Source: Carcharhinus longimanus (taxonomy: Eukaryota). From it: a stretch of 64,000 nt of DNA. The notes under the pieces were generated by a model. The model was not told where the DNA came from. It saw only the letters and a list, made by a program, of their open reading frames with translations, and searched no databases. Location: positions 93,867,814-93,931,813 of the forward strand of contig JASCQW010000081.1 in assembly GCA_030264375.1 (NCBI GenBank). The letters are read 5' to 3'. Positions 1 to 64,000 of the stretch are shown here, piece by piece; position 1 is the first letter of the stretch; every line of letters begins with the position of its first letter. Position numbers and translations under genes: made by a program.

Positions 1-729
1 GCACGATAATGTTTTGTTGTTAAACCAGAGAGGCTGTTCTCTTGTTCTTCTTCTTTGTAAGTGTTAATCGTGCAATGGCACATCACTGGTGTCAATTGAA
101 ATAACTTGTCAGATGCCTGTGAGCCTTCAAAACATTCCCTTCAATTATAAATGTGTCTCCAATCGTAAGAGTGCTTCTCATACAAGGCCAGAATCCGGAG
201 TGTGAGTAAGTCTGGCAATACTCATAACATACACAGATGAGATTGCCTGACTGGGTAGGTAATCATTACCACAATCATGCAGCTCATACTCCAAGGGGCC
301 ATCCTCATTGTTGTCATTGCACCTAAGCTGGTCTAATCTGATTTCGGTTAAGGAAGGCGTCGATGCGAAACTCTTTCTCTTCAAAGTGTTTCAATGGCCA
401 CTCGTCACCCATCTGTTTCCTTCCCCACAACTTACTGAGCATCTATAACCCTTGTTATTTTAAAGTACAAAATTGCATGGAGATATACAATCGGAATAAA
501 AGTGGCCAATGTCAGAACCTCTCTACGGTCCAAGTAATTTTGACATGCCTTCGCATCTCCTGCCTCCCCATGAGGGTCATTGCTGCATGTCACGTTCGAT
601 CAGCTGTTGATCAAATGCGACCCTATCTTCGCCATGTGATATTATGTCAATGTTGATTTTCAATTCAGGAGCACTTGTAACATCAAGGCAAAACAAAAAA
701 AAAAGAAAGTTGCATTTAATTTGGCTTAC

Positions 730-765
730 GGGCTTTTTGCAGGTCATCTTTTAGTCTCTGTATTT
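730..765 (-). CDS. 36-nt micro-exon, copy A ([12 protein letters not shown])
   Basis: Minus strand: ttcttgtttcctccgtcag|AAATACAGAGACTAAAAGATGACCTGCAAAAAGCCC|gtaagc. Confidence 0.8.
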
Positions 766-3700
766 CTGACGGAGGAAACAAGAATTATATCTTCAGTTGC
801 AGACGAGTATTTATGTGGCAAGGTACCTGAGGAAAAGGTATTTGCTGCATCGTCCGAAATAAATAATACAAAAGTTATCCTGTTGCATATAACTTACTGC
901 CATACTGTAAATGAAAAATAATTGATCAATATATGTCCGACTTTCTTCCAGCACATATTATTCGGTCACGAAATATTAGCATTAATAACTATAATTGTTA
1001 GACTGAATCTGCTCTCAAACACTTAAGGCATCAGTAAACGAAATAGCATCATGTTGAATTAAATTGATTTTATAATTCATGAATAACATATTTCAAAATC
1101 AGCATGTGAACACTGGCATATGTTGCCAAACCTATCAGATTTCAAACCAAAATATTACCTCCAGGTCCGATGTCTTTTGTTCAATTGCATCAGTGAAATA
1201 AAATGATAAAACAAGTCAAAATTGTTATCACCAATCAAAAGCTAAAAAAAAATCATTACACGTGTTTTATGTAATGTAATGTAGAATACCCGACGCATCT
1301 TTCTTCGATATATTGACGTTACTCAGCGCGTTCACATCCATTCCCTGACTTCAATATCAGTCATGTCCTCCTCCTTAGTGAATAGCAATTCGAAGGACTC
1401 ATTACAAGTCTCACTCACTTTCTGTGGCTCCCCGCATAAATTCCCTCCGTCATGGATGAATGGGCCTAATTTTTCTCCTGCTCCGATTATATACGATACT
1501 GCATGATTTTCATCTAATCATATCTCCACTTTCCTGGCTTTTCCCCATAGCCCTTTACCCCCCTTTTGATCATTTTCCTTCGCTGTATTGTTCATTGAAC
1601 TGAAACTTTGAGGGATCAAACTCAACAACCAAAAATAAAACAGATGTCCAACGAAGTGCGGGTTAAGTAGATTGGCCATTGTAATTTTTCCCCTTAGTGT
1701 CCTAAGATGATTATGTTGGAGGTATTAGCGGGTAAAATATGGAGGGATATGGGGGTAGGGCTTGGGTGGAATTGTGGTTGGTGCAGACTCAATGGGCCGA
1801 AGACCACATTCTGCACTGTAGAGTTCTATGATTCTTGATCCTATCGAAAAGTAACTCGTTTGTTTAGCCTATTCTTTCTCTTACAACTAAATGCTACATA
1901 AATGACTTAATGGAACATATTGCAATAAAAAACTGGAGGACTCCAATGCATATTTAAATGATTTTTTTTGGCATGATCCACCACATTTGTTTTTATTCTA
2001 TTTTGGACGTCATCAATACGTTTTTGTTATTGCATGCAAGCTTCAATACTTTATTTTTTGTCTCCTTCCATTTCTTTTTTGCATCAGCAAAGAAGGAGGA
2101 TGTACAGCTTGCGATTGCCATAGTGAAATGTCATGTATTTCTTTTCACACTTGCAAAATTGTGCCATCACATGCAGAGACTTCACAGTAGAAATTCAAAA
2201 TGGTGTTGCATGAACGCTTGGCGCGAGATTTGAACTAGGATGCATTATGATGAGAATTTTGTGATTGGGTGCGAAGTTGGAAGGCTAAACAAATAAATGT
2301 TCTTTTGCAAACGTTTTGGGTTTTTTTTTCATCACTACACAATTTACATATCAGTAAAGTATTTTTTAACACAAAAAGCAGCGTGCAAACTATTGTGAAG
2401 GTCAGCAAGACAACTTCGTTCATTTGCATTTTTATTTAAATAAGGGCGAACGGGAGGCAGCCAGTTCTCATCTCTAGGCAGAGTTCAAAGAGCCATTTGG
2501 AGGAACATAAGAACATAAGAAGTAGAAGCAGAAGTAGTCTATCTGGCCCCTCGAGTCGGCTCCACCATTCAGTAAGATCATGGTTGACCTTTTTGTGGAC
2601 TCACCTCCACTTACTCGCCCGCTCACCACAACCCTTAATTCCTTTACTGTTCAAAAGTGTATTTATCCTTGTCCTGAAAACATTCAATGAGGTAGCCTCA
2701 ACAGTTTCACTGGCCAGAGAATTCCAAAGATTCACAGAACGTCGTGTGAAGAAGTTCCTTTTCAAGTCAGCCCTAAACCTGTTTCCCCGTACTTTGAGAC
2801 TATGTCCCCTAGTATTGCTTTCACATGTCAGTGGAAACAACTTCCCTGCTTCTATCTCATCTATTTCCTTCGTAATCTTACCTGTTTCTATGAGATCGTC
2901 ACTCATTATTTGAAGTCCAATGAGTATAGCCCCCATCTAATCAGTCTCTCCTCATATTCCAAATACCTCAACTCCGTAATCAACCTAGTGAATCTCTTCT
3001 GCACCCCCCCCCCCCCTCAATGCCAACACATCCTGTTGTCTCAAGTAAGGAGACCAAAACAGTACATAGTACTCCAGGTCTGGCCTCACCAACATTTCAT
3101 ACAGATGCAACATAACCTCGCTCTTTTTTTAACTCCATCCCTCTAGCAATGAAGGGCAAAAATCAATTTGCCTTCTTAATTACCTGCTGCACCTGCAAAC
3201 CAACTATTGAGATTCTTGCCTAAGGACACCCAGGTCCCTCGGCACAGCAGCTTGTTGCAATGTTTTACCATTTAAATAATAGTCCATTTTGCTGTTATTG
3301 CTACCAAAATGGATGACCTCATATTTCCCGGCATTGTACTCCATCTGTCATATCCCTTTGCAGACTTTCAGCATCTTCTGCACAGTTTGCTCTTCCACCC
3401 ATTTTTTTTTTTGTCATCTGCGAATTTTGACACTTGCTCTCCAACTCCAAGTCATCTGTGTGCAGGAGACACACAAAGAAAATAAAACGATGTAAGTCAC
3501 GGTTAGGCTTAAGCATAATGAGAGGAATCGTAATCCCGTGATCCTGAAAGGGAAGTATAATATGGAATCAGTTAAACAATAAATTATCAGTTAACTGGAG
3601 GATATGTGTGAGTGATCAGCACTGTAGTTACTCAGTTGACGTTGGTGGAGGCAGGAATGATACGTTTCCAAGTGTGGTATTCGGTAAAGAACACAAGATG

Positions 3701-6700
3701 ACATCGGCAAAGTATATTTTCAATTAGAAGTGATGCAGCTAATTATAAATAGTGGATATACGCCAAGGTGCCATTAGAGGCAAAATTGCATGAGTTTCAA
3801 AATTAAGATGCTTTTATCTGAATTGACCTGACTCACAATCGTCGACTAAAGCAATGTAAGTATCAACGTAATTGGAAGTCACAACATAATTATTTTGGAT
3901 AACAACACGTAATTCGTAGCCAAATTCAACCAAAATGATGAGGCGAACTTTGAACATTCAGAAACTCGAAATGTATCTCAAACCTGAGTAACATATTCAA
4001 TACAGTGCAACGGCCAGATCAAAAAAAATGTATCAGGCTGGCTTATGGAGGGAAAGAGTGAGGCATTTTAAAAGATAGGGATATGTTATGAAGGACAACA
4101 AAGATTATGTGTCGGATACTGGCAATGGACCGATGATAGTGCAGGCACGAGGCCATTGCTTTCCTAACCAACAGACCGCTGTCAGTAAGGATGGCCAAAA
4201 CTCCTTTTCCCACGATCGTCCTCACCGCTGATGTTCTGCAATGCTGTGTCCTCAGGGCCGTTCTATATTCCGTTTGCACCTTTGAGTGTATGGCCAAAAT
4301 CCGTTCCAGATTGGTTTTCAAGTTTGCAGTTGAGACCCCTATTATGGATCAGGTTTGAAATAATGACCAAATGCAGTGCAGGAAAGAAGAATACAACCTA
4401 GGCAACTGAGGCGACGACAATAAACTCTCCCTCAATGTCAGCAACACGAAGTGGATGGTCATCGACTTCAGGAAGTGCAGTGGAGGTATGGGCCTGTCTA
4501 CATCAGTGGGTTGGAATTCGAAATGTACGCGTGCATCAAGTTTTTAGATGTCCAGATCAATAGCAACATTTTCTTATAACTCCGTGTAGTCACCATAGTT
4601 AAGACAGCTCACTAATGCCTCTACCTTACCAGGAGACGAAGCAAATTTGGCACGTCCGTTACAATTCTCACCAACTTCTATTGTTGCACCAGAGAAAACA
4701 TTATATATGTTTGTAATAGAGCTTATTATGGCTTCTGCTCTGTCCAAGACCACAAGAAACTATAAGGGTCGTGAATTAAACCAAGTCTAATCCTCAAACC
4801 AGCTGCCAATCCATTGACACTGTCCAAGCTTCCCACTACCTAGGAAAGCCAATCAGCATATCCGTGGGTTTCAGGCACCCTGGACATACACTCTTCCAAC
4901 TTCTTTCATCGCGAAAAAGATACAGACGTCTGAGATCACGTACCAAACGAATCGCAAACAGCTTCTACCCTGTTGCCCTCAAACTTTAAAACGACCTACC
5001 TCACATTAAGTTGATCTGTCTCTACACCCTATCTAATACTGTGACCTACGTTCTGCACTCTTTCCTGTCCTTCCATATGTACGGTTTGCATTGTCTCTGT
5101 AGCACGCAAGAAATAATACTTACCCCTGTATACATGTGACAATGATCAATCGAATCAAATCTAACTAACCGATGATTAGACAGCTCGGCCAATCGCCGAA
5201 TTCAGGCACAACTATGAGATGGGAATATCTAATGATTAGATAGGCTGTGATGAACTACGTGAGAAGAGCCTGAAATAACGATCCATGCACATGTCAACGG
5301 TGAGATAATTGATCTTACGTACGAACAGTTTTCTCCTTCTCTCTGGAAGCATGGTTGCTGGGAAGGGAGGAATGTGCAGTTTACAGGGGGAAAAAAAGGA
5401 GAACATAAAACGATTTCGTTATGAATCTGAAACCACATTCTAGCCATTGCTTGGGAGAGGCTGTGTGAGGGTAAATCCACATCTGGCATGTGGGAGTCTT
5501 TTAAGGCCCAATTGATGTGGCTGCAGGATAGGCATGTGCCTGTAAAAATGAAGGATAAGAATGGTAGGTTTCGAGAGCCGTGCATAACCAGGGAAATTGA
5601 GGGTCTGATCAAAAAGAAAAGAGAAGCGTACGTTTGGTCCAGGCAACTAAGAACAGACAGAAGACTAGAGGAATACAGAGAAAGTAGGAAAGAACTCAAA
5701 CGGGGAGTTAGAAGGGCAAAAAAGGGTTCATGAAATGTTCTTGGCAGGCAAGATTAAGGAGAATCCTAAGACATTTTATACATACTTTAGGAACAAAAGA
5801 GTTGTCAAGGAAAAAAATCGGACTTCTCAGGGTCAAATGAGGGAAATTATGATTAGAGCCCAAGTAGGTCAGGGAGATCGTAAATGAATACTTTGCATCA
5901 GTGGTCACAAAGGAGAGGGGCGTGTTGACTGGGAGTGTCTTAGAGGGAAGTGTTGACCCGTTAGAGAAATTCTCCATTACAAGGGAATATTAAAACTGAC
6001 AAATCCTTAGGGCCTGATGGCATCTACCCTAGACTGTTCAAGGAGACACGAGATGAAATTGCTGGGCCTCTGACAGAGATCTTTGCCGCTTCATTGGACA
6101 CAAAAGAGATCCCTGAGGATTGGAGGATAGGGAATGTGATACCGTTATTTAAGAAGGGTAGTAAGGATAACGCGGGTTGTTATAGGCCGGTGAGCCTGAC
6201 GTCGTGGTAGGGAAGTTGTTGGACAGGATTCTTAGAGATAGGATGAATGCAAATTTAGAACTGAATAATCTCATTAGTGATAGACAGTATGGTTTTGCAA
6301 TGGGAGAACATGCCAGACAAATCTGGTGGAGTTTTTTTGAGGAGGTGACAAAACCGGTTGACGAGGGTAGAGCCGTGGATGTCACCTATATGGATTTTAG
6401 TAAACCGTTTGACAAAGTCCCTCACGGCAGGTTGCTGCAAAAGGATAAATCTCATGGAATAAAAGGAGGTGGCTCGATGGTAGAGAACTGGCGTGGCCAC
6501 AGAAGACAGAGGTTAGTAGTGGAAGGGTGGAGGTCTGTGACCAGTGGTGTACCGCAGAGCTCTGCACTGGGACTTCTGCTATTTGTGACATATACATAAC
6601 TGATTTGGAAGAAGGTGTAACCGGTGTGATCAGTAAGTTTGCAGATGACACAAATATGGCTGGACCTGCGGATAGTGATGACCATTGTCGGAGAATACAG

Positions 6701-9700
6701 CAGGATATAGACAGGCTGGAAAATTGGGCGGACAAATGGCAGATGAAATTTAATCCAGATAAATGCGAAGTGATGCATTTTGGTAGGGCTAATGTGGGGA
6801 GGAGCTACACAATAAATGACAGAACCATCAAAAGTATAGGCGCACAGAGGGACCTGGGTGTGCAAGTCCACAGATCCTTGAAGGTGGCAGCGCGGGTGGA
6901 GAAGGTGCTGAAGAAGGCATATGGCATGCTTGCCATTATAGGACGGAGTATAGAGTATAAAAAATGACGTCTGATGTTACAGCTGTATAGAACGTCGGTT
7001 AGGCCACAAATTTGGAGTACTGCGTCAAGTTCTGGTCACCACACTACCAGAAAGACGTGGAGGCTTTGGAGAGAATGCAGAAAAGGTTTACCAGGATGTT
7101 GCCTGGTACAGTAGCTCCTAGCTATGAGGAACGATTGGGTAAACTGGGGTTGTTCTCCCTGGAAAGACGGAGAATGAGATGAGACCTAATAGAGGTGTAC
7201 ACAATTATGAGGAGTACGGATAGGTTGAACAGTAGGAAGACTTTTCCCCTGGTCGGAGGTGACAAAAACGAGGGGTCACCGGTTCAAGGTGAGGGGGGCG
7301 AGGTTTAACTCAGATATCTGAGGGATATATTTTACACAGAGTGTGGTGGGAGCCTGGAATTCGCCGCCAAGCAGGGTGGTGGAGGCGGACACGCTAGGAT
7401 CGGTTAAGACTTATCTCGATAGTCACATGAGCAAACTGGGAATGGAGGGATTCCGAAGAATGCTCTAGTTGGACCAATGAGGGGCGCAGGCTTGGAGCTC
7501 CGAGGGGCTTGTTTCCTGTGCTACAATGTTCTTTGTTCTTGGTTCAAAATTCGCTGCATGTCCTTCATTTTCATCTAAGGAACTAATTTCAGGGAGTAAA
7601 ATTTGCAATACCCGTGCCCCACTTGTCGTTAGCCATTTCGGCATGTTGTTCTCCACAAGAGCTTCTACATCAGCTGTAAATAAAGTAAGTTAATTCGTTT
7701 TGGTAGCAAAATCAATTGCGAACTCACCACCCAGCTGATCTTTCAGTTTTTGTAACTCTGAAACAAGATGAAATACTGCTGAGACCTTGAGGGATTAAAA
7801 TCGCCGTTCACCGCATCAGAAAAAGTACAAAGCGGAGGAAAAACTAATTGGAATTTTGTATATGTATCGATGATTTCATAATACAATATCATATAGATAC
7901 GGCTGTAATTACAACGTGTTAACCAAGGCCAATTCATTCAGCAGCGTAGCCTAGGGCGCAAGGATGCATTTTCAAATGGCTCAGCAAACCATTAACCTCT
8001 GCATTCTGGGACAACATGTGGTCTACATAGGTCGGCAACTTCAGAATCCAGAGGAGAACGCGTTGTGCAAGTACGCGCAGGTTTCCATAGGTCGGCAAGT
8101 TCCCTGCACCCACACCCGTTCCACCCTGATGTCCGTGTACCGGGGGAAAGCAAGGAAGACAAGTACCAAAAGGGCAATTGACAAGTGCTGCCGTCGTTAT
8201 GAAAATTAATGGAAAGTTAATTCTCCTTGAGAAGCAAAGCATCAAGGCATTCCATTCGCATGCTGTCTGTCAGTGAACGGCAATATTTTTTGGGAAGAAA
8301 GGCAGAATTCTTCTCATTAATTGCCACATAAAATTAACTGTTCAAAAGCACACCTCCGTCTCAAGCCCTCAACCTCCACCCCTCAACGTCACTACTATGT
8401 CTCTTGCCGCTGTGGTGAATGAGGCCAGGCCGAGAATGGAGGGGCGCGCTGGAAAATAGCTAAAAATATAAGGTCCAATCACAAAATGCTGATCACAGTG
8501 ATACTCATTTGTCACTAATTGTCTCACCTTCCTATTCGGGGCAGCCGGTCCAAGGCAGTTACGGATGCGCTTCAGACACCGGGCAATAAACCAGGAAACC
8601 GAAACATGCTCTGGTTGCTATCCAAGGCTGAAGTTGTTGTATTCCTTGCTGACAGTGACGGGGTGAGCAGTTACCTCCGAGAATCATAGCGCAATCTGCA
8701 GGGCCAGTCACCAGCGGTAATAGGAATGATGGTTACTATGCATGCTGCTGCTTTTGCATGAGAGTACGTCTAATGAAGTTACCTTCGACCACAGCTGAAT
8801 CTTAAAACAAATATAGAAGGTTGAGCACTTTTACAGCTGTGAGTCTAGAGCTGCTCTTATGGCTTGAGCGAATTAATGACGCGGGAGAGCTGGCTCGCGG
8901 CCTCAGAAATTAGCGTGGACGCGTTTAATCGAAAAGCAGGCTTGTGACAGCATCGTTCAGGCTCTTGAGACAGAGTTCCAAAGGCACCGAAAAATGCCAT
9001 ACGCACACTGTCTCCAAATAGCTGTCAGCTCTAGACTTCTAATTGGGTTAGGAGCGAGGCCGAGAAGTTCAATCGACTTGGACAGCATTCCTTCTTTGGG
9101 CCCGATCTGAAAAGTAGTAATACTGGCTACATCGAGGATGCCGTTACGATTCATCTACAAATGTAACCCGGAGGCGGGACAGCTTTACTGAGCAATCCAG
9201 CTGGGTTTCATATATGCCGTCGTCACTGCGCTACTTCCAAACGCCATTAAGCAATGCTTCTTCTAAAGGTGCGCGAGTATATTGACCATCATCGTAGTCC
9301 ACTCAAGTGTCGCAATTATATGTTTATTTTGCATGGTGAGTAACAAATGCGCGACACAGCCTACAGCCTACTCTGAGTTTTTTTTTTAAGTGTTAATTTA
9401 AGGTTCGCAAGTTAAAATGCACGAAAAAGTCTATATTCCATCAAAGTTACTGAATGTTATTCACAGAGCTAATACTCAGTTTGTGTCTTGTCTCCTGTAA
9501 GTACCTCTCTCTTTACACTTCGCGTCTTCTTCTGTTGTGATAAAATGAAGAAATAGTAAGGCTCACGTCAGCTGTGTTTCACAGTAATTCAAAAAAATGT
9601 TTATTTAAGATGCACTGAAGCAGTCGATGTTTCATTGAAAATGCCTTTTTTCCCCCTAAAATTATATTGACAACATTACTCTATTTTACTTGACTCTGCA

Positions 9701-12700
9701 CTGTGATGTTGAGAAGGTCATGATCATACACCATATTTTCAAGTTTGTTATGGACTGCTTTTCAGACCACAACTTTGGCAGAATAAAATCACCAATAACT
9801 TGTTGAGAGAGCCGAGTACATCTCACGCAAGGGTTGAACTCATTGGATACCCTTTTGCGCTCATCATTTATATTTAAGTTCCCTCCTGCTGCCACTAATG
9901 TTGTTGTAACAGTGTTAGACACTAATTAGGCTGTCTACTCATTGTAGCAAATTGGGTATGGTGGGCCCTTAGACCAGGTTTGCTGCTAAACAGTTTTGCC
10001 TTCCACTCTGTAGCAGATGTCTTTGAATTCACATTATAGGTAGCATGGAGACCAGTTTCAGAGAGTAATTAGCTTCAGGGTTTCAAGATTAGGGCTTCTA
10101 GAAAAAAAGATGGATGGCCACGGTTAGAAAAATTGTCAATGAGATGGAGTGGAAGCAGCAAGTCTGGAACACTCACGTTGGTGGGAACTTAATGAATGGA
10201 CAGTCGCTAAATAATGATTTGTACCTCTCTCTTTAAATTGGGTGTTTTTATTTCATCGAGTGTAAGTCGATTACTGTGTAACGTTTGTATTCTGTAAACT
10301 CAACAGCTCAGCATTTTTTTTATATAAGGACAATCAGTCAAAGTAAATGTGTTACATTAAACTCTGCTGAAACGTAAGGACAGATGCCTTGCATAGGAAC
10401 ATAGAAGAATGGAGCAGAAGGAGGACATTTGGCCTTTCACACCTCTTCAGCCATTCATCACGATCCTACCCGATCATCCAAATCAATAGCCTGATTATAT
10501 CTTCTCCAGATAATCTTTCATCTCATTCCCGAAAAGTCTATATCTAAAAGTTTATATCTAGCCACGGCATGGTAGCACAGTGGTTAGCACTGCAGCTTCA
10601 CAGCTCCAGGGACCTGGGTACGAATCCTGGCTTGGCTCATTGTCTGTGGGGAATTTGCACATTCTCGTCGTGTCTGCGTGGGTTTCCTCCGGGTGCTCCG
10701 GTTTCCACTTACAGTCCAAAGATGTGCGGGTTAGGTTGATTGGCCATGCGAAAAATTATCACTTAGTGTTGTGAAATGCGTATGTTAGAGTGGCGGGGGG
10801 ATGGTGGTCGGTGCAGACTGGATGGGAAAAATGGTCTCTTCCTGCACTGCGGGGTTTATGTTATTTCGAGCCGCCTGATGCATAGATTCAGTGTTCTGGT
10901 ATCGACTTTTTGCTGTGGTAATGAATTCCACTGGCTCATCACTCTTTGAGTGAGAAAATGTCTCTTCATCTCCGTCCTAAATCCTCGGACTCCGAGCTCT
11001 GTTTTTTGATCATCCTACCATTCGGGTGCATCCTCCATTCATCTACTCTGTCTAGTCCTGTTAGAATTTTCTAAGTGCCTATGAGATTCCTCCCTCATCT
11101 GCCTGAGCTCCAGCGAAAATATCGTGAGCTAATCAATCCCAAGGAGAAGGAAACATGCTACACGGAGGGCGAGACATCCATGGCTGACGAGGTAAGTCAA
11201 GCACAGCAATAAACTAAAGGAAAAAAAACATACAAAGTGACGAGGGTTTGTGGGAAACCAAAGGATCAAGATGGCTTTAAAAGAGAGCAGATGACAACTA
11301 AAGAAAAAAAAACAATGGGGGGGGGGTGGTCAGAAGATGAAATATAAGTGTAAGCTAGCTAGTAACAAAAAAATAAGGTGGGAAGCCTAATTCTTTTTTT
11401 AGTATATTGAAAGGTCAGAGAGTGGCAAAAATTGCTACTGGACCACTGGACAGTGAAGCTGGATAAATAATAATAGGGAACAAGGAAATGGCAGAGGAAC
11501 TGCATAGTTACTTTGTATCACTCTTTATGACGGAAGACATCATTGGGATGGCAGAGCACCAGGAAAATTGGGGAGCACAGATGAGTGTAGTGGTCAATAT
11601 TAAGGATAAGATCCTGGGGCACCTGAAAAGTCTGAGGGTGAATAAGTCACCTGGACCGAATGAACCACACTCCAGGAATCTAATAGAGATAGCTGAGGAA
11701 ATTGTGGAATCATTGGTGTGATCTTGCAGGAATTACTGGAGGCAGGGATAAGCCCAGAGTATTGCAAAGTAGCTAATGCAACACCACTGTTTAAGACGGG
11801 AGGAAACGACGCACGGGAAATTATAAGCTAGTTAGCCTGACTTTGTTCATTGGCAAGGTCTTAGAGTCCAATAATAACGATTAATAACGGGAAGTACTTG
11901 GAAATGTGTAACAAAATAGGGTGGAGTTATCAAGGCTCCGTCAAGGGGAGTTCATGTCTCACAAATCTGTTAAAGTTCTTTGAAGAGATAAAAAGAAAGT
12001 TGGATGGAGGAAAACCAGTGGATGTTACCTATTCAGATTTCTAAAAGGCCTTTAATAATGTGCCACATAGGAAACTGCAAAATAAGCTGAGAGCCCACAG
12101 TATTAAGGCTAAGATAAGAAATGGATCAAGGATTGGCTGACTGGCAGAGTGCAAATAATGGGGATAAAGTGATCTGCTTCAGGGTGGCGACTGGTCACTA
12201 TTTGTGTGCCTCAGAGGTTGGTGCTTTGAACCCAACTTTTCACAAAATACTTCAATGTTTTGATAGAAGAAACTAAAGGCATTGTTGGTAAGCTCGCAGA
12301 GGATACAAGTATATGTATAGAGGGACAGGTAGTATTGAGGAAACGAGTGGCGATGGCGTGGGGGTGCTGCAAAGGACTTGCTCAGGTTACGAAAGTGGGG
12401 AAAGAATTGGCAGGTAGAATATATTGTGGAGAAGTGTGAGTGTATGCATTTTGTGAGGAGGAATGGAGGCGTAGACTATTCTACATGAGGAAATGCTTAA
12501 GAAATCAGAAGAACAAAGGGACTTGGGAGTCCTTGCACGATACATTTTTGCTGTTAAACCAGAGAGGTCGTCATCTTGTTCTTCTTCTTTGTACGTGTTA
12601 ATCGTGCAATGCCACACCACAAGTGCAAACAGAAATAACTTGTCAGATGCCCGTGAGCCTTCAAAAGAATCCCTTCAATTATAACAAGTCTCCAATTCTA

Positions 12701-13832
12701 AGAGTGCTTCTCATAGAAGGCCAGAATCCGGAGTGTCAGTAATTCTGACAATACTAATAACATGCACAGAAGAGAACTGCCTGACTGGGTAGGTAATCAA
12801 TACCACAACATGGAGTCCATACTCCAAGAGGCCATCCTCATTGTTGTTATTACACCTACGCTAGTCTAACTTGATTTTCGTTAAGGAAGGCGTCGATGGC
12901 CTGTTTCAATGGCCACTCGTCACCCATCTGTGTCCTTCCATACAACCTACTGAGCCCTTGTTATTTTAAAGTACACAATCGCATGGAGATGTGCAATCGG
13001 TAATAAAAGTGGCCAATGTCAGAACCTCTCTACAGCCCACGTAATTGTGGCACGTCTTCGCATCTCCTGCCTCCCCAGGAGGTTCAGTGCTGCATGCCAC
13101 GTTCGATTAGCTGTTGATCAAATGCGACCCCATCTTAACCAATTCATATATGTCAATGTTAATTTACAATTCAGAAGTACTTGCAACGTCAACGCAAAAC
13201 AAAACAAAAAATTAATGTCGCTGTTCTATTTAATCTGGCTTACGGGCTTTTTGCAGTTCATCTTTTAGTCTCCTTATTTCTGATGGAGGAAACAAGAAAT
13301 ATATCTTCAGTTACAGGTGAGGATTTATGTGGCAACTGAGGAAGGGTNNNNNNNNNNNNNNNNNNNNNNNNNNNNNNNNNNNNNNNNNNNNNNNNNNNNN
13401 NNNNNNNNNNNNNNNNNNNNNNNNNNNNNNNNNNNNNNNNNNNNNNNGAAGATCCGCGAACACCTCCACAAAGAGACATTTTGAAATCGGACATTGTCAT
13501 TTGTGGATATTACGGACTAGTTGAGGGTCCTGCAGTCTCTCTATATGTGTGTTTTGCACTTCCTACAACGTGTGTCCCCACGACCACGACACCCGAAATC
13601 TTACCCTGCCCCTTGCTGAGCTGGGGGCCGGAAGGAGGACTGGTGCTGTGGAACGAGGGAGAAATTGTATATGACGATGTAAAACACGAGATCCTGCCTG
13701 TTCTGATCGATATCTCAGGGATCCAAGTGCCGGGATACTGTTCGGAACAGACATGAAGTATGTATCAAATGCTGGGCAGAGAAACCATAAAGCGGGCTAT
13801 CGATGCGATGGGAGCAACACAATATAGAGGCA

Positions 13833-13864
<32 letters not shown>

Positions 13865-16800
13865 GTAAAAGGGGTATAGTCAATGACATCCTCACAGGAA
13901 TAAACAGCGGATCCACCGTGGTTAACAGTTAAAGGGAGTGATGAAAGATATCCTGCAACGGTCACTAGCCCAACAAGCCGAGCAGACTCTTTTAGGGGAG
14001 ACGGGTGCCCATACTCAACTAGATGGAGTCACAATATTAGAAACACACGACCGCACCATTAACCGCCTCATAGATAGAGAGAGAGAAAAAAAACACTGCC
14101 CGGGTACAACAGGGACAGCTGTGCCATGCGTACGGTCAGCAGATGATAGGCCAATTGAGACATAATTTGGACTAGGTACACAGGGGGGAGGTGCCCGATT
14201 GGATTGACAGCACCTAGCTAGCACAAGTCGCAGATCAGAAGGGGATGCTGGAGAACCGGACCTTAAAAGGATTGACGCGGGTGTATCCAGTGGTCCCCGA
14301 CTGCGAGGTTAGCGAGAACACGGGGATAGGGATGGAGCTATTAATTCCGATAGTTCCACCAGACTCGGACCATTCCCTATTTTCAAAATTGAGAACATTG
14401 GCGTTGTTAGAGGCAATACCTCCCTCCGCTGCCACCTAACCGAACTCACAGCCATCTCAAGACACGGCCTGATGTTCAGTACCTCCCTCTCGGGATGCAA
14501 AGGGGAGAGATAACCATTTCCCCTCACCCACTGAGACAAGGATAGGCAGCTGAATGTGGGTTTAATCAAACGCAGGGCTGTACCCTACAAAATTATATCT
14601 ACAGACCCACACTTTGCCCGGGCAGGATATGGAGGACGAGGCAGGTATTGTGTAGCCACAACAAAAACATCCTTTGTACACAACGGGCTGATATGCCCGA
14701 TCCCCAGCCCAAACTTCTGTTTCACCCCTCGCAGACCGGTCACAATTTGCCAAGTCCACATCACCAACATCCGTAGTAGGCAGGCCCTGACACTTAATGT
14801 CATGGACCCACTAAGAGATGACCTTAAATATTACCAAGATCCAGAACACGTTCCCATCCCACACCTAGCAGAAGTTCCGACAGAGCTCTGTCTCAAAGTG
14901 TTACACTCAGTTCGGTTATACCACCAGTTACAAACCCACATTAAAACCCTAGAGCATGATACAGAGTCAGCTTTACAGAGCCAGACATGGTTACAGAGGG
15001 TATGTAGACATCCACCCCTGGATCCGGATAATCTCACACATACTGGTTGCCATCCAACTCATGCTCGCAATGTCTTGGGGAGTAATAACGTGCTATACAT
15101 ACCGCCAGAGCGAGAAAACTAAAACTATGAGGGAACTAATTAGAATGATTGGCAACAGGGGACAACTAACTAATCAGGAAGACTTCTCCCGCATACACCT
15201 AATTTGACAAATCCGGGGCTCCCCTAAACTGTACGACTGCAGCGTGCAAATGCAGGGAGCACCGGACATAAAATTTTTTAAAGAAATCGGTCTGAGGGAG
15301 GCGGAACAAGTCCGCTCCCTACCGACAGCGGGGAACTGTTATCGGATAACAAATGTTATGAAATTGGTCACACAATATTGAAGCAGAATAAGATTACACT
15401 CAGAGACGCTCCACTAAAAATCACAAAGGAGCAGACACAGGTTTTAGGTTGCAAATGACGGCTAGCACACAAAGGAAGCTGGACAGGATAGCACCTACAG
15501 GAACTAAATTAAAAAACACACATCCCCACTCCACCAAATCAGCATTTCTAAACCGCACTTCTAAAGTCAAATAACCTATGGACACACCTAAAAATTGGCA
15601 TAGCTAAGGAGGCATCCCTGGCCCCTCAAATTTCCTGAGAATAATCACAAACCCATTGTTCAAACCCCGGAGATTCTAGACCATTAATAACCAATCAGAC
15701 AAAAACGATTAACACACACTTAAAACAATCATCCTAACACTTGAAAACGTCGAGACAGGATGGCTAAAGTGGATTACTGTAAATAAAGTATTAGCATTTG
15801 AATCGCATACTACACCGAAGTTCAGGTATAAATGTAGCCTGTTGCGGCGGGTCTTTAGAGTGCTTTCGGGACAGTCCGACTGTATGTCCTGACTGCACCT
15901 CCGTCGACGTAAAAGAAAATAAAGCTGTGCCGTTATTGAACTACACCCTGGGTCCGTAGTGGTCGCTTTGCCCACTCGCGCTAACACACAATCATGGAGC
16001 TCATACTCCAAGGGGCTATCCTCACTGTTTTTATCACACTTACGCTAGTCTAATTTGATTTTCGTTAAGGAAGGCGTCGATGGCCTGTTTCAATAGCCAC
16101 TCGTCACCCATCTGTGTCCTTCCATACAACCTACTGAGCTTCAACAGCCCTTGTTATTTTAAAGTACACAATCGCATGGAGATATATAATCCGTAATAAA
16201 AGTGGCCAATGTCGGAACCTCTCTACAGCCTATGTAATTTTGGCACGTCTTCGCATCTCCTGCCTCCCCAGGGGTTTCATTGCTGCATGCCACGTTCGAT
16301 CAGCTGTTGATCAAATGCGACCCTATCTTAACCAATTCATGTTTGTCAATGTTAATTTACAATTCAGAAGTACTTGCAACGTCAAGGCAAAACAATAAAA
16401 AGAAAGTTACTGTCGTATTTAATTTGTCTTACTGGCTTTTTGCAGTTCATCTTTTAGTTTCCTTATTTCTGATGGAGGAAACAAGAAATATATCTTCAGT
16501 TACAGGTGAGGATTTATGTGGCAACTGAGGAAGGGTACTTGCTGCATCCTCTGAAATAAATAATCCAAAAGTTATCATATTGCATATAATTTACTGCCAT
16601 TCTGCAAATGAAAAATAACTGATCACTCTATGCCCGCCTTTCTTCCCACATATTTTATTCAGTCACGAAAGATTAGCATTAATAACTATAATTATTAGAC
16701 TGAATCTGTTTTCAAACACTTAAGACATCAGTTACTGAAATAGCATCATGTTAAATTGAATTGATCTTAAAATTAATGAGTAAAATATTTCAAAATCAGC

Positions 16801-19800
16801 ATGTGAACAATGGCATATGTTCCCAAGTCTATCAGATTTCGAAGCAAGATATTACCTCCAGCGTCGACTCCTTTTGTTCAATTGCATCAGTGAAATAAAA
16901 TGATAAAAAATGTCAAAATTGTTATCACCAACGAACAGCTAAAAAAAAATCATCACACAAGCTGTATGGAATGCAATGTAGAATACCCAACACATCTTTC
17001 TTCGATATATTGACGTTGCTCAAAGCGTTCACATACCATTCTCTGACTTCAACATCAGTCATGTCCTCCTACTTGGTGAATAGCAATTCGAAGCACTCAT
17101 AACAAGTCTCACCCGCTTCCTGTGGCCCCACGCATAAATTCCCTCCGTTGTTGCTGAATGGGCCTATTCTTTCTCGTCCTCCTATTGTATGCATGAAAAA
17201 AAAGGCCTTGGCATTCTCCTTGATCCTGTTTGAGAAAAAAAACATTGGCTGGTCTCCTTTTGGCCTCAAACTTTCCTGCCTAATTTCCTCCCTACTCTCT
17301 CTATACTCCTCATGGGCTTCATCAGTATTAATTGCATACTTGTATGCCTATCCTTCAGCATGCTCTCTAGTCGATCGCCTGTAGAATGTTTCTGACACGG
17401 TAGCTGTCCCTCTATAATTTCTAATGAAAAAGCAAAGGTATTTTATCGTTGACTCCTCTAGTATGTCTTATCTGTCTTGAAAGTTAAAATAATTCTTAAT
17501 CAATGTTGCCTGATGTTCCACGTTTTACAAAGTTCTGTCTTACTGAACACTAATTGTCAAGAAGTATTTCGCTGGCAAACGTTTTGTTTTTAGAATCCCA
17601 CCTCAGGTTTCGTCACATTATTTTTACTTTGCTTTTGGTCGAACTTTTTTTTTATCCAGCCACAGTGTCTGGATATAGAAATGTACTACATGGTTGACTT
17701 TGCCCTTATTTCGAAATAATATTTAACATTTATTTCTGAAATGCTAAGACAGTGTTCCTTTCCAAGTTTTCATTTTGGATTATGGTAAAACACTTTACTC
17801 TAGCATGTCCTGACTGTGCCTTTCTTTATATATCACAAGTGCAATTAAGTGAGACATGGTTAGAACAGGCGGTTGTTTCTCACATTGTCGTTCAGTCTTG
17901 GATTTATTGAAATGAGGGAACATCGCTGAGCACCACCGCAAAAATGTACGAGAAAGATAGAAATATAGAAATTAGAAGAGGTATTAGGTAATTCAGTCCT
18001 TCAAACTCGCTCCGCGATTTTATACGATCCTGCATGATTTTCATCTGATCATTACTCTAATTCCCTGTTTTTCCCATTGCCCTTTATCCCGCTATTGATT
18101 TTTTTTTATTGAATCCAAAACGGTGATGCTTATTTCCTTCTCTGTATTGTTCATTGAACTAAAAAACTGAGGGATCCACAACTCAACAGCCAATCAATCG
18201 AATCTGTTTTCCAAAACTGATGCGTAAATGTTTTGTTTAACCTTTTGTTTTTGTTCTGCTACTAATTGCTACATAAATGACTTGATGGAACATATTGCAA
18301 AAAAAGAAAACTGGAGCACTCTAACGCATGTTTGAATGAAAAGGTTTTTTTATGTTTTGGCAAGATCCACCAGATTTGTTTTTACTTTGTTTTGGACATC
18401 ATCTGTAAGTTTTGGTTATTCCATGCAAGCGTGTTTGTTTCAATATTTTAGTTTGTCTTCTTCCATTCCCTTTTACATCAGTAATGAAGGAGGATGGACA
18501 GCTTGCGATTGCCTTGGTGAAATACCATGTGTTTCTTTTCACCCTTGCAGAACTGTGTCATTAAAGGCAGAAACTTCACAGTAGAGATTCAAAATGGTGT
18601 TGCATGAACGCTTGGCACGAGATTTGAACTGTGATGCATGATGAATGAAAGTTCTGTTATTGGGTGAGAAGTTGGAAGGCTAAACAAATAAGTTGCAATC
18701 GTTTTGGGGGCGTTTCTCATCACTACAACATTTACATATCAGGCACGTTTCTTTTAACACAAAAAACAGCGTACGGGGCGGCACGGTAGCACAGTGGTTA
18801 GCAGTGCTGCTTCACAGCTCCTGGGTTCGATTCCCAGCTCTGGTCACTGTCTGTGTGGAGTTTGCACATTCTCCTCGTCTCTGCGTGGGTTTCCTCCGCG
18901 TACTCCGGCTTTCTCCCACAGTCCAAAGATATGCGGGTTAGGTAGATTGGCCATGCTAAGAAATTGCCCCTTAGTGTCCAGGGCTGTGTAGGTTAGAGTG
19001 ATTAGTGAGTATAATATGTCGGGATATGGGGGGTAAGGCCTGGGTGGAATTGTGTTCAGTGCAGGCTCGATGGGCCGATGGGCCTTTTGCTGCATTGTAG
19101 GGTTCTATGATTCAACAATGTGCAGTTCAGCAAGAAAAATCCGTTCCTCCGCAGTTTTTGTTTGGAAATAAGGGCAAACGGGAGGCAGGTAGTTCTCATC
19201 GCAAAGCAGACTTCAAAGAACAACTTGGAGGAACATAAGAAAGTAGAAAGTAGGAGCAGAAATAGTCCATCTGGCCCCTCGAGCCTGCTCCACCATTCAA
19301 TAAGATCATGGCTGACCTTTTTGTGGATTCAGCTCTATTTACTCGCCCTCTCACCATGACCCTTAATTCCTTTACTGTTCAAATAATGTTCTATCCTTGC
19401 TTTAAAAACATTCAATGAGGTAGCCTCAACTGTTTCACTGGGCAAAGAATTCCAAAGACTCACAAACCTTTCGGTGAAGAAGTTCCTTTTCAAGTCATTC
19501 TTAAATCTGCTTCCCCTTATTTTGAGACTATGCCCCTTAGTTTTGGTTTCATTCTCAAGTGGAAACAACTTCTCTGCATCTATCTTATCTTTTCCTTTCA
19601 TAATCGTATCTGTTTCTGTGAGGTCGACACTCATTCTTTAAATTCCAATGAGTATTGCCCCTGTCTACTCAATCTCTCCTCATAAGCCAAATATCTCAAC
19701 TCTGGAATCAACCTAGTGAATCTGTTCTGCACCCCCTCCAGTGCCAATATGTCCTTCTCTCAAGTAAGGACAGCAAAACTGTACACAGTACACCACGTGT

Positions 19801-22800
19801 GGCCTCAAAAGCACCTTACACAGCTGCAGCACAACCTCACTCTTTTTAAACTGCATCTCTTTAGCAATGAAGGACAAAATTCAATTTGCCTTCTTAATTA
19901 GCTGCTGCACCGGCAAACCAACTCCTTAAGATTCCTGCACAACGACACCCAGGTCCCTCTGCACAGCAGCTTTTTTGCATTTTTTTTACCATTTAAATAA
20001 TAGTCCATTTTGCTGTTATTGGTACCAAAATGAATGACCACACATTTACCAACATTGTACTCCATCTGCCAGCCCCTCACCCACTCACTTAGATTATCTA
20101 TATCCCTTTGCAGGCTTTCAGCATCTTCTGTACAGTTTCCTTTTCCACCCATTTTAGTGTCATCTGTGATTTTTGACACACCAGACTTGCTCCCGAACTC
20201 CAAGCCATCTGTGTACAGGAGATACACGACATATATATATATATATAAAACGATATAAGTTACGGTTAGACCCATGAATAATGAGAGGAAGTATAATCCC
20301 ATGATCCTGAAAGGGAAGTATAATATGGAATCAGTTAAATAAGAAATGATCAGTTCAGTGGAGGATACGTGTGAGTGACCAGCACGGTAGTTACTTCAGA
20401 TGACGTTGGTGAGGCAGGAATGATATGTTTTCAAGTGTAGTATCCGTTATAGAACACATAGTGTTACATATTTTAATCATGTAAAGTATATTTTCAATTA
20501 TAAGTGATGCAGCTATTTATAAGTAATGGATATACACCAAGCTGTCATTAGAGGCAATATTGCATGAGTTTCAAAATACAGATTCTTCATTATGAATTGA
20601 CCTGACTCACAATCGTCGACTAGAAAAAGTGGAAAACATGATTGGAAGTCACAACACAATTATTTCGGATGACAAAACGTAATTTGTGGCCAAAATCAAC
20701 CAAAATGATAAGGGGAACTTTGAAAATTCAGAAATTCGAATTTTATCTCAAACCCGAGTAACATATTCAATTCAGTGCAACCAGTGCAACAATTCAGTGC
20801 AGACCAAAAAAAAAGATGTATCCGGCTGGTTTATGCAGAGAAAGGCTGAGAAAATTTAAAAGATAGTTGTATGGTACGAAGGACAACAAATATGCTACGT
20901 AGGACACTGACAATGGGCCGATGATAGTTCAGGCATGGGGCCATTTTTGGTATCCAAGAGGCCACTACCAATAAGGGTGGGCAACAACCCCTTCTCCATG
21001 ATCGTCCCCACCACTGGTGTTCTGCAAGGTTGTGTCCTCAGCACCTTTCTATACTCCTTATTTTCCTTTGAGTGCACAGCCAAAATCCGTTCCAAATTGG
21101 TTTTCAAATTTGCTGCCGACACCCCAATTGTGGATCGGATTTGGAACAATGACAAGATGCAGTGCAGGAAAGAGGAATGTAACCTAGGGAACTGAGACGA
21201 CGACAATACCCTTTCCTGCAATGTCAGCAAAATGAAGTGGATGGTCATCGACTTCAGGAAGACTACTGGAGGCATGGACCTGTCTACATCAAATAGGTGG
21301 AAATAGAAATGTTCGCGAGCATCAAGTTTTTAGATGTCCAGATCACCAGTAAAATTTTCTTGTTCCTCCGTGTAGGCACCATAGTTAAGACAGCTCACTA
21401 ATGCCTCTACCCCACCAGGAAAGAAAGCAAATTTGGCACGTCCTTTACAATTCACACCAACATCTCTTGTTGCAACAAGGGAAACATTACATATGTTTGT
21501 AATAGAGCTTATTGTGGCTTCTGCTCTGTCAAAGAAAATAAGAAACAATAGGGGTCATGAAGTCTAATCCAAGTCTAATCCTCAAACCAGCCTCCGATCC
21601 ATTGACACTGTCCAAACTTCCCCTCGACCTAGGAAGGACAATCAGCATATTGGTGCGTTTCAGGCACCTTGGACATACATTCTTCCAATTTCTCTCAAAG
21701 TGAAAAAGATACAGAAGTTTGAGAACACGGACCAATCGAATCTCAACACCTTCTTCCCTGCTACCTTCAGACTTTAAAAGGATCTACCTCACATGAGGTT
21801 GATCTGTCTCTGCACTCTAGCTAATACTGTGACCTACATTCTGCATCTTTTCTGTCCTCCCATACGTACGGCTTGCATTGTCTCTGTGGCACGCAAGACA
21901 TAATATTTCCCCTGTATACATGTGACAATGATCACTCGAATCAAATCAAATCAACCGATGATTAGACAGCTCGGTCAATCGCCGGATTCAGACACAACTA
22001 TGAGATGGGAATATCTAAGGATCAAATAGCCTGTGATGAATGACATGACAAGGCACTGAATCAATGATTCATTCCCATATCAAGGGTGAATATAATTGAT
22101 CTTGAGGAGGAAAAGTTTTCTCCTCTCTGGAGGCATGGTGCTGGAATGGAAGGAATGTGCAGTTTACAGGGAAAGAAAGAACGAGAACATAAAAACGATT
22201 TCGTTATGAATCTGAAACCAAAATTATCTGCATGTCCTTCATTTTCATCTAAGGTCCTAATTTTAGAGAGTAAAATTTGCAATACACGTCCCACACTTGC
22301 CATTGAAAATTTCGGCATGTTGTTCTCCGTAAGAGCTTCTACATCACCTGTAAATAAAGTAAGTTATTTCCGCTTGGTAGCATAATCAGGCAGCGAACTC
22401 ACCAATCAGTTGGTCTTTCAGTCTTTGAATTTCTGAAACAAGATGAAATGCTGCTCAGACCTTGAGAGAGAAAAAAAATCGCCATTCACTGCATCGAAAA
22501 AAACACAAAGAGGAGGAAAAAGTACTTGGAATTTTGTATATGTATCTATGATTTCATAATATAATATAGTAACGGCTGTAATTATAACGTGTTTATCTAG
22601 GCCAGTCAATTCAGCAGCGTAGCCTAGGGCGCAAGGGTATATTTTTAAAAGGCTCAGCAAACCATTAACCGCTACATTCTGGAACAACATGTGCCTTACA
22701 TAGGTCGGCAATTTCAGAATCCAGAAGAGAACACCTTGCGCGCGTACGCGCGGGCTTCTATAGGTCGGCAAGTTCCCAGTGCATACTCCCGTTCCACCCC

Positions 22801-25800
22801 GATGTCCCTGTATCGGGGGAAAAGCAGGGAACACAAGTATAAAAAGGACAATTGACAAGTGCTGCCGTCGCTGTGAAAATTAATGGTTAGTTCAGTCTCT
22901 TAGAGAACCAAAATATCAAGGCATTCCATTCGCATTTTGCCTGCCAGTGAATGGCAATATTAAAGCGAAGAAAGGCAGAATCCTTCTCATTAAATACCAC
23001 ATAAAATCAACCGTTCAAAGCACACTGCCGTCTCAAACGCTCGCCCCCTTGCCCTCAACGTCACTACCGTGTTCCTTGCCGCTGTGTTGAATGCGTCCAG
23101 GCCGAGAATGGAGAGGAGCGCTGGAAAATAACTAAAAATATAGGGTCCAATCACAAAATGCTGATCACAGTGACATTCATTTGTCACGAATTGTCTCAAC
23201 TTCCGACTCGCCTCAACCGGCCCAAGGCAGTTATGGATTCGCTTCAGACTCCGGGCAATAATTCAAGAAACCGAAACATGCCCTGGTTGCTATCCAACGC
23301 TGCAGTTTCTATAATTCCTTGCTGATAGTCACGGAGTGGGCAGTAACCTCCGAGAATCATTCATAGCGCAATCTGCAGGGCCAGTCACCAGCGGGAATAG
23401 GGATGATGGTTACTATCCATGCTGCTGGTTTTGTATGAGAATACGTCTAACTGAGGTTGCCTCCGACCACTGCTGTACCTTAAAAAAAAGAAGGCTGAGC
23501 ACTATTACAGCTGTCGATCTGGAGCTGCTCTTGGGGCTTGATCGAATTGAAGATGCGGGAGAGCTGGCTCGCTGCCTCCGAATTTAATGTGGGCGCGCTT
23601 ATTCGAAAGGTAGACTTGTGACAACACCGTTCAGGCACTTGAGACAGAGTTCCAAAGGCATCGAAAAATGTCATACGCTCACTGTCTCCAAGCAGCTATG
23701 TGCTCTAGACTCCTACTTGGGAGAGGAGCGAGGCCGAGAAGTTCCATCGACTTGGAGAGCATTACTTCTTTGGGCCCGATCTGAAAAATAACAATACTGG
23801 CCACATCGAGAATGCTGTTTCCATTCATCCATAAAGGTAACCCGGAGGCGGGACAGCTTTCCTGAGCAATCGAGCTGGGTTTCAAAAATGCTGTCATCAC
23901 TGCGCTACTTCCAAACCCCATAAAGCAATGTTGTTTCTAAATGTGCGCGAATATATTGGCCATTCTCGTAGTCCACTCAAACGTCGCAATTTCATGTTTA
24001 TTTTGCATGGTCAGTAACAAATGCGCGTCATAGCCTACTGCCGTCTCTGAGTTGTTTCTTTTTAGTGTTAATTTAAGGTTCGCAAGTTAAAATGCACGAA
24101 AAAAGTCTATATTCCAACAAAGTTGCTGAATGCTATTTACGGAGCTAAAATTCAGTTTCTGTTTTGTCTCTTGTAAGTACCTCTCTCTTTATATCTCAAT
24201 TCGTCTTCTGTTGTGATAAAATGAAGAGATATTAAGGCTCACGTCAAGTGTGTTTGACAGTAATTCAGAAAAAAATGTGTACTTAAGATGCACTGAAGCA
24301 CTCGATGTTTCATTGAAGTTACTTTCTTCTTTTTTCCCTTAAAATTATATTGACAGCATTACTCTAACTCACTTGACTCTGCATTGTGACGGTGAGAAGT
24401 TATGATCATGCATCCTATTTTCAAATTTGTTATGGACTGCTTCTCAGAGTACAACTTCGGCAGAATAAATTCTCAACTAACTTGTTGAGAGAGCCGAGTA
24501 CATCTCACGAACACAACCCTCATTGGATAACCGTTTCTTCCATCATTTATGTTTAAATTCCCTTCTGCTGCCACTAAAATTGTTGTAACAGTGTTAGACA
24601 CTAATTAGGTTGTCTACTCATGAAAGTAGCAAATTGGGTATTGTGGATCATTAGACTTGGTTTGCTGCTGAACAGTTTTATCTTCCACTCTGTAGCGTAT
24701 GCGTTTGAATTCACATTATAGGTAGCATGGAAACCAGTTCCAGAGAGTAGTTAGCTTCAGAGTTTGGCGATTAGGTCATCTTGAAACAAAAGATGGATGG
24801 CCACGGTTAGAAGAATTGTCAATGAGATGGAACGGAAGGCAGCAAGATTGGAATACTCACGTTGGCGGGAACTTAATAAATGGACAAGTAGCTAAATAAT
24901 GAATTGTACCTTTCCCTTTTAAATTGGTTGTTTTTATTTCATCGAGTATAACTCGATTACTGTGTAATGTTTGTATTGTTTGTGCTGTAGCGTTCTATGT
25001 TCTATGTGTAAACTCAACAGCTTGGGAAGTTAAATTATTTATATAAGGACAATCAGTCAAAACAAATTTGTTAAATAAAGCACTGCTGAAATGTTAGGAC
25101 AGATGGCTTACTTCGAAACATATAAATGTAGAATATTGGAGCAGAAGGAGGCTATTTGGCCCTTCGCATCTTTTCAGCCACTCATCACGATCCTGGACGA
25201 TCATCCAAATTAATAGCCTGATTATATTTTCTCCACATAACCTTTGGTCTCATTCGCGGAAAGTGTTATATCTGGCCACGGTAGCACAGTGGTTAGCATT
25301 GCTGCTTCACAGCTCCAGGGACCTAGGTACGATTCCTGTCTTTGGTCACTGTCTGTGTGGCGTTTGCACATTCTCTTCGTGTCTGTGTGGGTTTCCTCTG
25401 GGTGTTCCGGTTTCCTCCCACAGTCCAAAGGTGTGCGGGTTACGTTGATTGGCTGTGCTAAAAATTGTCCCTTAGATACGTGAGATGCATAGGTTAGAAC
25501 GATTAGTGGGTAAAAATGTAAGGACATGGGGGGTGGGACTGTGGTCGGTGCTGAATGACCTCTTTCAGCACTGTCGGGTTTCTATTATTTCTAACCGCTT
25601 GCTGCATAGAATACGTGTTCTGATATCAACTATTTGATGTGGTAATGAATTCCACAGTTTCATCACTCTTTGAGTAAGAAAATGTCTCCTCATCTCCGTC
25701 CTAAATCCTCAGGCTGCGAGCTCTGGTTTTGGATTATCCCACCATTCGGGTGCATCCTCCATTCATCCACTCTGTCTAGTCCTGTTAGAAATTTTTAAGT

Positions 25801-28800
25801 CTGTATGAGATTCCTCCCTATTTGCATGCGCTCCAGCGAAAACATCCTAAGCTAATCAATCCCAAGGAGAAGGAAACATGCTAAAGGGGGGCAAGACATC
25901 CATGGCTGACGAGGCAAGTCAAGCACAGCATTAAATGAAAGAAAATAAAAGCATACAAAGTGACGAGGACTTGTGGGAAGCAAAGGATTAGGATACCTTT
26001 AAAAGAGAGCAGATAACCTCTAAAAAAAAACGAGGGGGCAGAAGATGAAATATGAGAGTAAGCTAGCTAACAATATAAAATAAGATGCGACACGTATTTT
26101 TTTAGCATCTGAAAAGATAAGAGAGAGACAAGAATAGCTACTGGACCATTGGACAATGAAGCTGGAGAAGTAATAACAGGAAACAAGCAAATGGCAGAGG
26201 AACCGCATAGTTAATTTGCATGAATCTTCATGATGGAAGGCGTCATTGGGATGGCAGAGCTCCAGGAGGATCGGGGAGCACAAATGAGTCTATTGACCAT
26301 CATTAAGGAGAAGGTCCTGGGGCAACTGAAAGTCCTGAAGATGGATATGTCACCTGGACCGGACGAAACACACTCCAGGGATCTAATCGAGATAGTGGAG
26401 AAATTCTGGAGGCATGGGTGCGATCTTTCGGGAATTATTGGAGGCAGGCAGAGGTCCACAGTACTGGAAAGTAGCTAATGTAACACCACTGTTTAAGACT
26501 GGAGGAAACGACACAAATGAAATTATAGATTAGTTTGCCTGTCTTTGTTAATTGGCAAGATATTAGAGTCCATTAATAATGATTAATAACGGGAAGCACT
26601 TGGAAATGCATAGTAAAATAGGGTGGAGTTAGCACGGCTCCGTCAAGTGGAGTTCATGTCTCACAAATCTGTTAAAGTTCTTTGAAGAGATAAAATAAGT
26701 TCGATAAAGGAGAACCAATGGATGTTCTTTATGCAGATTTCTAAAAGGCCTTTAATAACAGTGCCGCACAGGACACTGCAAAATACGTTGACAGCCATAG
26801 TATTAAGGCTAAGATAAGANNNNNNNNNNNNNNNNNNNNNNNNNNNNNNNNNNNNNNNNNNNNNNNNNNNNNNNNNNNNNNNNNNNNNNNNNNNNNNNNN
26901 NNNNNNNNNNNNNNNNNNNCAGGCAGGAGGAGCGGGAGAGACAGGTGCTGGCGACTGGAGCTGGAAGATGTTAGTCTCGTGAAACGCACTGGACTGCAAG
27001 AACCACTTCAAGAAAGGTAGCGGTATCATTTTTCACAGGCTTCCTATTTCAAGACCCGACCTCATGGCAAAATGGATGACAGCTGTAGCACGGGAAAACA
27101 GGATGCCATCACCGAGAGCAACTCTCTGTAGTTGTCTGTTCACAAGATATTTTTTGAGGCTTGAGCAAATTAATGATGCGGGAGAACTGGCTCGCTGCCT
27201 CAGAAATTAATGCGGACGCTTTTAATCGAAAAGTAGACTTGTGACAGCATCGTTCAGGCTTCTGAGACAGACTTCCAAAGGCACCGAAAAACGTCATACG
27301 CACACTGTCTCCAAGTAGGTATCAGCTCTCGACTTCTAACTGGGGGAGGGTCGAGGCCGAGAAGTTCCATCGACCTGGAGAACATTTCTTCTTTGGACAC
27401 GATCTGTAAAATAATAATAATACTGGCCACATCAAGAATGTTGCTTCGATTCATCCACAAATTTAACCCGGAGTCAGGACGGCTGTGCTGAGCAATCCAT
27501 ATATGCTTCATATATGCTGTTATCACTGCGCTACTTCCAAACTCCATAAACCAATGTTGCCTCTAAAGGAGCGCGAGTATATTGGCCAACCTCATAGTCC
27601 ACAGAAATGTCGCAATATTTTTTTTTATTTTGAGAGGTCAGTAAAAAATGCTCGGTACAGCCTACAGCCTACTCTGAGTTTTTTTTTTACCCGTTAACTT
27701 AAGGGTTGCACGAAAATATCTTTATTCCAACAAAGTTACTGAACGAGATTCACACAGCAAAAATTCTGTTTCTGTTTTGTCCCCTGTAAGTACCTCTGTC
27801 TTTATGTCTCAGGTCGTCTTCTGTTGTGATAAAAGGAAGAAGTATTAAGGCTGAACAGTAGTTCAAAAAAACTGTGAATCTAAGATGCGCTGAAGCGCTC
27901 GATGTTTCATTGAAATTACCTTTTTCCCCTAAAGTTATATTGGCAGCATTTCACTTATTTACTTGACTCTGCACCGTGACGTTGAGAAGTTCATGATATA
28001 CATCCTATTTTCCAGTTTGTTATGGACTGCTTCTCAGAGTACAACTTCGGCAGAGTAAAATCTCCAGTAACTTGTTGAGAGAGCCGAGCACATCTCACGC
28101 AAGGGTTGAATTCATTGGATAACCATTCCTTCCATCGTTTATGCTTAAGTTGCCTTCCGCTGCCACCAAATTTGATGTCACAGTGTTTTAGACCTAATTA
28201 GGCTGTCTACTCATTAAAGTAGCAAATTGGGTATGATGGGCCCTTAGACCTGGTTTGCTGCTGAACAGTGTTGCCTTCCACTCTTAGTAAGAACATAAAG
28301 GTAGCATGAAGACCAGTTCCAGACAGTAATTAACCCCAGGTTTGAGCGATTAGGGCACCTAGGAAAAAACATGGATGGCCACGGATAGAAGAATTGTCAA
28401 TGAGATGGGGCGGAAGGCAGCAAGATTGGAAGACTCATGTTGGCGTGGACTTAATAAATGGACAGGTAGTTGGGAATTGCATATTTTCCTGTTAAATTGG
28501 GTGTTTTTATTTCGATTACTGTGCAATGATTGTATTCTGTAAACTCAATAGCTTGACAAGTTAAATTATTTATATAACGATAATCAGTCGATTAAACACT
28601 GCTGAAATGTTCGGACAGACGGCTTAAATAAAAACATAGAGGATCGGAGCAGAAAGAGGCTATTTGGCCCTTCGCACCTCTTCAACCATTCATCACGATC
28701 CTGGCCGATCATCTAAATTAATCGCCTGATTATGTCTTCTCCACATAACCTTTGATCCCATTCGCGAAAAGTCTTATGTCTAGCCCCGGCATGGTAGCAC

Positions 28801-31800
28801 AGTGCTAACCATTGCTGCTTCACAGCTCCAGGGACCTGGGTACAATTCTTGGCTTGGGTCACTGTCTGTGTGGAGTTTGCACATTCTCCTCGAGTCTAGG
28901 TGGGTTTCCTCCGGGCGCTCCGGTTCCCTTCCACAGTCCAAATATGTGCAAGTAAACTGATTGGCCATGCTAAAGATTGCCATTTATAGTCGTGAGATGC
29001 TTAGGTTAGAGGTANNNNNNNNNNNNNNNNNNNNNNNNNNNNNNNNNNNNNNNNNNNNNNNNNNNNNNNNNNNNNNNNNNNNNNNNNNNNNNNNNNNNNN
29101 NNNNNNNNNNNNNNNNNNNNNNNNNNNNNNNNNNNNNNNNNNNNNNNNNNNNNNNNNNNNNNNNNNNNNNNNNNNNNNNNNNNNNNNNNNNNNNNNNNNN
29201 NNNNNNNNNNNNNNNNNNNNNNNNNNNNNNNNNNNNNNNNNNNNNNNNNNNNNNNNNNNNNNNNNNNNNNNNNNNNNNNNNNNNNNNNNNNNNNNNNNNN
29301 NNNNNNNNNNNNNNNNNNNNNNNNNNNNNNNNNNNNNNNNNNNNNNNNNNNNNNNNNNNNNNNNNNNNNNNNNNNNNNNNNNNNNNNNNNNNNNNNNNNN
29401 NNNNNNNNNNNNNNNNNNNNNNNNNNNNNNNNNNNNGAACTTCTTCACTCAAAGGGTGGTGAATCTCTGGAATTCTCTGCCCGTTGAAGTGGTGGAGGCT
29501 ACCTCGCTAAATCAAATTAAGTCACGGGTAGGTAGTTTTTTGATAGACAAGGGAATTAAGGGTTATGGGGAGGGAACGGGAAAGGGGAACTGATCTACTT
29601 CAGATCAGTCATGATCTTAGTGAATGGCGGGGCAGGCTCGAAGGGCTAGGTGGCCTACTCCTGCTCCTATTTCTTATGTTCTTATGTTTTTACGAAACCA
29701 CGAAATGGCGGAGGAACTGCATAGTTACTTTGCATCAATCTCTATGATGGAAGAGGAAGACGTCATTGGGATGGTAGAGGCCCAGGAAAATCGGGAACAC
29801 AGTTGAGCATAGTGGCCATCATTAAGGAGAAGGTCCTGGGAAAACTGAAAGGTCTGAATTCGGATAAGTCACCTGGACCTGATGATGCACACTCCAGGAT
29901 TCTAAAACTGATAGCTGAGGAAATTGTGGAGGCATTGGTGTGATCTTTCAAGAAGTACTGGAGGCAAGGAGAGGCCCAGAGCACTGGAAAGAAGCTAATG
30001 TAACATCACTGTTTAAGACGGGAGGAAACAACAGACGAGAAATTATTGGCTGATTAGCCTGCCTTTGATCATTGGAAAGATTTTATAGTCCATTAATAAA
30101 GATGAGATCGGGGAGTACTTGGAAATGTATAATAACATAGGGTGGAGTGAAGATGGCTCCGTCAAAGGGAGTTCCTGTCTCACAAAACTGTTAAGGTTAT
30201 TTGAAGAGATAAAAGAAGAAAACAAACAAAATAAAGGAAAACCGGTCGATATTATGTATTCAGATTTCTAAAAGGCCTTTAATAACGTACCACATAGGAA
30301 ACTGCAAAATAAGTTGAGAGTCCATAGTATTAAGGCTAAGATAAGGAATGGATAGAAGATTGGCTGACTGGCAGAGTGCAAAGAATGTGGATAAATGAGT
30401 CTGTTTCAGGGTGGCGATTGGTGACTATTCGTGTGCCTCAGAGGTGCTTTGAACCCAATTTTTCACAATAGACTTCAACGTTTTGAAAGATGTAACTGAA
30501 GGCGTTGTTGCTAAACTTGCAGAGGATACAAAGACATAAAGAGGGACAGGCAGTATTGAGGAAACAAACGGTAATGTGGCTTCAGACTACTTGTACAGGT
30601 TAGGAAAGTGGGGGTAGAATTGGCAGATAGAATAGAATATGGAGAAGTGTGAGTTTATGTACTTTGTAAGGAGGAATGGAGGCATAGACTATTTTCTAAA
30701 TGGGGCGATCCTTAGGAAATCAGAAGCAGAAAGGGACTTGGGAGCGCTTGCACGATATAGTTATGTTGATAAAACAGAGAGGCTATCGTATTGTGTGTGT
30801 GTGTGTACTTGTCATTCGTACAACAGCACACTATGCGTGTCACTTTGAATAATTTGTCAGATGCCTAAGAGCCTTCTCAAGATTGTCTTTAATTATAAAC
30901 GTGTCCCCAATCCCAGGAGTTTTTCCAATAGAAGGCCAGAATCAGGAGTGTCAGTAAGCTTGACAGTACTCGTAACATACAAAGGTAAGACTGCCTGTCT
31001 GGGTGGGTAATCATTACCACAATCATGGAGCTCATACTCCAAGGGGCCATTCTCATTTGGAGTCATAACACCTCCTCTGGTCTAATTTGATTTTGGTTAA
31101 GGAAGGTGTTAGTGCTAAAATCTCTCTGTTCAAAATGTTTCAAATGGCCACTCGTCATCCATTTGTGTCTTTCCACACAACCTACTGATGTTCAGATTTT
31201 TTGGAGACACACAAACGAAAAAGAAAAAGTGGCCGATGTCAGCACCTCTGAACGGCCCTCGTAATTCTGAAACGTTTTTGCATTTCCTGCCTTCCCCGGA
31301 ACGTTCATTTCAGCATTCCATTTTTGACCAGCTGTTGGTCACATGTGCCCATATTCTTACTCAAGTGATATTGTGTCAGTTCTGACTGAATTATAACTCA
31401 GGAGTATTTATAGCTTCAAGACAAAACAAAAATGAAAGTTACTGCCGTATTCAATTTGGCTTACGGGCTTTTTGCAGTTCCTCTTTTGTTTTCCTTATAT
31501 CTGACGGAGGAAACAAGTTATATATATGTATATACAGTTACAGGCGAGGATTTTATGTCGCAACTGATGAAAAGGCATTTGCTGCATCGTCCGAAATGCA
31601 TAATCCAAATGTTATCATATTGCATACAGTAGCTGCTATACTGCAAATGTAGAAAAATAATAACATCCTGTCCGGCTTTCTTCCAGCGTATTTTATTGAG
31701 TCACTAAAGATTAGCATTAATAATGACAATTATTGACTGAATCCACTCACAAACGCTTAAAACACCAGTTAACGAAATAGTGCCATGTTAAAATAAATTG

Positions 31801-34800
31801 GCCTTATAATATGTCAAAATCAGCGGGCGAGCACTGGCAAATGTTCCCAAGCCTATAAGAATGCAAACAAGATATTACCTCCAGCTCCTGTTGTTCAATT
31901 GAACCATGGAAATAAAATGATAAGATAAGTCAACATTATTATCATCAATGAATAGCCAAAATTTTATTTCACGTGTCATAAATAATGCAGGATACTCAAC
32001 ACATCCTCATTCGATGTACTGACGTTCCTCAGTGCGTTCACATACATCCCTGACCTCAATATAAGTCATGTCCTCCTCCTTGGTGAATAGCAATTCAAAG
32101 CAGTCATTACAGGTCTCACCCACTTGTTGTCTCTCCATGCATAACGTCCCACCTTTGTCGTTGAGTGGGCTCAGATTTTCTCTTGCTACCCGCATGGTCC
32201 TATTCTATGCATAAACACGCCTTGGGACACCCTGTACTCGTTTTTGTGAAAATAAAACTTTTCATGACCCCCTTTAACTCTCCTAATTTCCTGCCTAGAT
32301 GCTCTATAATCCTCAAGGGCTTCATCAGTTTTAATTTCCATTCTCATGTGCCATCACCGCCTCCCCCCCACCCACCACATCACCCCTCCTCTCCCCCACC
32401 CCTGAATTAGGTGGATGTTGACCACCAACAGGAATTAATCCTTTAGATCCATTCGAAGTCCCACNNNNNNNNNNNNNNNNNNNNNNNNNNNNGAATTTAT
32501 TTTATCCATGACTCCTCTATTACATCTGCTATGTTTAAAAAGTTAAAAGAACTCTTAATCAATGTCGCCAAATGTTCCACTTCTTTAAAAAAATTCTGTA
32601 TCACACCGGAACACCCCATGTCCAGAAATATTTCTCTGGCAAACGTTATCATTTTTGAATCAGATCTCAGGTATCGTCAGAAATTTTTACTTTGCTGCAG
32701 ATTGAACTGATTTTTTTATCCAGCCACAGTGTCTGGAAGGTATAGAAATGTACGACTTGTTTGATTTTGCCTTTATTTCTTAACAACATGTTGGGGCTCC
32801 GTTAAACAAAATCAATATTTTTCTTAATCTATTCTTACATCTATATTGTGAAATACTAATACAGCGTGTATTTTCCTTTCTGAGTTTCCATTTTGGTTTA
32901 TTGTAAAATCCTTTATAGTTGCACGTCGTTATGAAGCATTTTTTAGACCACAAGTGCAATTAAGCCAGATATGGTTGGGACAGACAGTTGTTTCCAAAAT
33001 TCTTCTTCGGCCTTGAATTTATTGAAATGAGGATTATAGAAACGTACAGGGAAGATAGGAGCATGCACGTTTGGAGAGAAATTAGGTAATTCAGCCCGCC
33101 GATCTCGCTCCGTCATTTTATACGATCCTGGATGATTTCCGTCTCATCTGTTTTTTCCCCATAACCCTTTATTCCGTTTTTGATCAAATATTTACGTATC
33201 TCATTCTTGAATCTATAAACTGACATTCACTTCCTTCACTGTACTCATCATTGAACTGAAAATCTGTGGGTAAAAACACAACTGCCAATCACTCAGGCCT
33301 GTTTTCCGAAAAGAAAACGTAACTCATTTGTTTACCTTATTGTTTCTCCTAAAATTAAATACTGCATAAATGACTCGAAGAAATCCAATAGCAAAAAAAA
33401 AAGAAAACCGGTAGCATCCAATACGTACTTGAATGAATTTTGTTTTTTGGCATGTGCCACCAGATATTCATTATTTTGAACGCCATCAATAAGTTTTGGT
33501 TATTTCATGCTTCTTTACGTGTTTGCTTCAATACCTTATAACTTTTTGTCTCCTTCCAGTTCTTTTTATGTCAATAAATAAAGAGGATGGGGGGCTTGCG
33601 ATTGTCACAGCGAAATATGATTTTTGTTTTATCCTTGCAGAACTGTGACATTACAAGCAGAGACTTCACAGGAGGGATTCAAAATGGTGTTGCATGATGT
33701 AATTTGTAGGGGGATGCATGATAAGTGAGAAATTTGTGATTGAGTGCGAGGTTCGAAGGCTAAATAATAAGTTGCAATAGTTCTGGAGATTTTTCTCATC
33801 ACTACAAAATTGCCATATCAGGAAAGTATCTTTTAACACGTAAAGCGTCGTGGAGACTATTGTGGAGGTCAACAAGAAAACCTCGTTAGGCCGCATTTGT
33901 TTTTAATAAGAGGGCACAGGAAGCAGTTAGTTCTCATCCAAAGATAGAGATCAAAGAACAGGACGGACGAGGTACATAACAAAACAAATATAGTAGGATG
34001 TAAGTTACGGTTAGATCCAAGCATAATGAGAGGAAGCACAATATGGAATCAGCTAAAGAAGAAATTATCAGTTCACTGGATAAGTGTATGTGATTAGCCT
34101 GGTAGATACTGCAGTTGGCGCTAGTAGAGGGACAAATGATAAGTTTCCCAGTGCCATATTCTGTAAAGAAAACACGATGACATACTGTTACATATTTTCA
34201 TCAGGCGAAATTTATTTTCAATTACAAGTGATGCAGCTCTTTCTAAATAATGCATATACACCCAACTTTCATTGGAGGCAATATTTCATGAGTTTCAAAT
34301 TACAGATTCTTCAATCTAAATTGAGCTGACTCACAATCGTAGGCTGAAGCAAAGTATAAATATCAATGAAATTGGAAGGCACAACATAATTATTTCGGGT
34401 AACGAAACGTAATTTGTACAGCCAAAATCGAAAAATGATGAGGAGAAATTTGAGAATTCAGAAATTCGTCTTTTATTGAAATCCGAGAAACATATTCAAT
34501 TCCGGGCAACCGCCAAGTTAAAATAATATGAAGATGTAGCAGGCCGTTTGTGGAGAAAAAGGATGAGGCATTTTAAAAGATGGGGTTACTTTATGACGGA
34601 CAACATAACTACTGAGTAGATACTGGCAATGGGCCAACAGTGCTGCAGGCACGAGGCAGTCTTCCCTAACCCACAGTCTGCAGTCAAAAAGTATGGACAA
34701 CAACCCGCCTCCCTGATCATCCTCAACATCGGTGCTCTACAAGGCTGTGTCCTCAGCCCCATGCTATACTCCTTGTACACCTTTGAGCGTATAACCGAAT

Positions 34801-37800
34801 TCGAGCTGAATTTGGTACACCTTGTGCACCTTTCAGGCTATAACCAAATTCCGCTCCGATTTGGTTTTCAAATGTGCTGCTGCCACCCCCTTTGTGGATT
34901 AGATTGAAACATTAAGAAAGGAAGTGCAGGAAAGAGTTAGAAAATCTGGGAAACTGGGGCGACGACAATAACCTTTCCCTCAAGCTCAGCAAAACGAAGC
35001 GGACAATCATCGATTTTAGGATGTAATGGAGGGCAAGCTCCTGTCTACAAAAAATGGGGCGGAAGTAGAAATGTTCGTGAGCATCAAAATTTTAGGCCTC
35101 CGGGTCACCAGCAACGGGTTCTGTTCCCTCCATGACGACGCTATAATAATGAAAGCTCACAAATGCCTCTACTCAACGAGGAGACGAAACAAATTTGACA
35201 CGACTCTCATCGAGTTCTATTAATGCAACGGAGAAAACATTCATGTTTGTAACACAAGAAATTATAACGGGTCGAAAATTAAGCAAAGTCTTTCATTAAA
35301 ACAAGCCTCCGATCCATTGACACTGTCCAAACTTCCCACTGCCTCATAAAGACAGTCAGCATTTTCAAAGGTTTCAAGCACCCCGGACATATTCTCTTCC
35401 AACTTCTTTCACCGCGAAAAAGATACAGACGACTGAGATCACGTATCAACAGAATCTAAAACAGTTTCTTTATCCTGCTGCCACCGGACTTTTAAAAGGA
35501 CCTACCTCGCGTGAAGTTGATCCGTCTCTACATCTTAGCTATCACTGTGACCTACATTCTGCATTATTTCCTGTCATTCCACATGTACTTTTTGCATTTC
35601 CTCTGTAGTGCAAGCAAACATACCTTCCCCTGTACACTGTGTGTGACAATAATCAATCGAATCGAATCAAATCAACTGATAACTAGACAGCTCGGACCAT
35701 CACTGGACTGAGTCACAACTCAGGGACAACTCAGGGACAAAAGTGGGGAGATATGTATTGAGGCAGAGGGAATGGGGGAGCTCCTGAATGAATACTTTGC
35801 GTCTGTATTCACGAAGGAGAGGGGTTCGGAATCGTGCGGTCTNNNNNNNNNNNNNNNNNNNNNNNNNNNNNNNNNNNNNNNNNNNNNNNNNNNNNNNNNN
35901 NNNNNNNNNNNNNNNNNNNNNNNNNNNNNNNNNNNNNNNNNNCCTGAATCTGGCTAAGTCAGGGGTTCTATTGGTAGATACGCAGGGTAGAATAGGTGTA
36001 GGGTGATGTGGCGGCGCGGTCTTGTTGGGCCGAAGGGCCTGTTTCCCGTGCTGGGTTGTTCTTTGTTCTTGTTCTAACTGCAAGATGGAAATATCTGAGG
36101 ATATGATAGTTTGTGATGAAAGACGTGACATGGCATTGAAACCATGATTAATTCCGTTAAGAACAGCATATTATAGTGATCAATTGATCTTGCAATTGAA
36201 CAGCTTTCCCCTTCACGTTGGAGGGGTTGTTTCTGGGAAGAGAGGAGTGTGCAGTGTGCAGAAAAGAAAGAACATAAATATGATTTCGTTGTGATCTGCA
36301 TTGTCTTTGATTGCATGCCTTTCAATTTCCAGACAAGTTTTCAGAAAGTAAAAATTACAATACTCGCCCGCCACTTCCCACGAGCCATTTCGGCACATTG
36401 TCCTCCATAAGGGCGTCTACATCAGCTGCAAATAGAGTAAGTTAATTCATCTTACTTGCATGATCAAGCAGCGAACTCACCACGCAGTTCGTCTTTCAGT
36501 CTTTGAATCTCTGAAACAAGATGAAATACTGCTGAGACCTTGTTGAAAAAAGAATCGCCCTTCACTATATCAGAGTAACTACAGAGAGGAGGAAATAGTA
36601 GTTTGAATTGTGTATATGTATCTATGATTTCATAATATAATTTAATATAGATACGTCTGTAATGATAACATTTTTATCAAGACCAGTCAACTCAGCGGAC
36701 TAACCTAGGGCACATGGATACATTTTTACAGGGCTCAGCAAGGCATTAAGCCCCACATTTTGGGACAGCATGTGGCTTCCTGGTGTGGAATCCAGAAGAG
36801 AGCGTTTTGCGCCCGGGTGTGCAGGCTTCCGTGGGTCTGCAAGTTCCTTGCACCCTCGCCCGATCCAGCCCCATGTCCCTGTACCAGTGGGAAAGAAGGG
36901 AAGACAAATATCAAAAGGACAACTGACAAGTGTTGCCGTAGCTGTGAGAATTAATGGAGAAGTTCAGGCTCCTTGAGAAGCAGAGCATCAAGTCATTTCA
37001 TCCGCATGTTGTCCGCCAGGGAAAGGCAATATTAAAGGGAAGAAAAGCAAAATCTTTCTCATTAATTTCCACATAAAAATAAATATGTGAAGTGCAATTG
37101 TTCATAAGCGCACCGCCGCCTCAATTCTGCCCGCCCCCAACCTTCTCCAACGTCAGTACCCTGCCCCTTCCTGCTGCAGTTAGTGCGTTTAGGCTGAGAA
37201 TGGAGAGGAGGGCTAGAAAATAGCGAAATCTATATGGTCCAATCACGAAATGCTGCCCATAGTAACACTCATTTGTCACTGATTGTCTCAACGATAAGTG
37301 CTGTCCATGCTGTTGGTTTTGCATGACAGTAGGTCTAAATGAAATTGCCTCCGACCACAGCGGTAGCTTCAAAAAATAAAGAGCACTATTACAGTTATAA
37401 ATCTCGAGCCGGTCTTTGGAGTGAGCGAGTTAGTGACGCGGAAGAGCTAGCCCGCTTCCTCAGAAACTAATGTTAACGCATTTAAGCGTAGAGTTGTGAC
37501 AAAACCGTCCTGGCCCTTGACACGAAGCTCCAAAGGCTTTTAACAATGCCATACGCAGGCTGCCTCCAATCACCTATCAAGCTCTCGGCTTCTGATTGGG
37601 GTAGAAGGGAGGCCGGGAAGTTCCATCGACTTTGGAGAGAGATTCTTACTTGGTCCCGATCTGAAAAATAATAACATCTGGCCGTATCCAGAATGCTATT
37701 CCGGAACGCCAACGAAGGTAACCCGGAGATTTTGCTGAGCAGTCCAGATGGGTTTCAGATATGCTGTCAGCATTGCACTAATACCAACCTCCACGAATCA

Positions 37801-40800
37801 GCGTTGTTTATAAAGATGCAGGAGTACATTGGTCCCCTTCATATTCCACTCAGATCTCGCAATTTTACGTTTATTTTGCGTGGTTAGTAACAAATGCGCG
37901 GCACACCGTACTGCCTACACTGAGTTACCTTTTAAGTGGTAACGTAAGGGATTGCATGGTAAAACGTGTGTAAAAGTTTATGTTGTAACAAAATTACTGA
38001 ACATTATTCACAGAGCTAAAAAAATTCAATTTCTGTTTTGTCTCCTGTAAGTACCTCTCTCTTTATATCTTACGTCTTCTTCTGTTGTGATAAAATGAAG
38101 ACATATATTAAGGCTGGTGTCAGATGTGTTCGACAGTAATTCAAAATAAAGTGTATCTAAAATATGTTGAAAAACTCGATATTTCATTGAAATTACGTTT
38201 TTCTCTAAAATTATATTGACAGTATACTTTGATTTATTTGACCCTGTACCGAGACATTGAGAAGTTCGTGATCATACATCATCTTTTCCAGTTTATTGTG
38301 GACTCCTTTTCAGAGTACAATTTCGACAGTGTAAACTCTCCGCTAACTTATTGAGAGGAGAGTACATCTCATGCAAGGGTTCATTTTATTGGGTAACCAC
38401 CTCCTTCCATTATTTACTGTTTAAATTGCCTTCCGCCATCACTAAAGTTGTTGTAAAAGTGTTAGAAATAATCAAGTTGTCTTCTCGTTAAAGTAGCAAA
38501 TCGAGTATTGTGGGGCCTTTGACCTCGTTTGCTATTGTGCAGTTTTCTCTTGCACGCTGTAGCAGATATGTTTGAATTCACATTATAGGTAACATGGAGG
38601 CCAATTCCAGAAAATACTTAGCAACAGCATTTGGCGATTAGGGCATCTTGAAACAAAGATGGGTGGCCACGGTTAGAGGAATGTCAATGAGAAGGAGGAA
38701 GAGGCAGCAGGATTGGAACACTAATGTTGAGGAGGACTAACTAAATGGACAGGTAGCTGAATAGTGAATCATACTTTCCACTTTTAAATTGGTGTTTTAT
38801 TTAATCGAGTCTTGTATAATGCTTGCATTCACTAAACTCAGTAGCTTGGCAAGTTAAGTTATTGTGCATAACGACAATCAGTCGAGGCAAATTTGTTAAA
38901 CACTACTGAAATATTAGGACACGTTAGGAAACATAGGATCATAGAAAATAGGAACAGAAGGAGGCCCTTTGGCCCTTTGCACCTCTTCCACCATTCAGCA
39001 CGATCCTGCCTGATCATCCAAATCAATAACCTGATTATGTCTTCTCCCCATTACCTTTGATCCCATTCGCGCCAAGTGTTATTTCTAGCTACCTGCTGCA
39101 TAGATTCAAATTTCTGGTATCAACTATTTCATGTGGTAATGAACTCCACAGACTTATCACTCTTTGGGTGAGGAAATGTCTTCTCATTTTCGTCCTAAAT
39201 CAACTACCCGAATGCTCAGACAGTAAGCTCTGTTTTGCACCACCCCACCATTCGGGGACATCCTCCCTTCATCTATTGTGTCTAGTCCTGTTGGAATTTT
39301 CTAAGTCTGTGTGAGATGCAGTATAACATTTTCGATCAGCTTCTGGCCCGATGTGTCCATATCTTTGCCAAATGAAATGGAGTCAATTTTGATTCATAAT
39401 TCAGGAGAAGTTATAAGATCAAGGCAAAGAAAAGAAGAAAAAATGTAAGTTACTGTCCTATATAACTTCCTCACCGGCTCTTCGCACGTCATCTTTTAGT
39501 TTTGGCAGATCTGAGGGAAGAAAGAAGAAATACATCTTGTTATAGGCGAAGTTTTATGTGGCAATTCCGAAAATAGGTGCGTTTGCGGAAATATACTGAA
39601 AAATAAATAATCTCCCTAATTTCTAATAGATATTTGTTTTTTTTTGTATTTGCTGCATCATCCGAAATGGAAAATCCAAATCTTGTCATATTGAATAATG
39701 TTAACTGCAGAAGTGTAAATGAAATAAAAAAATCTGATCATCTTCTGTCCGAATATCGTTCGGCATATTTTCTTGACTCACTTGAGGTTAGCAGTAATAA
39801 TTGTAATTTTTAGACTGACGTCGATGTAAAACTTTTCACACACCAGTTAATGAAATAGCAACGGGTTTAAAAAAATTATCTTATTAAAATATGTCAATAA
39901 TAGAACGTGAAACTGCTGACAAATTTTCGCAATCCAATCACAATTCAATGCGCGATATTACCTCTAGATCCAGCTTCTTTCGTTCAATTGCACCAGAGGA
40001 AAATCTATAAATAGCCTAAGATATCGCTCCTACCTCCGTGCGATGCATATACACCAAATATACCTTGGCTATTCCTCAAACTACTCGAGTCAATTTTTTG
40101 GTCAATGGGGTGTTGAAAATATCTGTTAAAGACTCAGCTATTGTTTCCCTTGCCTCCCGCAGTAACCCGAGATAGGTTACATCGATACCGGGGTCGTGCC
40201 GACCTTAATGCGATTTAGGATAACCAAAACAAACTCAATGTATTGACATTCTTTAGAGCACAGCCGCTCTGATTCCTGGCCTGAACGTCAGACACGTCCT
40301 CCTATTTGGTGAATACAATTATAACTTTTTTTTTATTACTAATTTCACCCACTTGCTGTGGCATCATGCATACCTCCTTCCATCGTCCATGAGTGGGTCT
40401 ATTCTTCCTGCTGCTACCCGCTTGCTCCTATTATAGACATAAAATGTCTTGGGGTTCTCCTTTATCCTGTTTGCTAAAAACAAAATGGCCACGTTTAGCC
40501 CTTTCTATTTTTTCCCTAGTTTATTTCCTACTTTATTTATAATCGTCAAGAGCTTCGGTTCACTCAGGTGTTCCCCTTCAGTTTGATCACCATTTGATCG
40601 CCTGTAGGATGTTTCTGGCATCGTAATTCTGCCTCTAATATTCCTAAGCTCTAATCGAATGTGTTTTACCATTGATTCCTCTGGTGTATCTTCTGCGTCC
40701 GGAATATAATGTTAAATGAATATTACTCAATCCTCACTTGAAAAAGAAATCTCAGTAATTCCCGAACAACCAGTGGCCAGAAATGTTTCGCTGACAAACT

Positions 40801-43800
40801 TTCTCCTATTTGACAGTCATCTCTGGTATCATCACAACACATTTTTTATGTTGCTACAGGTCAACAAAAGGTTTTAATTGTCTTCAAACTAAGAGTCAAC
40901 CATACATGGATATGGTCTGAATGTTTCCCTTTGCTCTTACTGTCTACCAAGTTGGAGCTCCGTTGAAAACAATATATTTCATCATCCATTCTTATTTTTC
41001 TTTGCAAAATATTAATACAGCCTGTATTTCCATTTCTAACATTATATTTTGGTTTATTGTAAAACCCTTTATAATAGAACCTACTTATTGCACATTTATT
41101 CACCGTAAGTGGCATTAAGTAACACGTGGTTAGAAGAAGTAATTGAATTCCTGTTCATCAATAAATTTAGTGAAATGAGGTAACAATTGCCATCACAATC
41201 CACACTAGGAACATAGCAACACAAGAATTAGGAACGACAGTAGATAGTTCAGCCCTTCGAGCACACTTTGCCGTTCCATATGAACATGGCTGATCGCCAT
41301 CTCGCCCTAACTCAGTTGCTCTGATTTTTTTTTTCCGACAGCCCGTTATCACTTGTTGATCTTTTTCTTTTCTCTTGACTCCCTAGTCTTGCGTCCTTCA
41401 CGTTAATATTCGTTGAACTGACGGCCTGAGCGATGCAACTCACAGCCTTTCACTCAGATCTGTTTCCCAATAATAAAATGCAACTCATTTGATTTGCCTC
41501 CTGTTTCACCTGAAATTAAATGCTGCATAAACGATCCTGAAGAATCCCAAACCCACAAAACTGATGCACTCCAATTCATATTTGAAGGAAATCTATTTTT
41601 TTGCTTATGTCACCAGGTATTCTTTATTTTTAACATCATAAATAAGTTGTGGTCCTCCAAACAAGTGTGTTTGCTTCAAAACATAAGATGTTTATTGTGT
41701 TCTCCCCGCACTTTGATAAGGATGCAAGAGCATTTAAAATTTAATTCTTACACTTCTATAATATCAGATATGATAAGAGATCAAAAATTGTCATGTCAAA
41801 AATATCCCTAACATGTTCATTTTTTAAACTAGCTATATGTTTTAGTAATAATAAAATTAACTTATGATATATCGAGTGGAAAATATAGAGTAAAGACAAC
41901 AATGTCTAAAGAGTATAGAGTAATGAGCAAAGCGAGCTCTTTTCTCTAACAATGGCATTTGAATGGAACAATAGCTCGTTAACATATTGTATGACTATGA
42001 ACCACGAATTCCACGTTGATCAAGACACGGCTTCCATCAAGCTGATTCTTGCAATATTATTTTTTCACAGATGACAACATACTTAACATAGGAATGCACT
42101 CTTAACTAATCCAGCACACCATGTGGTAACATTCTGATAGCTGATGGTGTCCTTCAAAGAGACAACAGTTCAAGCGATGTCAATAAAGAAGGAGGATGCA
42201 CAGCTTGCCATTGGCACTATTAAATAAGATTTGTTTTAACCGTTGGCAGAACTGTGTGTTTACTCATTAGATGCATTTGCCTGATATAAAGGATTCAAAT
42301 AGTGTTGTATGAACGCTTGACACTAGATTTGAAGGCGGATGTCTTAATTATGGGTATATTAAATAATTGGAATTCCGTGATTGGGTGCAAGTTTGGAAGA
42401 GAAAACAAATGACTTGGATTATTTTTGCAGATTGTTCTCATCACTATAGCATTTACGTGTGAGAACATAAGAACATAAGAAATAGGAGCAGGAGTAGGCC
42501 ATCGAACCCCCCAAGCCTGGCCCGCCATTCAATAAGATCATGGCTGATCGGTCGTGTCTCAGTTCCACATTCCCGCCCTCTCCCCATAACCCTTAATCCC
42601 CTTGCCTATTAAAAACCTATCAACCCACGTCTTAAATATATTTAGCGAGGCAGCCTCCACCACTTCAACGGGCAGAGAATTCCAGAGNNNNNNNNNNNNN
42701 NNNNNNNNNNNNNNNNNNNNNNNNNNNNNNNNNNNNNNNNNNNNNNNNNNNNNNNNNNNNNNNNNNNNNNNNNNNNNNNNNNNNNNNNNNNNNNNNNNNN
42801 NNNNNNNNNNNNNNNNNNNNNNNNNNNNNNNNNNNNNNNNNNNNNNNNNNNNNNNNNNNNNNNNNNNNNNNNNNNNNNNNNNNNNNNNNNNNNNNNNNNN
42901 NNNNNNNNNNNNNNNNNNNNNNNNNNNNNNNNNNNNNNNNNNNNNNNNNNNNNNNNNNNNNNNNNNNNNNNNNNNNNNNNNNNNNNNNNNNNNNNNNNNN
43001 NNNNNNNNNNNNNNNNNNNNNNNNNNNNNNNNNNNNNNNNNNNNNNNNNNNNNNNNNNNNNNNNNNNNNNNNNNNNNNNNNNNNNNNNNNNNNNNNNNNN
43101 NNNNNNNNNNNNNNNNNNNNNNNNNNNNNNNNNNNNNNNNNNNNNNNNNNNNNNNNNNNNNNNNNNNNNNNNNNNNNNNNNNNNNNNNNNNNNNNNNNNN
43201 NNNNNNNNNNNNNNNNNNNNNNNNNNNNNNNNNNNNNNNNNNNNNNNNNCGTTTTCTTGTAGAAATCCCACCTATGGCGAAAGAGATCTCCATTTTCCAG
43301 GCATGTGAAACCTTCCCTTTTATACCAGCTGATTGATTGATTGACTTATTGTCACAACCACTAACATACAGTATTGTTTATTGTGCGCTATACAGACAAC
43401 AGACCGTTCACACAAAAGGAAAATGGAGAGAGCAGAATGCAGTGTTACAGTCATCGCCAGGTGTCAAGAAAGATCAACTTAATGCAAAGTAGGTCCATTC
43501 GAAATCTGACAGCAGCCGGGAGAAAGCTTTTCTTGAGTCGGTGACTGCGTGACCACTGCCTTTTATATCTTATGCCCGATGGAAGAAGGTGGAAGAGAAA
43601 ATGTCCGAATGCGTGGGATCGTTAATTATGCTGGCTGAGAACACAGCCTTGTGGTTCACCGGTGTTGAGGATGATTTTGGATGAAATGTTGTTGCCTATC
43701 CTTACTGATTGTGGTCTGTGAGCTAGAAAGTTTCAGGTCCAGTCGCAGGGGGAGATGCCGAAGCCCAGGGCACGGAGTTTGGAGATGAGTTTCGTGGGAA

Positions 43801-46800
43801 TAATTGTGTTGAAGGTTGAGTTGTCGTCAATAAGTAGGATCTGAAATAGATGTCCTTGTTATCTAACTGTTTCAACGTCGAATGCAGGGCCAGAGAGGTG
43901 GCGCCTGCGGTGAACTTGTGGTGGTGGTAGGCAAAATGTAGTGAATGCCGGTCGTCCAGGAGGCTTCAATTGATTCCTGCCATGACTAGCTTCTCGAAGC
44001 ACTTCATAATGATGGATGTCAGAGCAACCGGCCGATAATCATGAAGGCGCGCTGCTTGGTTTTTCTTAGGTACCAGGATGATGGTCGCCTTCTTGAAGCA
44101 GATAAGAACATCAGACCACGTGTTGACCTGTACTGTCTATCTATGTTTAACCTCATTGGCACGTGGTATAGGAAGTACTCTTAGATTACGGCCGAAGAAG
44201 TCCTGCTTTTTTAAATTTCCTACTGCTGCTGCAGACCGCGTCACATGTCCTCGCTATGCCGTCAGTACAATATCTGATTGTTCACCTTCTCCCTTCAGAA
44301 TGTATTCTGCCAGTTCAGAGACATCCTGGATCCTGATACCAGGGAGGCAACATTCCACCCTGGAGTCTATTTCACGCCTACAGTAAAGTTATCAGTAACC
44401 CTAACGAAATAGTCCTCTTTAATTATTACTCTTTGTCCCTCCCTTCTTTGTAACACAGACTGCTGTGGTGTCACTGTTTTGCTGCTGCATTTATTAGCCC
44501 TGATAGGCCATCCCCCAGTATCCAAAACTATTTACTTATTAGAGGTGGGGACGGCCACAAGGAATTTATGCACTTACTGTCTGCCCCTTCTAGCGAGCAC
44601 TCATCTATCTGCCTGCAGCTTGGATGTCACCACATCACTAAAACACTTGTTTGTTTTACGCAAACTTCATGCTCATTAGACCATGCAAATTTTCCTCCAA
44701 CCATCCCTGCGGTCCGTTTGGACTCCATTTGGATGCACTTCCTTCGCATGTATTCGTCCGAGGTGCTGGAAGAGTTATGGATCTCCCACATCTCATTAGT
44801 GTAGCAGTAAACACAATGACTGACATTTCAATCACCAACTAAATTATTTAAGACAATTCACTAAACGCTTGTCTTCACTTATAGCTGCAGGTGCTTACTT
44901 TCTACTTATTTTTGACTGTGTTGCCAAATTCCCCTCCAACTCGATTTTCAAGTTTGCTGGTGACACCAGCGTTGTGGGTAGGATCTCAAATAATAACGAG
45001 ACAACGTGCAGAACAGTGATAGAGAAACTGGTGAACTGAGGCGACAAAACGAATCTGTCCCTCAATGTCAACAAAGCGAAGGAAGTAGTCGTAGACTTCA
45101 GGAAGCAAAGAGAAGTGCATGTTCTTATCGATATCAATGGGGACGAAATAGAGAAAGATCGAGAGCTTCAAGGTCTTAGAAGTACAGATCACCAACAAAC
45201 TTCCTTGGGCCCCCCATGCAAACGTTATAGTGAAAGAAGCCAATCAACACACCTACATTCTCATGAGACAAAGGGAATTTGGCATGTCCGCAAAAACTCT
45301 CACTAATTTCGACAGATGCGCCTTGGAAAATATCCCTTCTGGTTGTATCACGACTTGGTATGGCTCCTAGACTGTCTAAGACCGCATGTAACTAGAATGC
45401 TCAATTCAGCCTAATATCCATTAACAATGTTTACACTTCCTATTGCCTCAGAAAATCAGTCAGCATAATAAAAACACCCAACGCGGCCAGGACATCCTCT
45501 CTTACACTGTCTTCTGTCTTCTGTCGGAAACAATCCGAAGTCTGACATCACGCGCCAACCGACTCAAAAACAGCATCTCACTGCTGGTATAAGACTTTTG
45601 AATGGACCTACCCTGGCATTAGGTTGATATCTTTCTACACCTTAGCTACGGCTGTAACGTTACTTTCTGCACTCTCTATTTCCTTCATCATGTACGGTAT
45701 TCATTGTCTGTATTGTCGACAAGAAGCATACTTTGCGTTGTTCAATGATACATCTGTCAAAAATAAATCAAACCAAGCCATAAGGGAATTCGCCCGACAA
45801 CCACGTTGAGGTCTATCTGAGAATGAGATAACCTGCAAAGCACTACCTGACACTGGCTTGAAACAATGTTTACTTCCGTTATCAACAGCGGATATAGCGA
45901 ACAACTGATATTGCTAAGGAAAATTTTTCTCCATTTCACAGGAAGGCTTGCAGCAAGGAAGGGAGGAGTTTGCAGCTTCCAGAAAATTAGGGACAATAAA
46001 AATGAATTCGCCGTGAATCTGAATCTAACTTCATGTCTTTCACTTTCCATCTAACGACTCTGATATTTCTCAGTGAAATTAGTAAACCTTGGCCCCCACT
46101 TCCGATGACCTTTTTAGTTTACTGCTCTTCGTAAATGCTCAATGCATCAGCTGTAGGTAAAACACGTTATTTGAGCTTGCTAGCATTATCAAGCAGCGAA
46201 CTCACCCTTCAGTTGATCTTGCAATCTTTGTAGCTCTGAAACAAGTTTAAAAAATAACTACTGTGACTTGAAGGATTTTTCACTGCAGGATTTCGTTCAC
46301 TGCATCAGAATAACAACAAATCGGATAAAATGTTGTTTGGAATGTTCTATATATGGAGACATGTATATATAATGTATGTAAATTTAGGAATTATTTATAA
46401 CATGCTTATCCAGACCAGTCCACTCAGTCGATTCCGCCAAAGCTTAAGGGTGCATGCTTACAGGGCTCAGTAAACAATTACGCGACTCTTGCATTCGCCG
46501 TCTAATTTGTGAAAACACGGAACAACATGGACAGAACAGATCTCTTGCAAGTATACGCAGGCAAGTGTTCTGCCCCCTTTGCCAATCATCCATTGTGCCT
46601 GTTACCCAGTGGGAAAGCAGTGAAGACATAAACCAATGGAACATAAACCATCAACTCATTCCGCCCACCTGTCGTCTGTCAGTGAAACGCAATATTAAAA
46701 AGAAGAAAGATAGAATCTATCTCACTTATTTATGTGTAAAATTAATGCATACGAAATGTTCAGCTGTCCATCAGCACCCCGCCGTCCCACCTCATTACTT

Positions 46801-49800
46801 CGTCCCTTGCCGCTGTGATGAGTGAGCCGAGGCCGGAAAGGAAGGAGAGTGCTTGAAAACGATTAAACAGTTCCGGCCTCATCACGAAATACTGCTCATT
46901 TTAAAACTCAATGGTCACTCGTTGTCGCAATTATCTTCCTGCCGCGATTTGCTCACGGCAGCTTCGGATGTGCTTCAGTCGACTTGCAATAAACCAAGGG
47001 GGCGGAACGTGCCTGTTGACGATCGGCGCTATAATTTGTATATTCCCTGCGGATAATGACGGGCCGGGCAATAACATGCGAGATTCATTCATAGCTTAGG
47101 GAATAGGGTCAGCAGGCATACAAAAAAAGAACGATGACTGTTATCTATGCTGCTAATTCTGCATGACACTACGTTCAAGTGAAGTAGGCGTCAGATGACA
47201 GCGGTATTATTTTTAATAAAGACGGGTGAGCGTCGTTACATCTGTCAATCGGTGCTACGCTTGGTAGGTTGATCGACTTAGAGACAGGGAGAAGGCGATG
47301 TAAGAATTAATGAGGGCGCGTTTAAGCGAAAAGCAGCCTTGTGACAAAATCGTCCTGGCTCTTGGGGCGAAGCTTCAGTGGCTTCTGGCATGCCACACGC
47401 GCACTGCTTCCAAGCAGCTGTCACGTCTGGAGTTCTGCTTGGGGGACGAGTGAGGCCGAGAACGTTCAGACGTGATCGGAGAGCGCATTAGCTTGGGCCC
47501 GATCAGGGGAAAAATAAAAATGAGTCTGACCAGCGTCCAGAATGCTGCTTTCGATTCCTCCGGGAAGCTAATCCAGAGGCGGGCAGAGTTTGCTGAGCAG
47601 TCTGAAAGGGATTCGGATATGCTGTTATCACTGCAATCATTCCAAGTTTCCCACACCAAAGCTTTCTCTCAATCTGCGGGAGCATCCTGGCCAACGTCGC
47701 AGTTCACTGAAACGTTTATTTTATGTTTATTTCACAGGACAGCAACGAATGCGCGGCGCAATGTGTTGCATGCACTGAGTAATATTAAAATGGAAATCAC
47801 ATGAATTGCAAGATAAAATCCTTCTAAGTAAAAATCCATCCTCTAATAAACATACTGAATGTTATAAGAAGAGCTGAAATTCAATTTCCATTCTTTGTCC
47901 TGAAGTACCTCTTTCTTTATATTTCAGATCGTCTTCTGTTGTGGCAAAACGAAGAACATTTTAAGGTTTGTGTCATGTGTGTTTGACAGTAATTAAATAA
48001 TAGTTTGCCCAGTACGTTAGGTGAGCTGAAGCATTCGATGTTTCACCGAAATGGCATTGTTACCTAAAATTATATTAACAGAAATGCACTGCTTTGCTTG
48101 ACCTTGTACCGAGACGTATTGAAGTTCCTGATCATAGATCACATTTTTCAGTTTGTTATGGGTAGTTTCTCAGAGTACAATTTCATCAAAGTAAACTATC
48201 CACAAACTTGGTGAGAAAGGGAGTCCATCGATTATAACGTTAGACTCATTCGACAACCACGTCATTTTGTCCTTATATATTTAAATTAACCATCTCGCCA
48301 CCACAGCTTTTTAACAGTGTTCGACTAATCACGGTAAAGCAAAATACTGGGGATGTTGAAATCTGAAACAAAAAAAAGTTTAATGTTGGAAAATCTGAGA
48401 AGCTCAGACAGTATCTGTGGAGAGAACTAAACTTGAGAATCTTCATGACGCTTTGTCAGGGTCTGATTAAGCTGCGTTAAAGCAGCAAATCGACTTAGGT
48501 GGGCCATCAGACTTGATTGATTGCTGCGCAGGTTTGCATTTCAATTCACAGCAGATATGTGTAAAGCATATTATAGGTGGGCATGGGAGTACCACAGATT
48601 ATTTATTTATTTTTTGGTGTCACCAGTAGGCTTACATGAACACTGCAATGATTTTCAGTTACTGTGAAACTTCGAGATTTGGTGAATAGTGTTTCTTGAA
48701 GAATGAGGGATGATCAACTTTACAAGAAAGTCGGAAAGAAGGAGCGGGAGACAACAAGAAATCAGGTTGGCAGGCAGTAAATAAATGAATAGTGATGGTG
48801 AAGTTTATGTTTTACACTCACTTGGCTGTTTTTTTTTAATCGAGCATCGTGTAATGTTTGCACTGTGTAAATTAATAGCTTGACTGGTTAAATTATTTAC
48901 ATAACGACAATCAGTCATTGAACAAAGAAGTATTTGCCAATTAAAAGACTGTTGAAATGATTGGACAACCGACTTGGTGCGAGCTACTGAACACAGCAAC
49001 ATTCGACAGGTACATCATGTACAGAAAATGTTCCCATCGGAATGGATCAGATGGAAATCAAAATTAGGAGAACGATTTGTTTTCTGCAATGTATAATGCA
49101 GACATCATATGATATTGAGAGCCATCAGTAAATTTCAGTGACGAAGAGCCAAATTTCAGTTGCTACATTCTGCTTTCTCCCAAAGGACGGAAAAAGGGGC
49201 ATGGTATGTTTTGTACCGCAACCAAAAATCCTGACCAAAAAAAAGCGCATAATTTAGATATTCTCTACAAAAAAGCAGGCACGTGTTCTCAAGCAGAATC
49301 ACAAAATAATAACATAGAACGATCTTGAAAAAATAACTTGTTATGACAGTCGTGGTTCTCTTTATCAAGGTTACCAAGTTGACGATCCTCGAGGATAAAT
49401 GCAATGGTGCCGTTATTTCGCAAGGTGGTGGTACACTTCAAGTTTACTTCATGTTAACTAGCAACGTTTATATCGTCAGGTATACCCGCTACGAAACAAT
49501 GGTGCCTTCGTAAAACATATTGATTTAGATGGGAAAGCAACAAGCTCCAGCACCGATAAACCTGGGCGCCCAACAACCATACTTTCATAGCCTGGAAATC
49601 ATTATGTCCTTATACTGCGTTCATTGTGTGTTATCGAATCATTCAAGACGTTAATATATCGAGAAGTCTAATCGTTTTCTCAAAGATAAATGTAAGGCAT
49701 TATTAAATGCTTCTTGGATGCCCAATTTTCCAACGTCCACTGAAATCCGTATTTATTTTGCGCATGGTTATTTTTCCTTGTGGGTTGATCTAGCTCCATT

Positions 49801-52800
49801 GGTTGTAAAGATGGTTAGTAATGAAATTATTCATGAAGGCCCTGCCCTCCGAAACCTGCTGGTGGGCAGAACTGTGATGATTCTCCGATTAAAATATCAC
49901 CAGGCACAGTCTATTGCCATCTGTGACGAAGGTGGCATTACCTTACTTCTGAAGGGGACGACAATAAATTCATCAACATCGAGTTAAATTCATCAATACT
50001 TTAACTTCTGCTGTTTAAGTTCTGAATGACTAAATCACTTCCAAATCGCATCTTACGCATAGATTCCATATTTTAATAGGCAGTACAATTGAGGCATGTT
50101 GGATCAACCATGATCCAACTGAATGTCGCGACATGCTTGAGGGGCTGAACTGCCTACTCCAGCCTCTGTTTGTTATGGACCAGATCTGCTGAATTTAGTC
50201 GCCTGCATGTCTTCAATAAAGATGATAGCTCTGTGGCTTCAAATTCCTCAAGGAGCATTGAAAAATCCAATATATTTTCAACTATTACATCCAACAAAGT
50301 TGCCAATCATTTATATAAATGATGCACATCACACGTGTCTCTCAGTATCCATCGAATTAGCTTTCCCAGTATCACGTCCACAGTCATAATGGCTGTTTAA
50401 TTTATTTCTGCTCCACTGCATGCTTTTCTAGTTTTTCAACGAACCAATCAATATTTTGTGCCATATTCTGTAAAGACAGATGAAATTCCGGTCCAAAGTT
50501 TCCAAGGTGTCTGTCTTCATTATCAAACTACAAGTGATCAACATTGGCATTAGGTTCCTCTTTAACATGATTTATATAAAATTTGGGAGATTTCACTGTC
50601 CATTACGCAATTGCTTACTGTTGCATCGCAAACCCACAGTGTATTCCTCTTTATTTTGTTTCATGCTACTTCGCTTCTTCATAAAGCGTTCCTTACCTCC
50701 TTCCCTGATTAGTTGCCTCAAAATGATACGCCTTTTTCAATTTCGTAGCACACTTCATTAGTTAGGTAGACGTGGATGGTGAATCCTTCACATCGTGACT
50801 TTCTTGCTGAATATATACTTTTGCTAAGAATTATGGAATATTTTCCCAAACTGCTGCCACGGCTTTTCTCTTCCTGTGCATTTTATATTGTTCTCCCAGT
50901 ATGATCAAGCCATTTTTTTTTTATCATTTCTTTGCCTTACTTCAATTAAAGTTTCCTAAAGAGTACTTTGAGGTTACTCGCCATCACTTCCCCATTCCAA
51001 ATTGTTAGGTAAGAATTACACTTTTCCACGATTTGTTCAAAACATAATGGTCTGGGAAAATTTCCTAATAGGTATATCAACTGATGTGGCCGATTTAGGA
51101 TTTTGAACTCGTGAAAAAAAAACAGCATAGCAGTGGACACAGAAGGCATAGACGCAAAATAGAAGAGCAACACTTTTGAACAGAGATGAGGACGAATATC
51201 TTCAGCCAGAGGTTGTTGAATCTATGGAATTCATTGTCTGTCAATCAAGGCCAGATGAGTGGCTTTTTTTAAATAAGATGGAGATAGATACGTTTTTGAA
51301 CTATAAGAGGGTTTAATGGTCATGGCGAAAGGGCGAGAGAATGGCGATCAGGAAATTATCCGCCATCTGGAAGAGAGAAGGGATCTACCATGGCGGGGCC
51401 ACAAGGGACGAGCCTTAGTGGAGCAACACCAGGCGGGACGGCCCGATTGGGAAGGAGGGAGAACTACTGCGCAATTCACGGTTGTGATGAAAGGGAAAAC
51501 GAAAGGGTCTCCTATCATTCTGCAAATGTTGGGGTGGGCGATGCTACTCTGCAGGACAGCGGTGGGAAGGGGTCACCCATTGTCAAACTGCATAAAATTG
51601 ATGGGATGGAACTGGGGCCCACTATGCATGAGATAGTTGGGGATTTGGCGGCGCGATTGGTCTGGGCGGTAAGGAACGTCACGCGGCTAGGTTGATATTT
51701 TCGGGCGGTGTGTGTCTCGCCATCGGCCACGGACCCCTGCGATAGCGGTGGGGATGGGAGGTGGCTACGTTGAGGCCGGCGTCTGCAGCAGTGGCCTGAC
51801 AGGTCTATATCTCGGTCACGCTTCTGCAGTTGCAAATGTGTTTGTGCGGCCACAGAGGTCTGCACAAGCGTAATAGCTCCCTCTGCTTCTTGGTCAAACT
51901 GGCCGGCATGTAAAGCCCCGTCCACTTTCTCTGCTGGCTGTAATGATCTGGTCTATTCTTTTCATGTACTGAGTGGATCAGATTCGAAGTAAAGGATTGT
52001 CCAAAAATGTGATCTGAAACTTTCCCATTTTCACGCTGGTTGGACAATTAGATTTTTTTCATAAAATTTTTCCATCAAAGTGATGAATCTCTCAAAAACG
52101 AAACTAAAATAAATGTTCCCTACGCAGCGAAAGGTTTTGAAATATGTGTTCAGGACTTAAACTATCCACTCATAGCGTTGCATCTTCGAGTAAATTTTCA
52201 TTGCCAAATGGCGAATGCGTTTTCTAAACAGTGAAGCGTTCGTGTGTGTGCGTCTTGAACATTTCAACGTTAGAATTTGACAAAGTTGCTATTGATAACA
52301 CCAACGCGGAATGTAAAATTGGAATTTACGTTCAAGAAGATTTAAATAAATTGGATTGGAAATGAAAAAAAGAAACAATACTGGTCAATAACTCTTCATT
52401 AGTAATATTGCTCACGGAATGTTAATCCTATCGGTTTATTTGGATTACATCATCACAAGAACATGACATCACTCCGAAAAAAGAAACAAAACATTTCTGA
52501 ATCTCTTGGTGACGTGGTGGCTGCACAGTAACAGTCACACGACACAAATGCCTCACTGAAACAGACACTGTAATCGCCACCCTTTAACATTCAATGGTGT
52601 TACCAACACTGAATGCCCCACGTCAATATCCTGGGCAGTGAGTTGACAAGAAAATCAACTGGACCACCACATAAACTCAAAGGCTGCAAGAGCTGCTCAG
52701 AGGCTTGGAATATTGTCGCGAGTAACTCATATCATGTTACCGCAAAGCCTTTCCGCCTTCTGCAAAACAGCAACATGAAAAAAAAAATGACCCACTTGCC

Positions 52801-55106
52801 TCGATGGGTGCAGCTCCAAAAGCAGTCATGACGTTTCTCACCATCCGGAATGACAAAAAAACTGCCCACTTGCTCGGCATCACATCTACAGATGTTCACT
52901 CTTTCCAAAACCGATGCTCAGTTTCAGCGGTGTGTACTATATACAAGTAATTCACCAACGAACCTTTCAGAACAACTTCCGAACCCGCCTTCACTTTTGT
53001 CCATAAAGGCAAGGGCAGCAGGTTCATGAAAAAAAAACAGCACCCGCACTTTCCCCTCCAAGCCACTATCCCTCCTAACTTGGAAATATATCATTAGCAT
53101 ATGTCCCTTCACAGTCGTTGGGCCCAAATCGTGGAATTCGTCCCCTAAAGTTATTGAGAATCAATTCACATCACATGGGCTACAGCGAATCAACAGGCGG
53201 TTCAGCATCATCTGCTCAAGGGCAACTGGGAATGGACAAATAATGCTGGCCAGCGGGTGAGCCTACGTCTCATGAATTATTCATAAACGTTTCGGGAGTG
53301 TGTGAAGAGCAAACCAAACATTCAAATAAAGCAAACATGTGGACAATTATACCCGGAAGTTCATTTCGGATGCCCCAAGGAACACTAATTTCATTAATTT
53401 AGTTGTTTTTCCGCCAGCCAAATAGGCATTTCTGCGCTGCTACTTTCATATGTGTGCTTGTGTGTGTGTGAGTGTGTGTGTGTGTGTGTATTGGGAAAAC
53501 ATTGCACTTATTCCTGGATAGACAATAAACTTGAAAATACAACCTTGTTCTAAGTAAGAGTTGAAATACTGATTACTCTGGAATAACTGGGTGTGGGATT
53601 CATCGTGATAAAGATTTTGGATCAATTCGAAAAGTTGTTTATTGATCCATTCAAACTTGCAGCGAGAATCAATCCCTGTGGGAAAACCTGAACTCTATAC
53701 AATGTGTAACTGTGCAGAAGTCAAGTATTGTCATGATTATCGTTAAAAAAATGTAAATAAACGAACATATCTGCAATTCCAAATGGGATGATCTAAATAG
53801 TCAAACCTCTGTGTTTTAAGACAGTGACGATTTTATGAAAAGATGCTTGGGATGTGGGGAGACACAGAACATTGTAATGCAACTTTTATGTAGGATATAA
53901 AATGTGTCCTTATCGATGTGTTGATGGTAGCATTTTCTGATAAAATATGTTTTTTTTTAACAGTAAAAATGGAACCTGGTAGTTGGCTAAAATATATATT
54001 CAGTGCACAGGGTGCTCGCTTTCTATCTTGTTCTAACTCAGCTCAAAACTTTCACGACCTGTAGATCTGCAGACACGTTTTGCCATTCTCTATACCCAGC
54101 CTGTGAATCCATCTCAAGGTTAACTTCTGTTTTTTTGCTACTGCTTTCAACATTTTGCGCTACGTATGTCTTTCCAATATTCGTTTTGGCATTAAAAATG
54201 GATGTACCTCTTCACTTGTCTGATGCAATGTATATTATTTTTCAACTTGCAACTTAGCATATTTGGACGGCCTCTTTTTTCTCACAGATAACTTATTTTA
54301 TTTTCCAGTCTTCCAATGCACCTAATAACATCGCTATATTGTACAGTCTTACGTGCTTCTTCAATCGTTATATGCCCGACCTTTCGTTCCACTGATCAGT
54401 TATTTTTAGCTTCAAGAAATGTCTTCCGCCTGAAACTATCTGCCTTCTGCGTTGAACATCACATCTGTTCTCTTTTGTCAAAAATAGACTGAATTACGTG
54501 TCCCCCCCACGCCCATGATACAATATCCTTAAATATAGACCATATTTTCACCTAATATATTTATTCCGAATACGATCCTCGTTCAGAAGCTTTTTTATCC
54601 ATCTTGTAGATTTCAATTGAAGCGTATTTTCATGCCCCCTCCTACATTGGAGCGCAGTGTCCTGAAACGCCGGGTTATTTTGTTTGTTCAGATCTTATTG
54701 AATAAAATAGTGATGCATTCCTGATATAAAACATAGGCATGAGTGATATTGCTCTTTGTGACTAAATATAAACTCTGAATAAAGACCAATGTTTAATTGC
54801 TTTCTTCATAGTTATCTATTGGAATTTTGACAATACATTTTAAAATACAAACTCTAAACGTGGAACAAAGATGTGTGTTTAACTTCTGCAGAAGTGGGTA
54901 ATGAATATGTCTGATTTCATCAGAAATGTTATGTCCGTTACCTGCCACGCCCTACCTTCTGGCTCTCATTACCTTCGTTAATGCTCTTTTGCTTTTTGCT
55001 TGCAGGAACACTTGTTATTTTAAAAATTGTATGCAAGTGCACATTTTTCGTGTACAAATTATTGCCTTACCAGCTTTTTGCAGGGCTTTTTTCAAGTTTT
55101 CTAACT
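730..55106 (-). CDS. Partial multi-exon gene: coiled-coil protein built from repeated phase-1 micro-exons (31-aa repeat), both ends outside or unresolved
   Basis: 15 minus-strand exons of 27/30/36 nt with polypyrimidine-AG and GT donors. Spliced frame is open: [83 protein letters not shown]-[gap][31 protein letters not shown][gap][43 protein letters not shown]. No indels or stops in the exons, whereas flanking introns have many indels. Confidence 0.8.
1645..1834 (+). mobile_element. HE1-type SINE, 3' half
   Basis: gtgcgggttaagtagattggcc...gcagactcaatgggccgaa...ctgcactgtagagttctatgattc. Confidence 0.8.
2503..3452 (-). mobile_element. CR1/HER1-type LINE, 3' fragment
   Basis: (gaacataa)n tail; minus [36 protein letters not shown], typical of the CR1 ORF2 C-terminus. 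Confidence 0.9.
4040..5165 (+). mobile_element. Rex1/Babar-type LINE, decayed RT and 3' end
   Basis: Homologous to 20830-21955 ([22 protein letters not shown]); (aatca)n tail. Confidence 0.8.
5435..7544 (+). mobile_element. CR1/HER1-type LINE, 5'-truncated ORF2 (RT), specific to copy A
   Basis: [47 protein letters not shown] with frameshifts; (gttcttt)n tail. Empty site in copy B at ~22220 (gaaacca|aaatt). Confidence 0.95.
7728..7757 (-). CDS. 30-nt micro-exon, copy A ([10 protein letters not shown])
   Basis: tttcatcttgtttcag|AGTTACAAAAACTGAAAGATCAGCTGGGTG|gtgagt. Confidence 0.82.
7950..9360. promoter_or_regulatory. CpG-retaining intronic block with ISRE-like, CCAAT and GC-box motifs (paralogs ~22620-24030, ~27155-27660, ~36700-37910, ~46450-47760)
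   Basis: Visibly more CG dinucleotides than the flanks; GGAAACCGAAAC 8594-8605; CCAAT ~8475; GAGGCGGGAC ~9171. Function is inferred only. Confidence 0.3.
9505..9531 (-). CDS. 27-nt micro-exon, copy A (QEDAKCKER)
   Basis: cttcattttatcacaacag|AAGAAGACGCGAAGTGTAAAGAGAGAG|gtactt. Confidence 0.78.
10566..10866 (+). mobile_element. HE1-type tRNA-derived SINE nested in a minus-strand CR1 tail (10395-11130)
   Basis: A box tagcacagtgg, B-box-like ggtacgaatcc, central gtctgcgtgggtttcctccgggtgctccggtttc, LINE-derived tail. Confidence 0.9.
11140..12540 (+). mobile_element. Decayed CR1-type LINE ORF2 fragment
   Basis: [18 protein letters not shown]; remnants of DF.KAF..VPH. Paralogous to 25860-26819 and 29700-30750. 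Confidence 0.85.
13244..13279 (-). CDS. 36-nt micro-exon, copy B' ([12 protein letters not shown])
   Basis: tttcttgtttcctccatcag|AAATAAGGAGACTAAAAGATGAACTGCAAAAAGCCC|gtaagc. Confidence 0.8.
13481..15207 (+). pseudogene. env: Retroviral env pseudogene (class I fusion protein, short SU and long TM ectodomain)
   Basis: [22 protein letters not shown]; furin site RSKR (13861-13872) then fusion-peptide-like [14 protein letters not shown]; helical region; Cys-rich segment (RYCVATT..LICPIP..NFCF); membrane-proximal heptads ([15 protein letters not shown]); TM helix [26 protein letters not shown]. Several stops and frameshifts. Confidence 0.82.
13833..13860. repeat. (AC)14 microsatellite inside env
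   Basis: Seen directly. Confidence 0.95.
15337..15986 (+). repeat. 3' LTR (650 bp)
   Basis: Terminal inverted TGTTA/TAACA, TATAAA at 15827-15832, AATAAA at 15918-15923, immediately after the PPT. Confidence 0.88.
16433..16468 (-). CDS. 36-nt micro-exon, copy B ([12 protein letters not shown])
   Basis: tttcttgtttcctccatcag|AAATAAGGAAACTAAAAGATGAACTGCAAAAAGCCA|gtaaga. Confidence 0.8.
18775..19112 (+). mobile_element. HE1-type SINE, specific to copy B
   Basis: ggggcggcacggtagcacagtggttag...gggttcgattcc...gggttctatgattc; absent at the homologous sites ~2385 and ~33850. Confidence 0.93.
19228..20210 (-). mobile_element. CR1/HER1-type LINE, 3' fragment (paralog of 2503-3452)
   Basis: Minus ORFs [20 protein letters not shown] and [32 protein letters not shown]. 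Confidence 0.9.
20830..21955 (+). mobile_element. Rex1/Babar-type LINE fragment
   Basis: [36 protein letters not shown]; (aatca)n tail. Confidence 0.85.
22403..22432 (-). CDS. 30-nt micro-exon, copy B ([10 protein letters not shown])
   Basis: tttcatcttgtttcag|AAATTCAAAGACTGAAAGACCAACTGATTG|gtgagt. Confidence 0.82.
24181..24207 (-). CDS. 27-nt micro-exon, copy B (xDELRYKER)
   Basis: cttcattttatcacaacag|AAGACGAATTGAGATATAAAGAGAGAG|gtactt. Confidence 0.78.
25273..25592 (+). mobile_element. HE1-type SINE (paralog of 10566)
   Basis: Same SINE motifs and same insertion site. Confidence 0.9.
25860..26819 (+). mobile_element. Decayed CR1-type LINE fragment (paralog of 11140-12120)
   Basis: [19 protein letters not shown]; ends at a gap. 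Confidence 0.85.
26968..27141 (+). pseudogene. THAP zinc-finger domain pseudogene fragment (intronless)
   Basis: One frame from ATG 26968: [57 protein letters not shown]. Fits the THAP pattern M..C....C....FH.FP......W...V.R....P.....LCS.HF, with the first Cys codon replaced by TGA and the His lost. Confidence 0.85.
27794..27820 (-). CDS. 27-nt micro-exon, copy C (QDDLRHKDR)
   Basis: cttccttttatcacaacag|AAGACGACCTGAGACATAAAGACAGAG|gtactt. Confidence 0.78.
28786..29014 (+). mobile_element. HE1-type SINE (paralog of 10566), truncated by a gap
   Basis: ggcatggtagcacagtg...gggtttcctccgggcgctccgg. Confidence 0.88.
29437..30750 (+). mobile_element. Younger CR1 3' tail (29437-29688) followed by an older decayed CR1 fragment
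   Basis: [15 protein letters not shown] and (ttcttatg)n tail, then a paralog of 11490-12540. Confidence 0.85.
31465..31500 (-). CDS. 36-nt micro-exon, copy D ([12 protein letters not shown])
   Basis: cttgtttcctccgtcag|ATATAAGGAAAACAAAAGAGGAACTGCAAAAAGCCC|gtaagc. Confidence 0.8.
34545..35675 (+). mobile_element. Rex1/Babar-type LINE fragment (copy D)
   Basis: [20 protein letters not shown]; (aatcg/aatca)n tail. Confidence 0.85.
35722..36075 (+). mobile_element. CR1-type LINE insertion spanning a gap, specific to copy D
   Basis: [16 protein letters not shown] before the gap; gggccgaagggcctgtttcc...(gttcttt)n tail after it. Confidence 0.85.
36481..36510 (-). CDS. 30-nt micro-exon, copy D ([10 protein letters not shown])
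   Basis: tttcatcttgtttcag|AGATTCAAAGACTGAAAGACGAACTGCGTG|gtgagt. Confidence 0.82.
38055..38081 (-). CDS. 27-nt micro-exon, copy D (EEDVRYKER)
   Basis: cttcattttatcacaacag|AAGAAGACGTAAGATATAAAGAGAGAG|gtactt. Confidence 0.78.
38925..39318 (-). mobile_element. CR1 3' tail without the nested HE1 SINE (empty-site version)
   Basis: Homologous to 10395-11090 but continuous across the SINE position (~39088). Confidence 0.8.
39475..39510 (-). CDS. 36-nt micro-exon, copy E ([12 protein letters not shown])
   Basis: tttcttctttcttccctcag|ATCTGCCAAAACTAAAAGATGACGTGCGAAGAGCCG|gtgagg. Confidence 0.8.
39990..40610 (-). mobile_element. Old CR1 ORF2 fragment (paralogs near 1320-1480, 17020-17390, 32020-32340)
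   Basis: Paralogous minus-strand translation [24 protein letters not shown]...E.FE.LFTK. Confidence 0.7.
42463..42687 (-). mobile_element. Young CR1 3' tail running into a gap
   Basis: (gaacataa)n tail; [19 protein letters not shown]. Confidence 0.9.
43332..44110 (-). mobile_element. Rex1/Babar-type LINE fragment
   Basis: (gatt)n tail; reverse complements of [15 protein letters not shown] and [10 protein letters not shown]. Confidence 0.8.
44115..44810 (-). mobile_element. CR1-type ORF1 (esterase-region) remnant
   Basis: Reverse complement of ~44330-44370 reads [18 protein letters not shown], resembling the SGNH-like CR1 ORF1 motif. Confidence 0.7.
44895..45778 (+). mobile_element. Rex1/Babar-type LINE fragment (copy E)
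   Basis: [37 protein letters not shown]; same unit position as the other Rex1 fragments. Confidence 0.85.
46206..46235 (-). CDS. 30-nt micro-exon, copy E ([10 protein letters not shown])
   Basis: ttttaaacttgtttcag|AGCTACAAAGATTGCAAGATCAACTGAAGG|gtgagt. Confidence 0.82.
47909..47935 (-). CDS. 27-nt micro-exon, copy E (EDDLKYKER)
   Basis: cttcgttttgccacaacag|AAGACGATCTGAAATATAAAGAAAGAG|gtactt. Confidence 0.78.
49500..50100 (-). mobile_element. Highly decayed CR1-type RT fragment
   Basis: Reverse-complement remnants of DF.KAFD (~49700-49725) and GVPQG (~49555-49575). Confidence 0.5.
52500..53283 (+). mobile_element. Old CR1/L2-group LINE, 3' end
   Basis: Remnant of NILG..DKKINWT.HI; tail ctgctcaagggcaactgggaatggacaaataatgctggccagc. 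Confidence 0.75.
53451..53489. repeat. Imperfect (TG)n microsatellite
   Basis: Seen directly. Confidence 0.9.
55071..55106 (-). CDS. 36-nt micro-exon outside the array ([12 protein letters not shown])
   Basis: attgcttgttttag|AGTTAGAAAACTTGAAAAAAGCCCTGCAAAAAGCTG|gtaagg. Same length, phase and LQKA ending as the in-array 36-nt exons, in flanking DNA not recognisably homologous to the units. Confidence 0.8.
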
Positions 55107-55431
55107 CTAAAACAAGCAATTATATAAATCCTGTTAGTAACTAATATTTGGCTTTAATCAGATATACCCCAGTGCCATGACAATTTCTGGATAAATCATT
55201 GCTGCTACAGAGCTTTCACGCAGAATTGAAACATATGTTGTGTATGTGGAAAATACTTGACATCTTGAGGTATTGTAAGTGAAAACTAATTCTTTATCAA
55301 AAGGAATGGCATCCAGAATACTTGATAATTGCCCTATATCTTCTAGAAGCAGTACACTACATGATAAACAGAGAAGAATTGCGGGAATATTCACGAACAG
55401 CTTATTCATAATTTGTGCCTGATACATCAAG

Positions 55432-55755
55432 ATCATAAGAGGTTATTGCAGAAGGTCAGGGGACATGGAGTTGGGGGTAGGGTGTTAGCGTGGATAGAGG
55501 ATTGGTTGTNNNNNNNNNNNNNNNNNNNNNNNNNNNNNNNNNNNNNNNNNNNNNNNNNNNNNNNNNNNNNNNNNNNNNNNNNNNNNNNNNNNNNNNNNNN
55601 NNNNNNNNNGGTCTGACAAGGGTCTTATAAAGTTGCAGCATTACCTCCCGACTCCTAAACTCAATCCCTCGATTAATGAAGGCTAGAAGGTTCCTTGGAC
55701 TGGCATGGACAAGATGGGCCAAATAGCCTCTTTTTGTGCCGTAACTTTTCTATGG
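55432..55755. mobile_element. CR1 fragments of opposite orientation flanking a 100-N gap
   Basis: Plus HKRLLQKVRGHGVGGRVLAWIEDWL; minus LLAFINRGIEFRSREVMLQLYKTLVR. Confidence 0.85.
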
Positions 55756-55906
55756 TGCCCAGGTTGTGAGGTTGAATGAGATTCCAAGGATGTGGAGGGC
55801 ACGAGGCAATGGAAGGATTTGAAACTAAGAATGTGTTAAAATGGAAGTATTGCCTGGCTGGGTCACCATGTCAATCAGTACACACGGGGCAATGGAACAG
55901 AGTTAC

Positions 55907-55915
55907 CTCTCTCAA
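55907..55915 (-). CDS. Candidate 9-nt phase-1 micro-exon (xER)
   Basis: aaatgtttctctgttag|TTGAGAGAG|gtaact. Ends in GAGAGAG like the 27-nt exons and is in frame with 55071-55106. Single copy, so no conservation test. Confidence 0.45.
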
Positions 55916-56092
55916 CTAACAGAGAAACATTTACTATCAAATCAGTGTCTTTATATAAGATTTCTGGGTTTTTTTCACTAAAATCTTTAAGATAATCAAA
56001 ACTTCTGACCCTGGAAGCAGCGATATAACTCTGTCCATGTGTAAAAACAGGTCCAGGAATATGAACACTTGCATTTTGTCAAGACTTGTTAA

Positions 56093-56421
56093 GGGACCAG
56101 CACGGTGGCACAGTGGTTCGCGCTGCTGCCTCACAGTGTCAGGGACCTGGGTTCAATTCCATCCTCGGGTCACTGTCTGCGTGGAGTCTGCACATTCTCC
56201 CCGTGTCTGTGTGGGTTTCCTCCGGGTGCTTTGGTTTCCTCCCACAGTCCAAAGGTGTGCGGGTTAGGTGAACTGGCCGTGATAAATTGCCCCATATAGT
56301 GTCAGGGGGATTAGCAGGGGAAATATGTGCAGTTACAGGAATAGGGTCTGGGTGGGATTGTGATCAGTGCAGACTCTATGGGCCGAATGGCCTCCTTCTG
56401 CACTGTAGATTCTGTGATTCT
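56093..56421 (+). mobile_element. HE1-type SINE
   Basis: cacggtggcacagtgg, gggttcaattcc, central domain, tail gcactgtagattctgtgattct. Confidence 0.92.
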
Positions 56422-56809
56422 GTCCTTGTGACTTGTGAGTGAATATGGAAGTTTAATTGAGTTAAAAAGGCAGCTTTGCATCTGATGGAAGGATCCAAGG
56501 AATAAACAACCAATCTCGTCCTGAAACAAAGTCCTTGTTTAGGATTCAGGTTTTGCAGCAACGTTTAAACTGTTCCTTCCTTGATTTTGAGTTGGGAGAT
56601 AGCTGCCCTTTGGAATGTGTCTGCATTGACACTGTAGCCTCTGAACTTGGCCTGCCTGAGTCAATGATTCAAATCCAGTGAATCTTAATTTTTAGCACAA
56701 AGAATAGCTTTCCAGTGGTAAATACAATGGATATGAGTGTAAATACAGTATGTACGAGTATACATATGATATACATGTGTAGACATACAGAATATACACG
56801 TGTAAATAT

Positions 56810-56913
56810 AGTGGAACTGAGCCACGACAGATCAGCCATGATCTTATTGAATGGCGGGGCAGGCTCGAAGGGCCAGATGGCCTACTCCTGCTCCTATTTC
56901 TTATGTTCTTATG
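56810..56913 (+). mobile_element. Short CR1 3' tail
   Basis: gatcagccatgatcttattgaatggcgg...cctactcctgctcctatttcttatgttcttatg. Confidence 0.85.
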
Positions 56914-58207
56914 TAATTATACGCTATCATATTGGCCTGGTTAATCTACTTAAAATGAATTTTCATTCATGTCTTAACATGGGTAATCTATGGAGATGAT
57001 GTTTCTCGGCTAATGTGGTCTATGTATATTGTTCTACCCTATTCGACATGATTGCTAAAATGTTCACTTTGTGAATAATGTGGGCTGACATATTTTGGAA
57101 TGTATGTTCCTTAAGCAATCAACTAGGCGAAGTTAAGACGTGTTTCTTTTTTATATGTTTACTATAACATAGAACTGTCCAATTATTCAAATTTCGATAA
57201 ATGACATTACCGGAAGCTTTCGTTGAATTCACGAAAAGGCACAGGAATGCAAAACAAAATGCACATATACAAATGGTTAATATGATTACGATTGTCATGC
57301 AGTTCATGTCTTACATTCTACGACAAATTATGTAACATGACATTAAGAATAGTCAATAGCAAACTTAAAAAAAAATCCTTGTTGCTTAACTAACTTGCAT
57401 GAGTGTTGTTGCGCTAACTTCATGAACTATTTTTGTACGTCGTTTTATGAAATTCGTCTGCGCTAGAATCAGAAGTGAAATCCTGTGGCAGAACTGAAGT
57501 CAGGATTTTTCATTACAATCAATACGCCGTCGAACCGATTATGTCGTGCATCTAATTGACAATAAGTCACATTTTAAAACGTTTACGACGAAACCATAAT
57601 GTGCTTCTATAACATGCCTTCATTAGGAGATGTCTTCCTATGTTTCTTCCACAAGTCCAATTAACTACCGACTGTTATTATGAACGGGCTTTACAAGTCA
57701 ACTTTACAATGTTATCCTGTGTCCACGTTGCCTCACAATGTATGTGACTTGCAATGCACCGCTGGTTTTAACATTCAACGTCCCTTAGAAATGCCTTACA
57801 AAGTAATTGTTTCTAGGGGACTCATATATGTTGTAGCCACGTAGTCATTAATATATAAATATGATTCAAAAGGTAGAAAATGCCGGTTAATATATTTTTC
57901 CCTACTGAAATTTAGAGCAATCGGCAACTAAGTGGGACGTTTTCTTCCAGTGAATACTAAAACAAACACTTGGAGTGACTATATGGAATGAAGAATGTCG
58001 TGTTAGTCATGAGATAATGTCATTAGTATTAACAACCTATAGGACTCTGGTGTGTAACTGTATTACAAAAGAAGTTTGAAAACGTTGACCAAAGTTGATT
58101 TCTTTTTAAAAAAAAGGGCAACACAGAGACATTTGTTTTTAAAATGTTTATTTATTAGTGTCACAATAAGGCTTACATTAACACTGCAGTTAGGTTACTG
58201 TGAAACT

Positions 58208-59466
58208 AACAAATTTGATTGATTTCTTTTGAGGAGGTGACCACGTATGTAGACGAGGGTAATACAGTTGATGTAGTTGATATGGATTGCAGCATAGCCT
58301 TTGACAATGTCTCACGTGGGGAATTTGTAAAGACGATACATGCATATACGATACAGAAAACATGTGAGAGAAAATTGGCTCAATTGTAGGAGAGGGACGG
58401 AAGGCAGTTTTAGAAACGGAAGGTCAGTATCCACTGGTGTACCAAAGGGAGCTATGTTCTATCCCCTATTACTTGTATTATTCGTCAGTGATATAAATGG
58501 CATCATTGACTGTGTGTGGTGCGCGCGCGCGCGCGTTGGGGGGAGGGGTGGGGTGGGTGGACATGTGGGAAGTGGGGGGACTGTGGTGTTAATAATAAGT
58601 TTGCAGCCGGCACAATGTTTGGTTTGTTGGCTCTCAGGGAGGCTGAGTGTCATTAACTAAAATACGATACAGACGGAATGCTAAAACGTGCGGGCAGTTG
58701 GCTGATGCAATTTAATATTGAGACGTGTTAGATGATACACGTTGGTTGGGGAAATTTGACAAATATTTATTCAATGAATGAGAGAACTTTATAATTGTAT
58801 TTAAATAAAATGTCTGTAAAGGTGGCATTTTAGTTGGTTGATTAAAATTGCATTTGGGACACTTGCCTCAACAATCGAGACATAGGCTAACCTTGTTGAG
58901 GCCACAGCTAGAGTAATGTGTGCATTTCTGATCGCCACAAATTATGGGAGAATATGATTGGTCTGGAGGGGGTGCAGAGGAGTTTCATCAGGGTGCTACC
59001 AGTGATGGGACATTTAAGTTATCAGGGGAGGTTGGGTAGGCGTTGTTTGTTGTCGATGGAGCAGGAGTAGCTAAAGGCGACCTGATCGAGGTATATCAGA
59101 TTATGGGGGGCGTGGACAGAGTAATTTAGAAACAGTTGTTTCCCTGGTTGAATGATCAGCTATAAAACGACAAACCCTCAAGATCAGGGGCGTGAGGTTA
59201 AGGATGGACGTGGGGAAAAACGTTTTTGCCCAGTAAGCGGTGATGCTCTGGAGCGTGGTGGCTAGAAGTGTTGCAGAAGCGGGTTCTCTCATGTTTTCTT
59301 TAAAAAGCACTGAAATGGGAACTTGACACGTCATAAGGCTATGGGCCAAGTTCTTGTAAACTGGATAAGAGGGAAGTTCAGGAGTTTCTCGCATATCGAT
59401 ACAGGCTCGGTGGTTGGAAGGTGCTCTTCTGCACCGAACGATTATTTAATTCTAAGATTCTATGAC
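58208..59466 (+). mobile_element. Decayed CR1-type LINE, RT to 3' tail
   Basis: Remnants NLIDFFEEVT..VDEG..VDV, SVSTGVPKG; tail ttctaagattctatg. Confidence 0.8.
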
Positions 59467-61005
59467 TACCTAGAAAAAGAGGGGTTTTTTTTACGGACAG
59501 TTGAAAATAATACAATCGGCTGCATGTCGAATGCTGCTAGGACAGCAGTTTTTCTTCATATATATTAATGTCGCAGAGTTGGGTGTTCTGGACATAATAT
59601 AAATCTTTCCGGGTCATGCAAAATTTGAAACCATTGTCAACTATCAGGAGCATATCAGTAGTCACCAAGAATACCCAGGCAGTCTGAACAATTAGCCCAG
59701 GCCTATTAGATAATTGGATTGCACAGATGCATTTTCACAGAACAATGCAAGTAAATAGGAAACAAATGATGCAAGTGTAAATGGAGTTTAGGAGCATGAG
59801 GACATCGTTGTGCAAGTGACCTATTGACTAAAGGGGAAAGCAACATTGAGAAAATATTCAATTCTCCAGTTTACGTATTACAGTTGGAGTTTTACTAAGA
59901 AATGTAACATCAAAACACATTATACATACGACAAGCATTTAAAGCAACACGTTTTCCAATGCAAATGCAGCCTGCCTCGGCCAGTATTAAGAATCAGCCT
60001 TTGGGAGAGAAAAAAAAAACAAGAAGAAAGGTGCGTTGAAACTGAAAACGTCCGAAAGCCGCTCGAAAAATAGAAGAAAAGAAAGTTCGATATGTTTAAC
60101 GTTTCGAAATAACTTTGCAAATACCAATTCAACACTGTGGCAGCAGCGAGCCCCGTGGGGGAGATTTAAATTGCGTCTTCGAGAAAGCAAAAAGGCGTTG
60201 TGTATGATGCGGTGAGAGAGGGTGTGGTCACCCTTGTTGTAGAAGTTAAAGACTATTGATTGATAGGTCAAGGATAATCCGGGTATTATGCGTTAGTTTG
60301 CAATGTTCAGTTACATTTTTGAGTAGATATATGATCAGGACACATTTGAAGCTCCCACACCAGAACTCGAGTGTCTAAATATTTGAAATAATAGCTAAAA
60401 TCGGGTACAGGGAGGGCACTATTTTTTAGAAAGCGAGTGAGAGAATGTTGTTGAGGGAATACTCTTTGGTCACATTCAGAAAACAAAATGAAGCAGGTGA
60501 AGGAACAAACTAAAGCATGCAAAGCAAAAAGATGGGAGCTCAAGGCTAGGACAGAAAGCATCTTAGAAATGCTTTTTCTTTTCTCGCGAACAAGCATAGA
60601 AATACCATGATTGACTGAAAGCTTAGCCTAAGTGTTAGTAACAAAGAAGTGCATACGTGCATCGAAAGTTTTCAAAGAGGTGAAGATGAGGAGGCAGTTA
60701 CAACTGCTGTATCAACGTTACTTGTGCCAGATATTTTAAAAAATCCACCATAGGTCTGTCCTTGAGTGGGATTTTTTGCTGTTCTGTAACCACTTTTGCA
60801 CCGAATACCTGAGACACTTTCACACCAAAAGTTTCAAGGTATTAAGTTTCAGAGAGGGGCAAATTGGACAAGGCTTTTTTAACTTCCAACATTGTGAGGT
60901 AATTCCAGGTGAACATTATATTAGAGCTTAATTGATATGTATAATTGTGAGGAGAATGATGGTAATTGTATGCACAACGAAGCATAATGCGTTATTGCAT
61001 CTTAC

Positions 61006-61023
61006 CCGTGCCAACTTTGCCGT
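61006..61023 (-). CDS. Candidate 18-nt micro-exon (phase 1: xGKVGT)
   Basis: ccaatttatatttcacag|ACGGCAAAGTTGGCACGG|gtaaga. Strong splice sites, length divisible by 3, no stop. Single copy. Confidence 0.45.
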
Positions 61024-63046
61024 CTGTGAAATATAAATTGGATTTTAAAAATATTTTTTTAAAAAATCGCAAATTACTTGCTACCATTAAGATGACATAT
61101 GTCCACAAACGATACTATCGTTTCAAACTGATAGCGCAATTTGAATTGAATTTTCAGGATATCTTGGAACAAACTTATTCCGAAATTCGAGGCACACAGG
61201 AAACAAGAGTCTTTCAATCAAAGAATGATTATATGGAGGAAAACAATATTTTGGTTTGACACATCGTTTCAAGCTATGGAATGTGAGCTACATCAGTTCT
61301 ATGCGAAATTTAGTGGTGAAAAGTATTGGATTTACACTGGAACCAGGAGGTTACATTTCATGTTTAATTCCAGTACTTAAGTGTCAGGCAATTGCCTCAA
61401 TATCTTCCAGTAGTGGAACGTAAAAAAATGAGAGAGGCTATGGGACACTGATAATATGAAAAGAAAATTTGAAGGGACACGGCCACTTCTCATTGCCCCT
61501 AAACAAAATCATAAAATCGTTTCAATGTCAATAATGGTAGTGTGGGTGTCAGTTTACTGTAGAATCGGTTTGGAGCGGAATGGAGCTGGAAGCAGTGGTT
61601 GCATATAAGTGCAGTCTAAAATTAATTCGGGACCTCCGTGTTTGGGGGTCACAGTTCTTGGATTTGCATTCTGGTAGAGAACGAAACAAGCTTAAAATAC
61701 AATGAAAATATGCTTTCCGTATTTCTACCCGAGAATGATGAATACTGGCCAGATGACTGTAAGCTTACAGCCTTTTTCCGAAAAAAAAATGTTGAATTCG
61801 CTTTGATCCGGAACTTTGACATGAACATTTTGTACAATCCCAAATACAGATAACCCAACATCATTGCAGCGCGTTTCAGCACCTTTGCTGAATGAAAAGG
61901 ATGATGCCGCAGCGCTGTTCACATCATCTGGGCTGCTCTCATTCTTGAAAACAGCAATGTCATCAGCGCCGCGTGCTTCGCTTTAGGCTTTCTGTACTTT
62001 TGTTGCAGACAAAAAGTAGGGTCAATTTAACCTGCCCGGAATACTTCAACACTCCGTCCGTCAACAGAACGCTGATTTTGTTTAATTTTCTCGTTTTCCC
62101 ATTAAGAATTGCAAATACTTCCCCCAGCTCTTACATTTGAAAATGTTTCACTACTGAAGAATTCCTCAGCGAAAGTGGTCAGATCAAAATAAAAGTTTGC
62201 TTTATTTTGTGTTTATACACTGACACGCCGAAAGTTGTTTCGCCATGTTTAGCCTTTTCAACTCGCACACAGTAATGAGGAATTAGCAAAAATGAAGAGT
62301 GTTCATGCAATTGTCGCAATTAAAATACAAGTCGGCTTGACAAGTATCCAAAGTCCTGAATCCTGAGTTGACGAGAATATTCCATCCAAGGCAAGAGTAC
62401 TGATTGTAGAATGTGTTGTCTTAAAAGAATGAGGCAGGTCAAGACGTGAAGAATGAATTCGCCTGGAGACACGAGTTCTAACGTTTACACAGTTGGCAGG
62501 TTTGAAAAATGCCACAGTCTATCTGTAGGCACCAGCTCGTCGTTACGCCGTGCAGGGTCGTTCCCGAAATACCGGACAAACTGGAATTGCCGCAGTTTTG
62601 TTCCAACGGGCTTATCATTGTTCTCCTTAATGGGAGGATGTCATGTCACAGATTCTCGATTTTGGACTCAGTGTCTATATTTCCAAGGCCGGAACCTAGG
62701 TGTTTAACTGGAGTGGGGACATATTATGTTGTTGGGGTCGCTCGTGTCAGGTTAACTAACTTCTGCTCTCTTTATCGAAATCGTGGTTTTATATGTCACA
62801 GCTTTGGTCATGAGTTGCATTTATGGGGCCTTAAGTCAAATGAAAATGTTCGTTTGTGTGGAGGTAGATGGACAAGACTGCGCTTCAACGTGGTCATTTT
62901 TTTTAACTTCGAAACAGATGCAAGGAATTAAATTATTGATTGAAAAAAAAAGCCAGTCAACCATTTTCTATGTTAACAGCAAAACACTGCGGAAAATATT
63001 CCAGATCAGCTGGATAGCCAGTTCATTTTCCCAAATGCAGGAAAGT

Positions 63047-63302
63047 CTAAAACTAGAAGGCATAGGTTTAAGGTGAGTGGGGGGAAATACATAAAGGTCC
63101 AAAGGGGCAATTATTTCACACAGAGGGTGATGAGTGTCTGCAACAAGCTGCCACAGATAGTAGAGGACACTACAACCTTATCTTTTAAAAAGCATTTGGA
63201 CAGTTACATTGGTAAAATGACTATAGAGGGACATGGGCCAAAAGCGGCCAATTGGGACTAGCTTATTGGTTAAAAATAAAGGGATGGCATGAACAAGTTT
63301 GG
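63047..63302 (+). mobile_element. CR1 3' fragment
   Basis: TRRHRFKVSG..RGNYFTQRVMSVCNKLP..SFKKHLDSY. Confidence 0.85.
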
Positions 63303-64000
63303 TATTGCATATTTCCTGCCATGTTGTCATTGCTTAGAAATTGGTAGATACCTTTTTGAGCGGTTGCGATCGGCAAAGCAAACAACCAATCAACTGAACA
63401 CTTAAGGATTCTGATGACAACGTTAAAAGAAATTATTCTGATGCAACAGCAGTATCTCCAAATTTGGACCAGCGCTAGGCCTTTAAATGAACCACGAAGT
63501 TGTTCAGGAATTGATGCCGATGGAGCCTTTATAATATAGTTAAATATGGTAACAATCAGTCTTTAAATTCACCACAATACGGCTCATAGTGACTGGTAAC
63601 GTTCGGAAGTGTGACCTGTCCAATCATACTTAAGAAGCCAACGGCAAACCGTTACAGTGATTTGCAAGCATAAGCATGAATTGATGCAATCATTTCCGGT
63701 TGTACTGTTTGACCTGAAGCATTACGAGGATTGATTGTCAAACCCGTGGTCTGGAGAAGTGCCGAGACGAATAACCCGCAAATATTCAGAATTTAACAGC
63801 AGGAATAACACCAGCGTAGTTAGGAAAATGGACATGCCGGTATTACTTACATTTTGAGATGAGTTTATAATAATTTGGTATTATCGGTTTCTAATCGTTT
63901 AATGATACCATGTTTATTGAAAAAAAACTGAACTGACTCCATCTCTGCACTCAGCAGTACGCCATCACCCCAATAAATTTTAAGTAAGCAGGAAGATGCA

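Follow-up and report, generated by a model that had tools for sequence, protein, structure and literature searches.

The question raised by this locus is whether very short, recurrent open segments on the minus strand are exons of a single gene, and what kind of protein such a gene would encode. The window, by which we mean the whole stretch of 64,000 nucleotides of Carcharhinus longimanus DNA that was analysed (C81:93867814-93931813, C81 being its contig), had been described in a first-pass annotation as holding one micro-exon gene whose coiled coil grows by tandem duplication. The evidence below indicates that the exons are very probably functional parts of a long coiled-coil gene that grew by duplication of exon cassettes.

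Micro-exons and tandem units in the window

A DNA-profile search and a splice scan recovered all 15 minus-strand exons that had been proposed, each in phase 1, free of stops and bounded by AG and GT (Table 1). Six are of 36 nt, five of 27 nt and four of 30 nt, 471 nt in total, and on the minus strand the series runs from 55106, where the first exon starts, to 730, where the last one ends. The profile search found no decayed exon copy at any homologous position in the window. A ranking of 3,658 open candidates on both strands, made with splice matrices whose training set was 21 exons from beyond the window, put 13 of the 15 exons among the first 40.

Self-alignment showed that tandem units cover 1 to 48.2 kb of the window at 63 to 91% identity. 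The annotated pattern of three exons per unit holds for four complete units, but two others are cut by 100-N gaps. Likewise, 14 of the 15 exons rather than all of them belong to duplicated units, because the flanks of the exon at 55106 show no similarity to the others. The proposed unit length of about 12 kb fits one of the two measurable spacings between successive 36-nt exons, 12.5 kb, but not the other, 8.0 kb; the extents are roughly 8 to 12.5 kb. The coding fraction, given earlier as below 1%, is 0.74% at the longer spacing but 1.16% at the shorter. There are at least six units provided that the assembly order is correct; N gaps lie at 13348, 26820, 29015, 32465, 35843, 42688 and 55510, the first two being of unknown size.

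Table 1. Exons, tandem units and an insertion in the window (positions counted from its first letter).
Feature	Position	Strand	Basis
Complete tandem unit; homology extends about 3.2 kb past window start	1..12534		Self-alignment
36-nt exon; 42 further curated exons within 158 kb 3' of window	730..765	-	Profile search/splice scan
30-nt exon	7728..7757	-	Profile search/splice scan
27-nt exon	9505..9531	-	Profile search/splice scan
Partial unit, ends at assembly gap	12535..13347		Self-alignment
36-nt exon, unit cut by gap at 13348; surroundings 91% identical to 16468 copy	13244..13279	-	Self-alignment
Insertion missing from other units, non-coding for the array gene	13448..15986	+	Self-alignment, inspection by eye
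Tandem unit, three exons, ends at assembly gap	15987..26819		Self-alignment
36-nt exon	16433..16468	-	Profile search/splice scan
30-nt exon	22403..22432	-	Profile search/splice scan
27-nt exon	24181..24207	-	Profile search/splice scan
Partial unit, begins at assembly gap	26920..30744		Self-alignment
27-nt exon, unit cut by gap at 26820	27794..27820	-	Self-alignment, profile search/splice scan
Tandem unit, 75-76% identical to 3' units	30750..39450		Self-alignment
36-nt exon	31465..31500	-	Profile search/splice scan
30-nt exon	36481..36510	-	Profile search/splice scan; second conserved window
27-nt exon	38055..38081	-	Profile search/splice scan; top conserved window
Most diverged unit, 63-71% identical to others	39451..48229		Self-alignment
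36-nt exon, oldest unit	39475..39510	-	Profile search/splice scan
30-nt exon, oldest unit	46206..46235	-	Profile search/splice scan
27-nt exon, oldest unit	47909..47935	-	Profile search/splice scan
36-nt phase-1 exon, array member outside duplicated units	55071..55106	-	Profile search/splice scan, flank comparison

Flank identity climbs from about 0.65 in the 5' unit to 0.85 to 0.91 in the 3' units, a ladder consistent with successive unequal crossing-over. The copies at 12804-13347 and 15987-16536 are 91% identical overall, yet the 78 alignment columns next to the gap show no difference at all, which might reflect gene conversion or a collapse of younger copies. We rejected the idea that the units are alleles for those that lie 12 to 37% apart, and it is unlikely for the two copies of 91% identity that flank the gap at 13348. 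An attempt to date the units was also discarded: at the published pedigree mutation rate of 7e-10 per generation (PMC10587355), intron distances of 0.10 to 0.47 correspond to more than 1e8 generations for most pairs, which is impossible.

The insertion in Table 1 is confined to one unit and abuts an assembly gap. Judged by eye, it resembles the 3' portion of a decayed LTR retroelement and has env-like remnants, and its longest open reading frame has no Pfam match. Decayed LINE fragments lie at 5200-7500 and 19900-21300 of the window, and two open reading frames at 6186-6964 match RVT_1.

An array of 58 curated exons over 222 kb

The local tandem episode proposed earlier is real, but that description missed a far larger array, in which 36-nt and 27-nt exons are paired elsewhere. 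We followed the exons for 200 kb on the 3' side of the window and for 40 kb on its 5' side; positions are counted from the first letter of the window, values above +64 kb lying 5' of it in the sense of the minus strand and negative values 3' of it. Exons of these types go on for 158 kb on the 3' side, where the DNA is not duplicated, and reappear 5' of the window. From 107 minus-strand candidates, 58 exons were picked by eye on size, splice score and coil-like composition. They span +64081 to -157571, or 222 kb, and give 1,767 nt and 589 codons without a stop. Thirty are of 27 nt, 22 of 36 nt, four of 30 nt, and one each of 24 nt and 21 nt; 51 of the 58 end in G, and the median intron is 3.2 kb. 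None of the 1,653 ordered pairs of these exons creates a stop at the junction.

High-scoring candidates of 27, 30 or 36 nt in the 222-kb span number 60 on the minus strand versus 2 on the plus strand, a count that includes overlapping alternatives and 30 exons from the training set. From -200 to -160 kb there are none on either strand, and from +64 to +104 kb there are one on the minus and two on the plus strand; these exon-poor stretches could be gene boundaries. Exons recur up to 270 kb further 5': at least six more of 36 and 27 nt occur at +155 to +184 kb, and a 36-plus-27 pair lies at C81 94.139 Mb. Divergent phase-1 candidates of 36, 27 and 12 nt are scattered in the 5' exon-poor zone (about +85750, +90411, +95106 and +103935), and they may link the blocks at 93.7-93.93 and 94.02-94.14 Mb into one gene.

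A search with a one-mismatch pattern located a 27-nt exon near -57.2 kb that is missing from the list of 58. A local duplication of 540 bases at 89% identity flanks a 36-nt exon at -55532 to -53105. Beyond the last typical exon on the 3' side, candidates with strong acceptors but without coil-like composition occur at -192442, -182082 and -179913 and are possible C-terminal exons. When the 10 kb that follow the array on its 3' side served as query in a DNA search, the matches were all repeats.

Chromosomal setting and paralogous clusters

On the MHC chromosome, the array is bracketed by RPS5 and an RBM4-like gene. The anchors on C81 are RPS5, with introns, at 91.87 Mb, an RRM gene at 94.38 Mb, Ig_2 genes at 95.2 to 95.6 Mb and PBX at 96.09 Mb, and their order matches the shark gene table in the available part of a published elasmobranch MHC survey supplement. 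In the portions of those tables available to us, the white shark table lists no gene for 1.80 Mb after the NRM cluster, and the sawfish table lists none for 0.96 Mb, followed by RBM4B-like genes. The array falls in the matching interval of both tables, and we infer that the gene-free intervals of white shark and sawfish hold the same exons. BTN and TRIM genes surround the array on C81. Farther away, the minus strand at 90.30 to 90.35 Mb carries five C-type lectin domains, each in a single exon, which are probably the mannose-receptor-like gene of the sawfish MHC table.

A pattern for the 27-nt exon had 27 matches genome-wide compared with 0 for the control, and 68 compared with 16 when one mismatch was allowed. 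Of the 68, 19 lie at C81 90.98-94.14 Mb, all on the minus strand and 18 of them within 92.0-94.14 Mb; 26 lie on a second chromosome, C119, at 6.36-11.21 Mb, in five blocks whose neighbours mostly alternate in strand; and 23 lie elsewhere in the genome. Because the pattern was built from C81 exons, only the matches on C119 and in distant parts of C81 are independent. Another exon pattern gave 59 matches versus 22 for the control, five in or beside the window and five in the C119 cluster, and a further one was barely above its control (8 versus 6). A 10-kb sample of C119 contained phase-1 36-plus-27 pairs together with an internal duplication of 7.2 kb whose copies are 69% identical; growth by cassette duplication therefore recurs in the family. 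Isolated pattern matches at C81:90981768, C43:64776505, C162:44621181 and on C692, C14074, C25833 and C946 may be more family members or linker exons of BTN or TRIM genes.

It is conceivable, and we put this forward tentatively, that the 1 to 2 Mb of gene-free MHC after NRM and before the RBM4B-like genes, together with the 5-Mb block on C119, represent an ancient, undescribed family of giant genes. Such genes would consist nearly entirely of two interchangeable micro-exon modules, one of 36 and one of 27 nt, and lack any recognised head domain; they would lie in CpG-rich and probably germline-unmethylated DNA, and cassette duplication or skipping would set the length and supercoil pitch of the rod. 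We found no description of such a family in the literature outside subscription journals.

Searches for head domains

The statement that no Ig, TM or B30.2 exon is visible in the window stands, and the wider search found none near the array either. The 346 kb that were read of the 2.5-Mb C81 interval yielded no exon with a start or stop and none for a TM segment or globular domain. These searches bear on the idea that the array is a true BG-like member of the B7 group, whose cytoplasmic tail the micro-exons encode and whose divergent Ig V exon and TM exon lie on the 5' side, in a gap or at C81 94.14-94.35 Mb. We regard this as a doubtful but serious alternative, which is compatible with the mechanics of a rod but would fix its identity. 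It draws on the position in the MHC among BTN and TRIM genes and on our comparison locus, a shark butyrophilin gene with V, C2, TM, a 27-nt phase-1 exon and B30.2, in which the small exon sits between TM and B30.2. Chicken BG tails consist of 13 to 36 small heptad exons of 21 or 24 nt, with no B30.2 (PMC4046983).

Against it, queries with the shark BTN V exon (75 of 75 candidates scored), the BTN TM exon (6 of 6) and C2-set_3 (57 of 57) matched nothing at C81 90.3-99.7 Mb or C119 6-11 Mb. V-set, Ig_2, Ig_3, C2-set_2 and C1-set gave no match at C81 91.9-94.3 Mb or in the C119 cluster among the 150 candidates scored for each, out of 928, 889, 1,641, 188 and 258, respectively. MHC_I and RRM families had no match at C81 91.9-94.3 Mb, and no B30.2-type open reading frame occurs in the 200 kb 3' of the window. 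C2-set matched nowhere in the genome and was an uninformative query. Candidate TM or signal exons at +96.7, +81.2 and +57.2 kb were not convincing.

Among the candidates scored, the array thus shows neither the C2 nor the B30.2 exons of a butyrophilin, membership of the butyrophilin/BG group is unsupported, and the array's exons are of 27 and 36 nt and not of 21 (sometimes 24) nt as in BG, whereas the predicted array does share the BG-like trait of a long heptad tail made from many small exons. The precedent drawn earlier from BG and butyrophilin tails fits in design, but no BG or BTN ectodomain, TM exon or B30.2 was found near the array. Protein searches with the exon alignments found nothing real; they had no power, because the spliced model itself scores below zero on those profiles. 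Their single match, P0001, was rejected as an unrelated repeat matching intron-derived columns.

Heptad register and predicted splicing

The 36- and 30-nt exons carry hydrophobic residues at codons 2, 5 and 9, and their heptads start at g in 20 of 22 and 4 of 4 cases, respectively. Half of the 27-nt exons (15 of 30) have a hydrophobic codon 4 and start at e. With these starts, a 36-plus-27 pair forms three in-register heptads, or 21 amino acids. In alignment, the 30-nt exon corresponds to codons 1 to 10 of the 36-nt type, and the junction from a 30-nt to a 36-nt exon shifts the register by 4 in all four cases, which is a stammer; each unit therefore carries one. The hydrophobic period over a 62-residue run is 3.45.

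Among the 57 junctions of the 58-exon list, 20 are in register compared with 14.3 after shuffling (P = 0.036), so that the list is incomplete or contains false exons, unless the rod is interrupted or its splicing varies. Since all exons are phase 1-1 and multiples of 3, any duplication or skip keeps the frame. One might thus read the array as a pool of exons for combinatorial skipping or mutually exclusive use, yielding many rods of varied length and surface, with the 30-nt exon maybe an alternative to the 36-nt exon. The frame-neutral exons, stop-free in any order, would allow this, as would the likeness of the 30-nt exon to the start of the 36-nt type, the exact 21-residue periodicity that returns when the 30-nt exon is skipped, and the 37 of 57 genomic-order junctions that are out of register. 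Exon skipping is described for BG tails (PMC5043582). Missed exons, such as the 27-nt exon near -57.2 kb, account for the out-of-register junctions equally well, however, and we consider such a pool unlikely.

Linkers and lectin necks

Coiled coils also occur in TRIM linkers and in the necks of type II C-type lectins, and the necks of lectins such as CD23 use phase-1 exons of 63 nt, the sum of 36 and 27. This arithmetic and the TRIM genes crowding the flanks of the array speak for an extended version of one or the other. The domains that should accompany them did not appear: PRY was found neither at C81 91.8-94.8 Mb nor on C119 (150 of 171 candidates scored), B-box neither at C81 91.82-94.76 Mb nor at C119 6-11 Mb (150 of 277), and Lectin_C was absent from the interval (119 of 119) and, by motif scan, from the 43 kb after the last exon. 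The lectin result is not absolute, because intron-split domains score weakly, but an origin of this kind appears improbable.

Constraint on the exon copies

Differences between copies had been called largely synonymous, which proved wrong: 13 of the minimal changes leave the residue unaltered and 29 replace it, and the synonymous share of 0.31 equals the 0.307 expected without selection when transitions are weighted. Pairwise pS is 0.27 and pN 0.20; dN/dS is 1.8, 0.37 and 0.41 over the three exon classes, with pN exceeding pS in the 36-nt class. A dN/dS ratio near 1, one of the outcomes that the first-pass annotation had named as speaking against it, is indeed reached after transition weighting (about 1), but other tests show constraint. 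Exon identity is 0.76 to 0.80, only 6 to 9 points above the flanking intron. Such values would fit a reading in which the window exons are dead or never used and were passive passengers of segmental duplication.

Four observations make that reading very improbable. All 14 duplicated exon copies retain AG, GT, length and an open frame, although the introns are 9 to 37% diverged. Across four copies per class, only 1.7%, 2.5% and 1.8% of exon-size intron windows are gap-free with invariant edges, versus all three exon classes. The two best-conserved 40-base windows across units coincide with the 27-nt and 30-nt exons. Finally, the replacements are conservative, as had been stated: 18 of 25 score 1 or more in BLOSUM62 compared with 45% expected (P = 0.006 for the mean), by a minimal-change method that leans slightly toward conservative replacements. 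Coiled-coil core positions are hydrophobic in 31 of 32 cases. Splice sites, the length of the exons and the bias toward conservative replacements all show selection, which dN/dS does not, and the constraint would appear to act on frame, length and helix, leaving surface residues free.

A conservation scan across the units detected no further conserved coding segment, start or terminal exon beyond the three internal exons. For that reason we regard the unit as a 31-codon cassette and not as a gene, in agreement with the earlier proposal of one gene running through the units, and the same exon types run on outside them. That each 8- to 12-kb unit is a separate small gene is thus scarcely credible, common as tandem gene arrays are in this region.

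A probable modular coiled-coil rod

We think it likely that the locus is one long, largely constitutive gene for a modular coiled-coil rod of an undescribed family, which lengthens by exon-cassette duplication. The micro-exons would be spliced into one frame, with each 36-plus-27 pair adding three in-register heptads. Five or more rounds of unequal crossing-over would have duplicated the 27-30-36 cassette together with its introns, the oldest copy lying 5', and each duplication would add 31 residues and one stammer. If selection acts on length, helix and core and not on exact residues, the product may serve as a spacer, tether or dimerisation rod. The guess that we favour is a rod, either anchored in the membrane or cytoplasmic, whose exons descend from linker exons of the butyrophilin or TRIM type, as in chicken BG tails, and which is possibly expressed in the germline.

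Chicken BG genes resemble the array in MHC linkage, a heptad region made from tiny exons, expansion of three- or four-exon repeats by unequal crossing-over, and the lack of B30.2. Among them, BG1 grows by a four-exon repeat and BG0 by a three-exon repeat (PMC5043582; compare also the review PMC8813856 and PMC12841164). They differ in exon size (21/24 nt versus 27/36 nt) and in number, with 13 to 36 exons per BG gene versus at least 58 over more than 220 kb here. The shark cassettes are of 8 to 12.5 kb, and no V domain or BTN-type TM exon was found with them. Shark butyrophilin, in the example compared, shares the 27-nt phase-1 exon after the TM exon and the same chromosome region; unlike the array, with which none of these domains was found, it has V, C2, TM and B30.2 and few heptads.

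In LPA kringle IV-2, the CR1 long homologous repeats, the nebulin and titin triplicates and NBPF, multi-kilobase exon-intron duplication likewise lengthens a protein in frame. In those genes the repeats encode folded domains or exons of 100 nt or more, whereas the shark units are about 1% coding, in pieces of 9 to 12 residues of a continuous helix. Human TSBP1/C6orf10 probably has many small exons, is expressed in testis and lies beside NOTCH4 and BTNL2. The shark array, for its part, is about 2 Mb from a PBX2-type gene, and orthology with TSBP1/C6orf10 is a lead only.

If the rod gene is real, the MHC of the oldest jawed vertebrates, their most studied immune region, contains a large gene and a gene family that have so far stayed hidden, and an apparent gene desert there becomes an annotation blind spot. 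The gene would also be a test case for whether the heptad micro-exon tails of BG, butyrophilin and TSBP1 share an old MHC-linked module, and an example of a protein region in which selection maintains length, frame and helix even though dN/dS looks neutral.

CpG content of the array

The observed/expected CpG ratio is 0.56 to 0.89 at all 28 array loci on C81 and 0.79 on C119, compared with 0.28 at a BTN locus 6.5 Mb away and 0.38 at C81 94.20 Mb, where a 3-kb sample proved to be repeat. With two small controls, the high ratio suggests, as a lead, germline hypomethylation of the array, a state that has reportedly, though with dispute, been linked to structural mutability. LINE pieces inserted in the array reach a ratio of 0.55.
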